From a virus: a DNA stretch of 64,000 nucleotides. The position numbers and the translations under genes were made by a program. The DNA lies in IMG/VR virus record IMGVR_UViG_3300023184_000037, positions 81,138 through 145,137 of that record, one strand, 5' to 3'. Each line of letters opens with the position of its first letter. Positions within the stretch are counted from its first letter, which is position 1. The notes under the pieces were generated by a model. It ran no database searches and was not told where the DNA came from. It worked only from the letters and a program-made list of their open reading frames with translations. Positions 1 to 64,000 of this stretch are shown here, piece by piece.

Positions 1-1
1 A

Positions 2-172
2 AATGCCCTATTAGCAGGAGATGAGAAACAATTTCAGAATTTAACACCAAAGGCAGTTCATGGAATGTATGGTGAACTTAAATCTAAAATTGAAGATTCA
101 ATGGGAGTAGTTGCTGAAGGATTTACCAATGAAATTATGACATTCGAACAATTTATTAACAAAGATATATAA
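2..172 (+). CDS. 3' end of a truncated gene, possibly a cytidylyltransferase-like nucleotidyltransferase, with a C-terminal capsid-targeting-like motif
   Basis: Hand translation NALLAGDEKQFQNLTPKAVHGMY...IMTFEQFINKDI*; the start resembles the C-terminal helices of phage cytidylyltransferases. Confidence 0.45.
   Translation, partial: NALLAGDEKQFQNLTPKAVHGMYGELKSKIEDSMGVVAEGFTNEIMTFEQFINKDI
164..172 (+). promoter_or_regulatory. Late promoter motif GATATATAA (analogue of T4 TATAAATA)
   Basis: Same motif at 5581, 7944, 14458, 19532, 21699, 30463, 31306, 35988, 38260, 39949, 47691, 50217, 52543, 54659; AATATATA variants at 33977, 45320, 58701, 63331; GATAAATA on the minus strand at 41767-41774 and 58619-58626; mostly upstream of virion genes. 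Confidence 0.8.
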
Positions 173-196
173 AACATAAATAAATATAGAAATCCT

Positions 197-2536
197 ATGA
201 ATTTTAATGAATTCCTAAATGAAGGTAGTACTTCAACTTATGGTGGACCTGCTGGACTTACCAAAGATGAGACGTTTAAAATTGCTCAAAAATTTGCAGA
301 TGCTGCCGCTAGTGTTGACCCTGAAAAAGGAAAATGGGGTGTAAACAAAAGAACCTTAGAAGAGGATGGGTTTGACCTAGACTACAATGATGTGGAATTT
401 GACGGTGGTTCATATAACATTTACAAAAATGGTAATGTTGTAAATATGGCTCTTCGTGAAAATCCAGTTTTAGGTAAAATAGGAGACGATATTAAAACTA
501 TTGCAAAAGGTTTTAAAAAGATGATGGCAAATGAATCTGCTACAAACGAGGCTAATCTAGTTCTAGGGTTATCAACTAACAATTATCCTGCTGGAACAAT
601 TGCAAGATATCGTATAGAATCCTCTGTAATTAACCTAAGAAAAGTTGCTGATTTATCAAAAGACTCATGGAAAAAATATTCAAGAGCATTTGCTGATGAT
701 GAAATTGGTTTTGAAAAATCAAGCGATAGAAAAGAGGCATTAGATGCTATTCAAAAATCATTCGATAATGGTAAAAATGACATTAGAGAATTTGGTTTAA
801 ATGAATCAGTAGTTAATGAAACTGGATTTAAAAAATCTGACATTAAAAAAACTATCGACTTTATTAATAAAGAAATTGGAATAGATCCAGGATATGCTCT
901 AATTGGAGATGAAGACGATATTGAAGAATTTGACAAACTTTGGGATCGTGGTGATTATGAAGATGCATTTGACTTTTTAACAGTTGCAACAAACATGGAA
1001 ATTTCAACATTTGCCGATGTTAAAGATGCTCTTAAAGAATCAGTAGTTAACGAAAGAAATATCACTATCAAAAGACAATACACTGATAAAAGTCCTGCAG
1101 TTACTGTAGGTAAAGCTGCTAAAATTCGTAACAGAATGCTAGAGGCTATTAAAGATGGTAAAGTTTCACAAGAAGATTTTAATAATATTCTTAAAGAAAT
1201 GACTACAGATTCTAAAAGATGGTTGAGAAGAAATGCTCAGTGTTTTAATGTATCTGAGGATGGAATTACCCTATCAAAAACAGGTTCTAGAATCCTTAAA
1301 AATATTATGGTTTCTGAAGCCACTACAAAGGCCCCAAAGATTTGGGTTCCTGGAGGATTTGATAAAGAAATTTCAAAATACCCAAATAGTAAAATTACCA
1401 GAAAAATTGTATTAGATGCGGCACTTAAATGGGATGTTAATCCAGAAGATGCTATCAAGTATGTTGAATTTGGTTGGGTTGTTGACTTAGACGAAAATAA
1501 AAATAACAACGATATGAACACAAAATTTATTTACGAGTCTTTCGCAGATTTCGTTGCAAACAAATTAAATGAAAATACATTAAACGAGGCATTTAAAAGT
1601 ACTAAACTTTCTAACTTGTTCTCAGTAGGAAGCGCGGGTACTAAAGACCTTGCAGGAGCATTCTATAATTTCTCAAAACTAGCACTTGACCAAATCGAGG
1701 ATTATGACATTATTGAAATGGACCCTCAAACTGCACGTAAAGAAAAAAGAGCAAATGCAATTTACTTCTATATAGTAACTAATCAAAAAGTAAATCCATA
1801 TATTGAAGGTAGTAATCCAAGCACTTACAATAATGGAATTATCCAATCAAATACTCTATTAGCAATGACCAATGGACAAAATGAATGGTACTCAACATCA
1901 TATAATAATTATACAAAAGGAGAAACGATAAAAGTTGCAAAATCAAGAGAAGATGCAGCAGGTTTCGATAAAAGAGACAGTAAAAGATATGATGGTTCGG
2001 GAATTACATCTCTTACTAAAGTAGCTGAATTGGCTGATACTGCGTATGTTATTGACTTAGACGTTCTTAAAGCAAGATATTCTACATCATCATTAACATT
2101 TAAAAGAGCTGAAGATAAACGTGGAGCTACTGCTTTCCAAAGCGACAAAGACTTTAAAGCGGCAAACAAAGCACGTTATAATGAAATCTTAGCACAAAAA
2201 GCAGTTGCAATGCCAATCGATGAAGTAGTATTAGGAGCTATTGATACTCTTGCTACTCAAATTAAAGATGCTCTATCTGCGGGACAAAAGGGAAGATATG
2301 GAGAACTTATTATCGGACTAGACCCTAAAAATAGAGAAATCAAAATGAGTGATGCTTCTAATTTAATGAGAAATATCCTTGATGAGTACAATAGATATGT
2401 TGGATATGTTGTTGATGCTGAAAAAGAAGTTGCAACTGGATATAGTGGAAAATTCTACGAAGGTAGACTAAAAGAAAGTGCTAAAACAATAACAGATTAC
2501 GTTAAGAAAGTAGACGCTAAAAATTACGCTTGGTAA
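197..2536 (+). CDS. Large modular internal head protein or polyprotein (putative)
   Basis: N-terminus MNFNEFLNE; repeated ESVVNE/LNE linkers; late promoter upstream. Confidence 0.55.
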   Translation: MNFNEFLNEGSTSTYGGPAGLTKDETFKIAQKFADAAASVDPEKGKWGVNKRTLEEDGFDLDYNDVEFDGGSYNIYKNGNVVNMALRENPVLGKIGDDIKTIAKGFKKMMANESATNEANLVLGLSTNNYPAGTIARYRIESSVINLRKVADLSKDSWKKYSRAFADDEIGFEKSSDRKEALDAIQKSFDNGKNDIREFGLNESVVNETGFKKSDIKKTIDFINKEIGIDPGYALIGDEDDIEEFDKLWDRGDYEDAFDFLTVATNMEISTFADVKDALKESVVNERNITIKRQYTDKSPAVTVGKAAKIRNRMLEAIKDGKVSQEDFNNILKEMTTDSKRWLRRNAQCFNVSEDGITLSKTGSRILKNIMVSEATTKAPKIWVPGGFDKEISKYPNSKITRKIVLDAALKWDVNPEDAIKYVEFGWVVDLDENKNNNDMNTKFIYESFADFVANKLNENTLNEAFKSTKLSNLFSVGSAGTKDLAGAFYNFSKLALDQIEDYDIIEMDPQTARKEKRANAIYFYIVTNQKVNPYIEGSNPSTYNNGIIQSNTLLAMTNGQNEWYSTSYNNYTKGETIKVAKSREDAAGFDKRDSKRYDGSGITSLTKVAELADTAYVIDLDVLKARYSTSSLTFKRAEDKRGATAFQSDKDFKAANKARYNEILAQKAVAMPIDEVVLGAIDTLATQIKDALSAGQKGRYGELIIGLDPKNREIKMSDASNLMRNILDEYNRYVGYVVDAEKEVATGYSGKFYEGRLKESAKTITDYVKKVDAKNYAW

Positions 2537-2537
2537 A

Positions 2538-3143
2538 ATGAAACACATTAAACTATTTGAGCAGTTTGTTGCTGAAGGAAAATCAGATGCTTTTCCGGAA
2601 TACAACAATGGATATGCTCCTGGAGATTATAAATACATGAAAGAAATGAAATCTCTTCTTTCTAAAATTAAGGGAATTTCTGAGTATGACGATATGGACT
2701 CAACTACCCATGTTTATATAAAATCTGCTCCTGGAAATAGTGGTGTTGATTTAACTAAAGACATTCAAAAGGTTCTTAAAGGATTTGATGGTAATCTAGA
2801 TTTAGATAATATTACTAGTAACATCGGTAAACCTGGAGAAACTAGTCCTAATGACCAGCAAAAAGGAATTGTTACCTATAAAATTGCTAAAAAAATTGAT
2901 TGGTGGACACTTAAAAGAGCAGCAGGAAAAGAAAAACCTAGCACTGAAACCGTTTTAACTGACGATATTATTTCTGGAATTTTAGATAGAATGGCCCAAG
3001 TTTCAACGACTCAACATGAATTAGCAGACGTTCAATGGACTTCTTTAGAAGATTTACTTAGAGCAGCAGAAGACCACATGACTGCGACTAATTATAAGAA
3101 ATTTTATAAAGAAATCAAGGCAAAATATCCTAAAATGAAATAA
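2538..3143 (+). CDS. Hypothetical internal head protein with capsid-targeting-like N-terminus
   Basis: MKHIKLFEQFVAE. Confidence 0.55.
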   Translation: MKHIKLFEQFVAEGKSDAFPEYNNGYAPGDYKYMKEMKSLLSKIKGISEYDDMDSTTHVYIKSAPGNSGVDLTKDIQKVLKGFDGNLDLDNITSNIGKPGETSPNDQQKGIVTYKIAKKIDWWTLKRAAGKEKPSTETVLTDDIISGILDRMAQVSTTQHELADVQWTSLEDLLRAAEDHMTATNYKKFYKEIKAKYPKMK

Positions 3144-3144
3144 G

Positions 3145-3645
3145 ATGAAACATATTAAACTATACGAACAATTTGTAAATGAAGCAGCCGCGGTAAAAGT
3201 TACCCTGACTCCTGATTTATTCGATGATAAAAACTCTACTTGGGGTATGTACCAAGATTTAAAAGATACAGGGTGTTCTACATGGAAAATCAACTGTAAT
3301 TTATTAGCAGATTCTGATGATGATATTATCATAGGAGAACGTAATGTTGTTATGTTTTCAGTTAGTGTATGGGATGATGGTGAAGCAGTTGCTAAAATCG
3401 GAACTACAAACTCTCTTAAAAGAGAACCTTCTGGAACTTTTGGTAAGAATTTCACATTTAATGTTGAAGATTTTAAAGCCAATTCAAAGAAACTTTCTAC
3501 CGAAATTGCAGATTTCTTAGTAGACAAAGAACACTTTAATTGGATTAATAAGAGCATCACATCAAATAGAACACCTCTTAAAATAACTCCTAAAGGAGAT
3601 TTTAGTCAGGTAATCGAAAAACTAATAGAAGCAGCGATTAAATAA
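3145..3645 (+). CDS. Hypothetical internal head protein with capsid-targeting-like N-terminus
   Basis: MKHIKLYEQFVNE. Confidence 0.55.
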   Translation: MKHIKLYEQFVNEAAAVKVTLTPDLFDDKNSTWGMYQDLKDTGCSTWKINCNLLADSDDDIIIGERNVVMFSVSVWDDGEAVAKIGTTNSLKREPSGTFGKNFTFNVEDFKANSKKLSTEIADFLVDKEHFNWINKSITSNRTPLKITPKGDFSQVIEKLIEAAIK

Positions 3646-3658
3646 TAAGATAAACGAC

Positions 3659-3991
3659 ATGAAAAAATTAAAACAATACGAGGAATTTATCAATGAATCA
3701 TTACTTATTGAAGAGTATAAATTATATGAAAAAAAGTATACACCTCAAGAGAGAAAAGAATTAGAAAAAAATGGAGAAGCAATGCCAGGCGGTAGGTTTC
3801 CTATTAAAGATTTAACTGATTTAAGAAATGCAATTCACTATTTAGGAAAGAACGTTGCAAAAGACGGTGCAGATGTTGCTAAGTTTATTGCAAAAAGAAT
3901 GAAAGAATTAGATGGATTAAAATATACTGACATGTTTTCATCAGCCCTAAAAAATTCAAAGTTAGGCGATGAAAAACAATATTTAGCATAA
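3659..3991 (+). CDS. Small head-associated protein, DUF6582-like
   Basis: MKKLKQYEEFINE; AMPGGRFPIKDLTDLRNAI motif. Confidence 0.45.
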   Translation: MKKLKQYEEFINESLLIEEYKLYEKKYTPQERKELEKNGEAMPGGRFPIKDLTDLRNAIHYLGKNVAKDGADVAKFIAKRMKELDGLKYTDMFSSALKNSKLGDEKQYLA

Positions 3992-3993
3992 CC

Positions 3994-4065
3994 AAAACTT
4001 TAACATAAATTTAACACTCCAGATTTTACAGTCTGGAGTTTTTTGATTATATTTACATATCTAAT
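3994..4065 (+). promoter_or_regulatory. Repeated early promoter cassette (TTTAACA direct repeats, hairpin, TATATTTAC box)
   Basis: Near-identical copy at 59814-59885 and related copy at 60328-60400; TATATTTAC at 4048-4056. Confidence 0.75.
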
Positions 4066-4082
4066 TTTAACAAAGAAATATT

Positions 4083-4580
4083 ATGTACAAATTTAATCGA
4101 TTTCCTTTATGTTCACTAGTTTATTTTGAAGCTGCCAAAATCCTAGGTTATGACGACAATGAAGCAGCCTCACTTGCACAAGGTAGAGCCGCATTTTTCG
4201 CAGCCGCTAAAATGGGTTTTAAAAATAAAAATAGTGTGGTTGATAACCCTAATATCGACCTTGTAGAATCTATTCCTTTTGCCGGATTTCCCGCGTTTAT
4301 CTTACCTGCCGGAGCTATAGAAGGTGTTGATGGTATTGTATGTTGTACCCGAGATGGAGACAAAATCCATGAATCTTCAAGCCACTTTAAAAGTGAAAAT
4401 AGAATTATCAATAACGTAGGTTCTTTAGGATTGGCTAAACTTAAGCAACACATTAATGATGAGTTACTTGCATTAGGTGACAAAATAAACGCAAATGACA
4501 AGGTTTATAAAGTTTACGTTAAGATGAGAGACACTGCTAGACACGAAAATTTTTACGAAGATGTTCTTTTATCCGCCTAA
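4083..4580 (+). CDS. Hypothetical early protein
   Basis: 165 aa ORF directly after the early cassette. Confidence 0.6.
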   Translation: MYKFNRFPLCSLVYFEAAKILGYDDNEAASLAQGRAAFFAAAKMGFKNKNSVVDNPNIDLVESIPFAGFPAFILPAGAIEGVDGIVCCTRDGDKIHESSSHFKSENRIINNVGSLGLAKLKQHINDELLALGDKINANDKVYKVYVKMRDTARHENFYEDVLLSA

Positions 4581-5085
4581 GCCCGGTACAATATTCTTTA
4601 AATCAATTCCATTAGAAAATTATCTAGTGCAATGGAAGTGGAGAGGATGGAGAATATGTATCAACCAAAACGGAGAATGTTTCACTAGAACAAAAAAGAA
4701 GATTGACATTACCACCCATTTCCCTAAACAATCATATGACTATCAACTAGATGGAGAGATTATTAGTAAATCAGAGGAGATAGAATATCAAGTTAAGGGT
4801 GCTATTAAAAGCGGAGATTATGAAATCAAGATTTTTGATATTTTTATTCCATCCAAACCGGATTTAAAACTAATTGAAAGGTTAGAGATATTAAAAAATG
4901 ATTTTGGAATTGATGTCAAGCATGAAACCGTAAAAACATTTGATGATGTTAATAATTCACTATCCAATGCGTTATCTCTAGGAAGAGAAGGTATTGTACT
5001 AAAATTAAAAGATAGTGTTTGGAGAGCCGGAGAAACTATATCAAATATTGAACGAGATTGGATTAAAGTAAAAGCAAAAATATGA
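4561..5085 (+). CDS. Minimal ATP-dependent ligase (adenylation domain only)
   Basis: Motifs I QWKWRGWR, III LDGEI, IIIa IFDI, IV EGIVLK, V WIKVK at the C-terminus; no OB domain. Confidence 0.75.
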   Translation: MFFYPPKPGTIFFKSIPLENYLVQWKWRGWRICINQNGECFTRTKKKIDITTHFPKQSYDYQLDGEIISKSEEIEYQVKGAIKSGDYEIKIFDIFIPSKPDLKLIERLEILKNDFGIDVKHETVKTFDDVNNSLSNALSLGREGIVLKLKDSVWRAGETISNIERDWIKVKAKI

Positions 5086-5582
5086 AAAAAAAGACAGCCA
5101 AAAATAATTTTGAAAAGACGGGTTTAGTTGATGCCGAAATTGTTGCTCATCAATTAATCCATGAAATAGAACACATGTGCAATTCTATAGAAATTAGTGG
5201 TTCTATTCGTAGAGGTGCGGAAGAGGTTGGAGATATCGACATTGTTGTAATACCTAAAGATATCGATAATTTTCTAGTAGAGATTAAGGGTATTATAGAT
5301 TATGATTATGGAGGCACTAAAAAGGTATTTGGTATCTATAAAGAACGACCAATTAATATATTCTTAACCAATAGCGATTCTTTCGGTGCATGCCTTTACC
5401 AAACTACGGGTCCTGTTTTTTATAATATCCGTAAAAGAACCAAGGTAAAAGCAATGGGATATAAACTCAATGAGTACGGTTTATTTTGTAACACAACCGG
5501 AAACAAAGTTGCCGGAGACTCTGAGAATTCAATATTTGATTTCTTTGGTTGGTCAAGAAAAGATCCCAAATTAAGAGTGTGA
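5082..5582 (+). CDS. Minimal DNA polymerase X family protein (ASFV PolX-sized)
   Basis: SGSIRRG..GDIDIV, YQTTGP..YN, GYKLNEYGLF. Confidence 0.85.
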   Translation: MKKKTAKNNFEKTGLVDAEIVAHQLIHEIEHMCNSIEISGSIRRGAEEVGDIDIVVIPKDIDNFLVEIKGIIDYDYGGTKKVFGIYKERPINIFLTNSDSFGACLYQTTGPVFYNIRKRTKVKAMGYKLNEYGLFCNTTGNKVAGDSENSIFDFFGWSRKDPKLRV

Positions 5583-5607
5583 TATATAATAAAAACAAAT
5601 TAAAATC

Positions 5608-6156
5608 ATGCCAAGTACAAGTAAAGCACAACAAAAATTAATGGGTATGGCATACGCTCTTAAAAAAGGAGATATGGACCCAAAGGATGCAAGCAAAGAA
5701 GTTAAAGACCTTGCTGATTCGATGACACTTCAACAATTAAAAGATTTTGCAAGTACAGAACATAAAGGACTTCCTGACCATGTTAAAGAGGGAGAAGACC
5801 ATGAAGTTGGAATGGCAATGAGTCAACTTAATGCAATTTCAAAAGCAGTTGGAGAATTACTTCAAAAAATTGGAAGAGAGGAAAAGGACTTACCAGGTTG
5901 GCTACAAGACCATATTTCCCAATCTTATAATTATATCAAACAGGCAAATGATGGTTACTATGAGTTAGAGGAAATGGTTTCTCCTGATAGTATTGGAGGA
6001 ATGGGAGCTACCGCTCTACCCTCACCGACAACAGTAGGTTCTGGAGATGTTCCGAAAGGAGCAGGAGATGCAAAAGAAGAGGAGGAAGAGGAAAAGAAAA
6101 GACGCAAAGAATTCTTAAAGAAGTTTAAATCTTTCGAAGATTTTATTAAGGATTAA
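5608..6156 (+). CDS. DUF3008-like protein, probable head protein
   Basis: MPSTSKAQQKLMGMA...LKDFAST.HKGLP.HV; C-terminal KSFEDFIKD; late promoter at 5581. Confidence 0.6.
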   Translation: MPSTSKAQQKLMGMAYALKKGDMDPKDASKEVKDLADSMTLQQLKDFASTEHKGLPDHVKEGEDHEVGMAMSQLNAISKAVGELLQKIGREEKDLPGWLQDHISQSYNYIKQANDGYYELEEMVSPDSIGGMGATALPSPTTVGSGDVPKGAGDAKEEEEEEKKRRKEFLKKFKSFEDFIKD

Positions 6157-6165
6157 TTAAAAATT

Positions 6166-6193
6166 GAAACAATATTCCAAACCTCAGTATAAA
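6166..6193 (+). promoter_or_regulatory. Middle-type promoter GAAAC-N17-TATAA(T/A)
   Basis: Same motif with 17 nt spacer at 6455, 10318, 22252, 25872, 41776, 61558; variants at 8358 (AAAAC), 57382 (TAAAC) and 32455; mostly upstream of replication and metabolism genes. Confidence 0.75.
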
Positions 6194-6208
6194 TACTGAG
6201 GTTTTTTT
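6179..6208 (+). terminator. Intrinsic terminator
   Basis: AAACCTCAGTA/TACTGAGGTTT hairpin plus T run. Confidence 0.75.
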
Positions 6209-6217
6209 AATTTAACA

Positions 6218-6475
6218 ATGATGCAATATTTTTTTAAACCAGACAATTATGCTAGGTGGTCAGAACTGGCTACCGAAAAGATTAGTGTGACAATCGATTC
6301 GTGTACTACCCAGAGGCACATAGAATCTGCCAAAAGAATGATTGATACATTTATAATGATTACTGCTCTAGAGGATAATATTGAAACAGAGGAGCTAGAA
6401 TGGATTGTAAATCTATATTGGTTAAAAATCTTTTTAAAAAAACAAACTCTTTTTGAAACAAAATCAAAACAATAA
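6218..6475 (+). CDS. Hypothetical protein
   Basis: 85 aa ORF after a middle promoter. Confidence 0.55.
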   Translation: MMQYFFKPDNYARWSELATEKISVTIDSCTTQRHIESAKRMIDTFIMITALEDNIETEELEWIVNLYWLKIFLKKQTLFETKSKQ

Positions 6476-6506
6476 GTATAAATTAAGAACTTAAAAATAA
6501 ATTAAA

Positions 6507-7943
6507 ATGGAATTCTTAGAAGCATTAAGACAAGAGGACATGGTAACTGAAAATGGAATGGCAACTAATTCGACATCGTTGAATGCATGTGTTGACCTTT
6601 TCTTTAACATTGGAGCTATGAGAGGACAAGACAAACAACGTTTGATTGCTACTTTCTCTAAAGCATTTAATGAAGACCCTAAGCGTGCTATGAAACTCCT
6701 TTTTTGGGCTAGAGATGTTAGAGGTGGAGCTGGAGAACGTCAAGTTTTCAAGGACATTTTAGTTTATTTGGCAGAAAACCATGATTTGGTACTTAAACCA
6801 AACTTACACTTAATTTCAGAGTATGGTCGTTGGGATGACTTACTAGCCCTAGCAGGAACATATCTTGAAAAGGAAGCATTCACCCTAATTTCTGATGCAA
6901 TCATCAACGAAAATGGTTTATGTGCTAAATGGATGCCACGTAAAGGAGCAGTAGCTGAAAAGTTACGTAAATTTACTGGAATGTCCCCAAAGCAGTACAG
7001 AAAATCTCTTGTAGGTTTAACTAATGTTGTTGAAACTAAAATGTGTGCTAAAGACTGGAATTCTATCGATTTCGGTAAATTACCATCTGTCGCTTCAGCA
7101 AGATACCAAAAAGCATTTGGTAAAAACGCATACGAAAGTTATTCAGCCTATATTGCTTCTCTTGTAAAAGGTGAGGCTAAAATTAATGCAGGTGCAGTTT
7201 ACCCATACGATGTGACTAAGTCTCTAAATTATGGAAACTCAAGCGTAGCAAACGAACAATGGAAAGCTCTTCCAAACTATATGGAAGGCGCAAACGATAT
7301 GATTTTACCAGTGGTTGATGTCTCAGGTTCTATGTCTTGCCCAGCAGGCGGTAGTAAATCTGTAACATGTATGGATGTTGCAATCTCATTAGGTCTTTAT
7401 ATTTCTGAAAGAAATGAAGGTCCTTTCAAAGATGCATTCATTACTTTCTCAAGTAAACCACAGTTACAAGTATTAAGTGGCTCATTGAGTGATCGCTACA
7501 CACAGATGTCAAACTCTGATTGGGGAATGTCAACGGATCTTGAGGCGACCTTCAAATTGATTTTAAATCAGGCCACTAAGCATAAACTATCGCAAGATAA
7601 AATGCCAAATAAAATCCTAATCCTATCGGATATGGAATTTAATGCAGCAGTTTATACTGGAGGTTATAGTACTAGATTTAAAGGTGGAACTTGGAATCCA
7701 ACTGCTCAGCAAATGATTGAGCAAATGTATGCTGACGCAGGTTACAAAGTACCTCAAATTGTTTACTGGAATATTCAATCCCGAAATGGAGGAGTACCAG
7801 TTGCATTTGATACTCAAGGAACTGCACTGGTTTCAGGATTCTCTCCAGCAATTATGACAAGTTTACTTGGAGGAGACATAGAATCTCCACAACAAATAAT
7901 GGATAAAACAATTTTGAGTGAGAGATACGCTCCAATTGTATAA
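6507..7943 (+). CDS. DUF2828-family TROVE/Ro60-like protein with C-terminal vWA domain
   Basis: TENG, RDVRGGAGER, YGRWDDL, AKWMPR; MIDAS DVSGSM, ILSDMEF, VYWNI, LVSGFSP. Confidence 0.85.
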   Translation: MEFLEALRQEDMVTENGMATNSTSLNACVDLFFNIGAMRGQDKQRLIATFSKAFNEDPKRAMKLLFWARDVRGGAGERQVFKDILVYLAENHDLVLKPNLHLISEYGRWDDLLALAGTYLEKEAFTLISDAIINENGLCAKWMPRKGAVAEKLRKFTGMSPKQYRKSLVGLTNVVETKMCAKDWNSIDFGKLPSVASARYQKAFGKNAYESYSAYIASLVKGEAKINAGAVYPYDVTKSLNYGNSSVANEQWKALPNYMEGANDMILPVVDVSGSMSCPAGGSKSVTCMDVAISLGLYISERNEGPFKDAFITFSSKPQLQVLSGSLSDRYTQMSNSDWGMSTDLEATFKLILNQATKHKLSQDKMPNKILILSDMEFNAAVYTGGYSTRFKGGTWNPTAQQMIEQMYADAGYKVPQIVYWNIQSRNGGVPVAFDTQGTALVSGFSPAIMTSLLGGDIESPQQIMDKTILSERYAPIV

Positions 7944-7959
7944 GATATATAAAGAAAAT

Positions 7960-8017
7960 TGGTTCCTTACAGCAATCCATAAAAAGCAATTATAAACTAC
8001 GCAAATATTGGAACCAG
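7960..8017 (+). ncRNA. Putative short Y-RNA-like ncRNA 1
   Basis: TGGTTCC (7960-7966) pairs with GGAACCA (8010-8016); TTACAGCAA follows the 5' arm; late promoter at 7944. Confidence 0.55.
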
Positions 8018-8018
8018 G

Positions 8019-8256
8019 CGGATCGGTACAGCAAAAAGTACACACACAGCTATGATAGCCAACGTATTACAGAGATAGTATCAAGTATAACAGGCAAATG
8101 GAAGTCTAACCAGGATAAAAAATAGACAAACGTCATACCACCCCAATAGGTGATAAGTAGGATGGGTCGAAGTTTAGTAGACGCTCGCGAAAATCAAAGC
8201 CGAAGACGTTAAACAGGGTTATTCCGCCGGGAAGAAAATCACGAAAAACGATCCCG
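8019..8256 (+). ncRNA. Putative long Y-RNA-like ncRNA 2
   Basis: GGATCG (8020-8025) pairs with CGATCC (8249-8254); GTACAGCAA follows the 5' arm; several internal hairpins; no credible ORF; terminator follows. Confidence 0.55.
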
Positions 8257-8265
8257 TAATAATTT

Positions 8266-8310
8266 AATCCTGACAAAATTGTTAATAACTTTTTTAGTCA
8301 GGATTTTTTT
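8266..8310 (+). terminator. Intrinsic terminator closing the ncRNA unit
   Basis: AATCCTGAC/GTCAGGATT stem plus T run. Confidence 0.6.
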
Positions 8311-8327
8311 ATGTCGATTTTTTGTAT

Positions 8328-8385
8328 TATATTTACATATCTAATTAAAGTGCATAAAAAACAAAACCAATATATAACATATAAT
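8328..8385 (+). promoter_or_regulatory. Early (TATATTTAC) and middle-type (AAAAC-N17-TATAAT) promoters of the modification cluster
   Basis: TATATTTAC at 8328-8336; AAAAC at 8358-8362; TATAAT at 8380-8385. Confidence 0.6.
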
Positions 8386-8400
8386 ACTTAAACGAAACTT

Positions 8401-8676
8401 ATGAATATTTTAGACGAAGCAAGCGGAATTGTTAATAACCGCTCAGAAGAAGCAGACAGACAGTATGGTCCTTTCTCAGAAGGTATGGACAGAGCTGCAA
8501 TGATTTTTAGAGGTATGACCGGAATCGAAGTTACCGGAGAACACATGTTTAAAGCACTAGTTGCACTTAAATTCAGTAGAGAATCGTACAATCACAAGCG
8601 TGATAATTTATTAGATGCAGTTGCATATATCCAAGGATTAGACAACTACATTAACGAAAAGCAAAACAATGGTTAA
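8401..8676 (+). CDS. DUF6378-like small helical protein (nucleotide-modification associated)
   Basis: ILDEA..IV..R...YG....LK.SRE...HKRDN..D...Y pattern. Confidence 0.65.
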   Translation: MNILDEASGIVNNRSEEADRQYGPFSEGMDRAAMIFRGMTGIEVTGEHMFKALVALKFSRESYNHKRDNLLDAVAYIQGLDNYINEKQNNG

Positions 8677-9718
8677 TATTTACACAGTTTTAGATTCATT
8701 AAAGGGTAAGAAGATTGCAATTGATGATGTTGTAACTACTTATAGTTCAAAGAAGGCCAGCCATAAAAGTGCATGGGCTTTCTTATTAGCTAATCAATTA
8801 AGGTCCCTAGGACTGGATGCTGAAGTACTTACCAAGTCAGAAGATATTCACCAATATGATGTTTGGTTAGTAGCACTTCCAATGGAATTCCAAGGTTCTT
8901 ATAACCTATTTGGTGGAGCCACTGACGAACCAGCAGAAAGGATTAAAAGATTTTTAGATTTTGGTGGAACAATATATTGTTTGAATCGAGAAATGCCAGA
9001 TGTTGGAGCATTCGCGCAAAGTCGAATGAAATCATGTTCACCCTTATGGGCATCTCTTAATGTTGAAGCACTTACAAAGAAGAGTAAAGAAACCGAAACA
9101 ATTGAATTGAAATTGGCTTCCGGAACTTTTGTCTTAGGTGATTCCCATTCAGTTTCAGTATACCAACCGGGCGCAAATATTAGCCGAAATGATGGTAAAA
9201 CCCTATTTGGAGTTATGAAAGAGGGAATGACATCTTATATTCCTGAAGGAACTGACCATCTAATTACATACTTTGGAAACATTGATGTTCGTCATCACTT
9301 ATGCCGACAAGAAAAACCAGTCGACGCGGTTAAAGCCCTTGTAAAAAATTACTTTGAGCACTTACAATCACTAGGAATTCAAAAGAATACCGTTGTAAAA
9401 TTATTGCCTATCGAATTTGAAGGTCGCAGAATTCCAAAAACTGGGTACTATAAAGGTACTCCATTTATCGGAACTCAACGAGAACGCACTCAATTGATGG
9501 AAATATTTAACGAAGAGGTTGACAAACTCTCGGCTATATATAATATGAACGTAATCGAATGGCCGATTCATTGGTACTCAGCAGACCCACAATATTTTGC
9601 CGATACTTACATGGAGAAACCAGGTTCCGTTCACCTATCTAGAGAGTTTTACCAATATGATTTCGAGACGTCCGAAAAAAATGTTGTGCTAAAGAAAACT
9701 ATTAACACTCTTTTTTAA
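8669..9718 (+). CDS. Hybrid protein: beta-glucosyltransferase-like N-terminal domain plus SGNH-hydrolase-like domain
   Basis: KIAI...YDVWLV...SYNLFGG...IYCL; GDSH, GNID, SVHL; C-terminal INTLF. Confidence 0.5.
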   Translation: MVNIYTVLDSLKGKKIAIDDVVTTYSSKKASHKSAWAFLLANQLRSLGLDAEVLTKSEDIHQYDVWLVALPMEFQGSYNLFGGATDEPAERIKRFLDFGGTIYCLNREMPDVGAFAQSRMKSCSPLWASLNVEALTKKSKETETIELKLASGTFVLGDSHSVSVYQPGANISRNDGKTLFGVMKEGMTSYIPEGTDHLITYFGNIDVRHHLCRQEKPVDAVKALVKNYFEHLQSLGIQKNTVVKLLPIEFEGRRIPKTGYYKGTPFIGTQRERTQLMEIFNEEVDKLSAIYNMNVIEWPIHWYSADPQYFADTYMEKPGSVHLSREFYQYDFETSEKNVVLKKTINTLF

Positions 9719-9729
9719 AACAAAATAAT

Positions 9730-10314
9730 ATGAAAAACATTTTTTTAGATTGTGGAACCCATCTATGTGAAGGGTTACTAGAATTTCAGGCTAAAGGAGT
9801 TATTGATGATACATTTGAGATTCATACCTTTGAGGCAAATCCTGAATGTAAAATAGAAGAACGTGTAAAGAAAATACCCTTAAATATTACTCCACATAAT
9901 GTGGCAGTATGGATTGAGGACGGATTCGTATTGTTTAACCAAGAAAATCATAAAAAGAGTAATTGCGGTTCCCCGACTGATGGACAATCCGATATAGATG
10001 GATGGGCATCTTCGATTAATGGAATAGGATTTTACTGGCCAGGATATGAGACCCATGTCCAAGTTCCAAGTATTGATTTTAGCAAGTTTGTTTCTGAGCT
10101 ACCCAAAGATTCAAACATAATATGTAAAATGGATATTGAAGGTTCTGAATTCTCAGTCCTAAGAAAGATGATAGAAGAGGGTACAATTAGTAACATAAAG
10201 GAAATCTATATTGAGTTCCATGAAAGAGCTATGCCATCTGAATCTGTTGAATCCCGTCAAAAAATAGTTAATGACATTACAAACCTAGGTGTAGTAGTAC
10301 ATGAATGGTTTTAA
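9730..10314 (+). CDS. FkbM-family SAM-dependent methyltransferase
   Basis: FLDCGTH, FEANP, KMDIEGSE, IEFH. Confidence 0.85.
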   Translation: MKNIFLDCGTHLCEGLLEFQAKGVIDDTFEIHTFEANPECKIEERVKKIPLNITPHNVAVWIEDGFVLFNQENHKKSNCGSPTDGQSDIDGWASSINGIGFYWPGYETHVQVPSIDFSKFVSELPKDSNIICKMDIEGSEFSVLRKMIEEGTISNIKEIYIEFHERAMPSESVESRQKIVNDITNLGVVVHEWF

Positions 10315-10370
10315 TTTGAAACTTTTTAAATAAAACTAGTATAAAAATTATAAATTAAATTTTAAGAAAA

Positions 10371-11558
10371 ATGAACAAAATTAAAGTAGGAATTATCGGA
10401 ACAGGAAATTGCGCTAAATCATTAGTTGAAGGTGTACAATATTACACTGAAAATCCAAATGATATTACCGGAATGATGAAGTCCGATATTGGAGGTTACA
10501 AAGCAGAAAACATCGAGTTTGTATGTGGATTCGAAATTGATGAACGTAAAGTTAATCAAACATTAGGATACGCTCTTAAACAAAGACCAAACTCTGCATG
10601 GGATATTGTTGACGTAATTCATTCTGAGGCTCCAGTTTATGAGGCTCCAGTTATTGATGGTTATGCAGCCCTTATGGATAACTATCCAGAACAAAATCGT
10701 TTCTTAGTTGACGAAAAACTAAGAAATTCTACGGACATGAATCGTACTGATTGGACTCCAAAAAAATCACGTGAATGGAAAGACTCAATCATTGCTAAAT
10801 TAAAAGAGCATGGTGTTGAAGTACTTATTAACTACTTACCAGTAGGTTCACAAAAAACAACTGAATTCTGGGCTGAAATTTGCCTTGAAACAGGAATCTC
10901 TTTAGTAAACTGTATTCCAGTTTTTATCGCATCTGACCCAGCTTGGGAGCAAAGATTTATCGATGCTGGAATTCCAATTATCGGAGATGATATGCGTTCT
11001 CAATTTGGAGCAAGTATCCTTTCTCAAATGTTACAAGAACTTGCCTTTGAAAGAGGACATCATGTAAAAGCGCACATCCAAAGAAATGTTGGAGGTAACA
11101 CAGATTTCTTAAACATGGAAGACAAATCTCGTCTAGCATCTAAAAAGATTTCTAAAGAAAACGTAATTCGTGCCCAAAACGAAATTAGAGGAATCTCAAC
11201 TGAAGATTCATTCTTACACGCTGGTCCTTCTGAGTATATTGCATTTTATGGCGATAACAAAGTTGCTAACTTCCGTTTAGAACTTACAGGATTCGGTGGA
11301 GCACCAGTTCTTTTTGATGCTCAATTAAGTGTACAAGACTCTCCAAACTCAGCTGGAGTAGTAATCGATGCAGTTCGTTATTTAAGAGTTGCAAGAGAAT
11401 TAGGAGTTGTAGGAGCATTAAGAGGTCCTTCAGCGTTTACTCAAAAAACCCCACCAGATCAAATGATGTTTGCTGATGCTGTTTATGAGTGTACTGAATT
11501 GGCTGCAAGACGCTTAACAGATTCTACAAGAAAACAGTTAGTTGCTAAAAAAGCCTAA
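10371..11558 (+). CDS. ino1: Myo-inositol-1-phosphate synthase
   Basis: GTGNCAKSLVEG, NYLPVGS, GDDMRSQFGA, GGNTDFLNM, SKKISK, DSPNSAG. Confidence 0.95.
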   Translation: MNKIKVGIIGTGNCAKSLVEGVQYYTENPNDITGMMKSDIGGYKAENIEFVCGFEIDERKVNQTLGYALKQRPNSAWDIVDVIHSEAPVYEAPVIDGYAALMDNYPEQNRFLVDEKLRNSTDMNRTDWTPKKSREWKDSIIAKLKEHGVEVLINYLPVGSQKTTEFWAEICLETGISLVNCIPVFIASDPAWEQRFIDAGIPIIGDDMRSQFGASILSQMLQELAFERGHHVKAHIQRNVGGNTDFLNMEDKSRLASKKISKENVIRAQNEIRGISTEDSFLHAGPSEYIAFYGDNKVANFRLELTGFGGAPVLFDAQLSVQDSPNSAGVVIDAVRYLRVARELGVVGALRGPSAFTQKTPPDQMMFADAVYECTELAARRLTDSTRKQLVAKKA

Positions 11559-11573
11559 CAATCCAATTAACCC

Positions 11574-11603
11574 AAAGGGGAGAGAATAACTCTCCCTTTT
11601 TTT
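11574..11603 (+). terminator. Intrinsic terminator
   Basis: GGGAGAG/CTCTCCC hairpin plus T run. Confidence 0.7.
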
Positions 11604-11618
11604 ATCAAAACTTTACGC

Positions 11619-12017
11619 ATGTTAAACATATTTAAAACCAAAAAACCAGTCGATATCTATGGATACGATTTTGATGGAGTAATTTCAATTGGAATAACTC
11701 CAAGAGCAACCACAGATTTTGTTATTACCGGAAGATGTATTGACGAACAAGACGAAATCCGTGCAATCCTTAAAGAGAGAGGAATTAAATGCAAAGTGTA
11801 TTTTAATCCAATGACTCTTGAAGAACGTGGAAACCATACAGTTGCAGCTAGAAGGCATTCTGGAAATCACAAAGCAAAAACCCTTAATCGTTTAAAAGAT
11901 GAAGGTGTTATTGTTTCACGTTTTTTTGAAGATGACCCAATCCAATACCAAATTATCCAGGAAAACTGTCCTGATGTTGAATTGGTTAACATTGTATCAA
12001 AATTAGTACAGAAATAA
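11619..12017 (+). CDS. Capless HAD-superfamily phosphatase
   Basis: Motif I DFDGV, II ITGR, III K (NHKA), IV FEDD. Confidence 0.85.
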   Translation: MLNIFKTKKPVDIYGYDFDGVISIGITPRATTDFVITGRCIDEQDEIRAILKERGIKCKVYFNPMTLEERGNHTVAARRHSGNHKAKTLNRLKDEGVIVSRFFEDDPIQYQIIQENCPDVELVNIVSKLVQK

Positions 12018-12018
12018 G

Positions 12019-12720
12019 ATGAGTAGGGTTAAACTTCCTGAGTTTCCAATTTCTAAGTTAGAAAAAACTCGTCTTAAAAAGAAATACGTAAAAATATTGG
12101 GTGCAACCGAAGGTGTTGACGATAGTATGATTGGCGAAAGTATTGCTAATTACTTAATTCCTGAAATTGATTATAGGGGAATGGTTTGCCTTGACCTTGG
12201 AGCCAACATTGGAGCTTTTACTCAAATTGCGCTGGATGCCGGAGCAAGTAAAGTTTGTACTGTTGAATGCGATGCCAGAAACTTTGCAAAACTCGAGTCA
12301 ACTTATAAAAATGATGATTACGTTGATTTGGTTTATGCTGCCGTTTCCGGATTGCCTAATAAAACCTTAAAAATATTTAAGTCTGCTAGTCAAAACGCAC
12401 ATTGCTCAACATCAATTGAGAGCAAAATGAAGTTCAGCGAATATGATGAGGTCGAAAACATACACCTAAAAAAGTTACTAAAGAAATACAACCCAGATAT
12501 TATCAAGATTGATATTGAATCTGCCGAGTATACCCTAATCGATACTTTATTAGATTATGAACCTAAATATTTATTTATTGAATTACACGCAGGAAAACAT
12601 AGGGCTGAAATGTATCAAGTACTGGAAAGATTAGAGTCGATTTATCCGCATTCAAGAGTGGTTCCATTGATTATATTTACCGACAATTTGATAGCGCACG
12701 ACTGCTTCTTTAAAAAATAA
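12019..12720 (+). CDS. FkbM-family SAM-dependent methyltransferase
   Basis: LDLGANIGAF, VECD, KIDIESAE, IELH. Confidence 0.85.
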   Translation: MSRVKLPEFPISKLEKTRLKKKYVKILGATEGVDDSMIGESIANYLIPEIDYRGMVCLDLGANIGAFTQIALDAGASKVCTVECDARNFAKLESTYKNDDYVDLVYAAVSGLPNKTLKIFKSASQNAHCSTSIESKMKFSEYDEVENIHLKKLLKKYNPDIIKIDIESAEYTLIDTLLDYEPKYLFIELHAGKHRAEMYQVLERLESIYPHSRVVPLIIFTDNLIAHDCFFKK

Positions 12721-12728
12721 AATATAAA

Positions 12729-13916
12729 ATGACTTCAAATAAACAACTGCTTGAGATGGATTCTCAAGCACTGTTGGATTTAATACCAACAGAAAAAAGA
12801 CAATTGATCCGAGATTTTGTTCATGAAATGAATCGAAGAGAATATGAGGTTCGTTTTGCAAAAACATGTACCTTTGATACTTTTAGACACAGAGAGGGTA
12901 CTGGAGAGAACATCTTTGGCCATGGATTTATAGTAGAGGGACGTTCAGTTCCATACTTCCACCCAAACCGTTCATTCCACGATGAGATTATTTGGTTAAA
13001 TGAAAATGTGTTCTACAATCCAGAATGTACTTTTGAAGACCGATTAATTAATGCAGCAATTGTAAAGTTCTATGGTCCGTCGAATACAATTAGTCTATTA
13101 ACACACGACACTGGATTTCCATTCGTTAAATATGACCGATTGGTTAACGACGAGAAGTACGTTCTGCAGTGTATGGTTAATATGGAGAATGCAAGAAGGC
13201 GTGGTGAAAAGATTTATGGTACTACAGAATTACGAACAAGTCTACAGACCGAATCGAGAAATCATGCAAGGGTTCTTAAAACTCCTTATGATGTATTAAT
13301 TGGTGCCGAACCGGATCCAACCAGACAGAGTCGAACAAGTGATATGTTTTTTTGGTTTACCCTACTAGGTCCACGTTTTGCAGAATTCTATGCCAAAAAA
13401 CCGACGATGGAAGAGTCGTTTAACTTTTTAACATCACATCGAGGAATTGGAAACTATTATGGTTACCATTTTAGTACCAACCTTGCCCGAATGCCAGAAA
13501 TCGGAACGCCAGACCTATTGCGACCAGGCAGCCTATCTGGAAATCTTAACGAAGACGATGACTTTGTTGCACCTGGAGTTGGAGCGATGACCACAATCAA
13601 CTGGTTCTATGAACACTTAGGTTTTTCAATCTCGTCAGAAGTAGGAGCCAAGGTTATCAGACAAATCAGGGACACTCAACATGAATTCTTTGATTTTACT
13701 GGAGAAAATCTTGACTATTTAGAAACAATCACTGAGACCGGAAGATTTACAACGTTTGGTACAGAAATTAGTTGTTGTCAGTTTGGTGTATTTTTACGAT
13801 TGAGAGATAGTAAAAAGATGGCCCTAAACCGAGCAAATGCTCCAATTTCTAAAGAACAAATTGGTGAATCATGCGAAGTAGATGAACCAACATTTAAAAG
13901 TTCATGTTTATTTTAA
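12729..13916 (+). CDS. aGPT-Pplase1 / amino acid:DNA transferase-like base hypermodification enzyme (HhH-glycosylase fold)
   Basis: GIGNYYGYH..NL, EDDDFVAPGVGA and terminal EISCCQF match the GxG.F...D..ENDF..PGPGA...E..LCE(F/Y) pattern; C-terminal SCLF. Confidence 0.7.
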   Translation: MTSNKQLLEMDSQALLDLIPTEKRQLIRDFVHEMNRREYEVRFAKTCTFDTFRHREGTGENIFGHGFIVEGRSVPYFHPNRSFHDEIIWLNENVFYNPECTFEDRLINAAIVKFYGPSNTISLLTHDTGFPFVKYDRLVNDEKYVLQCMVNMENARRRGEKIYGTTELRTSLQTESRNHARVLKTPYDVLIGAEPDPTRQSRTSDMFFWFTLLGPRFAEFYAKKPTMEESFNFLTSHRGIGNYYGYHFSTNLARMPEIGTPDLLRPGSLSGNLNEDDDFVAPGVGAMTTINWFYEHLGFSISSEVGAKVIRQIRDTQHEFFDFTGENLDYLETITETGRFTTFGTEISCCQFGVFLRLRDSKKMALNRANAPISKEQIGESCEVDEPTFKSSCLF

Positions 13917-13958
13917 ACAAGTTCAAAATTACCTATAAAACTATTATATAAAAAACTT

Positions 13959-14426
13959 ATGGCAAATATAGACAATCAATGTAAAGACCTGGAAGTTAAA
14001 GACTTCTATTCAGATTCGACCACCCACCTGGCGGATATTATGGAAAACCAAAAGAAAATGCAGGAGCAGACTTATGGCTTTAATTTTGAAAATATGTCAA
14101 TTAGAGAAATTATGAACTTCTGGCATGTTAATACACATGCAGTAGTTGATGAAATTCACGAGATGACAGATGCCCTTGGAGGTATTAAAGATGGTAGTGG
14201 AAATGCAGTTTGGAAATACTGGAAAAAAGACTTTTCAAAGTATGAAACTATGAAAATTAGCGATCTATCTGAAGAGGACAAAAAAGAACTTTATATGGAA
14301 TGGGTAGACATACTACACTTCTTTATAAATTATGCGTCTTCAATCGGATTAGATGCAAAAACAGCTTACAATTATTACTTCGCGAAAGCAGAAGAAAATG
14401 TCGCAAGACAACAACGAGGGTATTAA
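13959..14426 (+). CDS. Dimeric all-alpha dUTPase/dCTPase (T4 gp56-like)
   Basis: DEIHE, WKYWK, EWVDILHF, KAEENVARQQRGY. Confidence 0.85.
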   Translation: MANIDNQCKDLEVKDFYSDSTTHLADIMENQKKMQEQTYGFNFENMSIREIMNFWHVNTHAVVDEIHEMTDALGGIKDGSGNAVWKYWKKDFSKYETMKISDLSEEDKKELYMEWVDILHFFINYASSIGLDAKTAYNYYFAKAEENVARQQRGY

Positions 14427-14469
14427 ATAAAAGATGTAAATGTTTTCATTTACCTTTGATATATAATAT

Positions 14470-15339
14470 ATGAAAGCATTTATATATCAATGGACTAATA
14501 ATCTAAACGGAAAGAAATACATCGGATCACACATTGGAGAGCCTGAAGACGGTTATGCCGGTTCAGGCTCTTATTTTAAGAAAGCATTTAATAAATATAA
14601 AGATTTTTTTACTAGAGAAATTTTAGAAACTATAGATGGAGAAAATGTCTATGATAGAATTAAAATACTCGAAGAATCATATTTACAAAAAGTAGATGCT
14701 GCTAATAATTCCAATTATTATAATATCACAAATTCATATTATGGCGGTAATGTATATCAAGGGTTATCAATAGATGATAAAAAGAAAATGATAGAAGGTC
14801 GGACCAATGCCGCAAAAAATGATAGATTAAAAAATCCTCAAAAATATGAAGACATTGCTAAAAAGAAAAGTGCAATTCAAAGAGAAAAAGGTAAAGACGT
14901 TTATCAATTTACAAAAGATGGACAATTTATTGCAAAATATTCATGTTTAGAAGAAGCACATAAAATAACTAATATATCAAAAGGAAATTTACATTGCGCG
15001 CTTAATGCTAGCAGAAATTTTGCAAGTGGATTTAGATGGTCTTATAAAAATATACCAAATGATTTAATTCCACCTAAAAAACGTAATCATAAAAGTACTG
15101 GAAAGCAAAAGAATCCATCTAAACATATCAATATTATATATGTTCAAATAATTCAATGTGATTTAAAAGGAAATGAAATTCACACATGGAATAATAAAAA
15201 TGAAATTCAAGAACATTTAGGTATTAGTGCACAAATGATTAATCATGCGATAAATGGTAGAGGTAAAAATAATACCGGAGAATATAAAGGATTTATATGG
15301 AAAAAAGGTAAACAAATTAAAACGACAAAATATAATTAA
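14470..15339 (+). mobile_element. Free-standing GIY-YIG homing endonuclease (Seg-like) with NUMOD1 DNA-binding modules
   Basis: FIYQWTN..NGKKYIGSH, YAGSG, YYNI; VYQFTKDGQFI and IQCDLKGNEI modules. Confidence 0.9.
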
Positions 15340-15363
15340 CATGAACTTAAAAAACAATTATTA

Positions 15364-16761
15364 ATGATTTTAGACATCGAACAGCGTGAAAAAGATGTTA
15401 TCATTTCATACTACAATGACAAAGGAGAAGTAGCATTCAAACAATACCCAGTGGATAAATTCCAAAATTGGTATGTTTGTGATGACAAAGACAAAGCGGC
15501 CAGTCCAGAGTATAAAAACTGGGATGGCCGTCCTGTTAAACTAGGATATGGAAAACAATTCAATAAGTTTTCCATTCTTTATTTTTTAGATAATCTTTCA
15601 GAGAAAGACAAAAAAGATTTAACAGCATATAATATGCCAAAAACTTATTTTGTCGATATTGAAACTGAAATTGTTGACGGCTTTCCAAAAGCCGAAGAGG
15701 CCAAAAGTAGAATTCTTTCATTCTCAATAATTACTCCAGACCGTAAAGCAATCGTTTTAGGTTTAGAGGATATGGCATCGGATAAAATCCAAAAGATTCA
15801 AGACGATACCAATGAGTACTTTAAAGATTTTGATATGGACTGGGAATTTAAGTACCATAAGTTTAAATCAGAGTATGACATGGTGTACACATTCTTAATG
15901 AAATTCTTACCAAAGTTTCCAATGATGACTGGATGGAATTTTATTAACTATGACTGGCAATATATTGTTAATCGATGCAAAAGACTTCAAATCGACATCA
16001 AAGAAATTGGTATGACAAATTCAATCGATCATACTGATGGCCGACCTCTTCATATCGGAATTCTTGACTACATGCAATTGTATGACAAATATGACCGAAC
16101 TGTAAAAGTTAAAGAATCCAACTCTTTGGATTATGTTTCTAGTCAAGTCTTGAACGTGAACAAAATCAAGTTCACTGGCTCACTACAGGACTTATACCGA
16201 GATAACTTTGTCAAGTACATATATTACAATGTGGTCGATTCAGTGCTTGTATACTACATTGACCAGAAGTTGAAGTCGATGGAGGTACTATTAACCTTGG
16301 CAAACATTACAAATATGCCATTGTATAAAGCAAGTTCTCCAGTGGCAGTTACTGAGGCGATTATGGCCAGAAAACTTGCCGAGCAAGGAATGCGAATTGG
16401 AAGCGAAGAGAAAAATGATAGTCAAAAAGATGGACAATATGCTGGAGCATTTGTAAAAGAACCAATCCTTGGATTCTATGAAGGTGTAAGTGCATTTGAC
16501 TTTGCGTCACTATATCCTTCGATCATGAGACAGTTCAATATATCTCCAGATGCATACATCGAAAAGATTTATAAAAGTGAAATTGAAGAACGTAGAAAAA
16601 ATAAAGAGGTTATTGTTTGTGATAATGGTGTAGTATATAAGACCGAAGATTCAATCTTAAGAAAAATATTAAGTGACCTATATGCGCAGCGTAAAGATTA
16701 TAAAAAAACTTCTTATGAATATTTCACAAAAGCTGACCGGTTGAAAAAACTGCTCCAATAA
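15364..16761 (+). CDS. gp43A: Family B DNA polymerase, N-terminal part (3'-5' exonuclease plus motif A)
   Basis: DIETE, GWNFINYD, YNVVD, YAGAFV, DFASLYPSIM; ends in the fingers domain. Confidence 0.9.
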   Translation: MILDIEQREKDVIISYYNDKGEVAFKQYPVDKFQNWYVCDDKDKAASPEYKNWDGRPVKLGYGKQFNKFSILYFLDNLSEKDKKDLTAYNMPKTYFVDIETEIVDGFPKAEEAKSRILSFSIITPDRKAIVLGLEDMASDKIQKIQDDTNEYFKDFDMDWEFKYHKFKSEYDMVYTFLMKFLPKFPMMTGWNFINYDWQYIVNRCKRLQIDIKEIGMTNSIDHTDGRPLHIGILDYMQLYDKYDRTVKVKESNSLDYVSSQVLNVNKIKFTGSLQDLYRDNFVKYIYYNVVDSVLVYYIDQKLKSMEVLLTLANITNMPLYKASSPVAVTEAIMARKLAEQGMRIGSEEKNDSQKDGQYAGAFVKEPILGFYEGVSAFDFASLYPSIMRQFNISPDAYIEKIYKSEIEERRKNKEVIVCDNGVVYKTEDSILRKILSDLYAQRKDYKKTSYEYFTKADRLKKLLQ

Positions 16762-16797
16762 AACTTATATATAAATTTCTAAAATAAATTATCACCA

Positions 16798-17775
16798 ATG
16801 AGCAATATCTTCGAAAAACGAGTAAATATTTTACCCTACGAATACCCTTCTCTATTAGCATATAAAGACGCGATCCGACATTCATATTGGATTCACACAG
16901 AATTTAACTTCACAACAGATATTGATGACTTTATGACTAAAGTATCTGACGCAGAACGTGAAGTAATTAAAAGAGCGATGCTTGCGATTGCACAAATCGA
17001 AGTAAACGTTAAAACTTTTTGGGCAGACCTTTACAAAAGAATGCCGATCACTGAAATTGGAGATGTTGGTATGACATTTGCAGAGTCGGAAGTTAGACAC
17101 AAAGATGCTTACGCACAATTATTAAGAATCCTTGGATTAGAAGACGAATTCCAACATGTAGTAGAGATTCCAGCAATTAAAGATAGAATTGCATACTTGA
17201 CAAAGTATTTGGATGGTACAAGAAGTAAGGACAATAAAATGTATACGAAATCCGTATTGTTATTTTCATTGTTTATTGAGCATGTTAGTTTATTTAGTCA
17301 ATTCTTTATTATGATGTCTTTCAACAAGGAGAAAAACTTATTTAAAGGTATTTCGAATGTAGTTGAAGCAACGAGTAAAGAGGAGGAAATCCATGGAAAC
17401 TTCGGATCTGAATTGATTAACATTATTAAGAAAGAAAACCCAGACTGGTTTGATGAGGAATTCGAACAACTTATAGATTCTGCTTGTAAAAAAGCGTACC
17501 TAGCAGAGGTTAAAATTCTTGATTGGATTTTTGAAAAGGGTGAACTTGATTTCCTATCAAAAGAAACTATCAAACAATTTATTCAAAATCGTTTTAATAA
17601 TTCTCTACAACGAATTGGAATGAAACCCGTATTTGAAGTTGATTTTACAGAAATTGAAAAATCTTTATGGTTTGACGTTGAGATTCTTTCAACTAAAGAA
17701 GGTGATTTCTTCTACAAAAAATCGATTGACTACAACAAAAAGTCTAAGGCAATCACCGAAGACGACTTATTTTAA
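16798..17775 (+). CDS. nrdB: Ribonucleotide reductase class I beta subunit
   Basis: W..TE, ESEVRHKDAY, IEHVSLFSQF, EEEIH, DFF. Confidence 0.95.
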   Translation: MSNIFEKRVNILPYEYPSLLAYKDAIRHSYWIHTEFNFTTDIDDFMTKVSDAEREVIKRAMLAIAQIEVNVKTFWADLYKRMPITEIGDVGMTFAESEVRHKDAYAQLLRILGLEDEFQHVVEIPAIKDRIAYLTKYLDGTRSKDNKMYTKSVLLFSLFIEHVSLFSQFFIMMSFNKEKNLFKGISNVVEATSKEEEIHGNFGSELINIIKKENPDWFDEEFEQLIDSACKKAYLAEVKILDWIFEKGELDFLSKETIKQFIQNRFNNSLQRIGMKPVFEVDFTEIEKSLWFDVEILSTKEGDFFYKKSIDYNKKSKAITEDDLF

Positions 17776-17798
17776 ATTTTAAAAACAAAGAATTCAGA

Positions 17799-19424
17799 AT
17801 GGAATATGAAAAGAATTACTGGCTTAACGAAGACAGTAGAACATTTTTATCTAGAGGTTATATCACAGAATCTCCAGAGCAGCGAATTAAAGATGTAGCA
17901 AACACCGCAGAAAAACAATTAAAAATTGAAGGGTTTGCAAAGAAATTTGAGGACTATATGGGTAGAGGATTCTATAGTTTATCAACTCCAGTTTGGATTA
18001 ATTATGGAAAAGACAAGGGACTTCCGGTTAGTTGTTATGGAAGTAACGTAGATGATACTTTAGATAGTATTTTAAATGGAAGCAGAGAAGTTGGAATGAT
18101 GTCAAAATACGGAGGAGGAACTTCTGCATTTTTAGGAAACATCAGGGCAAGAGGAACTAAAATTTCGACAGGTGGAACTGCAGATGGTCCCGTACACTAT
18201 GCCAGATTATACGATACAACAGTTGATGTATGTAAACAATCAGAGGCCAGAAGAGGAGCATGCGCAGTTTGGTTACCAGTTGAACATAATGACATTTTAG
18301 AATTTTTAGATATTGGAACCGAAGGGAATCCAATTCAAAACCTACAATATGGAGTTACTGTTACTGACGCTTGGATTGCTGAAATGAAAGCAGGAGATGC
18401 AGACAAACGTAAAATTTGGGCTAAGATAATTCAAAGACGTAATGAGTTTGGTTTTCCTTACATTATGTTTAAAGACAATACCAATAACAATTCACCATAT
18501 AAAGAATTGGGACTTGAAATCACAGCAAGTAACCTTTGTAGTGAAATTCAATTACCTACAGATTCATTCAATTCATTTGTTTGTTGTTTAGGTTCTATCA
18601 ATTTATTACATTGGGACGAAATTAAGGAAACCGATGCAATCGAAGTTTACACTCAGTTTTTAAACGCAGTTATGGACGAATTCGTTAACAAATCTTATAA
18701 CATGCCTGGAATGAAAAGAGCATGGAGATTTGCAAATGACCATAGAGCACTAGGTCTTGGAGTATTGGGTTATCATTCACTATTTCAGGCTAAATTAATT
18801 AGTTTTGATTCACTTCAAGCAAAACAATTAAACTATGAAATCTTTTCAACAATAAAAGAACGTAGTGAAGCGGCTTCAAGATGGTTACATGATGAGAAAG
18901 GTTACCGTTCAATCCGACCAGGATACGCTAACACTACCCTAGTAGCGATTGCTCCAACGAAAAGTAGTTCATTTATTTTAGGACAGGTAAGTATGGGAAT
19001 TGAGCCAATCAAATCTAATTATTTTATCAAAGACTTGGCCAAATCAAAAACAATTTACAAAAATCCTTTCTTAATTGAAGAACTTGAGAAGTATGGTTTA
19101 AATACCCCAGATGTTTGGGAAGGAATCTTAAAGAGAGACGGAAGTGTACAACATTTAGACTTTCCAACCAAAGAGGTTTTCAAATCTTTTGTTGAAATCA
19201 GTCCAAAAGAAATTGTGCTACAAGCGGCTCAAAGACAACATTTTATTGACCAATCACAGTCACTAAATTTAATGATACATCCATCAGTTTCGGCTAAGGA
19301 CATAAATACATTATACCTTTACGCCCATGAGGAAGGGGTTAAAACTCTATACTATCAATTTAGTCAAAGTTCAGCCCAGTCTTTTGCAAGAGACATTCTT
19401 GAATGTTCAAGCTGTGAGGCATAA
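17799..19424 (+). CDS. nrdA: Ribonucleotide reductase class I alpha subunit (short, no ATP cone)
   Basis: VSC, SNLCSEI, APTKSSS, DQSQS, KTLYY, C-terminal CSSC. Confidence 0.95.
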   Translation: MEYEKNYWLNEDSRTFLSRGYITESPEQRIKDVANTAEKQLKIEGFAKKFEDYMGRGFYSLSTPVWINYGKDKGLPVSCYGSNVDDTLDSILNGSREVGMMSKYGGGTSAFLGNIRARGTKISTGGTADGPVHYARLYDTTVDVCKQSEARRGACAVWLPVEHNDILEFLDIGTEGNPIQNLQYGVTVTDAWIAEMKAGDADKRKIWAKIIQRRNEFGFPYIMFKDNTNNNSPYKELGLEITASNLCSEIQLPTDSFNSFVCCLGSINLLHWDEIKETDAIEVYTQFLNAVMDEFVNKSYNMPGMKRAWRFANDHRALGLGVLGYHSLFQAKLISFDSLQAKQLNYEIFSTIKERSEAASRWLHDEKGYRSIRPGYANTTLVAIAPTKSSSFILGQVSMGIEPIKSNYFIKDLAKSKTIYKNPFLIEELEKYGLNTPDVWEGILKRDGSVQHLDFPTKEVFKSFVEISPKEIVLQAAQRQHFIDQSQSLNLMIHPSVSAKDINTLYLYAHEEGVKTLYYQFSQSSAQSFARDILECSSCEA

Positions 19425-19484
19425 GAAACCGGCAATCTGAAACATGATTGCATTTTAGGACCGGGACTAGTTCACGGAGGTGTT

Positions 19485-19515
19485 AAGCAGGGAATTCGCT
19501 ACTCCCTGCTTTTTT
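19485..19515 (+). terminator. Intrinsic terminator after nrdA
   Basis: AAGCAGGGA/TCCCTGCTT plus T run. Confidence 0.8.
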
Positions 19516-19562
19516 ATGTTTAAAATCTAGAGATATATAAATAAAATAAAAATCTTTTGCAA

Positions 19563-20645
19563 ATGATTCCAATCAAGCTTTTCGAAGAATTCTTATACGA
19601 AGAAAATCTTAAAAACAAATATGCTAAGAAAGTGGCATGGATTATGAAGTCTCATGATATTCATGCAACTTCAGGCGATGTTAATGGTCGTGAAAAGAAA
19701 TACAATATTGCCGCTAAAGGTAACCTATTCTTGAACTATGCAACCAAAGAGGACTTTGAAGATGATAGCGTTGTAGTACCTGGAGATGTGCCAATACTTA
19801 ATTATGGCGGAGCAGTCGACCCAGAGGCGATCGGATTCTTAAAGAATAAAGGTATTAACAACGATAATCTATACAACAAGAGAGAATTACTTCCACTTTC
19901 AGGAGACAAGGTAAAATTTGCCAAAGCAGCCGCAAAATTTGATTGGCTTCCAAAGACATGTTTTTCAAAAGAGGACGCAATTAAAGGAGACGTCGGTTTT
20001 CCAGTAATTGCAAAAATAAAAGATGGACATAGCGGAGTTGGAATTCAAAAATTCGACACTGCCAAAGAACTTGAAGCGAGCAAAGATAAATTCGATATCT
20101 TTTGTCAATTTATAGATTTTGCTAGAGAATACAGAGTAATGTTCTGTAGAGACAAGATTTTTGTTATTAATGAAAGAGTTCCGAGAATTGAAGATGACCG
20201 TTCGATTAAAACAAAAACTGCCGATGAGAAAATCAGTTTTACTTATGTTTATCAAGACCAAAACAAGGTCGACCCTAAATTCATCGAAAATGTGTTATCA
20301 ATTTGTAAAGACGTTAAAACATTTTTAGACCTAGACTTATGGGCCCTAGATATTGTAGTAGACAAAAAAGGTAAAATGTGGATTATGGAAACATCATCTG
20401 CAACCGGACTTGGAAGCGTTAAAATGTGCGAAGTTTATAAGGCAATGTATGAAGATTTTTATGGAGAACCCTTAGATGACGAATTCTTAGAGGACATTTA
20501 CCTAAAATATGTAGTTCCTGGGCATCAGAATTACTACCCAAAATTTAAAAAAGAAATTGACTCTTCTCAGTGGCCAATGGACTATAAAATATTAACGGAT
20601 CCCAAAGCAAAAGATGGGTATAGATATTTTTTTAATTTAGATTAA
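19563..20645 (+). CDS. RimK-like ATP-grasp ligase with capsid-targeting-like N-terminus
   Basis: GDK, FPVIAK..GHSGVG, QFID..REYRV, ALDIV, IMETSS; MIPIKLFEEFLYE. Confidence 0.8.
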   Translation: MIPIKLFEEFLYEENLKNKYAKKVAWIMKSHDIHATSGDVNGREKKYNIAAKGNLFLNYATKEDFEDDSVVVPGDVPILNYGGAVDPEAIGFLKNKGINNDNLYNKRELLPLSGDKVKFAKAAAKFDWLPKTCFSKEDAIKGDVGFPVIAKIKDGHSGVGIQKFDTAKELEASKDKFDIFCQFIDFAREYRVMFCRDKIFVINERVPRIEDDRSIKTKTADEKISFTYVYQDQNKVDPKFIENVLSICKDVKTFLDLDLWALDIVVDKKGKMWIMETSSATGLGSVKMCEVYKAMYEDFYGEPLDDEFLEDIYLKYVVPGHQNYYPKFKKEIDSSQWPMDYKILTDPKAKDGYRYFFNLD

Positions 20646-20649
20646 TAAC

Positions 20650-21711
20650 ATGAAAACAGGAATTTTTAAAACATCGCTAAAGGAAAACGAAAAACGTATT
20701 CCAATCCATCCGGCTCATATTGAAAGACTATCTGGAGATATACTTAAAGAACTCGTATTTGAAGAGGGATATGGAACTGATTATGGTTATTCAGACATTC
20801 AACTTGCACAAATGGGTTGTAAGTTTGCCAGTCGCGAGAATCTTTTTAAAGAGTGTAGTATAATCATATTGCCAAAACCCGTTGCCGAAGACTTAAAACA
20901 AATGCAAGATGGTGCAACCCTATGCGGTTGGACCCACGCAGTTCAACAGAGAGATATTACTGATATTGCAATTGAAAAGGGTTTAACACTTCTTGCATGG
21001 GAAGAGATGAACAATGTTAGTAAAAATTCTAAAATGCATACATTCTATCGTAACAATGAATTAGCAGGTTATGCTGGAGTTATTCATTATTTACAATTGG
21101 CCGGTCTTGATGGACACTATGGTGAACGTAAGAAAGTTGTTATTTTTGGATATGGTTCTGTAAGTAAAGGAGCAATATATGCCCTACAGGGAAGAGGTTT
21201 TAATAACATTACAGTTTATACTCAGCGACCTACTCACCTAGTTGCCGATAAAAATCCTGATGTTTGGTACAAAAACTTTAATGATGACGATATTTGGGAA
21301 GACATTTACTCCGCTCATATTATATTTAATGGAGTCCTACAGGACGTAAATAATCCTCTAATGTTTATTAAAGATTTAGACCAATTAGACCAATTACGTA
21401 GAAATTGCGCAATCATCGATATTAGTTGTGACAAGGGAATGGGATTCTTTTTTGCCGAACCTACAACATTTGAAAATCCAATTATCAAATTAAGAAGAGG
21501 TATTCAATACTATTCGGTCGATCATACTCCAACATACTTATGGAATGCGGCTTCTAGAGAAATTTCTGCCGCACTGGTTCCATACTTAAGTACTATAATA
21601 GAACCCCAAAAATGGGAGGATAATCCAGTTATCAGCGGTTGTATAGATATTAAATCTGGTGTTATTATTAATCAAAACATAAACAGATTTCAAAAAAGGA
21701 TATATAAATAA
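20650..21711 (+). CDS. ceo: N5-(carboxyethyl)ornithine synthase (AlaDH/PNT family)
   Basis: KENEKRIPIHP, GWTHAVQ, AWEEM, FYRNNELAGY, GYGSVSKGA, DISCD, VDHTP. Confidence 0.85.
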   Translation: MKTGIFKTSLKENEKRIPIHPAHIERLSGDILKELVFEEGYGTDYGYSDIQLAQMGCKFASRENLFKECSIIILPKPVAEDLKQMQDGATLCGWTHAVQQRDITDIAIEKGLTLLAWEEMNNVSKNSKMHTFYRNNELAGYAGVIHYLQLAGLDGHYGERKKVVIFGYGSVSKGAIYALQGRGFNNITVYTQRPTHLVADKNPDVWYKNFNDDDIWEDIYSAHIIFNGVLQDVNNPLMFIKDLDQLDQLRRNCAIIDISCDKGMGFFFAEPTTFENPIIKLRRGIQYYSVDHTPTYLWNAASREISAALVPYLSTIIEPQKWEDNPVISGCIDIKSGVIINQNINRFQKRIYK

Positions 21712-21724
21712 AATAAAAAAAATT

Positions 21725-22057
21725 ATGAAACATATCCAATTATTTGAAGACTTCTTAAATGAGGCTTCTGATGCAAAACCAGCAATTTTAGTTAAATTAT
21801 ACAATGAATTGGCTAAAGCTAAAAATAAAAAATCATTGACTTGGGGATTTGATGGAATGGAAGAATTTCCTCACGTTATTCAATATGACGGTGGATTAGA
21901 ATCAGAGGCACATAGACACGAAGGTGAGATGGAGACATACTCATTCTATTTGAATGACGATGGTAAAACTATCCTTGGAATCTATGATTTGAATGGTTAT
22001 GCTGAAGAGTTAAAAACTCCAAAGGATGCTATTACATGGTGCAGAGCTAATGAATAG
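21725..22057 (+). CDS. Small internal head protein (putative)
   Basis: MKHIQLFEDFLNE; late promoter at 21699. Confidence 0.55.
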   Translation: MKHIQLFEDFLNEASDAKPAILVKLYNELAKAKNKKSLTWGFDGMEEFPHVIQYDGGLESEAHRHEGEMETYSFYLNDDGKTILGIYDLNGYAEELKTPKDAITWCRANE

Positions 22058-22077
22058 TAAAAATATTATTTAATAAG

Positions 22078-22170
22078 GTGGAACCTGATCCGAATTGCCT
22101 GCCTTTTTTTATTGGTATGATTGGTTTATTTTTTATAGTCATGATATTTGACGAATTTAAAAAACATTAA
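22078..22170 (+). CDS. Putative 30 aa single-TM microprotein
   Basis: GTG start; MEPDPNCLPFFIGMIGLFFIVMIFDEFKKH (hand translation, below the ORF-track cutoff). Confidence 0.4.
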   Translation: MEPDPNCLPFFIGMIGLFFIVMIFDEFKKH

Positions 22171-22220
22171 ACAAGAACCCCTCCTCAGGATAGAATCGGA
22201 GGACCTACTCATAAGAGTTT

Positions 22221-22247
22221 AACCTGTCAGTAATGACAGGTTTTTTT
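22221..22247 (+). terminator. Intrinsic terminator
   Basis: AACCTGTCA/TGACAGGTT plus T run. Confidence 0.8.
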
Positions 22248-22303
22248 ATGTGAAACAAAACCCCCTTTTTGTCTATAATACTTAAATAATATAAACAATA
22301 AAT

Positions 22304-23059
22304 ATGAAAATTAAAATTGACAAAGTAGACCAAAACAATTTCATCGGTTTTGTGAATAGACTTAAGGTTATCGATACCTTCATCTACTTTAAAATCAAGG
22401 ATGAAGTGGTACAGGCATCCGCCTATCTTCCACAAAGAGATGCTGTTAAACATCACAGAGTTCCTGTGTCACAAGTATTCCAATTGGAAGATGGTGCTAT
22501 TAACACATCAAAAGAATTAAAAATTGCATTCTTTGATGCGGGTCGTTTAACTGACGCATTTAAACAATTTGAATTTGGAAATATCCAAGCTGAAATTGAA
22601 TTTGTAGAAAATGACGAGGATTTTGTAGCAACTGAATTCCGTATTTTCAACAACGAATTAGAGATTAAACTTGCGTGTTCCGAGCCTTCATTAGGTTATA
22701 AAGACCTTACAGATGCTCAAATTGCCGGAATCTTTAATATCGACGCAGCAAACTATGTATTTGACATGGACTATACTGCAACTTCAAAAGTTCGTTCTCT
22801 TTTTGGATTGGACAAAGAAGAAACTTTCACTATTGCAACTAACACTGAAGGTGTAAGAATGAAAGGTAAAACTTACAACTACCTCGTTACAGACTCATTC
22901 CAAGGTAACAATCCTGGCAATGTAACTCTTTTCAAAAAATATTTAAACCTTTTAGACAAAGAAGATTATTCAGCAAATGTTATGGATAACCGAGTAGTAT
23001 TGCGCTCAAAAGATTCAGAAACATTACTAACTATCGCTACTTGCCAAACTGCTGAATAA
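22304..23059 (+). CDS. Sliding clamp (gp45-like, putative)
   Basis: 251 aa, two beta-rich halves, directly upstream of the polymerase C-terminal gene; middle promoter. Confidence 0.6.
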   Translation: MKIKIDKVDQNNFIGFVNRLKVIDTFIYFKIKDEVVQASAYLPQRDAVKHHRVPVSQVFQLEDGAINTSKELKIAFFDAGRLTDAFKQFEFGNIQAEIEFVENDEDFVATEFRIFNNELEIKLACSEPSLGYKDLTDAQIAGIFNIDAANYVFDMDYTATSKVRSLFGLDKEETFTIATNTEGVRMKGKTYNYLVTDSFQGNNPGNVTLFKKYLNLLDKEDYSANVMDNRVVLRSKDSETLLTIATCQTAE

Positions 23060-23062
23060 TTT

Positions 23063-24259
23063 ATGACAATCGACGAATTAATACTAAAACCAGAGAGTGA
23101 GTTATCACAGGATGAAATTAAAATCTTGGTTGAGCATTATTCTATGTTGTCAGCAAAGTTCGGTGCCTATGAGCAAGCAGTAAAAGTAATGCTTAACTCT
23201 ATTTATGGTGCCTTTGGAAACAAATGGTTTCACTTTTTTAATATAGACATCGCAGAATCTATCACCTTACAGGGACAGTCTGCGATTCTATATTCTGAAA
23301 AGATTCTAAACAAATATTTTCAAGAGTTTTGGAATAAAGACCGAGCAGTTCATGAGTTTTTTAACATTCAAGTTAAGAACAAATTGGTTCGACCATCAGT
23401 AGTTTATATTGATACAGATTCATGTTACGTACAGTTTGAAGAGATGTATGAATCTATTGAATGGCTTGGAGACAAGCTAACAATTGACCAATTCATTATG
23501 AAATTGTACAACTTCAGACTTAAAGATTATATTTTTAAGTGCATGGAGAAATATGCGGAAGCAACCAATACTGAAAACTTCCTCCAGTTTGAATTGGAAA
23601 CTATTGCATACTCTGGAATTTGGTTGGCTAAGAAAAAATACTTGCAGAATCTCGCATGGGACGATAAAATTGGAATTGATGACAGACACCCATCTCTTAA
23701 GAAGGTAAAAACTATCGGATTTGATACAATTCAAAGTTCAACTCCAGCTCTCGCAAGAAAGCAGTTGACGGAGATTCTTAAACTGATTCTTTCAGAAAAA
23801 CCTACCGCTTCTTTATTGAAGAGACTTGTAGATTATTTGAAACAATGTAAAAAAGAATTTCAATTAGCAAGTGTTGATGAGATATGTTTTAATAAAAGAA
23901 CAAACAATCTTGAAAAATATATCGTAGATGATACGGTAGAATTTCAATATGGTTTAAAATGTCCGCCAAACGTAAAAGCCGCAGGTTTCTATAATTTCTT
24001 AATGAATCAAAATCCAAAGTTTAAGAACAAATATAAGATGATTGGTAACGGTGAAAAACTGAAACTATATCACTGTAAACATGCAACTTGCGAGATATTT
24101 GCATACCAACCTGGAGCTCACCCTTATGAAATTGCACCGACAGTTGACTATGAAATGCAATTTGAAAAGAGTGTTATAGACCCATTGAACCGTGTTTTAA
24201 CCGCAGTTGGACTGCACACATTAAATAGAAACTTAATTTATTCAACCTCATTATTTTAA
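23063..24259 (+). CDS. gp43B: Family B DNA polymerase, C-terminal part (motifs B, C and thumb)
   Basis: KVMLNSIYGAFG, ITLQGQ, YIDTDS, AKKKY; C-terminal STSLF. Confidence 0.92.
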   Translation: MTIDELILKPESELSQDEIKILVEHYSMLSAKFGAYEQAVKVMLNSIYGAFGNKWFHFFNIDIAESITLQGQSAILYSEKILNKYFQEFWNKDRAVHEFFNIQVKNKLVRPSVVYIDTDSCYVQFEEMYESIEWLGDKLTIDQFIMKLYNFRLKDYIFKCMEKYAEATNTENFLQFELETIAYSGIWLAKKKYLQNLAWDDKIGIDDRHPSLKKVKTIGFDTIQSSTPALARKQLTEILKLILSEKPTASLLKRLVDYLKQCKKEFQLASVDEICFNKRTNNLEKYIVDDTVEFQYGLKCPPNVKAAGFYNFLMNQNPKFKNKYKMIGNGEKLKLYHCKHATCEIFAYQPGAHPYEIAPTVDYEMQFEKSVIDPLNRVLTAVGLHTLNRNLIYSTSLF

Positions 24260-24261
24260 TT

Positions 24262-24453
24262 ATGGATATCGATATCGAAGACTTAACGCCAGACCAAAAA
24301 GAATACGTCAATCATTATAAAAGAATCAATAGTAGACTTGAGGTTCTTATGACGCAAATGGCAATAATACAAAATGAGACTAAAGTTCTAATAGAGGAAC
24401 TTGAAGACCTCAGAAAAAAAGAAACAAAACAATACAAAAATGGCAAAAAATAA
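24262..24453 (+). CDS. Small coiled-coil hypothetical protein
   Basis: 63 aa ORF filling the operon gap. Confidence 0.55.
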   Translation: MDIDIEDLTPDQKEYVNHYKRINSRLEVLMTQMAIIQNETKVLIEELEDLRKKETKQYKNGKK

Positions 24454-25558
24454 ATTTACATTTGACGACTTAAATGCAGAACTTGCGGGATTAAATCCAT
24501 TAGGTTCTGTTATGGACAAATCAGACTTTTCTGAAGTTACTGAATGGATTCATACTGGAAATTACCACTTAAACGCATGCCTATCTGGTAGTTTATTTGG
24601 TGGATGGCCAAACAACCGATCTTGCTCAATCGCTGGACCTTCAGGAACTGGTAAAACTTTCTTGACACTGAATTCAGTTCGAGAGGCAATTAACATGGGT
24701 TACTATGTAATCTATTATGATTCAGAAGCCGCAGTCGACAAAGACCAAATGCTAAAATTTGGTATTGATGTAACTAAAGTTAACTACCAGCCTGTAAATA
24801 CAGTGCAAGAGTTTAGAACTTCAGTAACTTCAATTACTCAAAAAATGCAAGAGGTTAAAAGAAAGGGCGGAGATATTCAAAAGATTATGATTATCTTGGA
24901 TAGTGCTGGTAACCTTGCAACTGCAAAAGAAATCGAGGATGCTGCAACTGGAAGTGAAAAAGCTGATATGACACGTTCTAAAATTTTAAAGTCAATCTTT
25001 AGAATTATTATGACTCCATTAGCTGACTTAAAGATTCCTTTCCTATTCACAAATCACACATACCAAACCCAAGATTTTATCTCACGACAAGTTGCCGGAG
25101 GTGGTACTGGACCTGAGTATGCCGCTTCAATAGTTCTTATGTTAAATAAGGCGCAATTGAAAGATGGAGCTGAAAAGGTTGGTATCATTGTAAGCGCTAA
25201 GCCTGATAAGAATCGTTTTGCTAAACCTCATCCAATTAAATTCCATTTAGATTTTACTAAAGGTATGAACCCTTATGTTGGATTAGAACAATATGCAACA
25301 TGGGATATTTGTGGAATCACTAGAGGTTCTATCGAGAAGGGTGTTAAAATTCCTAAAGCAACTGCAAGAGGATGGATTTGTAAACACTTAGATGAAACTG
25401 TTTCAAACGCAGAATTCTTTACTGAAAAGGTTTTCACCCAAGAAGTATTGGAGAAAATCAATGAGTACATTAAACCACTTTTTAACTACAACACGTCAGC
25501 AGAAACTCTTGATAACGAAATCGGAGAGTTACTAAATGATGACTTACACATGGAATAA
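24440..25558 (+). CDS. uvsX: RecA-like recombinase
   Basis: AGPSGTGKT, YYDSE, ILDSAGNL, GGGTG; start placed at MAKNKF. Confidence 0.92.
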   Translation: MAKNKFTFDDLNAELAGLNPLGSVMDKSDFSEVTEWIHTGNYHLNACLSGSLFGGWPNNRSCSIAGPSGTGKTFLTLNSVREAINMGYYVIYYDSEAAVDKDQMLKFGIDVTKVNYQPVNTVQEFRTSVTSITQKMQEVKRKGGDIQKIMIILDSAGNLATAKEIEDAATGSEKADMTRSKILKSIFRIIMTPLADLKIPFLFTNHTYQTQDFISRQVAGGGTGPEYAASIVLMLNKAQLKDGAEKVGIIVSAKPDKNRFAKPHPIKFHLDFTKGMNPYVGLEQYATWDICGITRGSIEKGVKIPKATARGWICKHLDETVSNAEFFTEKVFTQEVLEKINEYIKPLFNYNTSAETLDNEIGELLNDDLHME

Positions 25559-25559
25559 T

Positions 25560-25871
25560 ATGGAAGTAAATCTTAATCGACTAGATGAAGACAAACTACC
25601 CATAAAATATATTTTAGGCATCCATGAACAACTAGAAAGTTTTCCGGATGCCTTTGATATTATCCATGTATATGTTGTCGAAACTATGAAAAAACCAGAC
25701 CGACCAAGAATCAATTTTACAAAACATTCATTGATGACATATCATGCATGCGGTAATATTGAAAATGCGGAGAAGGGCCTACAACAAGCAATTGGACTTG
25801 GTTTAATTGAACAAACCCACTTCGAAGAGGGAAAAGAAGCATATAAAATATTAATGAACCCGTTCCAATAA
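25560..25871 (+). CDS. Hypothetical protein (possible winged helix)
   Basis: Start MEVNL; lies between uvsX and the helicase. Confidence 0.5.
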   Translation: MEVNLNRLDEDKLPIKYILGIHEQLESFPDAFDIIHVYVVETMKKPDRPRINFTKHSLMTYHACGNIENAEKGLQQAIGLGLIEQTHFEEGKEAYKILMNPFQ

Positions 25872-25911
25872 GAAACTTTACCCCAAACAGGCTTATAATC
25901 TAAAAAAATAT

Positions 25912-27225
25912 ATGAAATTCGGACAAGAACAAGAAAAAATATTCTTTAAGTTATCTTTGGCAAAACCAAAGTACTTAGAAAAAATAAAAAAAGGCTTTTA
26001 TACTTCAGATGAAATAGATACGATGCATTTTCTTGCAACAAAGTTCTATGAGAAATTCCATGAGACTCCAAAAGCGGATCAAATGAAAATTCTTTCACAA
26101 AGTCCTAAATTTAAAGGAAAAGTTGATGAAAGAATTATTGAATTAGTTTACGACACGGATCTTACTCAATATGATGAGGAGTGGCTAGTTTCTACTGCTG
26201 AGGCTTGGATTAAATGGAGAACATTCGATACGACCTTAATCGACACAATTGAGTACATTAAAACGACTGAAGTAACTCCAGAAAATGCAGATTCTATAAT
26301 CTCAAAAGTTAAAAGTTTAATCAATGACCGAAATTCAATTGTATTTAACTCGGACATTGGATTAGATTTCTTTAATCCAGAAGACCACCACCAAAAGAAT
26401 GGTTCCAAAGTATCGACTGGATATAACTTTTTAGATAGATTACTTTCCGGAGGTTATGACAAAGATGGTTCATTGGTAGTTTATGTTGGAGAACAAAATA
26501 TTGGTAAGTCTATTTTCTTAGCAAATGATGCTTCAAATTTTGTTAAAATGGGTGTTAACACTGCATTTGTTTCAGCAGAGATGGCAGCTCATAAAGTTCT
26601 TAAAAGAATTGGAGCAAACCTACTTACAATACCAATGAATGAATATGATGCCAAAGCCGAAAATAAAGACTTAATGAAAAGAAAGCTTGAAAATGTAGGT
26701 GATGGTTTAACTCCACCAGGACAATTATTTGTTAAACAATTTCCAACATCACAAGCAACCGTACCAGATATTGAAGCCTATTTAAAACAAATCGAAGAGG
26801 AACGTAAAATAAAACTAGGAGCTATTGTTATTGACTACATTAATATCTTAGCAAACCATAGAAATCTAAACTCTGAAAATACATATCTTAAAATCAAACA
26901 AATTGCCGAAGATTTACGTGCAATGGGAGTAAGAAATGGTTGGTTGATAGTTACTGCAACACAGATTAATCGAAACAACTATAATTCAAGTGATATTGGA
27001 ATGGGAGACGTTGCAGAATCCGCAGGTCTTTCACATACTGCAGATTTAATGCTTGGAATTATTCAAGATGATATTATGCGAGCATCATTTGAATACTGGC
27101 TTAAAGTCTTAAAAATTAGAGATGGTGAAGGTAAGGGCGTTAAATGCCGACTAGATATTAATTATCAATATATGAGACTTACCGAAACTGACGATGTTAC
27201 AAATTCAAACATACACAACTTATAA
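25912..27225 (+). CDS. gp41: Replicative DnaB-like helicase
   Basis: GEQNIGKS, SAEM, IDYINI, TATQINR, AESAGL. Confidence 0.93.
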   Translation: MKFGQEQEKIFFKLSLAKPKYLEKIKKGFYTSDEIDTMHFLATKFYEKFHETPKADQMKILSQSPKFKGKVDERIIELVYDTDLTQYDEEWLVSTAEAWIKWRTFDTTLIDTIEYIKTTEVTPENADSIISKVKSLINDRNSIVFNSDIGLDFFNPEDHHQKNGSKVSTGYNFLDRLLSGGYDKDGSLVVYVGEQNIGKSIFLANDASNFVKMGVNTAFVSAEMAAHKVLKRIGANLLTIPMNEYDAKAENKDLMKRKLENVGDGLTPPGQLFVKQFPTSQATVPDIEAYLKQIEEERKIKLGAIVIDYINILANHRNLNSENTYLKIKQIAEDLRAMGVRNGWLIVTATQINRNNYNSSDIGMGDVAESAGLSHTADLMLGIIQDDIMRASFEYWLKVLKIRDGEGKGVKCRLDINYQYMRLTETDDVTNSNIHNL

Positions 27226-27227
27226 AA

Positions 27228-27671
27228 ATGAGAACACAAAGAGATAAAATATTCGACAATACATTTGCTGAGAGTGAATTTGAATTAGACAGTTCATTTT
27301 CTTTCGATATTGCACCAAGCTACTTAGACAACCGTGACGAAGAGGATAAAATTGAAACGCAAATAATTATTACTAAAATCCACGAGTTAATTGAATCTTC
27401 TCGATTCAAACACTTTAATAACATCAATGAATTTAATGAGACTGTTAAATTAAAAAAGAATGAAATTAACGAAATCTATGAATTTATTTCAGATGAGCTC
27501 CGACCAAACCATTCAATCATTGAAGTATTTTCGGAATTGTGTGATTACTTTAATGTAAATCCAACAAAATTCTACCAGTCACTAGGAAACAAATTTAAAG
27601 AGGAGCTAATCGAGGTATTAGACAAGAAGACAAACGTACTAAAGAAAAAGCATATAAATAGATTATTCTAA
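27228..27671 (+). CDS. Putative late transcription coactivator (gp33-like)
   Basis: Acidic N-terminus, helical IIEVFSELCDYFNVNP...KEEL core, C-terminal INRLF. Confidence 0.5.
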   Translation: MRTQRDKIFDNTFAESEFELDSSFSFDIAPSYLDNRDEEDKIETQIIITKIHELIESSRFKHFNNINEFNETVKLKKNEINEIYEFISDELRPNHSIIEVFSELCDYFNVNPTKFYQSLGNKFKEELIEVLDKKTNVLKKKHINRLF

Positions 27672-27673
27672 AT

Positions 27674-28786
27674 ATGATTCAACAAGCAAATTTAAACAAG
27701 CCAGTTAAAAGAATTTGGATTCTAGGTGATATGCACTTGGGAGTCCGATCGAGTTCTTTGGAATGGTTAGAAATGCAAAAAGATTTTTATGACAACCAAT
27801 TTATTCCGACCCTATTAGAAAATTATGAAGAGGGAGATATTTTGGTTCAAGTTGGAGATGCTTTCGATAATAGACAAAGTGTAAACATTAGAGTACTACA
27901 TTATGCAATTGACCTTTTTGAAAGGTTAGGAAATATCCTACCGACCCACGTAATCTGTGGAAACCACGATATCTGGGCAAAAAAGAGTAATGATGTAAGT
28001 TCTATTGATGCACTTAAATGGATTCCAAATGTAAGTATTTACAAAGAACCTCAAACATTCCATTGGGGTGGACGGGAAGTCTTATTGATGCCATGGAGGC
28101 GAGATACTGAACATGAGATCGAAACTTTAGATGCTTACCCAAATGCTGAAATTGTATTTTGCCATTCAGAAGTTCGAGGTATTAAATTAAATAAGAAGGT
28201 TGATAATCACCACGGAACAGATTCAACATCATACGACCGATTTACTGCAGTTTATTCAGGACATATTCATTATAGACAGAGGCGAGGCCAATTAAGAATG
28301 GTTGGAACTCCATACGAACTTACCCGTTCTGATATGGATAACACTAAAGGATTTGACTTGGTTAATTTAGAAGACATGCAGGAAACTTTCTTTGAGAATA
28401 CAATATCACCAAAGTTTGTTAAATTCAATCTAACTAATCTTTATAATACACCTCTTGGAGAATTTAAAGATGCTATTAGAAACAATTTTGTAGACCTTTA
28501 TGTTCCATCGAATATTGCAACCACATCGGCTCTTTCGCGACTGATTAATAAAGTACAAACAATAAGTAGAAAAATTGACCCCAATATCTACGAACAAGAC
28601 ACATTCTTAGACGAGGATTCATACGACATGGACCAGATCGAGGACCTATACAAAAATTATAATATCCTACATCTTTGTAATATCTATGTTGATAATACTG
28701 TACATGCCGAAGATGTTAAAACGCAAATCAAAGATCGTTTAAAGAAACTTCACGATTTTTATGCGTATAATAATCAAATGGATTAA
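27674..28786 (+). CDS. gp47: Mre11/SbcD-like recombination nuclease
   Basis: GDMHLG, GDAFD, GNHD, SGHIH. Confidence 0.92.
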   Translation: MIQQANLNKPVKRIWILGDMHLGVRSSSLEWLEMQKDFYDNQFIPTLLENYEEGDILVQVGDAFDNRQSVNIRVLHYAIDLFERLGNILPTHVICGNHDIWAKKSNDVSSIDALKWIPNVSIYKEPQTFHWGGREVLLMPWRRDTEHEIETLDAYPNAEIVFCHSEVRGIKLNKKVDNHHGTDSTSYDRFTAVYSGHIHYRQRRGQLRMVGTPYELTRSDMDNTKGFDLVNLEDMQETFFENTISPKFVKFNLTNLYNTPLGEFKDAIRNNFVDLYVPSNIATTSALSRLINKVQTISRKIDPNIYEQDTFLDEDSYDMDQIEDLYKNYNILHLCNIYVDNTVHAEDVKTQIKDRLKKLHDFYAYNNQMD

Positions 28787-28788
28787 AT

Positions 28789-30462
28789 ATGAAAATACAA
28801 AGTATTGAACTTAAAAACTTTGCATCTTACGGTAATCAAGTTCAAACTATAAGATTTGAAGATGATAAATCTGAACTATTTTTAACACTAGGAAAAAATG
28901 GTGAAGGCAAAACAACTATTGCTAACGCGATAGTTTTTGCGCTTTACGGTAAAGTCGAAGGTGTTAAAATGTCCGACCTTCCAAATCGAATTAATAAAGA
29001 ACTTTGGGTCCGAATAACACTACAATGTAAAAGTATTACTGTTGTTATAGAACGAGGACTTGCTCCTGGAATTTTTAAAGTACTCCTAAATGGAATTGAA
29101 TTTGACAAGGCAGGAAAACGTTCAGTACAAGAATATCTTGAAGAGGAAATCTATGGAATTCCATATCATGTATTCAAAAACATCATTATTCTTTCTGTTA
29201 ATGACTTTAAGTCTTTTTTAACGATGAGTAATAGTGACAAGCGCCAAATTATCGACAAAATGTTTGGATTCTCTATCTTAAATGATATGCAAAATGCTCT
29301 TAAAGAGGAGAGACGAAACCTCAAAAGTGATATTGATGGATTTGCTAGAGAATTGGTACAAATAAATGAAAACATAAAACAGGTTCAAATTAAATTGGAC
29401 CAATTAATGGCCGAAAGCCAAGAAAAGGACAAAAAGAAAATTCAGCATCTTAAAGACTCTCTTGTTAAATATGATGAGAGTAAAAAGAAGTTAGAAGAGG
29501 CTCAAGGTAAAATTACTGCAAGTATCAAAGGTTTAAATTTAGACCTACAAACAAAACAATCTACTGAAACTGAACTTAAGTTTAAAATAACCGAACTTAA
29601 AAAGAAATTAGAATTGTATGAGAATAATGCATGCCCAACCTGTGAACATGAACTTACTGGAGAATTTCATAACTCTAGAAAAGACGAACTTGAATCCGAA
29701 CTAAAGGATATTCCAAGTCGACTTCTAGAAGTTTCAAAAGAAGTTTCAAACATAAAGGATTCTATTAGCGATCTTAGAGACAAGGACAGCGCTGTTCGTG
29801 ACAAAGTATCTTCACTAAATACAAACATTGCAAACTTTAAAAGGGAACTTTTATCAATTTCGGCAGCAATTAAAGGTTCTACTGATTTCTCCCACATGGA
29901 GCAAATTATTGCTGACTTTGAAACACAAGAATTGGAGAAAGGAAATCTAAAAGATACTAAAACAATCGACTATAATTTTTTAGAAATGGTTGAAGAGGTT
30001 CTTGGAGAGGATGGAGTTAAAAATCTTGCTATCAAGACTATATTGCCAGGATTGAATGCAAACATTGCAGCTATGACCCAGACAATGCACCTTCACTTCC
30101 ACCTCAGGTTTGATGAGAAATTCAATTGTATTATCAATCACTTAGGGGAGGAGATTAATCCAATGACCCTTTCAACAGGTGAACGTAAGAAGGCAGACTT
30201 TATAATTATTATTGCAATTATTAAAATCTTAAAGTTAAGATTCCCACAATTAAATCTGCTTTTCTTAGATGAGTTGTTAAGTTCGGTTGATCAGGACGGG
30301 ATCCATAATATTCTAAAAATCTTGAGTGGAGTAATTAAAGAGAGTAAAATAAATTGTTTTGTGATTAACCATACACCGTTACCTCATGAGATATTTGATA
30401 AAAAGATTCAAATTTTCAGAGAAAATGGATTCTCTAAGTTTGATATTGAACTAATAGAATAA
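28789..30462 (+). CDS. gp46: Rad50/SbcC-like recombination ATPase
   Basis: GKNGEGKTT, CPTC zinc hook, LSTGE, LFLDE. Confidence 0.94.
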   Translation: MKIQSIELKNFASYGNQVQTIRFEDDKSELFLTLGKNGEGKTTIANAIVFALYGKVEGVKMSDLPNRINKELWVRITLQCKSITVVIERGLAPGIFKVLLNGIEFDKAGKRSVQEYLEEEIYGIPYHVFKNIIILSVNDFKSFLTMSNSDKRQIIDKMFGFSILNDMQNALKEERRNLKSDIDGFARELVQINENIKQVQIKLDQLMAESQEKDKKKIQHLKDSLVKYDESKKKLEEAQGKITASIKGLNLDLQTKQSTETELKFKITELKKKLELYENNACPTCEHELTGEFHNSRKDELESELKDIPSRLLEVSKEVSNIKDSISDLRDKDSAVRDKVSSLNTNIANFKRELLSISAAIKGSTDFSHMEQIIADFETQELEKGNLKDTKTIDYNFLEMVEEVLGEDGVKNLAIKTILPGLNANIAAMTQTMHLHFHLRFDEKFNCIINHLGEEINPMTLSTGERKKADFIIIIAIIKILKLRFPQLNLLFLDELLSSVDQDGIHNILKILSGVIKESKINCFVINHTPLPHEIFDKKIQIFRENGFSKFDIELIE

Positions 30463-30474
30463 GATATATACTTA

Positions 30475-31296
30475 ATGGCAAACTATAACCAAAAATTTAA
30501 CTCTGACGATAGTGTAATTAGACACATCATTATTGGATTTTTAGCCGATTTGAATGCTAAATTGTATTTTCATCGACAGTTATCTAATTCTGAAAGAATT
30601 GTCGTAGATGTTCCATTCTACTACTCAATAACTGGAGATGACCAGTTTCTGAGAGACCAGTTCCTTTTTTCAACGGCATCTGGACCTTTTTGTATGCCCG
30701 ATAAGGCGCATGCTGACGCAAATTACGATATTGTACCAAGAGGAATTGTAAGCCTTTCAGGCCTTACTATTGATTCTGCTAAATTGGTTAATAAAAGAAC
30801 CATGGGTAATTATACAAAAATGAACCCTGAAGGAATCGTAGAAGCCTATGTTGCAGAATTTGACATGATTCCGATAACTATGAGTTTTGATATTGAAATA
30901 CTAACATCATCAACATTAGATTCTTTTAAAATAGTCGAAGCAATTATTAAAAGAATGTACAAATCAAATTACTTTAATGTTGAAGTTGGCCATTTAGAAG
31001 AGGGTAACTATAGAATTGCATCATATTACGCGCTTCCAGAAGATTACAGTATGGAAAGACCTATAGGATTTACATACGAAGACAAAGACAAATATAAAAT
31101 AAGTGTTCCAATCGAAGTTAACTCATTCCTTCCAGCATTTAACTGGGGTAATGAACAAAGTTTTGGTATTAACAAACGATCTACCGAACAATTTGCAGGA
31201 AACCGAATGTTTACAATTGATACAAATGTGATTAATAAAACATCCAATGAGGAAAGCAATAGGGTTATCGATGAAACCGATTTTGATAATAGGTAA
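30475..31296 (+). CDS. Tail sheath stabilizer / tail terminator (gp15-like)
   Basis: VPFYY, VPRG, PITMSFDIEI pattern; late promoter at 30463. Confidence 0.65.
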   Translation: MANYNQKFNSDDSVIRHIIIGFLADLNAKLYFHRQLSNSERIVVDVPFYYSITGDDQFLRDQFLFSTASGPFCMPDKAHADANYDIVPRGIVSLSGLTIDSAKLVNKRTMGNYTKMNPEGIVEAYVAEFDMIPITMSFDIEILTSSTLDSFKIVEAIIKRMYKSNYFNVEVGHLEEGNYRIASYYALPEDYSMERPIGFTYEDKDKYKISVPIEVNSFLPAFNWGNEQSFGINKRSTEQFAGNRMFTIDTNVINKTSNEESNRVIDETDFDNR

Positions 31297-31334
31297 ATAA
31301 TTAATGATATATAAATAAAATAAAATAAAACAAT

Positions 31335-32387
31335 ATGACAACTAATATTCTTGCACCATTTGTTAAATTAGACGAATCTTTTCAGTTTTATGTAAGCGGA
31401 AGATTATTCGAAATGAGTGAAACAGAAATTAAGGAAGTTGAAGGTACTAACAATTCAACCCTAATTAATGCAATTAATGCATTTGAATCTTTTCAATTTA
31501 CAGAAGATTCAGTAAGATGGTTCCATGGACCAAGCAAATTTATTTACAATTTAACTGAAGGAGTTTTCCAACATAACAATTCAGAAATTATTGGAAATTC
31601 ATTCTCAAATCACGTAATGGCTGCCGGTCATATTAGATATGCTGAAAAACCAATTGCTGAATTATTTGAATCTCTTCCAACCCTATTAGAGAACTTTGTA
31701 ACTCTTGATTTTGCTGCAACTTTTGAAGGAAATGAAGTAACTGTAAATCTTTTTAAATTAAACGAAGAAGTTTACGTTGCACGTTACAACAAAGCAAACA
31801 AAATTGCAAAATTCTTTAAAGCAAAAAATGCTAATGAAGCAGTTGAATATGTTACTAAAGAAACTGGAGAATCTGCACTTTCTTTCTTAAAAGAAATGGT
31901 TGAAGGACAATCTGCTGAACTTGCACTTAAAGAGCAAAAACTTGCAACTTACGAATCAATGATTTCTTTCTTAAAAGACCAAAAAGGTTTATTGTCAACC
32001 GCTGATAGAAGCGATGCTGCTATTAAAGAGGCTGAGTCCCTAATCAATGGAGAAATCAAAGTATGGGAGGACAAGATTGCTCAATTAGATGAAGCCGTTA
32101 AATTTATTGATTATAAATTTAATTCTCACAAAGTTCATAATCCATCTTGTGATATTATAGAAGGACATTTAGACAAAGATACTTATATATGTTATGGAAT
32201 CTATGTTAAAGATAGTGGTTCTAAAAAGGTCGGACAAGAATTCATGGAGTACTATACAGGTGAAAACTATAAGTCAGGTTCTTTAAAAAGATCCAACTCT
32301 AGATATTATGAACCTGATACAATTCCAGCAAAATATTTAGCCGCTTGGAACGAGTTAAAGTCTAAATATGAAAATGAATACAAATAA
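31335..32387 (+). CDS. Hypothetical late (virion) protein
   Basis: Late promoter at 31306; coiled coil followed by an LDE-delimited C-terminal module. Confidence 0.5.
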   Translation: MTTNILAPFVKLDESFQFYVSGRLFEMSETEIKEVEGTNNSTLINAINAFESFQFTEDSVRWFHGPSKFIYNLTEGVFQHNNSEIIGNSFSNHVMAAGHIRYAEKPIAELFESLPTLLENFVTLDFAATFEGNEVTVNLFKLNEEVYVARYNKANKIAKFFKAKNANEAVEYVTKETGESALSFLKEMVEGQSAELALKEQKLATYESMISFLKDQKGLLSTADRSDAAIKEAESLINGEIKVWEDKIAQLDEAVKFIDYKFNSHKVHNPSCDIIEGHLDKDTYICYGIYVKDSGSKKVGQEFMEYYTGENYKSGSLKRSNSRYYEPDTIPAKYLAAWNELKSKYENEYK

Positions 32388-32411
32388 GATAGTATAAATA
32401 TATTAAATTTT

Positions 32412-32436
32412 AAAGGGGTCGCCAAGCGTCCCCTTT
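32412..32436 (+). terminator. Hairpin, probable terminator
   Basis: AAAGGGG/CCCCTTT stem. Confidence 0.55.
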
Positions 32437-32503
32437 GGTGTCTAGACTGGAATTGAAACAGAATCAATAATCCATTATATAAACCTAAACTAAATAAATT
32501 AAA

Positions 32504-32875
32504 ATGGCTAAAACTAAAAACTATTTAAACAATAAGGACCTTCATGATGCAATGAGTGAATCCAAGGAATTGGATAAATTAACTCCAACTGCAGAAAAAA
32601 TGTTAATCCTATTGGCTGAAAGGGCTATCAATAGAATGTCGTATGTTAATAAAGACGATAGAGATGACTGCCTCCAGTTTGCAATGTTAGACCTCTTAAA
32701 ATACTGGAGAGGATTTAACCCAGTCTATCCAAATGCATTTGCCTACTTTACAGAAATTGCCAAAAGAGGATATGCAAAAGGTTGGAATAAAATTCACCCA
32801 CAAAAATACAAAGGTACTATCTCTATGAGTAGAACATCAGGTGATGATGATAGTGGCGGGATCTATTCTATTTAA
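32504..32875 (+). CDS. gp55: Late transcription sigma factor
   Basis: NYLNNKDL, DDCLQ, FNP..PNAFAYFTEI. Confidence 0.85.
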   Translation: MAKTKNYLNNKDLHDAMSESKELDKLTPTAEKMLILLAERAINRMSYVNKDDRDDCLQFAMLDLLKYWRGFNPVYPNAFAYFTEIAKRGYAKGWNKIHPQKYKGTISMSRTSGDDDSGGIYSI

Positions 32876-33363
32876 TGTCAATAAAGAATTTAAAACCAAC
32901 CAAAAAATCCGGATTTAATCAAGGATATTTTAATCCCAAGAACCCTGAAAAATACATAGGTCCATCACCTATTATTTACAGGAGCTCTTGGGAATATAAG
33001 TTTATGATTTGGTGTGACATCAATGACAAAGTTCTTTGTTGGTCTAGTGAACCTGTTGAAATTAAATATTGGTCTAGACAGGGAAACAAACAGAGAACAT
33101 ATCACCCAGACTTTTACTTTAAAATCTTAAAACAGGACGGCTCAAGTGAAGAGTTTCTTGCTGAAATCAAGCCAAAAAATCAAATACAAAAGCCAACACC
33201 TCCGGCAAAGCCAACTAAAAAAAGTCTTGCGTCCTACAAATTTCTTACGGAACAATACATAAAAAATCTGGATAAATATAATGCTGCTAAAGAATATGCA
33301 GCAAGTCGTTGTTGGCGATTTATTGTCCTAACTGAAGATACAATTAAAAATGGGTTACATTAA
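32875..33363 (+). CDS. gp4: Head completion nuclease (TnsA-like)
   Basis: PKNPEKYIG, YRSSWE, WSSE, YHPDF, EIKP. Confidence 0.88.
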   Translation: MSIKNLKPTKKSGFNQGYFNPKNPEKYIGPSPIIYRSSWEYKFMIWCDINDKVLCWSSEPVEIKYWSRQGNKQRTYHPDFYFKILKQDGSSEEFLAEIKPKNQIQKPTPPAKPTKKSLASYKFLTEQYIKNLDKYNAAKEYAASRCWRFIVLTEDTIKNGLH

Positions 33364-33985
33364 GCAGAGAATAACTGAACTTAGCAAAGAATATGGTGGT
33401 AAAGTAAAGGCTTCCATTGCATGTATGGATTGGTATGAAGCTGGAATCCGTTCTAAAAGTCAAAATGAGGCTAAATTGACCCGAACCCGCTTTCAACCTG
33501 GAAAGATTTATGTTTTTAAATACGATCCAAAATATAAGAAAGAGCTACCATGGTTTGACCAAAATCCGGTAGTACTTGCGATAGAACAAGTTAATAATAA
33601 TGACTTAGGAATTAATTTAAACCTGTTACCTGTTCCATTCAAGGAAAAGTTACTTGATGAATTATTTACTAAAATGAAAATCAAGGTAGATAAACAGGAA
33701 ACTGATATAATTTCGGAAATCACTGGAGTTGAAGCACCTAGTAATATTAATGCACTTAAAGAAAAACCTCTCCGAATAACTTATGAGGGGATAAAATTAT
33801 ACCTTGAAAAGTATGGATATGAGTTTGCTCTGCGACAATATATACCTTCAAGAAAAAAGGACCAAGCAGTTGTTAGTTATTCAAAATGGCCGGAAATAGC
33901 ACTATGTGATTTCTTCCACTTTAAGAATACTAATGTAATGAAGGTCAGATTGATGTTTAAAGACTATTTAAAAAAGAATATATAA
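33350..33985 (+). CDS. gp2: DNA end protector protein
   Basis: PGKIYVFKYDPKYK..LPWFD..P, GINLN.LP. Confidence 0.8.
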   Translation: MGYIKQRITELSKEYGGKVKASIACMDWYEAGIRSKSQNEAKLTRTRFQPGKIYVFKYDPKYKKELPWFDQNPVVLAIEQVNNNDLGINLNLLPVPFKEKLLDELFTKMKIKVDKQETDIISEITGVEAPSNINALKEKPLRITYEGIKLYLEKYGYEFALRQYIPSRKKDQAVVSYSKWPEIALCDFFHFKNTNVMKVRLMFKDYLKKNI

Positions 33986-34007
33986 CTTAAATTAATATAA
34001 TAATATA

Positions 34008-35597
34008 ATGGCAGGATTTGTACAAAGAAATGGTCCATTGACTAAGCGACCGTTTAACCTAAGTAGTACCCTTAAGAAGTTATCTTCTTTTGGTATGTAC
34101 TACGACGATTTGGTTCTTAGACAATCTCAAGCAATTGGGCCAGTAGAAGATGAAATTGGTTACGGCCAAATGAACCCAACTGGGCTTGATAGTGATGACA
34201 TGTATGGCGCGTTTGCAGCCCTTTCGATGGCTGATACTACAATGCGTAAAAATATTCCATTCTTTGACCAAGCATATCGTGGTAAAAGAGACGAATTACG
34301 ATCATTTGCGCAGCATGATGAGATTGAAGACATATTAGATATACTTTGTGATGAATCGATAGTATATGACAGTAAAAACTTCATAGCAAATCCAGAGATT
34401 ATTGGAATGGAAGTTTCTGAAGATGTTCAAAAATATCTTAATAAAGCATATAGAGACCTTTACCAATATTTTGGATTTAACCTAGACCAATCAGCATGGT
34501 ACTTCTTTAGAAAATGGTTAATTGATGGTTATCTTGCATTTGAGATTATTTATAATCCTGAAATGACTGAAGTTATTGGATTTAAAGAAATTGACCCAAT
34601 CACATTAGTACCAGGTTATAACCATGAAGATGGTAAAAAAGTTTGGATTCAGTTTAAAGACGATCCAGTTAAACAAAGAAAATTGTATGATGCACAAATT
34701 GTGTACATATCATATTCTTCGATTACTACCGCATCAAGGGTTTCTTACCTTGAAAGACTTGTAAGAGCATTCAACTTAATGAGAATTATGGAGCATACCA
34801 GAGTTATTTGGGCTGTTACAAATTCATCTTATAGAATGAAATTTATTATACCAGTCGGTGGTAAATCTAAAACAAGAGCAAAACAATCGCTTGCTCAGTT
34901 AATGAATAACTATAAAGAAGTTGTTGATTTTGATTGGGATAGTGCATCCCTTACAACTAACGGTAAACCAATGTTACAATTTAACAAAGAATATTGGTTA
35001 CCTAGTAAAGACGGAGAGCAACCTGAGATTGAAACCCTTGGTGGTGATGGTCCAGAACTTAGTGACACAGAATCATTAAAATATTTCTCAGATAAACTTA
35101 AAGCAGTTTCAAAAATTCCTTACAATAGATTCATGTATGAAGATGGTGGAGGAGATTTCAATCTAGCAGCCGATGGTATGATTAGAGATGAGATTAAATT
35201 TGCTAAGTTCATTAATCGTTTACGTAGTTCATTCCAAGAGATATTGATTAAACCATTATGGCTTCAAATGTGTCTTAAATTTCCAGAATTTAAAGAGGAC
35301 GCAGGATTTAGAACTCAAATTGCATTGAGATTTAACGAAGATAATATGTTCGCTGAATTAAAGACAATGGAAATTATGCAAAAGAGACTTGAGTTTATTG
35401 GTTCAATGAAAGACTCGTTATCTACAACAAATCCAGTAACTATGGAAGAAACTCCATACTTTGACCTTGAATTCTTGGTTGATAGATACCTTAAACTTTC
35501 TCCAGATGATAAAGCAGCTAATGATGCTTATAAAGCCCGAAATGATGCTAAAAAAGCAGCCGAACCGGAAGAGGAAAATCCAATGATGGGAATGTAA
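34008..35597 (+). CDS. gp20: Portal protein
   Basis: FRKWLIDG, SYLER, YWLP, IETLGG, SKIP..R, RDEIKFAKFI.RLR. Confidence 0.93.
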   Translation: MAGFVQRNGPLTKRPFNLSSTLKKLSSFGMYYDDLVLRQSQAIGPVEDEIGYGQMNPTGLDSDDMYGAFAALSMADTTMRKNIPFFDQAYRGKRDELRSFAQHDEIEDILDILCDESIVYDSKNFIANPEIIGMEVSEDVQKYLNKAYRDLYQYFGFNLDQSAWYFFRKWLIDGYLAFEIIYNPEMTEVIGFKEIDPITLVPGYNHEDGKKVWIQFKDDPVKQRKLYDAQIVYISYSSITTASRVSYLERLVRAFNLMRIMEHTRVIWAVTNSSYRMKFIIPVGGKSKTRAKQSLAQLMNNYKEVVDFDWDSASLTTNGKPMLQFNKEYWLPSKDGEQPEIETLGGDGPELSDTESLKYFSDKLKAVSKIPYNRFMYEDGGGDFNLAADGMIRDEIKFAKFINRLRSSFQEILIKPLWLQMCLKFPEFKEDAGFRTQIALRFNEDNMFAELKTMEIMQKRLEFIGSMKDSLSTTNPVTMEETPYFDLEFLVDRYLKLSPDDKAANDAYKARNDAKKAAEPEEENPMMGM

Positions 35598-35618
35598 TTA
35601 AATAAAAATATAGATACA

Positions 35619-35960
35619 ATGAAAATAATTAAAACATTTGAACAATTCACTAGTTCACTTCAAGAAGATGCAATCGACGCAGGAGAGGATTCAAAAGTAG
35701 TAGTTGATGATGTCTCACTTGATTCAGGAAAAACTATTAAATCTACTGAAATTTTAGGGGCTATTATGTCTTCAAAAAGTGAGAAAGATTTTAAAGAATA
35801 TTTCTACAAACAATATGGGAATACTGCATTTACCGAAGAGGATATGTTTACTCTAGTTAAATTCTTTAATGATTACCAAGAGGAAGTAGCTAATAAAGAA
35901 AAGGATGCCGAAAAAGACAAAGGAGACGGTGGAGAAGAAGATCCGTTAGCAGACATTTAA
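35619..35960 (+). CDS. Prohead core-like small acidic protein
   Basis: Between portal and protease (gp67/68 position); MKIIKTFEQF. Confidence 0.5.
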   Translation: MKIIKTFEQFTSSLQEDAIDAGEDSKVVVDDVSLDSGKTIKSTEILGAIMSSKSEKDFKEYFYKQYGNTAFTEEDMFTLVKFFNDYQEEVANKEKDAEKDKGDGGEEDPLADI

Positions 35961-36020
35961 TTTTTAAAAATCTTCAAAAATTAACTGGATATATAATAGA
36001 AATATAATAAAATAATAATT

Positions 36021-37940
36021 ATGACTAATAACTTACTGATCTTAGAAAGATCGTCAACGGAATTAGAGTTTAAACAAGAAGGTGGGACTTATGTTCTAGA
36101 GGGTATCTTTGGAGAAATCGATAAGAAAAATCGTAATAACCGAATCTATACTGAATCTGAATACTTACCTCAAATTGAAGCTCTTCAAGCAAAAATTAAA
36201 TCATCTAAACTTTTAGGTGAATTAGACCATCCGCAAACATTTGATGTTTCATTAAAAAATGTTTCCCACATTATTGAAGAACTTACGTATGACAATAATA
36301 CAAAACAGGTTAAAGGACGTATCAGATTATTAGATACTGATGCTGGAAGACAGGCAAAAGCTCTTGTAGATGCTGGTGTTCCTCTTCAAATTTCAAGTAG
36401 AGCAGCTGGAGCAGTTGAATCTAATGGAACTGTAAAAATCAAACAATTATTTACTTATGATTTAGTAGCAGACCCTGGGTTTGAGAACGCTGAATTAAAA
36501 AGAGTTAATGAAGCCTATGGCTTTGTTAATGAAGGAAACGACTTATTTATTTACGAGATAAATAAAGAAAACGAAAAACAACCAATCGAAAATATAAACG
36601 AAACAAAAATGGCAGAGTCTAAATTTATTACGGTTGAGGATTTTAATAAATACTCTAAATATCTTTCTGAAGAAATCAAATCTATTAAAGAAGGTATGAA
36701 TTCTTTAACAGAAGCAGAGTCTACTAGTTCTCAATTAGGAACCCTAAAAGAATACACTGATTATTTAGCTAAGAAATTAGAGGAATCAATCGCATATTCT
36801 GAACACATTGCTGAAAAAGCAGACCAAGGTATACAATATGCAGAAAATCTTGCAGAAAAAGTTGACCAAGGTATTCAATATTCTGAGCATATCGCTGAAA
36901 GCGTTGATGCTATCAAAAATTACACTAACTATTTAGCTGAATCTTACAATGAAGGTTCAACTTCTTACGAGAACTTAATTAAATATACTGAATATTTAAG
37001 AGAGAACTTAGAGAAAGTAACTGAATATGCTGAGTACGTTGCAGAAACTGTAAATAGTAATCTATTATTAGAAGACGAAGCAGGAATCCCAGCTGAAGAC
37101 TTAAAAGATGATTCTAAAAATGTTTCTCCAGAAGTAGTTGATGCTGATGGTAATGTAATTACTGGAAAACCAGAAGATGTTGAAGGTGAATTAAAACTTA
37201 AAGGTAAAGGAGCCGCTGGAGTTGAAGTTACTGAAGCAAAAGATGGATCTGAAGCAGGTTTACCAGCTGAAGACCTTAAAGACGGTACTAAAGATGTTTC
37301 TCCTAAAGTAGTTGATGCTGACGGTAACGTAATCACTGGAACTCCAGAAGATGTAGAAAAGAATTTAGAACTTGCTGGTAAAGGTGATGCCGCTGGTAAA
37401 CAAGTTGATGCAATGGAGGCTTACAAAAATTCAATCACTTCTAAATTAGAAGCATTAGTTGAAAGTGTAAATGCTAAAAAATCAGATAACCCAACATTCT
37501 TTAAATTTATCTCTGAAGAGAAGGTAAATGAATTTAATGCCCTATCTACTGAAGATAAAACTAAAGTTGTAAGTGCAGTTGAAGGTAGAGGTTACCTAAC
37601 AGAAGGACAAATATTAGCTCTATGGAATACTTCATTAAATGGAACTATAGAAACTCATGATGCACCTGCAGTTATTAAATTAATGCCAACTGAATACCAT
37701 GATACTTGGGCTAAATGTTCTGAAGGTAAGAAAAACCAAATCTTAGCACAGTCTAAATATCACAAAGTTGAAACAGCTTACCAAGTTGCAAACTTCTGGC
37801 AAACTAGAGACCTTAGAGAGGTTGCTCCAGTAATGGAAAAAATCACTATGGTAAATGAATCAGCAGTTGAACCAACACAAACATTAGGTTATGATGCTAC
37901 TGAATTAGGTGCAGAAATTGCAAAAAGATTCGCTAGATAA
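36021..37940 (+). CDS. gp21: Prohead protease fused to scaffold (gp21 plus gp22-like)
   Basis: NRNNRIY, GELDHP, VSH, ISSRAAG, YDLVADPG, followed by long acidic helical repeats. Confidence 0.88.
   Translation: MTNNLLILERSSTELEFKQEGGTYVLEGIFGEIDKKNRNNRIYTESEYLPQIEALQAKIKSSKLLGELDHPQTFDVSLKNVSHIIEELTYDNNTKQVKGRIRLLDTDAGRQAKALVDAGVPLQISSRAAGAVESNGTVKIKQLFTYDLVADPGFENAELKRVNEAYGFVNEGNDLFIYEINKENEKQPIENINETKMAESKFITVEDFNKYSKYLSEEIKSIKEGMNSLTEAESTSSQLGTLKEYTDYLAKKLEESIAYSEHIAEKADQGIQYAENLAEKVDQGIQYSEHIAESVDAIKNYTNYLAESYNEGSTSYENLIKYTEYLRENLEKVTEYAEYVAETVNSNLLLEDEAGIPAEDLKDDSKNVSPEVVDADGNVITGKPEDVEGELKLKGKGAAGVEVTEAKDGSEAGLPAEDLKDGTKDVSPKVVDADGNVITGTPEDVEKNLELAGKGDAAGKQVDAMEAYKNSITSKLEALVESVNAKKSDNPTFFKFISEEKVNEFNALSTEDKTKVVSAVEGRGYLTEGQILALWNTSLNGTIETHDAPAVIKLMPTEYHDTWAKCSEGKKNQILAQSKYHKVETAYQVANFWQTRDLREVAPVMEKITMVNESAVEPTQTLGYDATELGAEIAKRFAR
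37077..37395 (+). repeat. Internal ~58 aa duplication in the scaffold region
   Basis: EAG.PAEDLKD..K.VSP.VVDADGNVITG.PEDVE at 37077 and 37251. Confidence 0.85.
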
Positions 37941-37942
37941 TC

Positions 37943-38215
37943 ATGAAATATATCCAACTATTTGAAGGTTTTCTTAATGAAAATAATCAAAAGAAAATAG
38001 AGAAAGCCGCTGATAAATGGTGGAATTCTTTAATGGAAGAACCAGAACATAAGCATAATAAAGGATGGGATGCTGAAGACATGGATATGTTTATTGACCA
38101 CCTTATGGAATTAGGTCTGGTTGATGAAGATCGTGATGACCTAGAGGAAGTACGTTCAGATATGGAACAATATGTTGAAAATACTTTAGGATTCGAATTT
38201 GATTACGACAACTAA
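37943..38215 (+). CDS. Small internal head protein (putative)
   Basis: MKYIQLFEGFLNE. Confidence 0.55.
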   Translation: MKYIQLFEGFLNENNQKKIEKAADKWWNSLMEEPEHKHNKGWDAEDMDMFIDHLMELGLVDEDRDDLEEVRSDMEQYVENTLGFEFDYDN

Positions 38216-38376
38216 TCAACATTATTTTTGGTTTTTTTAAAAATTTCAAAAAAACCATAGATATATAATACTATTAAAACAATTCGATGCTCAGTTAAGA
38301 AGCAAAAAACTGAAATTATGTCGAAAACTCGTAATATACGAAAAATATAAAACCATTAAAAAAAATAAATTTACAA

Positions 38377-39879
38377 ATGGCAAATTTAATTAATGAAGCA
38401 GAAATCAGAGCAACGTGGGCTCCGATTATCGAATCTGCGACTGGTATCAACGATGCAAGCAAATTAGCTTGGATGTCAGAATACTGTCACAACCACAAAT
38501 TATACGAAGATGCTTCTCAAATGACTTTAGGTACTGCTGGTAATATCTTTGGTATGGGTGCTACAACTTTACCTGGAAATACTTTCTCAGGTGGTATGTC
38601 TACTACAAAAGGTTCTGGTGATAAAGCTCCTTCTTTACTTCCTTTAGCAATGCAAGTTGCTGCTCAAACTATCGGTCTTGACTTAGTACCAGTAGTTCCT
38701 ATGGCTGGTCCAATGGGATTATTATCTTACTTAGACTTTGTTTACGAAGGTGGTAAATTAGCTGGAACTACTGCTCCAACTTATGTTAAAGCTAACCCAG
38801 TTGCAGGTGTTGTAGATATTGCTGCTGCTACAGGTGGTTCTCCAGCTGTTCCAACATCTACATCTTATACTTACATTGGAAAATCTCGTATCGACGGTTA
38901 TTCAATCTTTAAAGTAAATGGTAACCCAGTTGCTGCTAACGTTGCTGCCGATTTACTATTAGCTGTAAATGCTGTATTATCTCCTGATACTACTGCTACT
39001 ATCTTAGATGTACAATTAGTTAAAGCTTTAGAGGATCACGTTAAAGGATTCGCTGCTTCTACTGCTTCTGGTACTCCATTCTCAAGAGAAGCTGGAGAAC
39101 AAACTCCAGATAAAATCATGGGTCTATCTTTATTCTCTAAATCAGTTACAGCTGAAACTTTCCAAGTTGCTGCTGCTGTTACAAGAGAGCAAGTTCAAGA
39201 TTTAAAACAATTCGGAGTTGACGCTGTTGCTCAAGTTGAAGCTGTTTTAACTAATGAATTAACTCAAGGTATTAACCAATACATCTTAGGAAGAATCAGA
39301 ACTTTAGGTGCTCTTAACGTTACTAGAGCATTCAGTGCTAACGCATTCGATATAAGCTTACCTACTGCTGCATCTTTAAATGGTGGAGAAACTTTACCTT
39401 CTGTTCACAGAAGAATCCTTTCTCAAATCTTAGCCGCTGCTAACTTAATTGCTAACCGTGGTAGAAGAGGTGCTGGTAACTTTGCAGTATGTGGACCACA
39501 AACTGCTACAGTTTTACAATCAATTGCTGGTTTTGTTGCAAACCCAATGGCAAATACTTTCGCACAAGCTGCTGGAGCTATCTACCCATTAGGATCTGTT
39601 GCTGGAATCAACATATATACTGACCCTACAATGGACTGGTACGATTATTCAATCGCAGTTGGTAGAAAAGGAGACGGAAATGGACCTGGTATTGTATTCA
39701 TGCCTTACTTAATGGCTGAATCAGTTCAAGCTATTGCTGAAGGAACTATGGCTCCTAAAGTAGCTGTTAAATCTAGATTTGCTCTAGTTGATGCAGGATT
39801 CCACCCTGAAACTCAATATGTTGAGTTTAACGTAACTGTTAATGGTAGCGCTACTGCTAACTTATTAACTTTAGCTTAA
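38377..39879 (+). CDS. gp23: Major capsid protein
   Basis: WAPIIE, VVPMAGPMG, EQVQDLK, RRGAGNF, FMPY, PKVAVKSRFAL; highly biased codon usage. Confidence 0.93.
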   Translation: MANLINEAEIRATWAPIIESATGINDASKLAWMSEYCHNHKLYEDASQMTLGTAGNIFGMGATTLPGNTFSGGMSTTKGSGDKAPSLLPLAMQVAAQTIGLDLVPVVPMAGPMGLLSYLDFVYEGGKLAGTTAPTYVKANPVAGVVDIAAATGGSPAVPTSTSYTYIGKSRIDGYSIFKVNGNPVAANVAADLLLAVNAVLSPDTTATILDVQLVKALEDHVKGFAASTASGTPFSREAGEQTPDKIMGLSLFSKSVTAETFQVAAAVTREQVQDLKQFGVDAVAQVEAVLTNELTQGINQYILGRIRTLGALNVTRAFSANAFDISLPTAASLNGGETLPSVHRRILSQILAAANLIANRGRRGAGNFAVCGPQTATVLQSIAGFVANPMANTFAQAAGAIYPLGSVAGINIYTDPTMDWYDYSIAVGRKGDGNGPGIVFMPYLMAESVQAIAEGTMAPKVAVKSRFALVDAGFHPETQYVEFNVTVNGSATANLLTLA

Positions 39880-39914
39880 TATTTTAAATTAGAATCTACA
39901 TTCTAATTATACTT

Positions 39915-39946
39915 AAAGGGAACTGAGAAATCAGTTCCCTTTTTTT
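39915..39946 (+). terminator. Intrinsic terminator after the major capsid gene
   Basis: AAAGGGAACTGA-GAAA-TCAGTTCCCTTT plus T run. Confidence 0.9.
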
Positions 39947-39983
39947 GTGATATATAATCTATCAAACAAAATACATTAAAATT

Positions 39984-41267
39984 ATGAACAAATTTGAAAA
40001 TTGGTATACAAGTATACTTGAAGAGGTTGCAACAGCACCTACCAACACCCTAGTTGGAGATGTTGATACGATTATAAGTTCACTAGGTACCCTTGTTAAA
40101 GAATTAACTGAGGAACTTAATGGACCTGAATTTAATGAACTAAACGAGGCTGATGCAGAAGGTCCAAGTAAAGTTTGGCAATGGATTTGGTGGATGCCAA
40201 AGGCCCGAAAAGCACAACAAAAGGTCAATAAGATTAAATTAAACATCACTGATATGGAAGGTGCTTCAGCAGATGCGCCAGATGCAGAACAAAAAGCAAA
40301 AATTACTGCTAAAGCAAAACAAGCTAAAGAACAAGCATCAGAACTTCAAAAGATGGTTGATGATAAATATGGAGCAAAAGGAGAACTTGTTAAAAGAGTC
40401 CTTGGTACAGAAAAAATCGCTGGACAAATTGCATCTATTAAAAGAGCAACTGGATTAGAAGATAACCCAGAAAGAATTGCATCTTATAAAGAAAAAATGG
40501 CAGAGCTTCAGGCAAAGTATAAAGAAGATCAGGCTGCAATCAAAGAACTTGAACCTTCTGAAGATGATATTGCTGCTGAAAAAACCCGTAAAAAAGAAGA
40601 GGCAGAAGCACAAGCTAAATTAAATAAAGACGCAGAAGCTGCTAAGAAAGGTAAATCTGAAAAAGATGACACTGAAGCAACGGATGATAAAACTCCACCT
40701 GCAACGGATGATAAAACTCCACCTGCAACGGATGATAAAACTCCAGCTGAAACTCCAGAAGAAAAGGAAGCTAGAGAAAAGAAAGAGAAAGAAGCAGCTG
40801 AAACTCCAGAAGAAAAGGAAGCTAGAGAAAAGAAAGAGAAAGAAGCAGTTGAAACTCCAGAAGAAAAAGAAGCTAGAGAAAAGAAAGAGAAAGAAGACGC
40901 TGATGCTCAAAAAATAGAAGCATTAAATACTGCAATTTCAGGACTAGAAACAAAATTAAAGGATGCAGAAGCAGCTGAACCTAAAGATGAAGAAGCTATC
41001 AAGACATTAAAATCTGAAATTGAAACTAAAAAAGGAGAACTAGATGCATTAAAACCATCTGAATCTTTAGTTAATAGAGCAAATGCCGCTGGTTTAAATG
41101 AATTAGCAACTGAAATAGGTTCTAAATTTAGTTGGCAGGTTGCTGAGGGAACTGTATTGCACCAAAAATATGATGCAATTATTAAAAAGGCAGAATACTC
41201 AAATACATTAAATGAGTCAAGATACCAAAATCTAAGTGTTAAAGATAAATTCTCTAAATTACTATAA
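39984..41267 (+). CDS. Charged coiled-coil late protein with tandem repeats (putative internal head protein)
   Basis: Late promoter at 39949; MNKFENW...LEE; LNE sites. Confidence 0.55.
   Translation: MNKFENWYTSILEEVATAPTNTLVGDVDTIISSLGTLVKELTEELNGPEFNELNEADAEGPSKVWQWIWWMPKARKAQQKVNKIKLNITDMEGASADAPDAEQKAKITAKAKQAKEQASELQKMVDDKYGAKGELVKRVLGTEKIAGQIASIKRATGLEDNPERIASYKEKMAELQAKYKEDQAAIKELEPSEDDIAAEKTRKKEEAEAQAKLNKDAEAAKKGKSEKDDTEATDDKTPPATDDKTPPATDDKTPAETPEEKEAREKKEKEAAETPEEKEAREKKEKEAVETPEEKEAREKKEKEDADAQKIEALNTAISGLETKLKDAEAAEPKDEEAIKTLKSEIETKKGELDALKPSESLVNRANAAGLNELATEIGSKFSWQVAEGTVLHQKYDAIIKKAEYSNTLNESRYQNLSVKDKFSKLL
40677..40896 (+). repeat. Coding tandem repeats: 3 x 24 bp then 3 x 51 bp
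   Basis: GCAACGGATGATAAAACTCCACCT x3 (ATDDKTPP); ETPEEKEAREKKEKEAA x3. Confidence 0.95.
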
Positions 41268-41762
41268 TTTCGAATTTTTTCTGGCAATATTTAAAAACTC
41301 CTTTTGTTGATTCAATAGGAGTTTTTTTACGTGTTCTTGAAAGGCAACTGAAGATTTCAGGATTCTACCGTCCACTGTTTTACCACCAAGAGTATCGTGA
41401 TAATCAGGATGAACAAAGTTCTCTGCATTAAAGTTATTAATATTAGACCTGATAGGTTCACCAGAAAGCGCGCAAGTCCAATCAATTGTATCATAACTAT
41501 TTGCAAGTTCCTCACTTTTCATAAGTTCTCCAGTCGACCAATCATAATAGTACCTGTCCCTTTTTGAATCGTTCTTATATTTACACAATTCAAAAATAAT
41601 ATGTAGGAACTGGTCAGATTGCGCTCTTTCTTTCATTAATGGATTCTCTAGAAGTAATCGACGCTGTTGTCGCGAGAGTCCATCATAACAAACACCATAT
41701 CTATTCCTTGGATATGGTCCTCCAGTTCGACGAATCTTTGGGTATTTGTTATTAAAAGCCAT
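41262..41762 (-). CDS. Hypothetical late protein on the minus strand
   Basis: 166 aa ORF filling the gap; GATAAATA promoter at 41774-41767. Confidence 0.7.
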   Translation of the reverse strand: MAFNNKYPKIRRTGGPYPRNRYGVCYDGLSRQQRRLLLENPLMKERAQSDQFLHIIFELCKYKNDSKRDRYYYDWSTGELMKSEELANSYDTIDWTCALSGEPIRSNINNFNAENFVHPDYHDTLGGKTVDGRILKSSVAFQEHVKKLLLNQQKEFLNIARKNSKL

Positions 41763-41826
41763 ACAATATTTATCTGAAACTTATAGGTACTGTCTTATAT
41801 AATACTTATAAACTTAAACCTAAAAA

Positions 41827-42777
41827 ATGATTCAAGCACTTTTTACAGAAAAATATCGTCCAAAGAATTTAGAAGATTTAATCCTTCCAGAACGTGTAAT
41901 GTCGAAATTTGAAAATGGATTAACACAGAATATGTTATTAGCAGGTAGCCCAGGAACTGGTAAAACTTCAACTGCAAAGGCAATTGTTAACCAATTTGGA
42001 TTACCATATCTTTATATCAATGCATCTACAGATACTTCAGTTGATGTAATCAGAACCCGAATCACTGACTTCTGTTCAACGATGTCAATCCTAGATGACC
42101 AAGGAAAATTTAAAGTGGTAATATTAGATGAGGTTGATGGTGTATCTGACCAATTCTTTAAAGCACTTCGTGCAACGATGGAGCAGTTTGCAAGTAACTC
42201 AAGATTTATTGCAACTTGTAATTACGTTAATAAAATTCCAGACCCAATCCTTTCCCGTTTTGAAGTTATTAATTTTGACTTTGATAAATCAGAAGAGAAT
42301 GAATTGACTAAGAAATATATTAGACGTGTTTATGAAATCTGTGGAAAAGAGGGAATGACAATTGAAAAACCAGCCCTTGTAGAATTTGTTAAAAGAAACT
42401 TTCCAGACCTTCGAAGCACTCTTAATAAATTGCAAGGTTACAAAACACAAGGTACTCAAAATATTACACTCGATGACGTTAAGAAATTTAACTCAGTGTA
42501 CAAGGATATGTTTGACCTGATTTTTAATCAAATGGACCCTGTAACAAACTACAAGTATATTGTAGGTGAATATTCAAATAGAGTTGATGATGTCTTACAG
42601 ACACTTGGCCAAGAATTTATCGAATACATACAAACAGAAAAACCACAAAACGCTCGACACATTCCGCAAATTGCAATTTGTGTTGCAGAACACCAAGCAC
42701 AAAGAACCTTGGTAATCGACCCGGTTATTACGTTACTTTCATGTACGTATAAAATACAAGAAATTGTAAGAAATTAA
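41827..42777 (+). CDS. gp44: Clamp loader AAA+ subunit
   Basis: EKYRP, GSPGTGKTS, INAS, LDEVD, ILSRF. Confidence 0.93.
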   Translation: MIQALFTEKYRPKNLEDLILPERVMSKFENGLTQNMLLAGSPGTGKTSTAKAIVNQFGLPYLYINASTDTSVDVIRTRITDFCSTMSILDDQGKFKVVILDEVDGVSDQFFKALRATMEQFASNSRFIATCNYVNKIPDPILSRFEVINFDFDKSEENELTKKYIRRVYEICGKEGMTIEKPALVEFVKRNFPDLRSTLNKLQGYKTQGTQNITLDDVKKFNSVYKDMFDLIFNQMDPVTNYKYIVGEYSNRVDDVLQTLGQEFIEYIQTEKPQNARHIPQIAICVAEHQAQRTLVIDPVITLLSCTYKIQEIVRN

Positions 42778-42845
42778 AAAATAAATTGATAAAAGTTTTT
42801 CCGTGTCAAAACTTTTTATTATATTTACAAATAAATTATAGAACT

Positions 42846-44078
42846 ATGAAACTAGGAAAACATACACTTATTATCGATGGAAATTATTTTGTACATAGCA
42901 GACTTTTTGTACTTCCACGTCCTAAAAAAGAACAATTACTAGGAGACAGAGATGGCCAAGAGCAATTCATGCGTAAATTATGTATTGACTTTGCATCTGA
43001 AGTCAGAAAAATGACCCCTTTTGTCGATCAAATCGTAGTTGCAGTCGATTCAAAATCATGGCGTAAAGACCTATTTCCAACCGCAGAATATAAAGGTACT
43101 AGAGTTGCTGATAATTCAGTTAATTGGGAAAATGTATTTAATGTTTATACAGAGTTCCAAGATATTCTTGCAAAGCAGGGTGTTATTATACATAAAGTTC
43201 CTGGTGCCGAAGCAGACGATATTCTTTTTGGTTGGTCAACGCAATTAAACAATGAAGGTAAAAATTGTATTGTTTGGACTGGTGACCGTGACCTTATTCA
43301 ATTGGTTAATTATAATGAAGCCACTGATGCATACACCCTATGGTACTACAATTCTAAACGTAAATTACTAGCATTTGAAGGTTTTGAAACCCTTATTAAT
43401 AAACCTAATGAGGTAGAAATTTCTAATGATGACTTGTTATTTAACATGGGTTCTACTGATGTATTAAATAGCCAACTAAAAGGTGATTTCATCAACTGGA
43501 TTGCTAAAAATGGTGTAGAAATAGAAGAGATTAATTGTGATGATTTTATCTTCTCAAAAATCTTACAAGGTGACAAGAGCGATAACATTCAATCTGTAGT
43601 TTCATGGACTAAAAGAACTAGCACAGGTTCTATCCGAAACTATTCAATCACTGAAAAGCAGGCAATTCAAATCCTAGAAAAATATCGTGAAATTGAAGGT
43701 AACTTCCACATTGACCATTTCTTTTCAGAAGCACAGGTTAAAACTATAGTTGACATGATTCATGAAGTTGTTGGTAAATCTACAATTGATGAAATCCGTT
43801 TGCGATTTAACCAAAATCTTGACTTAATGTTATTGCACTATAACACAATACCTGGTGGCATACAAAAAGCAATATATAATGAAATTGAGAAAGATTTTAC
43901 AGTTGAAACACGATTGACCGGATTAACTCAGATGGAAAAGATATTAGAAGGAACCCAGTGGAATTCTAAAGCGGCTTCCGGAAGTGGAGCTCCTAAGAGT
44001 TTTGACCCATTTGCAACTCTTCAACTTGACAAAGTTTCTCAACAACCTGAAACTAAAAAAATAAACACATTATTTTAA
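42846..44078 (+). CDS. rnh: RNase H / 5'-3' flap exonuclease
   Basis: IIDGN, YKGTR, EADD, TGDRDL, GDKSDNI; C-terminal INTLF; TATATTTAC at 42820. Confidence 0.9.
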   Translation: MKLGKHTLIIDGNYFVHSRLFVLPRPKKEQLLGDRDGQEQFMRKLCIDFASEVRKMTPFVDQIVVAVDSKSWRKDLFPTAEYKGTRVADNSVNWENVFNVYTEFQDILAKQGVIIHKVPGAEADDILFGWSTQLNNEGKNCIVWTGDRDLIQLVNYNEATDAYTLWYYNSKRKLLAFEGFETLINKPNEVEISNDDLLFNMGSTDVLNSQLKGDFINWIAKNGVEIEEINCDDFIFSKILQGDKSDNIQSVVSWTKRTSTGSIRNYSITEKQAIQILEKYREIEGNFHIDHFFSEAQVKTIVDMIHEVVGKSTIDEIRLRFNQNLDLMLLHYNTIPGGIQKAIYNEIEKDFTVETRLTGLTQMEKILEGTQWNSKAASGSGAPKSFDPFATLQLDKVSQQPETKKINTLF

Positions 44079-44255
44079 ATGAGCAACGAGGATATTTTAA
44101 CTGAATTACTAATTGAAGCCCATGAAGAGGGTATTTTCGAAAAGGTTCTAGCTGAGGTAAACAAACTCAAGGAAACCCATATAATAACAAACAACGATAG
44201 ACTTGAACTTTTTGAAAAAGCAATAAAACATGTTAGACGAAACAAAACTATTTGA
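44079..44255 (+). CDS. Small hypothetical protein (58 aa)
   Basis: Hand translation MSNEDILTELLIEAHEEGIFEKV...; fills the operon gap. Confidence 0.55.
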   Translation: MSNEDILTELLIEAHEEGIFEKVLAEVNKLKETHIITNNDRLELFEKAIKHVRRNKTI

Positions 44256-44658
44256 TTTCATAAAAATCCTATTCACAAAACCTGCTGAATACAAAAAAAT
44301 AAGTAACCATAATAAGAAGCGACATCATTTCATGATTAATCGCTTCTTTTCGATTCAATACCCTGCAAATGCCCAATTATTTAATAAGAACGGGATTAAT
44401 CCACTTGCAGTAATTGACAGTTGGTCCCTTGTGGCTGCCAGGTTTAAGAGTGTTCCTGGATGGATTTACACTAAGACCAAAAAGTCCGAAAAAGAAGCAA
44501 CTTCTAAAAGCAAATATATACCATCAGAAGAGGCCATCTCATTCTTTATGGAAAAGAATGAAATTGGCAAGAGAGAATTTAAAGAACTTGAAAAATTTGC
44601 TAAAGAAGAACTTTACGCCTCACTTCAGAGGATAGAGAATTCGATGCAGGTATATTAA
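44230..44658 (+). CDS. Clamp loader small subunit (gp62-like)
   Basis: LFDFIK, FMINRFFS, WIYTK pattern. Confidence 0.6.
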   Translation: MLDETKLFDFIKILFTKPAEYKKISNHNKKRHHFMINRFFSIQYPANAQLFNKNGINPLAVIDSWSLVAARFKSVPGWIYTKTKKSEKEATSKSKYIPSEEAISFFMEKNEIGKREFKELEKFAKEELYASLQRIENSMQVY

Positions 44659-44665
44659 ACCGACT

Positions 44666-45310
44666 ATGCAACAATTTGAATTTAGTTCGATGCCAACGGC
44701 GATCGACGTTACCCTGTACAAATATAATTATATTGACAATAAATTATGGGCACAAATCCAAAACGACCTTGATTTTATCGAGCTTGGAAATGACTCAATA
44801 ATGGTATCGTCATCTCAATTAAAAGTTATACTTGATAGATATTACCAGAACTCAATTAATAAAATTAAATCAGTTGGTTCCGATTTCTTGCATAAAGAAA
44901 TTAATACGGTCTATTTTCTTTTCCAAATCCTATTAGAGATGGAAAATCTGCAGTACATTAAGTTTACACTTAGTAAAGATAAAAAGTACTCCAGAATTGT
45001 AGAAACTAATGGGGTAAAAATGATTCAATTTAGTTTTAAACTTCTAACTGCAACTTTTAGACTTTTTGACCTATATGAAGATGACGAACTTCCATTGGTT
45101 AACCAAATTCTAGAAGAGCTCGATGTTCTAGAGCCTGGAGTGCCATACACCAGACTTAATGCAAAAGAACTTTATGATACAATACTTTTTTATCTTGAGG
45201 AAAAGGACCCAGAAGATATCGAAGCTGGAATAGTTACCGACATCTTGGATATACTTGAGGCTAAAATTGAGAAAGAGGACCCATTAATCTTATTGATTAC
45301 CGACTACTAA
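44666..45310 (+). CDS. Hypothetical protein
   Basis: 214 aa ORF. Confidence 0.55.
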   Translation: MQQFEFSSMPTAIDVTLYKYNYIDNKLWAQIQNDLDFIELGNDSIMVSSSQLKVILDRYYQNSINKIKSVGSDFLHKEINTVYFLFQILLEMENLQYIKFTLSKDKKYSRIVETNGVKMIQFSFKLLTATFRLFDLYEDDELPLVNQILEELDVLEPGVPYTRLNAKELYDTILFYLEEKDPEDIEAGIVTDILDILEAKIEKEDPLILLITDY

Positions 45311-45344
45311 TATTTTTTGAATATATAAAGAAAAACGTTTAACT

Positions 45345-45752
45345 ATGAATTTCTTTAGTAATTTTGGTAAAAGAGAAGCATTAATCTATATTATTGTAGC
45401 ACTTTGGGTAGGAATGGGACTTTTTGGAGCCTTTAAAGAGGCTAGTTTCACCGACCTTTCAATATATTTCGGATCCCTAACAGCATACGCTGCAACCTAT
45501 ATATGGGCTGAATCTAAAAGACCAAGCGACAAATCCGCAATCCTTAAAAAGGGACCAAATTCACGAAAAGAGGTAATGATATATGTTATTGTTATTCTCT
45601 GGGCCATCGCAGGATGTGGAGCCATTTGGTTTAAGGCAAACCTGGGAGAACTTGCACTTTATTTTGTATCATTAACTGGATTTGTAGCATCTTGGATTGC
45701 CGGAGAAGTTTATAATCCACAAGATGAGGTAAATAAAAATAGAGAGCAATAA
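45345..45752 (+). CDS. Four-TM membrane protein with internal duplication (holin candidate)
   Basis: KREALIYIIVALW..YFGSLT vs RKEVMIYVIVILW..YFVSLT; late promoter at 45320. Confidence 0.5.
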   Translation: MNFFSNFGKREALIYIIVALWVGMGLFGAFKEASFTDLSIYFGSLTAYAATYIWAESKRPSDKSAILKKGPNSRKEVMIYVIVILWAIAGCGAIWFKANLGELALYFVSLTGFVASWIAGEVYNPQDEVNKNREQ

Positions 45753-47686
45753 TGGTAACCAATTATACTGCAAATGAATATGGAGATTTTTTCGTAGCAT
45801 CTATTCAGCAACCCTATCTTAATGTAACTAATGTTATCGACTGGGATATTGTTGTAGGTCTTAAAAAACCTAAAATGACCGGAAATGTTACAGGTTCTTC
45901 CGGATCCGTAAATGTTTACGGATATGCAACTCAATTTAACACAGCATTTGAAGTTGGAGATTCTATAATTATAGGAAACATTGTTTACGAAATTGATAAT
46001 ATTGTTAATGATTTTGAACTTTCTGTTACTGAACCAATTCAATTCAGTTTTACCAACGCACAATATTATACAACTCCGGATGGGGTAAACTTTTTTGATT
46101 ATGAATTTAGATGGTCTCAAACGGGTGGAGTTTTTTCTGAGTTTGCAGAACTTAATCATGGAACCAATCCTGAAGATATTCAAGGTATAACATTTGACCC
46201 TACAAAACCACTCTATATTGATGTTAAAGCCGAAGTTGCTGGACTTGCAACTGGAAATAGTTTAACATTTCTTTCAATAGAATTTACTCTTGAAACAGAT
46301 GCCGGAATTATCGAATCTTGTCCTAACTTCTGTACTGATTGTACCGACCCTTTTGCAATGAACGGATGTGCAAATATCCAAGTGACATGTAATCCGACAA
46401 ATCAATTTAATCCATACAATCTTACAAAATCAGTTAAAATTTACAAGCAACTTGTAAACATTGTTAATGGAATCTTTGGACATGATGTTACATACTTTAG
46501 AACTGAACCAGATGCAAGAACAACCGATGTTATTCTTATGGAATATTCATTACATAATGTTGTCGACAAGCAAACAATAAAAATACTGGTTCCAGACAAT
46601 GAATTCCCGACCGAAGCACATACTTATGATATATTTGGAATTGAATTAGCAGATTTTGAAATTCATATAACTGCTGAGGAATTTGAAACACATTTTGGTG
46701 CCGGAAATTATCCAAGAAACAAGGACTACATGTTTATTCCAATCATTAATAAAATGTATGAGATAAGTTCTATTGCCCTAGCCGATGAATTTAATAGAAG
46801 TCACTCATATTGGAAAGTTAAACTTGTTAAATATCAAGATCGTGGAGATGTTCTTAAAGGGCAATTCGACGATGATACTGATGTGTTAATAACTGGAATT
46901 GAAGAGGTATTTGGAGAGAGAATCCAAGACGAATATAAAAAGAATCTTAAGCCAGAAATCTTCCAAACAGTTGTTGATAAACGAGAAGACGGAATCCGCA
47001 CCTTTGTTGATAGAAAACTACGAATTGCTGATTATGCCCTAAAAAATAGATGGACTGTTGTAAGCAAAAACCATTACAATTTTTTAAATATGGTAACTGG
47101 AGCTTCTGCTGTAGTTTACGAAGCACAATCAGAACTTAATGCTGGAAATGGTATGGCATTTACTTCATGGTTTGCACCTCGATTTGCAGCAAATTCAACT
47201 GGAAATTATAGATTGATTGGAGATACTAATAGTACCTTTGAAATAACAATAAGTAACACAGAGTTACTAGTTATAACCCCACAGGGAACTCAACCATTTA
47301 CACATGGGATAACATTTGACCCTGCAGAATGGTATGGTTATGTTGTTAATATCAACAATGAATTCCTTCAATTGTCTGTGTCAATCTATAGTCTTGATAT
47401 AACAAACAATAGCATGCTTCCTCAAAATGCTTCAAATAATTTAACTAATAACTTCACACAAACAATAACGTTAACTGATGAACTTGTTTGGTCGACCCCG
47501 GCAAAATTTGAATTAATTGCAAATGAAATGCTAATGACAAATATTAGAGTATTCGATAAACCTATTGAATTTGAGCAGCATTCAAATATTTTAAATCAAT
47601 ATGTTGTACGCGATAACCAGCATGCACTTATTGTTGATAATGCAATTCCAAGCATAGGATTCCAAAAATATGCCAATGCTCGTTAA
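45752..47686 (+). CDS. Virion neck protein (gp14-like core) with extra beta-rich domains
   Basis: IFGHDVTYFR, FEIHI..EEFE..FG...P..KD..FIP..NKMYEI; LamG-like C-terminus. Confidence 0.55.
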   Translation: MVTNYTANEYGDFFVASIQQPYLNVTNVIDWDIVVGLKKPKMTGNVTGSSGSVNVYGYATQFNTAFEVGDSIIIGNIVYEIDNIVNDFELSVTEPIQFSFTNAQYYTTPDGVNFFDYEFRWSQTGGVFSEFAELNHGTNPEDIQGITFDPTKPLYIDVKAEVAGLATGNSLTFLSIEFTLETDAGIIESCPNFCTDCTDPFAMNGCANIQVTCNPTNQFNPYNLTKSVKIYKQLVNIVNGIFGHDVTYFRTEPDARTTDVILMEYSLHNVVDKQTIKILVPDNEFPTEAHTYDIFGIELADFEIHITAEEFETHFGAGNYPRNKDYMFIPIINKMYEISSIALADEFNRSHSYWKVKLVKYQDRGDVLKGQFDDDTDVLITGIEEVFGERIQDEYKKNLKPEIFQTVVDKREDGIRTFVDRKLRIADYALKNRWTVVSKNHYNFLNMVTGASAVVYEAQSELNAGNGMAFTSWFAPRFAANSTGNYRLIGDTNSTFEITISNTELLVITPQGTQPFTHGITFDPAEWYGYVVNINNEFLQLSVSIYSLDITNNSMLPQNASNNLTNNFTQTITLTDELVWSTPAKFELIANEMLMTNIRVFDKPIEFEQHSNILNQYVVRDNQHALIVDNAIPSIGFQKYANAR

Positions 47687-47718
47687 TTTCGATATATAAT
47701 TTAATAAAACAAATCTAT

Positions 47719-48363
47719 ATGTCAGAAAATAAAAGCATAAAAGACCAAGCAGAGGATATCCGAAAAGAACTTGATGAATTGATTGGTGCTGGAAGCGGAG
47801 AAATATCTCAATCGATTGAAACTGATGTAGCACTTCCTGCAAGAAGAGAACAAAACCATGTTAGTTTTGCTCAACTTAAAGAGAGTTCTACAAAAAAGGC
47901 CAAGAAAACCATTACGGCCCTAATGAAGTTTTATTTGGATGAAGATATTATAGAGCGAGACGAATACATTCAAGCTAAAAAGAAGATGGACGAAATGACA
48001 ATGAGTTCATTAGTCTATCAACTTCAAGCTGGAGAAAGGGCACTTACAACCCTACTTGATGCTATCGAAGATGGTGAAGTGGCTCCAAGAATGTTTGAAG
48101 TACTTGCAACACTACAAAAATCAATGCTTGATATTATCAAATCTCAAACAATGTACTTAATGGCAACCGAAGAGAGCGCCAAAAGAATTGCCAGAGATAT
48201 TGAAATATACAGAAAGCGAGATAACATCAAAGAAATAGAAATTTCAGGTGGAGACCCAGGCTCTGGAAATGTTCAAAGAGGTACTAAAGACCTTATGAGA
48301 ATGATCCGAGAGGGTATTGATGCTGCCGAAACGGACGTTGAAGATGTTGAAATAACAGAATAA
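47719..48363 (+). CDS. Terminase small subunit (gp16-like)
   Basis: PRMFEVLATL, RGTKDLM; directly upstream of the large terminase. Confidence 0.7.
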   Translation: MSENKSIKDQAEDIRKELDELIGAGSGEISQSIETDVALPARREQNHVSFAQLKESSTKKAKKTITALMKFYLDEDIIERDEYIQAKKKMDEMTMSSLVYQLQAGERALTTLLDAIEDGEVAPRMFEVLATLQKSMLDIIKSQTMYLMATEESAKRIARDIEIYRKRDNIKEIEISGGDPGSGNVQRGTKDLMRMIREGIDAAETDVEDVEITE

Positions 48364-48364
48364 T

Positions 48365-50200
48365 ATGGCAAACGAAGGATACGTTGGAGACAACAAATGG
48401 ATCCCCTCAGGGGAATCTGAAAAGGATGCACAAAAACTAGTATGGTCAACCAAAATCATTAATGACCTTACAGTTGCATTGGATAAAGGTTATAGACCCC
48501 AGGTCAGCATGCCCTTCTATGAGGGTAAACAATTCTTAAGAAGAGGTAATATTGTATTTGAATATACTGAAGATGAACTTAAAGAAATTGCAAAGTGTGC
48601 AAATGATATTGTATACTTTGCAGAAAAATATGCGGTTGTAATGACCGATAATGGTATTCAACAGGTAAAACTGCGTGAATATCAAAAAGACCTCCTAAGG
48701 GACTTTCAACACAATCGATTTAATATTGTGTTGGCATCTAGACAGATGGGTAAAACCGTAACTGCCAGTATTTTTAATGCATGGTACCTTACATTTAACT
48801 ATGACAAAACCACCCTACTACTTGCAAATAAATCTGAATCAACAAAAGAGATTATTGACAAGGCAAAAGTTGTAATTGAAAACCTTCCATTCTTTATGAA
48901 GCCAGGAATTATCAAATACGACGTAATGAACGTAAGGGCTGATAATGGTTGTAGACTGGTTGGTCAGTCAACTACTGCAAAGTCAGGTATTGGTTTTACT
49001 ATTCACAATTTATATCTTGATGAGTTTGCTCACGTTCACCCAACGATTGTAAATTCATTCTATGAAAACGTTTACCCTACACTTTCCGCTTCGAAGATTT
49101 CGAGAATCAATATTACATCTACGCCAAATGGATTTAATAAGTTCTATGAAATTTATGCCGATGCTGAAAAGGGACTTAATGAATATAAAGCAACCCGAAT
49201 AGATTGGTGGCAACATCCTGACAGGGACGATGCATGGTTTAAAAGAGAACTTGGAAACCTTGGTTCAGAGGATGCTTTTAATAGACAATATGGTAATGAG
49301 TTTACTAGCTCATCCAGTTTATTACTGAGCCCTGGTACAATGAAAAATATCCGAAAGAATGCCAAGAAATTTGTTTGGCATGATATTGAAGAGTTTGAAA
49401 ATGCCCACATCGATACGGAAGGGTACCTTTCATTCGACCCTAATTTTGATATTGAAGAGGCAGGAAATGAAGAGAAATACTACATGTTTTCAGTTGATAT
49501 TGCCGAAGGTAACGGAGGGGACTACTCGGTTATAAATATGTTTGAGGTCGAACCACTCCCCGATAAAGATATTGAAAACTATATTAATCCTGGAGCTATG
49601 TATGATTTCTTTAGACTTAATCAAGTTGGAGTATTCAGGAGTAATGAGCATCCAATCGAGGATTTTGCAAAAATCCTATACATATTGGCCCTAGAGGTAT
49701 TTAATCCTGAAAACGTTAAATTGATTATTGAATTTAATACCTATGGAAGTATCTTATTACAGTACCTCTCAACAGTTTTCCCAGGTCGAAATGAATTTGA
49801 AGACGAGATGGTCCTAAGATTTAAACATCGACATGACGCAAAAGCACCAAAGCCAGGAATCCGACTAAAATCTGACAATAAATCAGTTTTTTGCCAAAAC
49901 TTTAAAAAGTTCATTGAGATAAATCGTGTTAAAATAAATGATGTGCAGACAGTTCAAGAGGCCAGTCTTTTTGGAATTGTTAAAAATGGAAGTTATGGAG
50001 CCCAAATGGGAAATGACGATACAATTATGACATGTATTACCGCAACCGAATTTTTTACAACGGTAGATTACGCCGATTATATTGAAGAGTTACTAGATAT
50101 TATAGAGCCTGAAAAGCACGATCTTATGGAGAAGATTTTATACAAAAATAATGAAACTAGTGGAGACCTTCAATATGACATCTATGATTTATTGGGATAA
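48365..50200 (+). CDS. gp17: Terminase large subunit
   Basis: LREYQ, SRQMGKT, YLDEFA, TSTPNG, VDIAEG.GGDYS, GNDD. Confidence 0.95.
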   Translation: MANEGYVGDNKWIPSGESEKDAQKLVWSTKIINDLTVALDKGYRPQVSMPFYEGKQFLRRGNIVFEYTEDELKEIAKCANDIVYFAEKYAVVMTDNGIQQVKLREYQKDLLRDFQHNRFNIVLASRQMGKTVTASIFNAWYLTFNYDKTTLLLANKSESTKEIIDKAKVVIENLPFFMKPGIIKYDVMNVRADNGCRLVGQSTTAKSGIGFTIHNLYLDEFAHVHPTIVNSFYENVYPTLSASKISRINITSTPNGFNKFYEIYADAEKGLNEYKATRIDWWQHPDRDDAWFKRELGNLGSEDAFNRQYGNEFTSSSSLLLSPGTMKNIRKNAKKFVWHDIEEFENAHIDTEGYLSFDPNFDIEEAGNEEKYYMFSVDIAEGNGGDYSVINMFEVEPLPDKDIENYINPGAMYDFFRLNQVGVFRSNEHPIEDFAKILYILALEVFNPENVKLIIEFNTYGSILLQYLSTVFPGRNEFEDEMVLRFKHRHDAKAPKPGIRLKSDNKSVFCQNFKKFIEINRVKINDVQTVQEASLFGIVKNGSYGAQMGNDDTIMTCITATEFFTTVDYADYIEELLDIIEPEKHDLMEKILYKNNETSGDLQYDIYDLLG

Positions 50201-50252
50201 AATCCAGTTTAATTTAGATATATAATAAAAGAAAAAAAATATACTTAAAATT

Positions 50253-52538
50253 ATGGCACTAAGTCCGCAATTATTAAATTTTAAGAGCTCAGGAGTTTAT
50301 AGACTTGAGTTTGATAAATCTCAAACGGCAAATATTAACGTTGAGACTCTTAGATTAATGGTAGGTCACTCTAAAAAAGGTCCTTATAACACACCAGTTT
50401 TAATTGATTCAGTTGAAACTCTTACAAATGTGTTTGGAAACATTGATAAAAGTTTAGAAAAAAAGGGAATGTTTTTCCACAGATCTTGTATTGAAGCACT
50501 TTCAAGAGGTCCTATATTAGCCCTAAACCTTGAACACTTTACTATGGGAGATGTAGCATCTTACCAAAGTCCTGTAACATGTGGAGGCGCTGGAGCAGTA
50601 GGTATTACAGCAGATAGCGGTACTTATTCTTACCCATCGTTCTTTGATAACGATAAATTCATGGTTCCTTCAGACGCTGCTACATTAGCAACTATAGTTC
50701 CTGATGACGATCACGTCTTAAACTTTGTTAATATTAAACAAGATTCAATTACAATCATCGTAAGACAGGCTCAAGACGTTAAAGAATTTGACCTAACTGC
50801 AAGAGAATGGTATGGTGTTGGAAATGTTCCAGAATACTTAAATGAATTTGACAAAATGTCAGACTTTATGATTGATGTATTCGTATTTAAAGGAGAATTC
50901 GATGCTGCTGCAATGGTAAATGACCCAATCTACTCTGCCTACTTTACAGCAGACGGTTTGAAAAAAGAAAAACTTGCACAATTTGCAAACTTAAGACAAG
51001 TTAGTTTAATTGCACAATATACAGGTTCTATCTTACCAGGATTTAAAGACCTTGAAGGTAGAAACTTATACATAGAATCAGTTGTTAATGCAGAAGCTAG
51101 AAGAACTGGTTTATTCTGTGCAGTTGAAGAAAACATGGTTATGGATGAGCAAGGAACCAAAGTTGATTTACTAGGACACGTTTATAATGGTGCAAATAGT
51201 TATGAATTATTATCGCACTACGTTCCTGTTGGAGATAGAGACACTGCTTACGATGTAACAGTTGACAATGGTGTATTAGGAACTAATGCATTATTAAATG
51301 AATCACATTTTACAGTAACTTATGCAACAGGTGATGAGCCTGCCCCATTCCCAATTACAGTTGGACAATATGTTGATGCTGATGCAGCTAATAGACTTGC
51401 AAGAGTTAATAGAGTTGCAAAATCAATAGTCGGTGGAAATACTATTTTCACAGTTTATACTGATGTAACTCCTGATTACCAAGATAGAATTATTAAATCA
51501 TATGAAGATGCTTCTCTAGTTTACAAAACTTTTGTATTGGCTAAAGCAAATATAACTGGAAAAGAAATAAGCGACTATTTATCAGTTCTTTCTGGTGGTA
51601 ATGGAATCTATGATGCCCTAATCGACAAAGACATTATTGATTTTAGATATGTTGTAGATACTTTTACATCTTTTGATGAGAACGGATTAAACAACAAGAG
51701 CAATCTTTCTCAATTAGCAAAAGACAGACAAAATGCTGCCGCAATATTAAATGCTCCAACAATTGAAGATTTTAAAAAATCTACTGACCCATCATTTACT
51801 GATGAGAATCTAGCATTTGATACTGTTTATATTGCAGCAGGTGGTAATCAAGATAAAAACCCAACTAAAATTTATGCTCTTCCAAGTATAAATCAAGGTG
51901 CAAACTATGCGTTCTACTACGGACCTGGTTTAATTGTAAGCGACAACGGAAAGGACATTATTGTTCCTCCAGCTGCTTATGTTTGTAACAACTACATCGA
52001 CAAGTACACGAACGCCCTTCCATGGTCAATCGTTGCTGGTCCAAGAAGAGGAGTTGTTGCTGGTACAAACGTTAAAGGAGTTGAATATGCATTTGATAAA
52101 AAAGATAGAGATATTCTAGAGCCATTCGGTTACAATCCAATTGTATTCCAAAGAGGAACTGGTTTAACTATCTTAGGTAATAAAACTGCTCAACAATCTA
52201 TTAAATCTGCACTTTCTTCTGCTCACGTAAGAGAGGTACTTATTTACATTCAAGATGGTATGGCTGATATTCTTAAAGATTACGTATTTGAATTTAATAC
52301 TGCTCAAACAAGACTTGAAATCAAAACTTTAGCAGATTCATTCTTACAAAGTGTTAAACAAGATAATGGTGTTTATGAGTTTAAAAACGTAATGGACTCT
52401 ACGAATAACACTAACGAGGTTATTGATAACAATATGGGTATAATTGATACTTATGTAGAACCAGTTAAAGGTTTAGAGATTGTAGTTCATAGAACAACAG
52501 TTTTAAATACTGGAGAAATTCAATCTGGTAACCTATAA
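50253..52538 (+). CDS. gp18: Tail sheath protein
   Basis: SSGVY..EFD, VPPAA, AGPRRG, NPI, FEFN...TR. Confidence 0.92.
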   Translation: MALSPQLLNFKSSGVYRLEFDKSQTANINVETLRLMVGHSKKGPYNTPVLIDSVETLTNVFGNIDKSLEKKGMFFHRSCIEALSRGPILALNLEHFTMGDVASYQSPVTCGGAGAVGITADSGTYSYPSFFDNDKFMVPSDAATLATIVPDDDHVLNFVNIKQDSITIIVRQAQDVKEFDLTAREWYGVGNVPEYLNEFDKMSDFMIDVFVFKGEFDAAAMVNDPIYSAYFTADGLKKEKLAQFANLRQVSLIAQYTGSILPGFKDLEGRNLYIESVVNAEARRTGLFCAVEENMVMDEQGTKVDLLGHVYNGANSYELLSHYVPVGDRDTAYDVTVDNGVLGTNALLNESHFTVTYATGDEPAPFPITVGQYVDADAANRLARVNRVAKSIVGGNTIFTVYTDVTPDYQDRIIKSYEDASLVYKTFVLAKANITGKEISDYLSVLSGGNGIYDALIDKDIIDFRYVVDTFTSFDENGLNNKSNLSQLAKDRQNAAAILNAPTIEDFKKSTDPSFTDENLAFDTVYIAAGGNQDKNPTKIYALPSINQGANYAFYYGPGLIVSDNGKDIIVPPAAYVCNNYIDKYTNALPWSIVAGPRRGVVAGTNVKGVEYAFDKKDRDILEPFGYNPIVFQRGTGLTILGNKTAQQSIKSALSSAHVREVLIYIQDGMADILKDYVFEFNTAQTRLEIKTLADSFLQSVKQDNGVYEFKNVMDSTNNTNEVIDNNMGIIDTYVEPVKGLEIVVHRTTVLNTGEIQSGNL

Positions 52539-52571
52539 TCGTGATATATAAAAAAATAAAAATTAATTAAC

Positions 52572-53126
52572 ATGGGATTACCACACTATAGTCAAGACCA
52601 AACGTCTAGAAAAGGTAGAAATTTTGAACCAATCCAGCCTAACCTGTTTGAAGTTACTGTACTTCCTCCAGCAGGTGTTGCAGATGCTCCACTACTTTTA
52701 CAACACGTTAATTCTATCGGAGGATTAGAATTATACAAAGAAATTGCTGCAGTAGAACAAAAATACAAATGGGTTACTAGATCGTTCGCTGGTATGCCTG
52801 ATGGAACTGCAGTTGATGTTACCATTAACTTCTCATTAAACTTAAATGAAGCAAATCAGGCTTATTTATACAAATCAATGAGACAATGGTATAACTTAAG
52901 ATATGACCCGAACACAGGTACAATGGGACTTAAAAAAGATTACGTAGGTACTATTGTTATCGTACAGTTTAACAGAGCTGGAGATATTTATAGAACAGTA
53001 ACTTTAGAAGATTGCCAAATTACTTCAGGTTTAGGTTTTACAAACGAATTAAGTTACGAAACAAAAGACGCTGCTGCTTTAGAAGTAACATTTAGATGTG
53101 ATGCTTGGAAAGAAGTTTTAGCATAA
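52572..53126 (+). CDS. gp19: Tail tube protein
   Basis: NLFEV, RSFAG, W, KKDY, EVTFRCD.W; follows the sheath gene. Confidence 0.85.
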   Translation: MGLPHYSQDQTSRKGRNFEPIQPNLFEVTVLPPAGVADAPLLLQHVNSIGGLELYKEIAAVEQKYKWVTRSFAGMPDGTAVDVTINFSLNLNEANQAYLYKSMRQWYNLRYDPNTGTMGLKKDYVGTIVIVQFNRAGDIYRTVTLEDCQITSGLGFTNELSYETKDAAALEVTFRCDAWKEVLA

Positions 53127-53139
53127 TTATTTAAAAGAG

Positions 53140-53175
53140 TATAGGGAATAATTGATTTGTTCCCTATATTTTTTT
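53140..53175 (+). terminator. Intrinsic terminator
   Basis: TATAGGGAA/TTCCCTATA plus T run. Confidence 0.75.
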
Positions 53176-53213
53176 GAAACAAAAACATAATATAATGATA
53201 ATATAATATATTG

Positions 53214-53429
53214 ATGGATAAACTAACCAAGAAGTTACAGGTCCTATTATCAGAAGACGAGGTTGCTCTCATTAATCGTATAATACTTAGTGAGGCTATC
53301 GAAACTGGACAGCGACCAATTTCAATTTCCGCATTTATTAGAGATGTTATAAGAGCCGAAATAGACAAAAGATCAGAAACAATAACTAAATTTAATAAAA
53401 TTGACATTAAAAAACTTAAAAACAAATAA
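53214..53429 (+). CDS. Ribbon-helix-helix-like DNA-binding protein
   Basis: KKLQVLLSEDE...SISAFIRDVI. Confidence 0.6.
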   Translation: MDKLTKKLQVLLSEDEVALINRIILSEAIETGQRPISISAFIRDVIRAEIDKRSETITKFNKIDIKKLKNK

Positions 53430-53432
53430 TTT

Positions 53433-54407
53433 ATGAGTACAGAAAACGATTCAAATCTAGAAGAACAATATAAAAATATAGTTCAATCTGTAGAAAATCA
53501 AGAGGTTCATGAACCGGAAGTACAACAAGTACAAGAAGCACCCTTAAACCTAGGAAAGGTTAACATGGAAAGATTTACTGGAGAAAAAGCAGAAGATGCT
53601 GATTTCCACTTAGGTTATCATACAATTCCATTACTTTCGTTACCTTCAGGAGGTATGTTTTACCCAGAAGGAACTCAACTTTCGATACGTTCTGCTAAGG
53701 TTGCAGAAATTAGACATTTTTCAACAATTGATGAAACTAACGTTTTAGACATTGACGATAAATTAAATTCAATAGTTGATTCATGTACAAGAATTACATG
53801 TACAGCAAAACGATTATCATACAAAGACCTTTTAGAAGAGGACCGTTTCTTTGTTATTCTCTCTATTAGAGACCTGACCTTTCCAGAGCCAGAATCAAAC
53901 TTAAAAATTGAGCACACTAGCAAGAAAGGTGAAAGACATGAAATTGAAATTAAAAAAGACTATTTTCAATACTTTAAAATTCCAGCAGAACTTGACAAGT
54001 ACTATGATTCAGAAGCAAAGGCTTTCTTAGTTGAAACCAAATCTTTTGGAACTCTTGAAATGAAACCACCTGCTATCGGTGTTATGCAAAAAATTACTGC
54101 ATACATTAAAGAGAAACAACAAAAAGGACTTAAAGTTGACCAATCAGTACTTCAAATCATTCCTTATTTACACAAGGATTGGAGAACATTCAATGATAAA
54201 ACAATTTTTGAATTTGAAATTGAATTAAACGGATGGACAAATAAAAAATACAATCTAGTTTATACATTGGCTGAAAAGATGAAAGTCGGGATTCAACCAA
54301 ATATGCTAGTACAATTAGGGGACGAGGAGGAAGAGGTTCCCATCAGTTTTCGTGACGGAATCAAATCTCTTTTCATTGTTCAAGATATCGCTGGAGAACT
54401 TCTTTAA
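53433..54407 (+). CDS. Baseplate hub / tail assembly chaperone (gp26-like)
   Basis: LPSGGMFYP, DRFFVILSIR; lies between tube and tape-measure genes. Confidence 0.6.
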   Translation: MSTENDSNLEEQYKNIVQSVENQEVHEPEVQQVQEAPLNLGKVNMERFTGEKAEDADFHLGYHTIPLLSLPSGGMFYPEGTQLSIRSAKVAEIRHFSTIDETNVLDIDDKLNSIVDSCTRITCTAKRLSYKDLLEEDRFFVILSIRDLTFPEPESNLKIEHTSKKGERHEIEIKKDYFQYFKIPAELDKYYDSEAKAFLVETKSFGTLEMKPPAIGVMQKITAYIKEKQQKGLKVDQSVLQIIPYLHKDWRTFNDKTIFEFEIELNGWTNKKYNLVYTLAEKMKVGIQPNMLVQLGDEEEEVPISFRDGIKSLFIVQDIAGELL

Positions 54408-54624
54408 AACGAAGTTTCACATATATCTTAAACTTCATATGCAACCATCGGAGCTTGAAGGTATGGAATACTATGAATTCCATTATCTTGTTAAAGACTT
54501 GATAGACCATATGAAAGAGGAGAATAAACAAAACCAAGGTCAAAATGATGCAACGTCTGGTATGATGAGTAATATTAAAATGCCAAACATGAAAATGCCA
54601 AACATCAGTATGCCAAAAATATAA
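54376..54624 (+). CDS. Baseplate hub assembly chaperone (gp51-like); TTG start or frameshift product
   Basis: SLENFFKTKF...PSELEGMEYYE pattern; overlaps the upstream gene in the +1 frame. Confidence 0.55.
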   Translation: MFKISLENFFKTKFHIYLKLHMQPSELEGMEYYEFHYLVKDLIDHMKEENKQNQGQNDATSGMMSNIKMPNMKMPNISMPKI

Positions 54625-54626
54625 AC

Positions 54627-54653
54627 AAAGGGTCCCTAATCGGACCCTTTTTT
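54627..54653 (+). terminator. Intrinsic terminator
   Basis: AAAGGGTCC/GGACCCTTT plus T run. Confidence 0.8.
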
Positions 54654-54702
54654 ATTTGGATATATAACAAAGATAAGGCTTATCTTAAAAAAATTAACAA
54701 AT

Positions 54703-57384
54703 GTGACTCAAAGCAATAAACAACTTTCACTACTAACAAGCCCGTTACAGAGAATCGCAGACGCTACTGAAGCAACTACAGTTATTCTTAATAAAATAGC
54801 TGAAGTTATTTTAAGTGGGGCAAGTAGTAAATCCGGAGAAGCCACTTCAGATGAGCTTAAAAAGCAAACAACAATACTTACAGATATTCGAAGCATCTTA
54901 CGGGAGCAAAATAAAGTATTAGCAAAAGGAGCCGGAGCCAAGGGTGGACCTGGAGGTGGAATGTTTTCACCAATGTCTGCTAAAGATGTTGGATTAACTG
55001 CTCTGATGATAGTTGGAGTTGCTGGCGCAATTGTTGGAGCTGCTGCGATATTCACATTAGTTCCAGTTATTACAATAGGACAGTTGCTTACAGTACTTGC
55101 AGTTGCAGGTATTTTTGCACTTATTGCACCGACATTTGTTAAAATTGCCGAAGTACTTAGTGGAAGTAAAGACCTTGCAGGAAATGCCAAAGGAGGAGAT
55201 GTGAGTAGTCCAAAATCACTATTTGCACTTGCCGGAGCAACTACACTCGCAATGGTAGGCATCGCAATATCTATAGTCTTAAGTGGTGCAATATTTACCC
55301 TAATGCCAGTTATTACCGGAGGTCAATTCTTAACAGCGTTGGCGATTGCAGTTATAATGATTCCAGCTGCTTTTGCATATTCAATGATTCTTAAAGCAAC
55401 CAAAGGACTTAAGAAAGAACAATTAATATTTGCCGCAGTTGCAATACCATTAATGGCGCTTGGTATTGTTGGAGCTGCTTATGCATTTATGTTATTACCT
55501 AAAGGAGATAATTTAGTGGCTCCAGATCCTATATGGACACTTAAGGCTGCACTTGCCATTGGATTATTTGCAGTTGGATTCTTTTTTATTATGAAAGCAA
55601 TTAAAGGTGCACAAACTAAAGACATTGTTTTTGGTTCGCTTGCAATTCCATTAATCGCTGTTGCAATTGTTTTAATTGCATATATTTTTATGGCCCTTCC
55701 TAAGGGTGATAATTTAATGGCTCCAGACCCTATATGGACTCTTAAATCGGCTCTTGCCATTGGACTATTTGCAGTTGGTTTCTATTTTATTATGAGAGCA
55801 ATTCAAGGAGCTTCACTTAGAGATATTTTATTTGGAGCAATCGCTATTCCAGTTATGGCAATTGGTATTGTCTTAACCGCATGGATTTTTATGGCATTGC
55901 CAAAAGATTCAGTTGCACCGGATCCGATGTGGGTTCTTAAAGCAGGTTTTGCAATGCTTATTTTTGCAATTCCTTTTTATATAATTTCAAGAGCAATTCA
56001 AGGAATGACTCTTAAAGAAATGTTATTTATGGCGCTTGCAATTCCAATTATTGCATTTGGAGTTCTTGCAACCGCATGGATTTTCCAAGGACTTGCTGGA
56101 ATTCAATTTGTAGCACCTGAACCGATGTGGACTCTTAAAGCCGCACTTGCTATTGTCCTATTTGGAGCAATGATATATCTTTCAAGTAAAACTATTGGAA
56201 AACTAAGTATAGGTGACATGCTTAAATCCTTACTAGGTGTTGTAGTTGCGTCGTTTGCAGTAATCGCAGTTGCCTGGTTATTTTCAATATTACCTAGTAC
56301 ATTTACTGCACCTCCATTAGAATGGACCCTAGCCGCCGCAGTTGCAATTGGAGCGTTTGGAACTGTTATTGCAGCCGTTGGTATAGCAGTTCAGGCATTG
56401 ACGCCTGCAACACTTCTTATGGGAGCCTTAGGTATTATTGTTATTGCAATTGTAATCGTGGCAGTTGGTTGGATTCTTTCCCTATTAGAAGGCGCAATGC
56501 CAGCACTTAAAACAGTTGCTGGAGGATTTGTCGATATTATAATGATGCCAATCAATGCAATTATAACCGCATTTTCTCGATTTAAAAATGAAATTGGAAT
56601 TGAAAACATGATTCCCCTTGCAGTTGGTGTAGCCGCTCTTGGTGGAGCATGGTTGATATTTTCTGCCGCAGTAGCCGGTGGAGATGTTGCAGGACTTCTT
56701 GGTTCGGCAGCTGGAGCAGTTGGAGCAATCTTTGATGGTATTGCCTCTCTTTTTGGAGGAGATACTCCATCACCGCTGGATATATTAAAAGAACTTGCAA
56801 TACTTGGACCTCAAATTCAAACACTAGCAGTCCCACTTACTGCAGTTGGTACCGCATTTGCAATGATTAACAAATCAGCAGCTGGAGTTTCCAAAGCATT
56901 CGAAAGCGTTACAACTTTTGTTGAAGATACTGATTCTGGCGATTTAGCGGCCGATGCAAAATCATTAACAAGTATTGCAAACTCCTATACTAAGATTTCG
57001 AATGCTAGCCGAACCCTAAACGTAAAGGCAATTGAAACTACTACAAATATGTTTAAGGCCCTTACGGATCTTGCCAAGAATAATGGAGAATCTGCAATGG
57101 GAATCTTAGCAGATAAATTACTTGTAGCGGTTAAAGAACTTACGGCAGCCGCCGGAAATCTTGAAGCCAGTGTTGCAAAACAAGGAGACGCTACAAGTGG
57201 AATCGGAGACGCAGTTTCTGGAGCAATAGATTCAGTTAAAGAAACTGTTACTGGAGTTAAAAAAGAAGTAGGTAAAATGACTGCCGATGCAAAAGGAGCT
57301 ATGGACCTGACACCACTTATTGATGCAATAACAAAATTAGAAGAACGTTTCGATACATTTATTACTGTTAAAATAAAACAGTAA
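54703..57384 (+). CDS. Tape-measure-like protein with hydrophobic tandem repeats
   Basis: 893 aa, Ala/Gly/Ile-rich; ~66-68 aa repeats AP(D/E)P.WTLK; follows the chaperones; late promoter. Confidence 0.6.
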   Translation: MTQSNKQLSLLTSPLQRIADATEATTVILNKIAEVILSGASSKSGEATSDELKKQTTILTDIRSILREQNKVLAKGAGAKGGPGGGMFSPMSAKDVGLTALMIVGVAGAIVGAAAIFTLVPVITIGQLLTVLAVAGIFALIAPTFVKIAEVLSGSKDLAGNAKGGDVSSPKSLFALAGATTLAMVGIAISIVLSGAIFTLMPVITGGQFLTALAIAVIMIPAAFAYSMILKATKGLKKEQLIFAAVAIPLMALGIVGAAYAFMLLPKGDNLVAPDPIWTLKAALAIGLFAVGFFFIMKAIKGAQTKDIVFGSLAIPLIAVAIVLIAYIFMALPKGDNLMAPDPIWTLKSALAIGLFAVGFYFIMRAIQGASLRDILFGAIAIPVMAIGIVLTAWIFMALPKDSVAPDPMWVLKAGFAMLIFAIPFYIISRAIQGMTLKEMLFMALAIPIIAFGVLATAWIFQGLAGIQFVAPEPMWTLKAALAIVLFGAMIYLSSKTIGKLSIGDMLKSLLGVVVASFAVIAVAWLFSILPSTFTAPPLEWTLAAAVAIGAFGTVIAAVGIAVQALTPATLLMGALGIIVIAIVIVAVGWILSLLEGAMPALKTVAGGFVDIIMMPINAIITAFSRFKNEIGIENMIPLAVGVAALGGAWLIFSAAVAGGDVAGLLGSAAGAVGAIFDGIASLFGGDTPSPLDILKELAILGPQIQTLAVPLTAVGTAFAMINKSAAGVSKAFESVTTFVEDTDSGDLAADAKSLTSIANSYTKISNASRTLNVKAIETTTNMFKALTDLAKNNGESAMGILADKLLVAVKELTAAAGNLEASVAKQGDATSGIGDAVSGAIDSVKETVTGVKKEVGKMTADAKGAMDLTPLIDAITKLEERFDTFITVKIKQ

Positions 57385-57450
57385 ACAAATCCAACATTTT
57401 TTATATAATATTTAAGTTCTTTGAAAGGGGTTAAATAAAAACTATAAATT

Positions 57451-57825
57451 ATGATAGAACAAATTTTAGCATTTGTTTTAGGTGCCGGCACAGGTTTCCT
57501 TATTTGGGGAGTTGTGTTAGCGTTTATGACAGCAAGAAAATTAAAAGGGGTACAAGAAGAGTTACCAAACATTTATGCATGTATAGACAACCTTAGTGAG
57601 GAATTACATCGCAGAATTGACCAAGAAATTAGTAGAACCGACGAATTATACAGGGATTCTATTAAGCACACTGATTCTAGAGTCGATAAATTAGAATCAA
57701 AATTCGAATCAAAATTTGACAATTTAGGTGATATTCCATTACAATTATCTGAATTACGTCAAAGAATAAATAACACTATTGAATTAGTAAATGACATAAC
57801 GGGACTTACCGTTAAGAAAAAATAA
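57451..57825 (+). CDS. Single-TM coiled-coil protein
   Basis: N-terminal hydrophobic helix, then heptads. Confidence 0.6.
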   Translation: MIEQILAFVLGAGTGFLIWGVVLAFMTARKLKGVQEELPNIYACIDNLSEELHRRIDQEISRTDELYRDSIKHTDSRVDKLESKFESKFDNLGDIPLQLSELRQRINNTIELVNDITGLTVKKK

Positions 57826-57872
57826 ACCAAATCCCCTTTCAAATAACTTTTAAACCTTTAAAAACTTTAAAT

Positions 57873-58127
57873 ATGAAATACCTTTATTTTAGTGCACCAT
57901 GGTGTGGACCTTGTAAACAATTAGCACCAAAAATGGAATTGGTTGCTGAAACGGTTGCTGTTGAAAAAATCCTTGTGGATTCAGACGCAGAAACAACTCA
58001 AAAGTATGGAATCCGAAATATTCCAACTGTAGTATTAATTGATGATAATGGAGTTGAGCTTGAAAGAATTGTAGGAGCTCATCCAGTTGAATTCTATCTT
58101 GAAAAATTTGAAAATCATGTTAAGTAG
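57873..58127 (+). CDS. trxA: Thioredoxin
   Basis: WCGPC, IRNIPT. Confidence 0.92.
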   Translation: MKYLYFSAPWCGPCKQLAPKMELVAETVAVEKILVDSDAETTQKYGIRNIPTVVLIDDNGVELERIVGAHPVEFYLEKFENHVK

Positions 58128-58443
58128 AGAATCAATTGTTCAGAGATTATTAGATGAGAAACTTATAACAGTTGAAGAGGCAGTTGTCTTATTAAAAACT
58201 GAAGTTACTAAATGGTTGCCAAACCCAAGTAGTCCAGGTATTACAACACCATGGATTGGACCAGGACAGCCATATCAACCTTACACTGCGCCGAGTACAC
58301 CAATTAATCCAATGTACCCTCATTGTGATTGGACTGTGCGACCAGAAACTATGCCATATTATGGAAGTTGGCCATCACATACAGGAACTACAAATCCTAA
58401 TAACTTTGCATGCACAACAAACGAAAATTGGGCTGCTAAATAA
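58117..58443 (+). CDS. Hypothetical Pro-rich protein
   Basis: MLSRESIVQRLLDEKLITVEEAVVLL plus low-complexity tail. Confidence 0.55.
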   Translation: MLSRESIVQRLLDEKLITVEEAVVLLKTEVTKWLPNPSSPGITTPWIGPGQPYQPYTAPSTPINPMYPHCDWTVRPETMPYYGSWPSHTGTTNPNNFACTTNENWAAK

Positions 58444-58447
58444 AAAA

Positions 58448-58468
58448 GCCAGGGTTATTTACCCTGGC
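58448..58468. terminator. Bidirectional terminator hairpin between convergent genes
   Basis: GCCAGGGT/ACCCTGGC. Confidence 0.65.
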
Positions 58469-58592
58469 CTTTGTATGGTTTTTTGTATTTTTGAGCTCCT
58501 TTATTCTTAGTGCTTTTAGTTTTTGCATGAACCCCTTTTCTTTTCTTTTTTGGAGTTGCAGTAAAAGCACCTCCGGTAGTTGGTTTTGCCAT
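58455..58592 (-). CDS. 45 aa highly basic late protein
   Basis: Hand translation MAKPTTGGAFTATPKKKRKGVHAKTKSTKNKGAQKYKKPYKGQGK; GATAAATA at 58626-58619. Confidence 0.7.
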   Translation of the reverse strand: MAKPTTGGAFTATPKKKRKGVHAKTKSTKNKGAQKYKKPYKGQGK

Positions 58593-58712
58593 GATGTATG
58601 GATATTTTTAGTTTAGATTATTTATCTAAACTTTCCTAAAAAAATCATTGAAAACATTTTACCGTGTCAGGTTTTTTGTTTATATTTACACTATAATTAA
58701 AATATATAGAAT

Positions 58713-59303
58713 ATGAAGAAAATTAAACTATATGAACAATACTTAGAGGAGAGAAGTGGAGAACTTTTCAATCCTAAGAAAAATAAACCAGTTGTGGTTA
58801 AACCGACTAAAGACCCAGAACTGGAAAAGGAATTCTTTAATCTTATTAGTACAGCCTATGCTGAGATTGGAGGACACATAAAGGTTCAATCACCAGAAGA
58901 TGTATTTAAAGACCCTGATTGGAACTATTGGGAAGGAATAGATATTCACGGTACCAATGATTTTGATGTTATCATGTTTGGTGAAAAAACCCGTTTTGGA
59001 CTTAAATTCTCAGGAGTTGGCCATGATGGAACTCAAGACGCCAAAAGAGATTACATGGATAGAAGAGGAAAAGAATTAAAACAACTTGGATATTACATAG
59101 AAGTTTCTGGTAAAATTGCCGAAATCTTAATCAATAAGTACCAAGTTCCTATTGTAACTGACCAGGCTGAAGTAGAGAAGGTATTGGGTAAGAAAGTTGA
59201 TTGGATTGGAAACTTAAATGGTGCAACCGGAGAGGGATGGTACAGCCGAACTATAGGTGGAGGAGCTCATGAAAAGATAATGTTAGGTAGACCAAAAGTA
59301 TAA
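58713..59303 (+). CDS. Hypothetical protein with capsid-targeting-like N-terminus
   Basis: MKKIKLYEQYLEE. Confidence 0.55.
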   Translation: MKKIKLYEQYLEERSGELFNPKKNKPVVVKPTKDPELEKEFFNLISTAYAEIGGHIKVQSPEDVFKDPDWNYWEGIDIHGTNDFDVIMFGEKTRFGLKFSGVGHDGTQDAKRDYMDRRGKELKQLGYYIEVSGKIAEILINKYQVPIVTDQAEVEKVLGKKVDWIGNLNGATGEGWYSRTIGGGAHEKIMLGRPKV

Positions 59304-59304
59304 T

Positions 59305-59814
59305 ATGAAAGCACTATTTTTACATGGTCTTGAAAGTAAAGCCAAAAGTCAAAAGTCAGAGTTCTTAGCAAAGTTTGATGCCGAATGTCCCGCAATGGAC
59401 TACAAAAATCCTGGAATGTTTAATGAAATCTTAGTAAAAGTACAAAATGACAGGCCAGATGTTTTAATTGGAAGTTCGATGGGAGGATGGTTTGCATATT
59501 GTCTTTCAACAATCACTGGAATTCCAACTATTCTTTTTAACCCAGCAGTTCATAGTCGTTCAATGGAGCCGAATGTTCAAATAGGAAGTTTAAAAGCAAA
59601 TCATACCGTTATTCTTGGAAAGAAAGATGAACTAATTAACCCTGAAGAGACACTTGAATGGATTAAAAAGAATCCAGGAAATTTTAATGTTCACTTTGAG
59701 AACAATGGACACCAAACTCCAATAAACATATTTAAGAAATATGTCCTGAATTCTGGTTATCTTAATGAGATGCAGAGAATTAAAATGTTTGAGGAATTCA
59801 AAAACCTAGATTAA
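59305..59814 (+). CDS. YqiA/YcfP-like alpha/beta hydrolase (esterase)
   Basis: LHGLES, GSSMGG, NPA, D (KKDE), GH; C-terminal IKMFEEF. Confidence 0.85.
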   Translation: MKALFLHGLESKAKSQKSEFLAKFDAECPAMDYKNPGMFNEILVKVQNDRPDVLIGSSMGGWFAYCLSTITGIPTILFNPAVHSRSMEPNVQIGSLKANHTVILGKKDELINPEETLEWIKKNPGNFNVHFENNGHQTPINIFKKYVLNSGYLNEMQRIKMFEEFKNLD

Positions 59815-59885
59815 AAACTTTAACATAATTTTAACACTCCAGATTTTACCGTCTGGAGTTTTTTGTTTATATTTACACTATAATT
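59814..59885 (+). promoter_or_regulatory. Early promoter cassette, copy 2
   Basis: Near-identical to 3994-4065. Confidence 0.75.
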
Positions 59886-59898
59886 AAAGAAACAAACT

Positions 59899-60189
59899 AT
59901 GAGCTCACTAATACAAATTAAAATAGGAGAAAAGGTACTATATGAAGATGGTCGAATCGGAAAGCTGGTTGACATGAAGTTAGTGCCTAATGGTTCAACT
60001 AAGACCGAATTGGTAGTTATCCTATTCGTCGAAATGGATGGCCGAAATGGAAAGACGGTTATGAGTGCAACATCAAATCGATTTAAACCTGCACCTGAGG
60101 AAACTTACGATGAATTTTACCCATCAGTTCATGTAATCCGTATGTCGGACGAAATATGCATTAAAGAATATAAGGAAGGTTATAGATAA
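59899..60189 (+). CDS. Hypothetical early protein
   Basis: ORF after the early cassette. Confidence 0.55.
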   Translation: MSSLIQIKIGEKVLYEDGRIGKLVDMKLVPNGSTKTELVVILFVEMDGRNGKTVMSATSNRFKPAPEETYDEFYPSVHVIRMSDEICIKEYKEGYR

Positions 60190-60329
60190 TGGACAAAAAG
60201 AAAAAATTAACAAAGATAAACTTCACATTAGAGGAATGGTTTGATGCCTTAAAGGTGCCGACTCCTCATCGTAATAAAAAGAAGTATTATAAGAAAACAA
60301 AGCACAAAGGTAAATCTGAGGATTGCTAA
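60189..60329 (+). CDS. 46 aa basic protein (ArfA-like tail)
   Basis: Hand translation MDKKKKLTKINFTLEEWFDALKVPTPHRNKKKYYKKTKHKGKSEDC. Confidence 0.55.
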   Translation: MDKKKKLTKINFTLEEWFDALKVPTPHRNKKKYYKKTKHKGKSEDC

Positions 60330-60400
60330 AACTTTAACATAATTTTAACATACCAGATTTTACCGATTCAAAAAATTGTATTATATTTACATATCTAATT
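60328..60400 (+). promoter_or_regulatory. Early promoter cassette, copy 3
   Basis: TTTAACATAATTTTAACA ... TATATTTAC (60382-60390). Confidence 0.7.
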
Positions 60401-60413
60401 AAAACAAAGAAAT

Positions 60414-60569
60414 ATGACAACATTTAAGTTTAATACATTATCAGAAGCAATGGGTCAATTGGGCCACTTAGGTTGTACTGACTACGAATTCACTAATACA
60501 AAATCACAAATCACAGTAACTGGTCTTAGTGACAAAAAGAAAATCGCAAAAGCAATAATTAAAAAATAA
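60414..60569 (+). CDS. 51 aa early protein
   Basis: Hand translation MTTFKFNTLSEAMGQLG... Confidence 0.55.
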   Translation: MTTFKFNTLSEAMGQLGHLGCTDYEFTNTKSQITVTGLSDKKKIAKAIIKK

Positions 60570-60586
60570 TTTAAAACTTAATAAAA

Positions 60587-61024
60587 ATGGCAGCACAAAA
60601 ATTCCAATACGGAGAAATGGCATACGTAAATGCAAAACACACTCAATACGACGCAAAAAACTACGGAGTATTTGAAGGAATGGAAGTAAAAACTATGGGT
60701 AATGCTTACAATGGCTACTACAATGTTCATTTACCAAACGGACAATCAATTTCAATGGCATCATCTGCTCTAGATAAAGTTGCAGCTAGAACTAAAAAAG
60801 AGCAATTTGAAGAGCAGATCGAAAAGGCTCAAGCAAAGATTGCGGCTACTCAGGAATTCATCAATGAAACCCGAATGAAAATTCAATTTATGGCCGAGAT
60901 TAAAACTGAGGAATTCGACGAAAACGAATTTAAGGCATATCAAACCTTGACCCTAATTGAAAACACTGAAATGTCTAAATTAGACAAAGCCAGAGCAATC
61001 GCAGCGTTAATCACTAAAAAATAA
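60587..61024 (+). CDS. Hypothetical early protein (SH3-like N-terminus plus coiled coil)
   Basis: ORF track. Confidence 0.55.
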   Translation: MAAQKFQYGEMAYVNAKHTQYDAKNYGVFEGMEVKTMGNAYNGYYNVHLPNGQSISMASSALDKVAARTKKEQFEEQIEKAQAKIAATQEFINETRMKIQFMAEIKTEEFDENEFKAYQTLTLIENTEMSKLDKARAIAALITKK

Positions 61025-61027
61025 GAC

Positions 61028-61435
61028 ATGGAAAAACTAGCAAACTTAAAATGGTACTTTGCACTTCCAATATGGTATGCAATAACAACAACATCAACAT
61101 TTGTAATATGGTTTGGACTTTCTCAAGCAATGGGAGGACCCGAAGATGTATTCACAAATCCGGTAACATCACTTAAGTTTGCTAGTTTAATGGCAATTCC
61201 ATTTACTTTGATGGCCATGCTCATGACTAGCATGTCTAATAAATCTCAAAAGTTTTGGGACTATTCAAAAGAGGTACAGGCCTTAATTGACAAAGCCGAA
61301 ACGCAAGAGGAATTGGGTTCAATTTACAAAAATGAATTTCAAACTCTTAGAGATTTAGCACAGGGTGGAGCACATTTACCTGAATTAACAAAACAATACA
61401 CAATATTACAAACTAAGTACAAATACGTAAAGTAA
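61028..61435 (+). CDS. Two-TM membrane protein
   Basis: Two hydrophobic segments. Confidence 0.55.
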   Translation: MEKLANLKWYFALPIWYAITTTSTFVIWFGLSQAMGGPEDVFTNPVTSLKFASLMAIPFTLMAMLMTSMSNKSQKFWDYSKEVQALIDKAETQEELGSIYKNEFQTLRDLAQGGAHLPELTKQYTILQTKYKYVK

Positions 61436-61584
61436 TGAAAGTAATCTACATGGAACACACTTTAAACCTAATGGCTACCACTGATTTAGCAGCGGTTAAA
61501 GCAATCGTAGCCTCTGGTAAGGTAAAACAAACAGAAGTTGGAACTTATTTAGTAATTGAAACAAAATCAGAAGAACAAATATAA
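61435..61584 (+). CDS. 49 aa hypothetical protein
   Basis: Hand translation MKVIYMEHTLNLMATTDL...; TAATG coupling with the upstream gene. Confidence 0.5.
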   Translation: MKVIYMEHTLNLMATTDLAAVKAIVASGKVKQTEVGTYLVIETKSEEQI

Positions 61585-61589
61585 TTATT

Positions 61590-61808
61590 ATGGAAAGATT
61601 TACTACAGGAATCGGATTAATTTTTGCTGGGATAGCATTGTTAGTCGTGGCTGCAATCATATTTGCATGGCCAGTACAATTATTATGGAATGGATGTTTA
61701 ATTGGTGCAGTTGATGGAGTTCACCCAATCACATTTTGGCAAGCTCTTGGATTGAATTTCTTATTTTCAATCCTATTCAAAGGTACCTCAACATCAAGTA
61801 AAAAATAA
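61590..61808 (+). CDS. Small two-TM membrane protein
   Basis: LLWN...ITFWQALGL. Confidence 0.6.
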   Translation: MERFTTGIGLIFAGIALLVVAAIIFAWPVQLLWNGCLIGAVDGVHPITFWQALGLNFLFSILFKGTSTSSKK

Positions 61809-62002
61809 TGTTACATAGTATTATTTTATACTTATTATTTGGTGCATCCTATTCATTTGGGATGCATCAACTTAATAGATTGTTAGATGAAAACAACCCA
61901 TCTGTAAATTTAAAATCATACAATGGATTTGAACTTTTCTTATTAGTCCTATTTTGGCCATTCTTTCTCTTAGTGTTCATTGTATCTTTTTTAAAATCTT
62001 AA
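61808..62002 (+). CDS. Small two-TM membrane protein
   Basis: Hydrophobic, LFWP motif. Confidence 0.55.
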   Translation: MLHSIILYLLFGASYSFGMHQLNRLLDENNPSVNLKSYNGFELFLLVLFWPFFLLVFIVSFLKS

Positions 62003-62003
62003 T

Positions 62004-62840
62004 ATGCCAGAATTAGCAGAACTTAAACTTACCGCAGCATATATTAATACCGTATCGGAGGGTCTCTTTTTTAACAGGATTGAAAAGAATCCGGTGCATA
62101 AAGGCGTTGAAGTAGAACCAGAATGCACAACTTTTAAAATTAGAGCAAAGAGTCGAGGAAAAGAATTGATGGTGTATTTAACCTCTCCAATAGGTTTTCA
62201 AACCCTCAGAATGAACATGGGTATGGCCGGACATTTTCAATTGACACCAACCGGAAAAGAGTCAAAGCACGCGCATCTTAAGTTTTATTCAGAATGTGGG
62301 CAGACCCTAAGTTTTGTAGATGTAAGAAGATTTGGAAAGTGGAAAGTGGAAAGTGATTGGTCAGCGGATAGAGGACCAGACCCTACACAGGACCTTGAGG
62401 GATTTGTTAGAAACATAATGGACAATATTGACAAAAAGGAATTCGATAAACCTGTCCATTTGGTAATGATGAACCAAAAGTACTTCAATGGCATTGGAAA
62501 CTATTTAAGGGCTGAAATACTTTATAGAGTTCCAAGGGCAAATCCATTCCTTCCGGCTCGAGATGTTCTGCAACAATACCCTGAAATATTAGCACTTTGT
62601 CGCGACGTGCCAATGCTTGCTTATACTATGGGAGGTGGAAGTATTAAAGATTGGAAAAACCCTTTTGGAGAGGATTCCGTTCCGGAACATTTCTTTCAAT
62701 GTTACTCAAATCCAACTATGTCAAATATAGTTGATTCTAATGGCCGAAGATTTTGGTACGACCCAAAATGGGATTTTGATGATAATACTTGGTGCCATTA
62801 CAGTGGAATGCCAAGTCCTGAAGCGTACACTACAAAATAA
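62004..62840 (+). CDS. Fpg/Nei DNA glycosylase/AP lyase (zincless-finger type)
   Basis: MPELAE, RGKEL, MGMAG, DVRRFG, GPDP, NQKYFNGIGNYLRAEIL, GRRFWY. Confidence 0.9.
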   Translation: MPELAELKLTAAYINTVSEGLFFNRIEKNPVHKGVEVEPECTTFKIRAKSRGKELMVYLTSPIGFQTLRMNMGMAGHFQLTPTGKESKHAHLKFYSECGQTLSFVDVRRFGKWKVESDWSADRGPDPTQDLEGFVRNIMDNIDKKEFDKPVHLVMMNQKYFNGIGNYLRAEILYRVPRANPFLPARDVLQQYPEILALCRDVPMLAYTMGGGSIKDWKNPFGEDSVPEHFFQCYSNPTMSNIVDSNGRRFWYDPKWDFDDNTWCHYSGMPSPEAYTTK

Positions 62841-62849
62841 ATAATTATA

Positions 62850-63329
62850 ATGACTGGAAAAATTGCAATTGTCGGAGCCGCGGCTACCGGAAAGGATTAC
62901 TTAAGAAAACGAATGATGGACCGTGGAATGGTATATGGAGTTTCATGTACAACCCGTCTACCGAGAGAGGGAGAGGTTAATGGTAAAGATTACTACTATT
63001 TGACAACTGAGGAATTTGACTCTAAAATTGAAAGAGGAGAATTTGCAGAATGGCAAGAATTTAATGGTTGGAAATATGGTTTGACCAAAGATGAATTTGA
63101 GAGATGTAGCGTAATGATTCTGAACGCTGAGGCTGTTACAATGCTTGAACCTGCTTATAGAAATCGAGTGTTTGTTATATACTTAGACATCCCGGAAGAG
63201 ATTCGTAGAGAGCGTCTGGGTGAACGTGATGATAAAAATGACTCAATAGACAGAAGAATCAATGCAGATAATGAACAATTTAGAAACTTTTTGGATTTTG
63301 ATTGTAAAATAACTAACGAAAACTTTTAA
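62850..63329 (+). CDS. gmk: Guanylate kinase-like nucleotide kinase
   Basis: GAAATGKD, SCTTRLPREGEVNGKDY, W.YG. Confidence 0.85.
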   Translation: MTGKIAIVGAAATGKDYLRKRMMDRGMVYGVSCTTRLPREGEVNGKDYYYLTTEEFDSKIERGEFAEWQEFNGWKYGLTKDEFERCSVMILNAEAVTMLEPAYRNRVFVIYLDIPEEIRRERLGERDDKNDSIDRRINADNEQFRNFLDFDCKITNENF

Positions 63330-63357
63330 GAATATATAAAACCTAAAACAATTACAA

Positions 63358-63876
63358 ATGGCGAAAGCAAAACAAAAATCTACAGCAGAATTAAAAGACC
63401 TACGTGCTCAATTAGAAATTGAAGTTAACGAGGCTCAAAAAGACCTAGCAGAAAAGAAATATTCTGTAAATCTTGAAAACATCCAAAACATTAACGCTAT
63501 CTTAAAGCAAATCGACAGAAATTATGAGTGGAGCATTAAAAATGCTGCCTTTGTAATTAACCTTTACGATGCCCTAGCAGACCAAAAGAAACAATTTCAA
63601 ATTGCAGACAAGGGAGAATCTACAGTTGAACTTAACGGAGTTCAACTTAACCAATTGTACACTATTATCACGAACATTACCGGAACTGGTATTGAAGGTG
63701 CTAAAACATTTACAAGGTTATTAACAAACGTAGGTGCTCAAATCTCAGATGCCCTAAAAGAAATGGCTGAAGCGAACAAAGTAATCCAAGAGAAACATGT
63801 TCAATTAGCAGAATTAGACGTTGCAATCGACAAGGCAGAGCAGCCTGAAGTTGCTGTAGAAGAAATTACACAATAA
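63358..63876 (+). CDS. Hypothetical coiled-coil protein
   Basis: ORF track; AATATATAA at 63331. Confidence 0.55.
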   Translation: MAKAKQKSTAELKDLRAQLEIEVNEAQKDLAEKKYSVNLENIQNINAILKQIDRNYEWSIKNAAFVINLYDALADQKKQFQIADKGESTVELNGVQLNQLYTIITNITGTGIEGAKTFTRLLTNVGAQISDALKEMAEANKVIQEKHVQLAELDVAIDKAEQPEVAVEEITQ

Positions 63877-63878
63877 AT

Positions 63879-64000
63879 ATGAAATTAGCAAGTAAATCTA
63901 AAAAACGTTTAGATTTGCTAGAGGCTATCCAAGACGGCATTACTACTCGTGATGTTTTTGAAACAATTGGCTATAAGAATCAAAGTGAGGCTAAAATAAT
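63879..64000 (+). CDS. 5' end of a gene truncated by the window edge
   Basis: MKLASKSKKRLDLLEAIQDG... Confidence 0.5.
   Translation, partial: MKLASKSKKRLDLLEAIQDGITTRDVFETIGYKNQSEAKI

Follow-up and report, generated by a model that had tools for sequence, protein, structure and literature searches.

Phages M6, ViI, PaMx11 and PhiW-14 hypermodify thymidine with a 5-hmdU DNA kinase and an amino-acid:DNA transferase (AADT, formerly aGPT-Pplase2), which transfers a host amino acid or polyamine post-replicatively to the 5-hydroxymethyl carbon of the pyrimidine. Catalysis by one such enzyme, PUGT, involves Glu243, Thr244 and Cys247, with the cysteine attacking C6 (PMC11472151, PMC8989533), and ViI gp247 uses the hydroxyl of serine as its nucleophile to form an ether (PMC8989533). 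The T-even phages decorate the hydroxymethyl group of 5-hydroxymethylcytosine (5hmC) in a pathway of gp42, gp56 and alpha- and beta-glucosyltransferases. The RB69 and DLP3 clusters for arabinosylated 5-hydroxycytosine encode a modified-dCMP synthase along with a small polyol/sugar pathway that includes a small HAD-type phosphatase; with the D169N change, their thymidylate-synthase (TS) homologues yield 5-hydroxy-dCMP, and the clusters use an NDP-sugar and glycosyltransferases (PMC13326640). A further relative is ORF233c of Aeromonas phages 31 and 44RR2.8t (795 aa, phrog_17781), which is annotated as hypothetical and is a direct homologue, with 39-41% identity, of two genes described below (genes 2 and 7) in fused form.

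The locus compared here with these systems comes from a large uncultured lake phage contig, IMGVR_UViG_3300023184_000037, of which we analyzed a window of 64,000 nt (contig 81138-145137). The contig is about 46% complete, and genes may be missing for the source phage itself. Eight adjacent ORFs, all on the plus strand, occupy positions 8401-14426 of the window, in the positions given by an earlier note on this DNA, and a split family-B polymerase and RNR genes lie just downstream, where that note had placed a DNA polymerase region. On balance, we favor the view that the eight genes are a DNA-hypermodification cassette built on 5hmC and attaching inositol. Like the AADT systems, this cassette would act after replication, placing a group on the 5-hydroxymethyl carbon of a pyrimidine, and its gene 7 has in common with PaMx11 gp46 an HhH-glycosylase-like fold and, judged by spacing in the sequence, a putative Glu-x3-Cys motif. 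Unlike those systems, the predicted base is 5hmC rather than 5hmU, no 5-hmdU kinase was found and the partner is a BGT-N-like/SGNH protein, gene 7 belongs to the Pfam family HMUDK_hel rather than ADDT, and a cyclitol made by the phage is proposed as nucleophile. With the T-even pathway the locus shares a gp42-type signature, a gp56 homologue and the proposed decoration of the hydroxymethyl group of 5hmC, and there is a weak likeness between the N-domain of gene 2 and the N-domain with which T4 BGT binds its acceptor. In contrast to that pathway, no UDP-sugar-binding domain or glycosyltransferase is present here, and where BGT has its donor-binding half, gene 2 has an SGNH domain; an appended inositol would lack an anomeric carbon, so that it could not be attached by glycosyl transfer as in the T-even phages. 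As in RB69 and DLP3, the phage would encode a modified-dCMP synthase as well as a small pathway for the appended polyol, with a small HAD-type phosphatase, but its TS homologue keeps D169, and the NDP-sugar and glycosyltransferases are a trait of those clusters. Aeromonas phage 31 also has a gp42-type hydroxymethylase, whereas Ino1 and HAD genes are missing there and in 44RR2.8t.

The promoter-like pattern AAAAC-N-TATAWA-N-TATAAW occurs on the plus strand at 8363, 10332 and 16760 (3 versus 0.17 expected from shuffles), with 0 matches on the minus strand. Its first copy, AAAACCAATATATAACATATAAT (8363..8385), was read directly from the sequence upstream of gene 1, and the second (10332..10354) is upstream of gene 4. 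A common promoter motif had been claimed earlier at 8358 and 10318; a shared promoter-like motif exists, at positions near but not identical to these. A terminator-like hairpin with a T-run (11575..11605, plus strand; aaaggggagag-aataa-ctctccc-ttttttt), also read directly, follows gene 4.

Gene 4 (10371..11558) had been called a myo-inositol-1-phosphate (inositol-3-phosphate) synthase (Ino1/MIPS), and the matches agree. It scores with PF01658 (1.2e-22, 80.5 bits) and with M. tuberculosis Ino1 (1gr0, 1.6e-77), and it retains the active-site motifs GDDxxSQ, NVGGNxDFLNM, SKKISK and DSPNSAG. Its score with TIGR03450 is 286 bits, under the equivalog cut-off of 638, and its match to the five-membered-cyclitol synthase 6k96 (9e-41) is far weaker than that to 1gr0. 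Judged by these matches, the inositol-phosphate synthase encoded by gene 4 is a typical one. Gene 5 (11619..12017) encodes a minimal capless HAD phosphatase of 132 aa. Despite the lack of any Pfam or PDB sequence match, its four HAD motifs I-IV (D17xD19GV, T37GR, H84K85 and E104DD) are invariant across 13 diverse homologues (alignment A4), which upholds the HAD assignment of the earlier note; there is also a weak match to phrog_415 (PNK phosphatase region). Relatives of gene 5 always follow Ino1. Genes 4 and 5 are, by homology, the standard kit for converting glucose-6-phosphate to myo-inositol, with the substrate of gene 5 predicted.

Genes 3 (9730..10314) and 6 (12019..12720) both encode FkbM-family SAM methyltransferases, in line with earlier calls, as both exceed the cut-offs of PF05050 (1.3e-10 and 2.4e-12, respectively) and TIGR01444 (7.4e-15 and 7.2e-17). 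No BLAST similarity was found between the two. Gene 3 is accessory, being present in few close relatives only, while relatives of gene 6 recur in loci that pair a gene 7-type (HEL) protein with gene 2, in some AADT-type loci and in one kinase+AADT inositol locus.

The association of these genes extends well beyond this contig. Among 80 loci with relatives of gene 7, almost all also have Ino1, HAD and gene 2; their gene orders number at least four, and identities fall as low as 25-45%. The co-occurrence of ino1, HAD and transferase, which the earlier note had named as a check, is borne out. A minimal cassette, Ino1-HAD-[gene 7-gene 2 fusion], was found as well. Of the 31 Ino1 loci in a non-redundant viral set, 30 have a DNA-base-modifying enzyme (HEL+gene 2, AADT or DpdA/QueC) within 6 kb, and Ino1 and HAD also occur inside classical 5-HMUDK+AADT (kinase) and Tet_JBP+AADT clusters of other phages. 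These data bear on a different explanation, in which genes 2 and 7 modify hydroxymethylcytosine with a host-derived or simple acyl group while Ino1, HAD and FkbM make free (methyl-)inositol for use as an osmolyte, as a lipid head group, in metabolic rewiring or in anti-defence, and adjacency reflects shared expression timing only. Such independence would fit the promoter-like motif and terminator-like hairpin that gene 4 has of its own, the occurrence of Ino1 and HAD in some loci without gene 7 or gene 2, and the Aeromonas 31/44RR2.8t fusion without Ino1, which indicates that inositol made by the phage is no strict requirement for the transferase pair. It is difficult to reconcile with the persistence of the linkage through four gene orders at such divergence, with the three-gene cassette, and with the AADT or DpdA/QueC enzymes near Ino1 where genes 7 and 2 are missing. 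In the Aeromonas phages, moreover, the gene directly upstream of the fusion encodes a YidK/SGLT-like sodium:solute symporter, through which a solute of the same kind could be taken up. We consider it unlikely that the inositol stays free.

Gene 7 (12729..13916), the proposed transferase, had been described as aGPT-Pplase1-like, a family call that we correct. Its only Pfam match at E<=0.01 (hmmscan) is HMUDK_hel (PF18723; residues 89-357, 1e-7, 32.1 bits, above the cut-off of 25; the genome search gave 28.3 bits), with no aGPT-Pplase family, and PF18724 (ADDT, the AADT/aGPT-Pplase2 profile) has no match anywhere on the contig. An hhalign comparison of the family (alignment A1) with the Cr30 AADT was not significant. 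The fold did turn out as predicted: with the model of gene 7 (pLDDT 90.3), the best of 48,161 chains was PUGT (8z2m_A, PaMx11 gp46; Z 9.6, a modest value for a helical protein, rmsd 4.5, 232 aligned), and HhH-GPD glycosylases came next (Z 5-7.5). The HhH-glycosylase-like fold is present and closest to an aGPT-Pplase2/AADT enzyme, and HMUDK_hel is a more likely assignment than aGPT-Pplase1. Matches in BFVD include the SP10 5-hmdU DNA kinase and two 'Pplase1' proteins (E 4e-3 and 9.5e-3), which rank under several HMUDK_hel proteins. Near the C-terminus, E346-I-x-x-C350 is invariant, and in sequence comparison its E-x3-C spacing equals that of E243/C247 in PUGT. The motif GxE[IV]xxCQ is kept in distant homologues, and the Glu and Cys are conserved in every HEL protein that stands alone, with RP13 ORF120 and the Aeromonas fusion counted among them; iterated local profiles unite gene 7, its gene-order-D paralogue and RP13 ORF120 in one set. 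As far as the model and alignments can tell, gene 7 resembles amino-acid:DNA transferases both in its fold and in its Glu-x3-Cys motif.

Gene 2 (8669..9718) combines a Rossmann-like N-domain with an SGNH-fold C-domain (model pLDDT 89.6). Residues 145-338 resemble many SGNH esterases and O-acetyltransferases (Z 10-12.5), and GDSH157-160, GNID203-206 and H322 are invariant, which accounts for the Ser, Asn and His of blocks I, III and V, respectively; block V has Ser where Asp is usual, and the match to PF00657 (17.6 bits) is under the cut-off. In hhalign, residues 39-132 show a moderate likeness to T4 BGT 25-122 (probability 65%, E 6e-5), and a PDB profile search returned no BGT match. Of the BGT-N/SGNH hybrid proposed earlier, the SGNH half is supported (Z 12.5, invariant residues) and the BGT-N half is tentative. 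In the whole-protein fold search, C-domain matches filled the list. A full GT-B glucosyltransferase was rejected for gene 2 because its C-domain is SGNH and not the UDP-glucose-binding GT-B Rossmann domain. Gene 2 is the obligate partner of gene 7, and fusions of the two, in both orders, exist in other phages. The two proteins also have C-terminal tails (...TINTLF in gene 2; ...SSCLF, at the end of a disordered stretch, in gene 7) like those of the polymerase PolB (...STSLF) and the flap nuclease FEN (...KINTLF) of this phage, and these tails are conserved across families. Since genes 2 and 7 bear the polymerase/flap nuclease tail, both proteins probably travel with the sliding clamp. In Aeromonas phage 25, gene 2 occurs by itself, beside a UDP-galactopyranose mutase, an arrangement more in keeping with a decorating esterase/acyltransferase than with an activator.

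The SGNH chemistry of gene 2 would leave room for a reading in which inositol phosphate is only transient, for example as a leaving group or carrier, or is phosphodiester-linked, and the final base is not an inositol ether but, for instance, a diester of inositol phosphate or hydroxymethylcytosine in acylated form. Macromolecule-bound phosphates are frequent substrates of capless (C0) HAD enzymes, and gene 5 could trim inositol phosphate already on DNA. The retention of HAD in most clusters argues for removal of the phosphate, and that FkbM genes turn up beside Ino1 in modules of more than one type fits a decorated ring that is retained; we regard the phosphate-linked or transient forms as distinctly improbable.

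The base to which the inositol would be attached is indicated by a TS homologue, the only one on the contig, which lies outside the window at contig 12337-13191. Its best PDB match is T4 dCMP hydroxymethylase (8e-15 versus 1e-10 for TS), and in E. coli ThyA positions it has L143D, D169 kept and N177D (motif KDFVC...MRSND...LTFD). These are the diagnostic residues of dCMP hydroxymethylases (L143D/E, D169, N177D; PMC13326640). The hydroxymethylase sought elsewhere in the genome is therefore of the T4 gp42 type (dCMP to 5-hm-dCMP), which makes hydroxymethylcytosine rather than hydroxymethyluracil the probable target. The same gp42-type (Asp) signature is present in all of the TS homologues, at least 42, beside HEL+gene 2 modules; the one beside a kinase+AADT module is Asn-type. 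Gene 8 (13959..14426) encodes an all-alpha NTP pyrophosphatase similar to T4 gp56 (BLASTP 2e-19, 34% identity over the C-terminal 97 residues) and to phrog_173 (8e-14), consistent with its earlier designation as a dimeric dUTPase/dCTPase, with the substrate preference predicted. The earlier note had assumed a 5hmU target with kinase action and then displacement of phosphate by the transferase, which we judge highly unlikely: the characterized relatives in the gene 7 superfamily all act on 5-hmdU or 5-PmdU (PMC8989533), Ino1 and HAD occur in true kinase+AADT clusters with an Asn-type hydroxymethylase, and RP13 pairs its HEL protein with an Asn-type TS homologue, but the Asp-type signatures and top gp42 score above, the gp56-like gene 8 and the absence of a 5-hmdU DNA kinase (PF18748) both from the contig (about 46% complete) and from three CheckV-100% relatives speak against it, and phosphate displacement is probably inapplicable here.

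We propose that the eight genes most likely make inositol and attach it to hydroxymethylcytosine of the phage DNA, and that this inositol is probably methylated. The gp42-type TS homologue and the gp56-type dCTPase would replace dCTP with 5-hm-dCTP, while genes 4 and 5 would supply myo-inositol from glucose-6-phosphate. The gene 7 cysteine would add to C6 of hydroxymethylcytosine in DNA, and the hydroxyl would leave either directly or after esterification by gene 2, such acylation substituting for the missing kinase. An inositol hydroxyl could then add to the exocyclic methylene to give ether-linked inosityl-methylcytosine, genes 3 and 6 would O-methylate the ring, and the bulky adduct may shield the phage DNA from host nucleases. 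The covalent adduct is put forward on comparative grounds, from which we infer inositol on the DNA. These comparisons support well the core of the earlier proposal, with inositol from Ino1 and HAD, AADT-like coupling to a hydroxymethyl-pyrimidine and FkbM decoration, while the kinase/phosphate step probably does not belong to it. More tentatively, and with considerable doubt that every part will hold, virion DNA may contain ether-linked O-methylated myo-inosityl-methylcytosine made without a kinase, with clamp-tethered gene 2 esterifying the 5hmC hydroxyl and Cys-dependent gene 7 swapping in inositol, and the same phage-made inositol may feed 5hmU (AADT) and 7-deazaguanine (DpdA) chemistries in other phages. 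We found no paper describing inositol on DNA. If correct, this would be a cyclitol-bearing DNA base of a kind never described, and phage-made inositol would serve at least two further DNA chemistries elsewhere, 5hmU via AADT and 7-deazaguanine via DpdA clusters.

Two observations concern the surroundings of the module. C5-cytosine methylase genes flank it in gene orders B and C, which is odd if all cytosine is replaced. Gene 1 (8401..8676) encodes a 91-aa protein in which the earlier note had recognized DUF6378, confirmed by a match to PF19905 (1.2e-8); in three of the gene orders (A, B and D) its relatives come before gene 2, often directly after the TS homologue.

The window is the terminal 64 kb of a 145,137-bp IMG/VR viral contig, the completeness of which is estimated at ~46% (CheckV). 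Its eight tightly packed plus-strand ORFs of interest were recovered at exactly the coordinates given in an earlier, sequence-only note, between a TROVE/Ro60-like gene on one side and homing endonuclease, split family-B DNA polymerase and ribonucleotide reductase (RNR) genes on the other. The whole cluster had no match among phage records by megablast. Most of the identities suggested in the earlier note were borne out. Gene 1 (8401-8676) encodes a DUF6378 protein, and genes 3 (9730-10314) and 6 (12019-12720) encode FkbM-family methyltransferases that both exceed the curated cut-offs, with no relationship between the two detectable by BLAST. Gene 4 (10371-11558) encodes a typical inositol-phosphate synthase (Ino1), which matches M. 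tuberculosis Ino1 at 1.6e-77 with the active-site motifs kept and matches a five-membered-cyclitol synthase far more weakly. The product of gene 5 (11619-12017) has no Pfam match; it is nevertheless a HAD protein as called, with the four HAD motifs invariant across 13 homologues of 36-46% identity. Gene 8 (13959-14426) is homologous to the T4 gp56 dCTPase/dUTPase (2e-19), in support of the earlier call. Sequence searches of the PDB with genes 2, 5 and 7, as single sequences or profiles, returned nothing meaningful. A promoter-like motif, AAAAC-N-TATAWA-N-TATAAW, occurs three times on the plus strand compared with 0.17 expected, at 8363, 10332 and 16760, ahead of gene 1, Ino1 and the RNR small-subunit gene, respectively. 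A hairpin followed by a T-run lies directly 3' of Ino1.

The earlier note had proposed that Ino1, the HAD protein and an aGPT-Pplase-like transferase place inositol on a hydroxymethyl-pyrimidine, which FkbM and SGNH enzymes then decorate. For gene 7 (12729-13916), the transferase assignment held for fold and motif but not for family, as Pfam places the protein in HMUDK_hel (HEL), which describes the helical domain of 5-hmdU DNA kinases, and not in an aGPT-Pplase family. The predicted model of gene 7 is confident (pLDDT 90). While Foldseek found no match for it in the PDB at E<=0.001, exhaustive alignment against the PDB with VIA-align ranked PaMx11 gp46 (PUGT) first over 232 residues with a Z of 9.6, which is modest for a helical protein, and placed HhH-GPD DNA glycosylases below PUGT. 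In a viral structure library, the matches to the model included the SP10 5-hmdU DNA kinase, two 'Pplase1' proteins and several proteins labelled 'HMUDK helical domain'. PUGT itself belongs to the aGPT-Pplase2 or amino-acid:DNA transferase (AADT) class and acts as a 5-PmdU glycinyltransferase. In PUGT and its relatives, a cysteine attacks C6 of the base, the 5-substituent is expelled and the nucleophile joins the exocyclic methylene; Glu243 and Cys247 are the catalytic residues of PUGT (PMC11472151, PMC8989533). The homologues of gene 7 share an invariant Glu346-x3-Cys350, and the surrounding GxE[IV]xxCQ block persists in homologues whose identity has fallen to 25-45%, as well as in ORF120 of Ralstonia phage RP13 and in an Aeromonas fusion protein. 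We infer from this motif that Glu346 and Cys350 are candidate counterparts of Glu243 and Cys247 in PUGT. By hhalign, gene 7 aligned weakly with RP13 ORF120 and not significantly with the AADT of phage Cr30; the link among these clades was drawn from Pfam, fold and iterated local profiles. An apparent fusion of FkbM with gene 7 (P0241, 720 aa) reads through only if TGA encodes tryptophan and was taken to be two neighbouring genes merged by the gene caller.

The earlier note had described gene 2 (8669-9718) as a hybrid of a BGT-N domain and an SGNH domain. The second half of this description is upheld by the predicted model (pLDDT 90), in which the C-terminal domain adopts the SGNH fold with Z up to 12.5, as well as by the invariant GDSH, GNID and His322. 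The first half fared less well: the N-terminal domain is predicted to be Rossmann-like, and its residues 39-132 align with residues 25-122 of T4 beta-glucosyltransferase at a probability of 65% in profile comparison. The UDP-glucose half of the T4 enzyme is absent from gene 2, and a search of the ESM Atlas with the N-terminal domain gave no usable match.

The co-occurrence suggested in the earlier note was found, in that Ino1, the HAD gene and gene 2 lie near the relatives of gene 7 in nearly all of the 80 IMG/VR loci fetched. These genes occur in different orders. Besides the arrangement in the window (order A), there are TS-g1-...-g2-Ino1-FkbM-HAD-g7-C5 methylase (order B), where TS is a thymidylate synthase homologue and g1, g2 and g7 are genes 1, 2 and 7, and TS...Ino1-(nucleoside deoxyribosyltransferase-like)-HAD-g7-g2-C5 methylase (order C). 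Order D is that of the window with a paralogue (25-27% identity, also PF18723) in place of gene 7. One group of gene 7 loci has a different replicase, Pol III alpha. Genes 2 and 7 are also fused, as g2-g7 in Aeromonas phages 31 and 44RR2.8t and as g7-g2 in a T4-like contig where the cassette is just Ino1-HAD-[g7-g2]. In loci L079-L095 (e.g. L092 9863-10915), Ino1 is 83-90% identical to that of the window and the transferase is the distant paralogue, which is still an HMUDK_hel protein with the ExxxC motif; these sequences suggest that the transferase is exchanged among clusters in a cassette-like manner. In Aeromonas phage 31, which also encodes a gp42-type hydroxymethylase, a 507-aa YidK/SGLT-like sodium:solute symporter gene (L001 5307-6830) lies directly 5' of the g2-g7 fusion. 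Transporters are unusual in phages. As a lead only, this one could import the nucleophile for attachment to DNA in place of synthesis by the phage.

A hydroxymethylase was sought beyond the window, as was a 5-hmdU DNA kinase. The sole TS homologue of the contig (contig positions 12337-13191; L005:1486-2340) is ~69 kb 5' of the window, remote from the modification cluster and flanked by a ClpC-like AAA+ gene and a ClpP gene. In many relatives, a gp42-type hydroxymethylase gene is found directly 5' of the modification cluster. The TS homologue of the contig scored highest with T4 dCMP hydroxymethylase, and it carries L143D, a retained D169 and N177D (E. coli ThyA numbering), which are diagnostic of 5-hydroxymethyl-dCMP synthases (PMC13326640). 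This Asp-type signature was present in every TS homologue found beside the gene 7 and gene 2 module (>42 loci), while the one found beside a kinase and AADT module (n=1) was of the Asn, dUMP type. Together, the TS signature and the gp56 homologue favor 5hmC over 5hmU as the target base. The 5-hmdU DNA kinase profile found no match on the contig at its ~46% completeness, nor in three module-carrying relatives that are 100% complete by CheckV (173, 293 and 360 kb). A C5-cytosine DNA methylase gene adjoins the module where the gene order is B or C (L010 11485-12663; L047 11443-12621; L060 13199-14413), although the neighbouring hydroxymethylase predicts cytosine replacement.

The distribution of Ino1 extends beyond the relatives of gene 7. 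A scan with a single Ino1 sequence gave close relatives only and was replaced by one with a diverse Ino1 alignment, which detected at least 437 Ino1-encoding viral stretches in IMG/VR. Neighbourhoods were counted in fetched viral loci in which Ino1 was flanked by 4 kb or more on both sides, grouped into 31 clusters at 80% identity in a sample biased towards relatives of the window. A DNA-base-modifying enzyme lies within 6 kb of Ino1 in 30 of the 31 clusters and is missing from one. The neighbours were HEL with gene 2 in 14 clusters, DpdA/QueC in eight, AADT in five, AADT with HEL in two and HEL alone in one. AADT-type Ino1 loci include textbook thymidine-hypermodification sets, such as PolA - HEL - 5-hmdU kinase - AADT - (FkbM or TAGT-like) - Ino1 - HAD - Asn-type hydroxymethylase. 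Another AADT-type set, which is also present in the cultured Caulobacter phage Cr30, combines a Tet_JBP dioxygenase with AADT, Ino1 and HAD. In Ralstonia phage RP13, the gene for a HEL protein lies four genes away from Ino1, and HAD and an Asn-type hydroxymethylase are also encoded. In Stenotrophomonas Menderaviruses, Ino1 and HAD genes are inside a FolE-QueC-DpdA-QueE cluster; such 7-deazaguanine clusters contain Ino1 and HAD in L002 (Stenotrophomonas phage Ps15, 6098-11624), L165, L167, L181, L182, L191, L198, L210, L226 and L230. A search of one such genome, that of Ps15, found no gene for TS, AADT or HEL. These clusters hint at an inositol-linked deazaguanine derivative in DpdA/QueC phages. 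Since the Ino1 pattern recurs in three enzymatically unrelated contexts, which is hard to explain otherwise, it argues that inositol feeds DNA modification.

Drawing on the gene identities, co-occurrence, fusions, hydroxymethylase signature and kinase absence established here, we propose a mechanism in which Cys350 of gene 7 would attack C6 of 5hmC in DNA. The 5hmC hydroxyl would depart, either directly or once esterified by gene 2, and a hydroxyl of inositol would join the methylene to form an ether. The model for this ether is phage ViI gp247, which forms one with the hydroxyl of serine (PMC8989533). The FkbM enzymes may O-methylate the inositol ring, and the HAD protein may act on free Ins-1-P or else on a DNA-bound inositol phosphate. 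The role of gene 2 is the weakest step of this mechanism. In Aeromonas phage 25 (L011 2671-5942), where gene 7 is missing, genes for a UDP-galactopyranose mutase and a 358-aa protein lie ahead of a gene 2 homologue, and a decorating acyltransferase or esterase fits this arrangement as well as an activator does. This locus may encode a DNA modification based on galactofuranose in which the SGNH protein is likewise employed.

We class the pathway with the known post-replicative hypermodification of 5-hydroxymethylpyrimidines, to which the adduct inferred here would add unusual features, in that a cyclitol would serve as donor, an AADT-like enzyme would act on cytosine and the partner enzyme would operate without a kinase. 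Full-text literature searches combining inositol or the kinase and transferase names with phage or DNA-modification terms retrieved no paper in which an inositol-bearing DNA base is described, and a search for 44RR with hydroxymethylcytosine retrieved nothing on Aeromonas phage DNA. The domains recorded as co-occurring in recent AADT and 5mYOX neighbourhood surveys include O-methyltransferases, kinases and epimerases; these surveys were absent from the full-text matches for 'inositol'. If the adduct is real, cyclitols would be a new chemical class beside DNA sugars, amino acids, polyamines and deazapurines, AADT-type chemistry would reach cytosine derivatives as well as thymine, and a hydroxymethyl base would be activated independently of a kinase. 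It would also explain the puzzling inositol synthase in many phages, including Cr30, RP13 and the Stenotrophomonas Menderaviruses. Such bases bear on how phages withstand restriction and CRISPR nucleases, on artefacts in virome sequencing and on enzyme tools that label DNA at specific sites. Judged by the Ino1 stretches in IMG/VR, the module is widespread, and it has cultured carriers.

Several proteins encoded in the window share a C-terminal tail, which reads ...STSLF in the C-terminal part of the polymerase, ...KINTLF in the 5'-3' flap exonuclease, ...TINTLF in gene 2 and ...SSCLF in gene 7, where a disordered linker precedes it. Among the 144 ORFs of the contig, only 9 have such a C-terminus, and the tails are kept across the gene 2 and gene 7 families. 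By analogy with T4 clamp clients, the tail looks like a sliding-clamp docking element, and the tailed proteins may be a set of clamp clients. C-termini with the [ST/N]-x-L-F tail are located at 9718, 13916, 17775, 24259, 27671 and 44078; the RNR small subunit and a 147-aa protein (27228-27671) are also among those with the tail.

The TROVE/Ro60-like protein (6507-8312) consists of DUF2828 and DUF7788 and belongs to phrog_850. The ~450 bp after its gene, just 5' of the cluster, contain no plus-strand ORF of at least 50 aa. On the other side of the cluster, the family-B DNA polymerase is encoded by two genes (15364-16761 and 23063-24259) ~6.3 kb apart, between which are the RNR small- and large-subunit genes and an ATP-grasp gene. 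The polymerase is likewise split in the relative L007. A NUMOD1 homing-endonuclease gene (14470-15339) lies between gene 8 and the polymerase, and it looks like a mobile insertion because in L007 the polymerase directly follows gene 8.

Follow-up and report, generated by a model that had tools for sequence, protein, structure and literature searches.

Proteins with a C-terminal Leu-Phe

On the 145-kb contig of a large uncultured T4-related phage, 8 of the 173 open reading frames (ORFs) encode a protein ending in Leu-Phe, whereas composition predicts 0.67 (binomial P 4.7e-7). These strongly over-represented ends are restricted to proteins of DNA transactions, including 2 enzymes of a modification island, and most likely the peptide hooks its carriers onto the sliding clamp of the phage itself, so that new DNA is modified during copying. 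Leu-Phe was the commonest terminal dipeptide of all, and none of 2000 resamplings of internal dipeptides reached a count of 8 for any dipeptide. Six of the carriers are encoded within the window, by which we mean the whole stretch of 64,000 nucleotides that was analyzed, and the other 2 elsewhere on the contig:

8669 to 9718, + strand, enzyme A (phrog_13881; N-half of phrog_17781), ending in KKTINTLF, tail codons 9695 to 9715
12729 to 13916, + strand, enzyme B (PF18723, 32.1 bits, cut-off 25 bits; C-half of phrog_17781, 3.5e-86), ending in FKSSCLF, tail codons 13893 to 13913
16798 to 17775, + strand, ribonucleotide reductase small subunit, RNR-β (PF00268, 3.2e-57), ending in TEDDLF
23063 to 24259, + strand, DNA polymerase B, C-terminal part, PolB-C (PF00136, 1.5e-18; phrog_1918, 7e-71), ending in NLIYSTSLF
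27228 to 27671, + strand, p147, a small acidic protein of 147 amino acids whose gene is flanked by those of the DnaB-like helicase and SbcD, ending in KKKHINRLF
42786 to 44078, + strand, 5'-3' exonuclease/flap endonuclease of T4 RNase H type, FEN (PF02739, 1.5e-16; phrog_107), ending in ETKKINTLF
genome 21551 to 22183, outside the window, RNase HII, ending in GSLF
genome 71516 to 71734, outside the window, p72, an ORF of 72 amino acids between the primase and the UvsW-like helicase, ending in NSLF

None of the 8 ORFs on the contig encodes a structural protein. Three of the carriers, PolB, FEN, and RNase HII, are canonical clamp clients, and p147 and p72 sit within replication gene blocks. The conserved core is a small residue (S, T, G, C, or N) followed by L-F at the carboxyl end, and a longer K-x-I-N-x-L-F is common to 3 proteins. 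The first-pass annotation had listed 5 proteins with a shared (I/S/T)-x-x-L-F ending; all 5 C-termini were found where it placed them and the terminal Leu-Phe is real, but I, S, or T at position -5 is not generally conserved, and the count was too low, with RNR-β overlooked in the window and 2 more carriers present on the contig.

In class I RNR-β proteins, an acidic tail with a terminal aromatic residue is the established R1-binding peptide, and the Leu-Phe tail of RNR-β is probably such a peptide, unrelated to the clamp. The sibling phages contained a second, unrelated type of RNR-β (30% identity) that ends in DEDDLF(S). Since RNR-β carries Leu-Phe but is no clamp client, Leu-Phe ends can have other causes.

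Conservation of the tail in replication proteins

All 79 related loci, which are 69% to 97% identical, had the PolB-C tail LIYS[TSA]SLF, and its SLF end also occurred in 2 huge phages, LR756500 (50% identity) and LR756504 (31% identity). Of 68 loci with a p147 protein, the least similar at 59% identity, 67 had the ending K-x-I-N-[KR]-L-F, the single variant being IGRLF. Across 80 related loci, these 2 tails were essentially fixed at 59% to 99% identity, and the C-termini of UvsX, SbcD, and the N-terminal part of the polymerase drifted across the same loci, the latter differing between relatives:

15364 to 16761, + strand, N-terminal part of DNA polymerase B, comprising the exonuclease and the beginning of the polymerase domain (PF03104, PF00136), without a Leu-Phe tail

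The terminal ETKKINTLF of FEN is preceded by a low-complexity linker, and its orthologs end in LNELF at 66% identity and TIKLF at 60% identity. In the sibling genomes G015 and G013, Leu-Phe was kept on RNase HII, p72, FEN, PolB-C, and p147. The p147 protein had previously been described as gp33-like, a label that was dropped since no gp33 homology was detected; Pfam and PHROG searches gave no family match, and a weak Atlas lead (0.79) was obtained. No gp33 or gp55 homolog bearing a Leu-Phe tail was identified in this clade.

Enzymes of the modification island

Enzymes A and B are encoded in a variable island, the borders of which are formed by 2 genes:

8401 to 8676, + strand, DUF6378 gene (PF19905, 1.2e-08), left border
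13959 to 14426, + strand, MazG/dUTPase-like NTP pyrophosphohydrolase (phrog_173, 8e-14), right border, without a Leu-Phe tail

The DUF6378 gene adjoins each alternative cassette in G011, G015, G013, G020, and G004, the MazG-like gene is kept to the right of every cassette, and the order in the siblings is DUF6378, cassette, MazG, and the N-terminal part of PolB.

Enzyme A consists of an N-terminal α/β domain, an SGNH/GDSL-fold domain (residues ~148 to 338; Foldseek probability 1.0, VIA Z ~12) with an invariant GDSH at residues 157 to 160, a linker of ~12 residues, and the terminal tail. The tail was modeled as disordered, with an AF2 pLDDT of 91 overall and below 50 for the last 6 residues, 344 to 349. 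As in the replication proteins, the tail was kept in homologs: 87 of the 120 best homologs of enzyme A end in Leu-Phe, and more distant ones end at the domain core, without the appendage.

Enzyme B had been labeled aGPT-like; no match to the aGPT-Pplase family was obtained, and it instead matched HMUDK_hel (PF18723), the helical domain of the thymidine hypermodification enzyme 5-HMUDK. Unlike in 5-HMUDK, this domain stands alone, with no P-loop kinase domain, and a search of enzyme B for a Walker A motif found none. The gene neighborhood resembles that of 5-HMUDK and aGPT-Pplase in being a post-replicative base-modification cluster. The articles on thymidine hypermodification by Lee et al. 2018 (PMC5889632) and 2021 (PMC8989533) mention neither the clamp nor the replisome. 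Homologs of enzyme B have Leu-Phe tails within this clade and T4-type tails elsewhere.

The tail was never seen on the predicted small-molecule enzymes of the island, which are myo-inositol-1-P synthase, a HAD/PNK-like protein, FkbM methyltransferases, and MazG. These serve as an internal control that points the same way, in favor of clamp docking. Moreover, unrelated island modifiers of sibling phages have acquired the same tail convergently. The cassette in G015 encodes a true homolog of the T4 α-glucosyltransferase (26% identity; PF11440, 3e-18; phrog_2888, 9e-67) with the tail on an extension of ~50 residues, ending in KTDSLF, which was kept in 33 loci. In G013, an unrelated phrog_14998 protein of 365 amino acids ends in KQNSLF, and in G020 an additional TAGT glycosyltransferase (PF20691, 3.8e-9) ends in KKLF.

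Co-variation with the polymerase tail

The tails of enzymes A and B change together with that of the polymerase in other lineages, where they are of the T4-type S/T-L-D/E-x-F/W-F/L. The polymerase of the complete 173.6-kb genome G001 ends in ATLDDWF, and its A and B homologs end in SASLDSFF and SSSLENFLA. Among the 284 ORFs of this genome, these 3 are the only ones of more than 100 amino acids that end in [ST]L[DE]x[FW][FL], with looser patterns also matching ORFs of 40 and 78 amino acids; the gp33 homolog of G001 is without the motif. The polymerase and enzyme B end in ATLDDWF and SSLESFFG in G003, and in STLEGFFS and SSLINFFH in G010. In Aeromonas phage 31, a fused A+B protein ends in CSLDGLFAI, gp33 in NTLDFLM, and gp43B in NLFDMFDI. 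Enzyme A ends in LFFDITGSV and FEN in DSDIFSMMS in G004, where co-variation with the polymerase is not demonstrable because PolB-C is absent from the contig.

A PCNA-fold clamp as the candidate receptor

The phage encodes a clamp and a clamp loader:

22304 to 23059, + strand, sliding clamp of 251 amino acids with a PCNA/gp45-type two-domain fold (AF2 model and Foldseek)
41827 to 42777, + strand, clamp-loader large subunit, gp44/RFC-like AAA+ (AAA, 4.5e-21, and Gp44_lid, 2.2e-12, in Pfam; phrog_168, 8.8e-75)

The clamp gene, located directly 5' of the gene for PolB-C, had no Pfam or PHROG match, and its earlier assignment was borne out by the predicted structure. The model, built from a 78-sequence alignment, had a pLDDT of 96 and a pTM of 0.91, and the top Foldseek matches in PDB were all PCNAs (probability 1.0, TM 0.62 to 0.70), with the complexes 1rxm and 3p83 among the fold matches. 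The Leu-Phe enrichment, the conservation of the tails, and the PCNA-fold clamp gene support the clamp-docking interpretation of the first-pass annotation, and so do the co-variation with the polymerase tail and the Leu-Phe ends of unrelated DNA glycosyltransferases in sibling phages. Judging from the sequence comparisons, terminal [small]-Leu-Phe, extended in K-x-I-N-x-L-F, is likely to be the clamp-interaction motif of this phage clade, with the clamp as the putative partner of the tails.

The peptides of T4/RB69 gp43, gp33, and gp55, of the (S/T)LDFL type, are likewise extreme C-terminal, flexible, and hydrophobic/aromatic, and the polymerase has them in common with further proteins. In both systems the clamp, as the partner or proposed partner of these peptides, is phage-encoded and of trimeric type, and the polymerase here is a gp43 homolog. 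The C-terminal gp45-binding peptide is reportedly known from a crystal structure with the RB69 clamp. In T4-type relatives, enzymes A and B bear an [ST]L[DE]x[FW][FL] tail resembling gp33 and gp55, whereas the motif in this clade has shrunk to [S/T/G/C/N]-L-F. Unlike in T4, the carriers include FEN and RNase HII, by their C-termini, and DNA-modifying enzymes; for RNase H of T4, a region other than the C-terminus has been reported to serve this purpose. With the PIP-box (Qxx[ILM]xx[FY][FY]) of archaeal FEN-1 and RNase HII, this system shares the PCNA fold, the C-terminal peptide on FEN and RNase HII and, in K-x-I-N-x-L-F, hydrophobic residues spaced as at positions 4, 7, and 8 of the PIP-box, but the tails lack glutamine at position 1, most have only the last 2 hydrophobics, and nothing here indicates a 3-10 helix binding mode. 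The Leu-Phe motif is shorter than both consensus sequences and deviates from them, which speaks against a clamp peptide, as does the T4 α-glucosyltransferase, which is itself without such a tail. The gp33 homolog of G001 and the enzyme A ending in G004 likewise count against it.

The idea of a phage DNA modifier riding the sliding clamp is the same as for the T4 α-glucosyltransferase and gp45, whose interaction was described in vitro in a 2004 report, cited as reference 20 in bioRxiv 10.64898/2025.12.06.692756. This 2025 preprint, in which the enzymes were C-terminally tagged, observed no interaction of the α- or β-glucosyltransferase with gp45. The T4 enzyme thus has a disputed interaction and no recognizable clamp peptide, whereas here a dedicated, conserved appendage is shared with the polymerase. 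A like logic applies to Dnmt1, the PCNA-tethered eukaryotic maintenance DNA methyltransferase, a DNA modifier coupled to the replication clamp by a short peptide, although it belongs to another domain of life and another enzyme family, with a different motif position and chemistry.

Alternative explanations

What the comparative data show is a peptide under selection that DNA-transaction proteins have in common; they do not point to its receptor. Docking could be tied to replication through another hub, for which the polymerase itself, the single-strand-binding protein, and the replicative helicase are candidates, and the helicase has a separate conserved tail, NSNIH[SN]L, which indicates more than one tail code in the replisome. 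We regard another hub as improbable, given that the polymerase has its homolog in gp43 of the T4 family, in which the C-terminal tail is the clamp-binding peptide, that FEN and RNase HII of archaea and eukaryotes bind PCNA via C-terminal peptides, the complexes 1rxm and 3p83 being among the clamp matches, and that the enzyme tails in T4-type lineages match the gp33/gp55/gp43 motif. Less probable still is a stability, turnover, or localization signal of early or middle proteins, such as a C-terminal degron or sorting tag. Short hydrophobic C-termini can serve as protease or chaperone signals, and the phage encodes a GroEL-like chaperonin (34008 to 35597), but such a signal is not expected to follow the clamp-binding tail of the polymerase through lineages with different motifs, nor to pick the DNA-acting enzymes of an operon-like island while bypassing the interspersed small-molecule enzymes.

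Coincidence, compositional bias, or a DNA-level signal overlapping the gene ends (TTATTTTAA) is effectively refuted by the resampling and codon data: the genome is AT-rich (34% GC), TTA and TTT are its commonest Leu and Phe codons, and TTA TTT TAA ends 5 of the 8 genes, but other genes and orthologs keep Leu-Phe with CTT, TTG, or CTA, with TTC, and with TGA or TAG stops, and the tail persists in phages that differ in composition and where the identity of the polymerase falls to 31%. This synonymous variation of the tail codons across genes and orthologs indicates selection at the protein level.

Implications for DNA modification in the phage clade

If the tails dock on the clamp, the gp44-like loader would set the PCNA-fold clamp on DNA, and the short flexible peptide would enter a hydrophobic pocket of the clamp. 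PolB-C, FEN, and RNase HII would dock in this manner, like their counterparts in T4, archaea, and eukaryotes. Those island enzymes whose substrate is polymeric DNA, here A and B, would have gained the same peptide, as would the α-glucosyltransferase, the TAGT, and the phrog_14998 protein of the sibling phages. The chemistry is probably decoration of a hydroxymethyl-pyrimidine, and its timing may be co-replicative. Action at the fork, as first proposed, could equally be action on clamps remaining on newly made DNA, such that the tailed modifiers, carried on clamps at the fork or behind it, would decorate the fresh DNA.

Genome context

The window is the final 64 kb of a 145,137-bp IMG/VR viral contig; the GC content is 34%, and all long ORFs, defined mechanically by keeping the longest frames that do not overlap, are located on the plus strand. 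Near-identical relatives extend up to about 236 kb and carry the same gene at both of their ends, a repeat that points to a genome of about 233 kb with terminal redundancy. Several of the related contigs used in the comparisons are fragments. The genome contained T4-family replication genes for a split family-B polymerase, UvsX, a DnaB-like helicase, SbcCD and a gp44-like clamp loader, as well as a gene for a gp23-type capsid protein, and its closest database phages were the uncultured huge phages LR756500 (462 kb) and LR756504 (636 kb). The proteins of main concern here are encoded by the following genes.

8669-9718, plus strand, enzyme A: an N-terminal alpha/beta domain joined to an SGNH/GDSL-fold domain
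12729-13916, plus strand, enzyme B (395 aa): PF18723 (5-hmdU DNA kinase helical domain) as its only family
15364-16761, plus strand, PolB-N: N part of the split family-B polymerase
22304-23059, plus strand, putative sliding clamp (251 aa) with a PCNA-fold model, located immediately upstream of PolB-C
23063-24259, plus strand, PolB-C: C part of the split family-B polymerase

Other features of the region were also recorded. A homing endonuclease gene (14470-15339; NUMOD1 domain, phrog_314) was located between the genes for MazG and PolB-N and was missing in the near-identical genome G011 and in the sibling G015, indicating a recent mobile insertion beside the split polymerase. Likewise, the segment 19557-22057 between the genes for the RNR large subunit and the clamp contained an ATP-grasp gene, an alanine-dehydrogenase/PNT-family gene and a 110-aa ORF, none of which occurs at the corresponding site in G011 or G015, and thus represents another variable insertion. 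A gene for a GroEL-like chaperonin (529 aa, ending in ..PMMGM) was followed by a 113-aa acidic-tailed ORF (34008-35960), and both were kept in G011, G015 and G020.

Proteins ending in Leu-Phe

Five proteins had been listed in the first-pass annotation as ending in Leu-Phe (LF), namely PolB-C, FEN (42786-44078), p147 (27228-27671), enzyme A and enzyme B, and all five C-termini were found exactly as given in the translated ORFs. The RNR small subunit (RNR-beta, 16798-17775), absent from that list, is the sixth protein of the window to end in LF, and 2 more such ends were identified upstream on the contig, in RNase HII (PF01351, 2.7e-35) and in a 72-aa ORF located between the genes for the primase and a UvsW-like helicase. 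The same annotation had proposed a genome-wide count of such ends against expectation, and this count gave 8 of 173 ORFs where 0.67 were expected (binomial P 4.7e-7), making LF the commonest terminal dipeptide; in 2000 trials with random internal dipeptides, none reached eight. No structural protein was found among the 8 ORFs, which include the canonical clamp clients PolB-C, FEN and RNase HII.

The tails had the form [small]-L-F or K-x-I-N-x-L-F. The tails of this genome fitted neither the canonical consensus (S/T)LDFL nor Qxx[ILM]xx[FY][FY], and ends of the type [ST]L[DE]x[FW][FL] were found only in relatives of T4-type lineages. The terminal codons differed between genes and between orthologues (TTA/CTT/TTG/CTA for leucine, TTT/TTC for phenylalanine and TAA/TGA/TAG for the stop), with Leu-Phe constant. 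Selection thus acts on the peptide rather than on a DNA signal, and the variation in synonymous and stop codons rules out a DNA-level cause of the common gene ends. The AF2 model of enzyme A had a mean pLDDT of 91, with values below 50 for the final six residues (344-349), so that the modelled tail resembles a flexible segment bearing a short linear motif. The FEN tail sits after a low-complexity linker.

Class I RNR-beta proteins carry an acidic C-terminal tail with an aromatic end, which is the peptide that binds the large subunit (R1). The RNR-beta protein identified here (PF00268, 3.2e-57) has an acidic tail of this kind, TEDDLF, as does a second RNR-beta type in the siblings (30% identity), which ends in DEDDLF(S) or DEDELF. 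On these two grounds, RNR-beta is best set aside as a clamp client.

The putative sliding clamp and p147

The protein encoded at 22304-23059 had no match to any Pfam or PHROG family. An exhaustive profile search recovered 167 relatives among metagenomic representatives, and a model built from 78 relatives (pLDDT 96) displayed two topologically repeated beta-alpha-beta-beta-beta domains in a PCNA fold. The top Foldseek matches were all PCNAs (probability 1.0, TM 0.62-0.70), among them complexes of PCNA with peptides from FEN-1 and RNase HII, in support of the earlier proposal that this gene encodes the clamp. A gene for a gp44-type loader was located directly upstream of the FEN gene.

The p147 protein is a conserved tail-bearing protein with no assigned family. 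It had previously been labeled gp33-like, a label that we no longer retain: PF16805 had no match in this genome at E values of 10 or less and recovered gp33 in the positive controls (T4, Aeromonas phage 31 and the T4-type genome G001), and hhalign against T4 gp33 gave a probability of 0.3, the only lead to gp33 being an Atlas feature at 0.79.

Conservation of the tails

Conservation in homologues had been put forward as a test of the tails, and was examined in 80 related viral loci with clamp identities of 61-100%. LF was kept in the orthologues while other C-termini drifted. The PolB-C tail was LIYS[TSA]SLF in 79 of 79 loci, and p147 ended in K-x-I-N-[KR]-L-F at 67 of the 68 loci, with identities as low as 59%, and in IGRLF at the remaining one. 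The C-termini of UvsX, SbcD and PolB-N varied freely across related loci. At greater distance, in the siblings G015 and G013, LF was retained by RNase HII, the 72-aa protein, PolB-C and p147, and FEN retained it in G015 and G014, the G013 contig being without FEN. The polymerase C parts of the huge phages ended in SLF at 50% and 31% identity. For enzyme A, the 120 best homologues included 87 with an exact LF end, and the most distant homologues terminate at the domain core, without the appendage.

It was also noted that the DnaB-like helicase (25912-27225) has a conserved C-terminal peptide of its own, ..[ST]NSNIH[SN][LI], in 68 of 68 related loci. This peptide may represent a second tail code, for example for binding of the primase or the loader.

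Enzymes A and B and their gene cluster

The SGNH fold of enzyme A was recovered with a Foldseek probability of 1.0 and a VIA Z of about 12 over ~165 residues, and its block I motif, GDSH (residues 157-160), was invariant in 74 sequences; the Pfam GDSL match was under the cut-off (17.6 vs 23.6 bits). In fold searches with the whole protein, the SGNH domain took up both lists, leaving the putative T4 beta-glucosyltransferase (BGT)-like N-domain (residues 1-147) with no entries of its own. A profile search against PDB sequences yielded solely matches to uS15, which were judged spurious.

Enzyme B scored 32.1 bits with PF18723 (E 1e-07), above the cut-off of 25. Its 395 aa contained no Walker A motif ([AG]x4GK[ST]), and no kinase family was matched at E up to 10; nor was an aGPT-Pplase family listed at E up to 10, a search in which the HMMER filters discard weak matches. 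The stretch E-x-x-C-C (TEISCCQFG) is reminiscent of the conserved Cys and Glu of aGPT-Pplase clade 2 (PMC8989533).

The genes between A and B encode a homologue of myo-inositol-1-phosphate synthase (MIPS), a small HAD/PNK-like protein and two FkbM methyltransferases, and a MazG-like NTPase gene follows B. A thymidylate-synthase-family gene is located elsewhere on the contig, and its homologue adjoins the enzyme A gene in G004. The MIPS homologue (10371-11558; PF01658 1.2e-22, phrog_33138 2e-146) accompanied A and B in at least 4 distant lineages (G001 with 57% identity, G020 with 82%, and contig L200), which hints at an inositol-derived group, either on DNA or on a donor molecule.

In Aeromonas phages 31 and 44RR2.8t, A and B constitute one fused protein of 795 aa (phrog_17781), indicating that the two enzymes work together. 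The fused protein is the hypothetical protein ORF233c of phage 31 (L085:4900-7287), with the end ..CSLDGLFAI, and both phages have a split gp43. Phages 44RR, 31 and 25 have homologues of dCMP-hydroxymethylase and dCTPase and no glucosyltransferase (Petrov et al., PMC2993671), and the fused protein is a candidate for their missing decorating enzyme.

The gene at 6507-7943 encodes a DUF2828/DUF7788 (TROVE/vWA-like) protein assigned to phrog_850, "RNA-binding protein". A homologue with 50% identity was identified in the distant T4-type genome G001, which has an A/B/MIPS cluster too.

Unrelated families with LF tails in a variable island

The region from the conserved DUF6378 gene to MazG/PolB-N (8401-14426) is a hypervariable cassette site, as seen by comparison with L187:15244-16467, L025:2608-3705 and L115:4119-5003 of related contigs. 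Sibling phages with different cassettes at this site had replication genes that were 56-99% identical.

Table. Cassettes at the variable island and their C-terminal tails.
Genomes; cassette; tail
G000 and G011; A-to-B cluster; LF on A and B
G015; alpha-glucosyltransferase (alpha-GT) homologue (PF11440 3e-18, phrog_2888 9e-67, 26% identity to T4/T6 alpha-GT); ..LKTDSLF
G013 and relatives; unrelated 365-aa phrog_14998 protein; ..KQNSLF
G020; A-to-B cluster with a TAGT glycosyltransferase (PF20691 3.8e-9); ..KKLF on TAGT

The LF tail was thus present on five unrelated families (A, B, alpha-GT, phrog_14998 and TAGT). In the alpha-GT homologue, the tail is placed on an extension of ~50 residues and was kept in 33 loci. 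It was never found on the MIPS, HAD/PNK-like, FkbM methyltransferase and MazG proteins of the same clusters, which are expected to be small-molecule enzymes. The 365-aa protein of G013 was also considered as a relative of enzyme A and rejected (hhalign probability 0.4); it had no Pfam family.

Co-variation with the polymerase tail

The tails of A and B were compared with that of the polymerase in about five lineages, not all of which are independent.

Table. C-termini of the polymerase and of enzymes A and B.
Genome; polymerase; modification enzymes
G001 (complete, 173.6 kb, unsplit polymerase, 30% identity); ATLDDWF; A homologue SASLDSFF, B homologue SSSLENFLA
G003; ATLDDWF; B SSLESFFG
G010; STLEGFFS; B SSLINFFH
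Aeromonas phage 31; gp43B NLFDMFDI (gp33, NTLDFLM); fused A+B CSLDGLFAI
G020 (same clade as the window phage); ALW; LF on A, B and TAGT

For comparison, T4 gp55 ends in SLDFLYEAND and T4 gp33 in NTLDFLL. Among the 284 ORFs of G001, the only substantial proteins with [ST]L[DE]x[FW][FL] ends were the polymerase and the A and B homologues, the other matches being one 40-aa and one 78-aa ORF. The genes for the A and B homologues were adjacent in this genome, with that for the MIPS homologue beside them. In the lineage in which A had no tail (P0108), B was longer, with an extra C-terminal domain where the peptide would be; on the one contig of this lineage, the tail-less A, the long-form B and MIPS occurred together, and the lineage had no relative in the viral contig collection. 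Enzyme A ended in LF[LF]D[VI]T.. in G004 and G005, which could not be used for co-variation because these contigs contained no PolB C-part and the FEN tail was different.

The long form of B (P0134-P0168; L122, L123, L129 and L200) comprises 480-570 aa, with the extra domain accounting for ~100-170 residues and ending in ..K(D/E)xK.YRR. It was found in phages of 185-293 kb, in which enzyme A is likewise without a tail. The extra domain may provide an alternative route to DNA.

Discussion

Phage DNA hypermodification is post-replicative, and the C-terminal clamp peptides of T4-family polymerases, gp33 and gp55 are textbook knowledge, as are PIP boxes. The T4 alpha-GT reportedly interacts with gp45 in vitro. 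This interaction is contradicted by a 2025 preprint, in which the enzymes were C-terminally His-tagged (bioRxiv 10.64898/2025.12.06.692756), and inspection of the T4 alpha-GT sequence for a clamp peptide revealed none. Our search of the literature on clamp-binding motifs of phage DNA-modifying enzymes returned only this dispute and no paper describing polymerase-type clamp tails on hypermodification enzymes, and clamps are not mentioned in the thymidine-hypermodification papers PMC5889632 and PMC8989533.

We consider it probable that [small]-L-F is the clamp-interaction peptide of this clade and that it has been adopted by DNA-acting modification enzymes. We observed the statistical excess of LF ends and their conservation, a clamp with the PCNA fold, a tail modelled as disordered, co-variation with the polymerase tail and convergence within the island, and we infer the clamp as the receptor as well as the timing and chemistry of the model. 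In this reading, the LF tails would insert into an inter-domain hydrophobic pocket of the clamp. The co-variation with the polymerase tail is the strongest indirect test. Another replisome hub is a less likely receptor of the tails. A turnover or sorting signal is an unlikely reading, as it would not be expected to follow the polymerase tail across lineages or to pass over the small-molecule enzymes of the clusters. Chance, with the genome-wide count against it, is very improbable.

Beyond the clamp peptide itself, we hold it evenly balanced whether LF serves as a portable tag for acting on replicating DNA, such that any enzyme working on the DNA polymer acquires the clamp tail of the polymerase upon entering the DUF6378-MazG/PolB-N island. 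The scope of this proposal is the clade of phages of ~235 kb and larger, with donor-making enzymes remaining untagged. If true, new DNA-modifying families could be predicted by the tag directly from their sequences, the cases here being the SGNH fusion and phrog_14998, and the tag could be used to find DNA-acting enzymes among uncharacterized phage genes. A practical warning is that C-terminal affinity tags would hide such an interaction. Since Aeromonas phages 31 and 44RR2.8t are cultured and their fused enzyme has a T4-type tail, the idea is open to genetic test.

The question addressed is how modifiers reach fresh DNA quickly enough for it to be shielded from host nucleases, for which the sole proposed link, that between T4 alpha-GT and gp45, is disputed. 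A polymerase-type tail that co-varies and is carried by five unrelated modifier families offers a concrete mechanism, one that is accessible to peptide-based tests. If the proposal is correct, a hydroxymethyl-pyrimidine would be hypermodified, perhaps with an inositol-derived group, in a co-replicative process coupled to the clamp, and this would represent a general strategy that also reaches T4-type phages, Aeromonas phages 31 and 44RR2.8t among them.

Follow-up and report, generated by a model that had tools for sequence, protein, structure and literature searches.

The window analysed here, a stretch of 64,000 nucleotides from the IMG/VR virus record IMGVR_UViG_3300023184_000037, harbours a gene of a T4-like phage in which the acceptor half of the T4 DNA glucosyltransferase is joined to a domain of the serine esterase/acyltransferase type, raising the question of what such an enzyme would modify and by which chemistry. 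The gene, hereafter the target, is an ORF of 349 amino acids on the plus strand (8669-9718), which we recovered at the same coordinates as a preceding sequence-only reading. All strings quoted in that reading were found in the translation, both in the N-terminal half (KIAI 15-18, YDVWLV 63-68, SYNLFGG 77-83, IYCL 102-105, FAQS 115-118) and in the C-terminal half (GDSH 157-160, GNID 203-206, SVH 320-322). The AF2 model of the full-length protein (pLDDT 89.9, pTM 0.88) predicts two domains, each modelled with confidence. The gene is located in a replication/nucleotide-metabolism block, between a DUF6378 gene and gp56/PolB, and belongs to an exclusively viral family with at least 570 matches in IMG/VR and more than 1,100 viral protein clusters at 90% identity, none of which is annotated. 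Coordinates of the relevant features are compiled in Table 1.

Table 1 Features of the target gene and its neighbourhood, in window coordinates.
Feature	Coordinates (nt)	Strand	Basis or remark
DUF6378 small protein	8401..8676	+	Pfam DUF6378 E 1.2e-8
Target N-terminal domain, aa 1-147	8669..9109	+	Homologous to T4 beta-glucosyltransferase N-terminal domain
S31-H32	8759-8764	+	Conserved family-wide
NLFGG, N79..G83	8903-8917	+	Conserved family-wide
R119	9023-9025	+	Conserved family-wide
Target SGNH-fold C-terminal domain, aa 148-349	9110..9718	+	AF2 model, VIA-align, Foldseek, residue conservation
GDSH block (Ser159)	9137-9148	+	SGNH block
GNID block	9275-9286	+	SGNH block
E316	9614-9616	+	Invariant among 141 relatives
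SVH block (His322)	9626-9634	+	SGNH block
FkbM-family SAM methyltransferase 1	9730..10314	+	Pfam Methyltransf_21 E 1.3e-10; TIGR01444
Inositol-3-phosphate synthase (MIPS/Ino1) homologue	10371..11558	+	Pfam Inos-1-P_synth E 1.2e-22
Small HAD-type phosphatase-like protein	11619..12017	+	phrog_415 E 2.4e-4; DFDGV motif nt 11667-11681
FkbM-family SAM methyltransferase 2	12019..12720	+	Pfam Methyltransf_21 E 2.4e-12
Partner A, 395 aa, HMUDK_hel family	12729..13916	+	Pfam HMUDK_hel E 1e-7
T4 gp56 dCTPase/dUTPase homologue (MazG-like NTP pyrophosphohydrolase), orf155	13959..14426	+	BLASTP; phrog_173 E 8e-14

The N-terminal domain of the target has its origin in the corresponding domain of T4 beta-glucosyltransferase (BGT). 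Profile-profile comparison with hhalign of 141 target relatives against 42 BGT-family proteins aligned target residues 14-105 with BGT residues 1-97 (Prob 97.0%, P 8.9e-11), while controls with reversed or column-shuffled BGT profiles and with two unrelated families gave P values of 0.04-0.63; extension of the alignment into the C-terminal half was without confidence. Deep profiles were required on both sides, as comparison of profile A2 with the single T4 BGT sequence reached a Prob of only 34%. Pairwise BLASTP of the target against T4 b-gt (NC_000866) gave 28% identity over 93 residues at an E value of 0.028 for this single pair, marginal on its own, and the shared positions (YD..V, S.N.FGG, IY.L, F.QS, WA.L) revealed that the T4 BGT motifs cited in the sequence-only reading are genuine. 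Less sensitive approaches returned little: the Pfam model PF09198 (T4-Gluco-transf) was unreported at E values up to 0.1 in the target and 33 relatives, BGT chains were absent at E values up to 10 when the N-domain HMM was run against PDB sequences, and sequence searches of PDB chains with the single sequence, profiles A1 and A2 and the partner A profile A4 gave nothing meaningful. A search for related loci seeded with T4 BGT retrieved 5 close loci only. Searching with the N-domain HMM itself yielded 253 clusters, and nearly all of the best 150 of these 253 combine the N-domain with an SGNH domain.

Structural comparison pointed in the same direction. With the AF2 model of the N-domain alone (pLDDT 93.6), the best match among 48,161 PDB chains was T4 BGT itself (1c3j_A; rmsd 3.2 over 104 aa, model residues 14-147 against 1-137), although the Z score was only 6.5, a value within the range of generic Rossmann-like similarity. 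In Foldseek, BGT structure 1qkj had the best TMq (0.55) at an E value of 0.012, with no match in the PDB at 0.001 or better, and a shape search of the ESM Atlas returned the target family and generic flavodoxin-like folds, nothing else. Together, hhalign and the fold searches conducted for each half uphold the earlier proposal of a BGT-type N-domain with an SGNH domain in place of the UDP-sugar domain.

In GT-B enzymes, the N-terminal half makes the acceptor side of the cleft, in BGT that for hmC-DNA (hmC, 5-hydroxymethylcytosine). The homology covers the first ~100 residues, through the NxFGG loop and the next strand, and neither of the two presumed catalytic carboxylates of T4 BGT, Glu22 and Asp100, appears to be kept: the former pairs with W36 of the target within the confident alignment (W in 85% of relatives), and the latter lies opposite variable positions 106-108 (D/N/H/G and P/E/D), just beyond it. 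As these presumed catalytic residues appear unconserved and the GT-B C-terminal UDP-glucose domain is replaced by an SGNH domain, the chemistry must differ from glycosyl transfer.

The C-terminal half adopts the fold common to SGNH/GDSL hydrolases and O-acyltransferases such as PatB, the C-terminal domain of OatA, TesA and CE2/CE3. VIA-align placed residues 148-343 on more than 40 SGNH structures at Z scores of 10-12.2 (rmsd ~3 Å, 150-180 aligned residues), including many esterases and O-acetyltransferases, and Foldseek agreed with a probability of 1.00 for many SGNH structures. The predicted secondary-structure order holds Ser159 and His322 at their canonical places, with the GDS serine of block I following a strand at the start of a helix, and the block III Asn/Asp and block V His are conserved. 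Among 141 relatives, G157, D158, S159 and H160 are kept in 99-100%, D206 and H322 in 99% each and G176 in 82%, while N204 is Asn in 82% and Ser in 16%; the SGNH blocks noticed earlier are thus beyond chance, given a fold matched at Z scores up to about 12 and a conservation of at least 99% in all blocks except at N204.

The domain also departs from typical SGNH enzymes in several respects. Block I reads GDSH with an invariant His, R208, H210, R213, R253 and R273 are additional invariant residues, and the usual block V Asp is absent, position 319 (-3 from His322) being G, Q, K or R in the 141 relatives. An invariant glutamate, E316, lies six residues upstream of the His and, judging from this conservation, may take the role of the missing Asp. 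The Pfam model Lipase_GDSL scored 17.6 bits in the target, below its cut-off of 23.6, and was sub-threshold in 11 of 33 family members (best E 1.3e-4). Fusion to a DNA-glucosyltransferase-type domain further sets the target apart, and no description of an SGNH protein of this kind was found in the literature searched. It is worth noting that the numerous invariant Arg and His residues could point to a phosphorylated substrate instead of plain acyl chemistry.

A point missed in the sequence-only reading is that the target belongs to a conserved multi-gene module. The end of the DUF6378 gene overlaps the target start codon, and nearly all related loci have this gene directly in front of the target. 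In about 40 loci the order is DUF6378-target-MIPS-HAD-partner A-gp56-like, and in about 17 loci it is target-CitG-like-partner B-paralogue-PLP enzyme-gp56-like, so that the gp56-like gene closes the module in both types. MIPS, which matches TIGR03450 at E 4.6e-85 but under the equivalog cut-off, comes after the target in about 50 related loci, with target identities as low as 37%; the syntenic HAD-type protein resembles the phosphatase part of polynucleotide kinase, and FkbM methyltransferase 1 is present in the closest loci only. Other lineages carry different neighbours, namely a CitG-like gene, a UDP-galactopyranose mutase (Aeromonas phage 25) or a Na+/solute symporter (44RR and UP87). The ORFs of the module yielded no P-loop kinase domain, nucleotidyltransferase or glycosyltransferase, and an acyl donor or acyl-carrier gene was not evident there. 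The lineage-variable neighbours would fit equally well with the tailoring of a sugar or cyclitol that is already bound to DNA.

Companions of the target include proteins related to HMUDK_hel, the helical domain of 5-hmdU DNA kinases; the HMUDK family was reportedly defined by Iyer et al. in 2013. Partner A matched the Pfam model with 32.1 bits, over the 25-bit cut-off, and its alignment (A4) contains strongly conserved motifs. In phage 44RR, a single CDS of 795 aa consists of a target homologue and a C-terminal HMUDK_hel-type protein, to which partner A is 41% identical; phage 31 carries the same fusion. The corresponding 795-aa profile, phrog_17781, covers the target with positions 12-349 and the ORF of partner A with positions 373-784. 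Fusions of the target with partner B were detected in 16 metagenomic proteins and in locus L062, and in a 981-aa relative (P0149) FkbM and HMUDK_hel are joined to the target N-domain. Partners A and B have no similarity detectable by hhalign (Prob 0.4%); the nearest ESM Atlas neighbours are HMUDK_hel or ADDT clusters for A and HMUDK_hel clusters for B, and from these neighbours we take membership of both in one HMUDK_hel superfamily as a lead only. The phage 25 homologue is a stand-alone gene, and the 358-aa protein encoded upstream of it matches neither partner family. Partner B is found as two weakly related paralogues, as likewise reported for aGPT-Pplases (PMC8989533). Complex prediction for the target and partner A returned a score of 0.00, which is no verdict and evidence neither way.

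Turning to the base on which the module would act, orf155 aligns with T4 gp56 at an E value of 2e-19 and 34% identity (BLASTP), and the divergent thymidylate-synthase-family gene of this genome encodes an Asp at the position of D179 in T4 gp42. The same cytosine-specifying Asp was found in 8 further records with a target gene, among them each of the four with a completeness of 77% or more, this count referring to the 9 target-bearing genomes in which a divergent gene of this family was found. In 8 fragmentary target-bearing records (27-43% complete) no thymidylate-synthase gene was found, which is uninformative because gene and target are about 77 kb apart in this genome. In two loci (L048 and L049) the target directly adjoins the thymidylate-synthase-family gene, as b-gt adjoins gene 42 in T4, and BGT and target share their occurrence in T4-like phages with gp42-like and gp56-like genes. 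Based on the Asp at the D179 position, the modified base is probably a cytosine derivative and not uracil. As thymidylate-synthase homologues can also produce 5-hydroxy- or 5-methyl-dCMP (PMC13326640), the base may not be hmC.

Of the earlier suggestion of a DNA-base acylating enzyme, the role in DNA-base modification is strongly suggested by the HMUDK_hel and FkbM fusions, the neighbouring gp56-like dCTPase and the co-occurrence with gp42-like genes, while for the SGNH chemistry we infer O-acylation, perhaps activating the base for substitution. We consider it moderately probable that the target is the shared catalytic subunit of a module for post-replicative DNA hypermodification, which would act on the phage's own hmC or a closely related 5-substituted cytosine. 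The base would be supplied by the phage through its gp42-like dCMP-specific thymidylate-synthase homologue and gp56-like dCTPase. The N-domain would hold a flipped-out hmC with its 5-CH2OH facing the serine site of the SGNH domain, where an ester would be formed by O-acyl transfer from an acyl-enzyme intermediate, ester cleavage being the less likely alternative. The target would work with an HMUDK_hel-family protein (partner A here, type B elsewhere), encoded nearby or fused to it; members of this family deal with hydroxymethylpyrimidines in DNA. In such a scheme, acylation would play the part of phosphorylation by 5-hmdU DNA kinase and convert the hydroxymethyl oxygen into a leaving group, after which the helical partner would install a nucleophile supplied by the variable neighbouring genes. 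Precedent exists for first placing a leaving group on the 5-methylene carbon and then substituting it (PMC8989533, PMC11472151). In this phage, the nucleophile would be myo-inositol derived from the MIPS homologue and the HAD phosphatase, and the FkbM enzymes would then O-methylate the inositol. The complete route, in which the SGNH serine enzyme esterifies hmC and an HMUDK_hel-type transferase swaps the carboxylic ester for a hydroxyl nucleophile such as myo-inositol to give an O-methylated inosityl-oxymethylcytosine, is a tentative proposal to which we give a rather low probability. No paper tying SGNH domains or inositol to DNA hypermodification was found in the literature searched.

The proposed module resembles thymidine hypermodification by 5-hmdU DNA kinase and amino acid:DNA transferase (M6, ViI, PaMx11, PhiW-14, SP10) in its constant hydroxymethylpyrimidine-in-DNA core with variable accessory enzymes, its HMUDK_hel-family protein, the fusion of core components in some lineages and the supply of the base by a thymidylate-synthase-family enzyme. 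In contrast, the module has the BGT-N/SGNH protein in the place of the P-loop kinase, the base is probably derived from cytosine instead of uracil, and its accessory genes (MIPS, HAD, FkbM, CitG-like, Glf) are outside the known pathways. The arabinosyl-hmC clusters of RB69 and DLP3 are similar in that they belong to T4-like phages with genes 42 and 56, contain no T4-type glucosyltransferase and place a small sugar-phosphate pathway with a PNK-type HAD phosphatase beside the DNA-modifying enzyme; however, they use GT-B glycosyltransferases with a nucleotide-sugar donor, whereas the constant enzyme here has a serine-hydrolase domain.

SGNH O-acetyltransferases and esterases act on peptidoglycan, xylan and sialic acid, and the closest structures to the C-terminal domain are carbohydrate esterases and peptidoglycan O-acetyltransferases/esterases (PatB, OatA, Ape1), so that the target could instead be a tailoring enzyme that adds O-acyl groups to, or removes them from, a sugar or cyclitol linked beforehand to hmC in DNA by other enzymes. 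Its neighbours would supply sugar-like molecules by way of MIPS and HAD, the mutase in phage 25 or the symporter in 44RR and UP87. Yet the target is constant while these supply genes are variable or absent, a pattern seldom expected of a tailoring step; in most of the related modules we recognised no glycosyltransferase, and the BGT-derived domain suggests that the group bound is the hydroxymethyl base itself, all of which renders this reading rather doubtful. Alternatively, the target could act on a small molecule (an inositol, sugar, nucleotide or lipid ester), making or releasing a donor for another protein, with the BGT-like domain binding a small acceptor. Such a role would agree with the diverse acceptors bound by GT-B N-domains, the apparent loss of the presumed BGT catalytic residues, the tight linkage to MIPS and HAD and invariant Arg and His residues that could bind a phosphorylated metabolite. 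We nevertheless judge it unlikely, given that the homology is specific to the DNA glucosyltransferase family and not to generic GT-B families, that the Aeromonas phages retain the fused enzyme without MIPS or HAD, and that the target is repeatedly fused to members of the HMUDK_hel family, a group whose characterised relatives have DNA as their substrate (PMC8989533). Finally, the target might be a conventional SGNH esterase or lipase, with no link to DNA modification and an N-domain that is generically Rossmann-like, for example an auxiliary metabolic or cell-envelope enzyme whose resemblance to BGT is convergent or due to chance. This would account for the modest structural scores of the N-domain and its flavodoxin-like ESM Atlas neighbours outside the family, but is very improbable in view of the profile-profile P value with clean controls, the position within a replication/nucleotide-metabolism block, the HMUDK_hel and FkbM fusions, the co-occurrence with gp42-like genes and the exclusively viral distribution.

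[quoted passage not shown] This combination makes the target family a candidate for their hmC-modifying enzyme and offers a concrete candidate in cultured phages for a question standing since at least 2010 (PMC2993671), namely what, if anything, modifies hmC in T4 relatives with this gene complement, of which the three are examples.

The target marks a large, widespread, unstudied and unannotated enzyme family. With it, an SGNH-type enzyme would for the first time be assigned a role in DNA base modification, and the acceptor half of a DNA glucosyltransferase would be seen to have been re-used with a different catalytic partner. If the complete route holds true, O-methylated inosityl-oxymethylcytosine would be a previously undescribed type of DNA base, present in abundant aquatic T4-like phages, with lineage-specific variants elsewhere (ribosyl, galactofuranosyl or amino-acid-derived). 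Whether restriction, CRISPR and type IV defence succeed is determined by phage DNA hypermodifications, from which enzymes for epigenetic sequencing are also obtained.

The window is the closing 64 kb of a T4-like phage record 145 kb long; its GC content is ~33% and all its genes share one strand. Among them are genes for a T4 gp15-like protein, a UvsX/RecA-like protein, a gp41-like helicase, RNR and a family-B polymerase split in two. The small and large RNR subunits lie between the polymerase halves, overlapping small ORFs with DNA ligase-type and polymerase beta-type matches occupy 4561–5582 (+), and ~450 nt downstream of the 478-aa DUF2828/DUF7788 gene, to ~8400, are ORF-free.

Features of the window and of related loci (L-numbers)
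Feature	Position	Strand	Remark
ATP-dependent DNA ligase adenylation domain, 174 aa	within 4561–5582	+	
DNA polymerase beta palm and thumb, 166 aa	within 4561–5582	+	
DUF2828/DUF7788 protein, 478 aa, TROVE/Ro60-like	6507–7943	+	phrog_850 'RNA-binding protein', E 1e-156
Target, 349 aa	8669–9718	+	
Partner A, 395 aa	12729–13916		
T4 gp56 dCTPase homologue	13959–14426		E 2e-19
NUMOD1 homing-endonuclease-like ORF	14470–15339	+	ahead of first polymerase half
Family-B DNA polymerase halves	15364–16761 and 23063–24259	+	two ORFs, 6.3 kb apart
ATP-grasp protein	19557–20645	+	between polymerase halves
Alanine-dehydrogenase/PNT-like protein	20650–21711	+	between polymerase halves
Four genes after target	L059:9204–13222		CitG-like, partner B, 368-aa weak paralogue, PALP-fold PLP enzyme
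Target and gp42-like gene	L048:8001–9940; L049:7992–9947		
Aeromonas phage 25 locus	L095:2171–5442		mutase: Pfam GLF, E 5e-54
Symporter and fusion	L001:5303–9283 (44RR2.8t.2); L096:2778–6783 (UP87)		
Partner A with C-terminal extension	L080:10762–12318; L073:10754–12214; L070:10750–12210		

The target, which contains all strings quoted in the sequence-only reading, matches two PHROGs without assigned function (E ~1e-59). Clustering at 90% leaves more than 1,100 relatives, all of them unnamed and lacking Pfam domains; at least 570 IMG/VR stretches code for one, and relatives of known origin are viral.

The proposed likeness of its N-terminal half to T4 beta-glucosyltransferase (BGT) was reproduced by pairwise BLASTP (E 0.028), while HMM searches of the target against Pfam and of an N-domain HMM against PDB sequences did not detect BGT. 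When the N-domain was folded alone (pLDDT 93.6, 27-sequence alignment from fetched loci), T4 BGT (1c3j_A) was the best of 48,161 PDB representatives (Z 6.5, rmsd 3.2 Å over 104 residues, model 14–147 on BGT chain 1–137), with T4 alpha-glucosyltransferase at rank 9, and Foldseek gave BGT the top TM-score of its list (0.55) at an E of only 0.012. By themselves, these scores for a predicted model are within generic Rossmann-like similarity. The decisive test was a profile–profile comparison of 141 target-family sequences with 42 BGT-family proteins, in which hhalign aligned target 14–105 to BGT 1–97 (Prob 97.0%, P 8.9e-11), whereas controls with the BGT profile reversed (one) or column-shuffled (five) gave P 0.18–0.63 and two unrelated families P 0.04 and 0.33. 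We conclude that the N-domain and the N-terminal domain of BGT are truly, if distantly, homologous. Neither of the catalytic carboxylates of BGT, E22 and D100, appears to be conserved: E22 aligns to W36 and D100 lies near the variable positions 106–108. Invariant residues peculiar to the target family are S31, H32, N79, G83 and R119.

The SGNH-type C-terminal half, also anticipated by the sequence-only reading, was borne out by a confident full-length AlphaFold2 model (pLDDT 89.9, pTM 0.88, 33-sequence alignment), in which residues 148–343 gave dozens of structural matches to SGNH esterases and O-acetyltransferases (Z 10–12.2; Foldseek probability 1.0); a Lipase_GDSL sequence match was sub-threshold only and recurred in 11 of 33 relatives. 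Across 141 relatives, the blocks are conserved: G157, D158 and S159 (99%), H160 (100%), G203 (96%), N204 (82%, Ser in 16%), D206 (99%) and H322 (99%), together with R253, R273 and E316 (each 100%) and R208, H210 and R213 (96–98%). The block V Asp at −3 from the His is lacking, and E316 would be the obvious substitute. Sequence and model together show a BGT-type N-domain followed by an SGNH domain whose Ser and His are conserved.

An exhaustive search with the N-domain HMM alone returned 253 clusters at 50% identity. Among the best 150 of these, nearly all members are 300–370 aa long and 121 of the 143 retrieved relatives carry GDS, indicating that the two domains travel together. A few N-domain proteins, such as P0230 (639 aa) and P0206 (560 aa), have different C-terminal additions, including weak MGDG_synth (GT28 N-terminal) and SinI restriction-endonuclease matches.

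The target is genetically coupled to HMUDK_hel-family proteins and FkbM. HMUDK_hel is the helical domain of 5-hmdU DNA kinases, and partner A scores above its Pfam threshold, with HMUDK_hel and ADDT (amino acid:DNA transferase) clusters as ESM Atlas neighbours. The first half of the 795-aa profile phrog_17781 matches the target and the second half partner A; in Aeromonas phage 44RR2.8t.2 this fusion is annotated as a hypothetical protein of 795 aa, and it also occurs in Aeromonas phage 31. A single 981-aa chain (P0149) unites FkbM, HMUDK_hel and the target N-domain. In another clade the target is followed by partner B (~400 aa), which has no sequence kinship to partner A; L062 and 16 metagenomic proteins show it as a fusion with the target. 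As a lead only, HMUDK_hel occurs in 11–14% of members of the ESM Atlas clusters nearest to partner B. Some partner A proteins bear a conserved ~100-aa C-terminal extension that the window copy lacks.

Synteny over 80 loci revealed the order DUF6378, target, inositol-3-phosphate synthase (MIPS) homologue, HAD phosphatase, sometimes FkbM, partner A and gp56-like in ~40, and DUF6378, target, CitG-like, partner B, weak partner B paralogue, PLP (PALP-fold) enzyme and gp56-like in ~17. In L059, the CitG-like protein belongs to the ATP:dephospho-CoA triphosphoribosyl transferase family (E 8e-11) and the PLP enzyme matches a 'threonine dehydratase' phrog (E 5e-39); the partner B clade looks like the shared core equipped with another accessory chemistry. 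L046–L049 have the target without the MIPS, HAD and partner A genes, and in the two examined, L048 and L049, an Asp-type, gp42-like thymidylate-synthase-family gene directly follows, mirroring the adjacency of b-gt and gene 42 in T4 (L083). Directly upstream of the target lie a UDP-galactopyranose mutase and a 358-aa unassigned protein in Aeromonas phage 25 (stand-alone homologue), and a Na+/solute symporter in 44RR and UP87 (fused gene). The constant element is therefore the target with, in most lineages, an HMUDK_hel-type partner, and the variable neighbours look like small-molecule suppliers.

The target sits in an hmC-type nucleotide module. Besides the gp56 homologue, the genome has one thymidylate-synthase-family gene, scoring far under true-ThyA cut-offs; its product shares 28% identity with T4 gp42 and carries Asp at the position of D179, the cytosine-specifying residue of gp42, where ThyA has Asn. 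Asp also occupies this position in 44RR, the L062 record (complete, 225 kb) and six further records, while true ThyA copies in two target-bearing genomes have Asn. Petrov et al. 2010 (PMC2993671) count Aeromonas phages 44RR, 31 and 25 among those of unknown hmC status that carry genes 42 and 56 without a glucosyltransferase. In tblastn the target matched relatives of these three phages, and Aeromonas phages Aeh1 and 65 gave no match. A gp42-like gene is present in 48 Aeromonas phage records and the target in 38. Since 5-hydroxy-dCMP-making thymidylate-synthase homologues are now known (PMC13326640), the base in target-bearing phages may differ from hmC.

We infer that the target acts on the cytosine 5-hydroxymethyl group in DNA, making or handling an ester there. 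As the main rival, it could be a tailoring enzyme, an O-acyl transferase or an esterase, whose substrate is a sugar or cyclitol already attached. By analogy, we favour acylation as activation, in which the target would acylate the 5-hydroxymethyl group and substitution would follow at the activated position, because the module has a helical partner and no kinase, and the accessory genes look like nucleophile or sugar suppliers. Such a route would parallel thymidine hypermodification, in which a kinase is paired with an amino acid:DNA transferase (PMC8989533, PMC11472151). Our literature search found no paper that connects DNA hypermodification with SGNH domains or with the synthesis of inositol, and the target family is a new enzyme architecture inside a known type of system, phage DNA base hypermodification.
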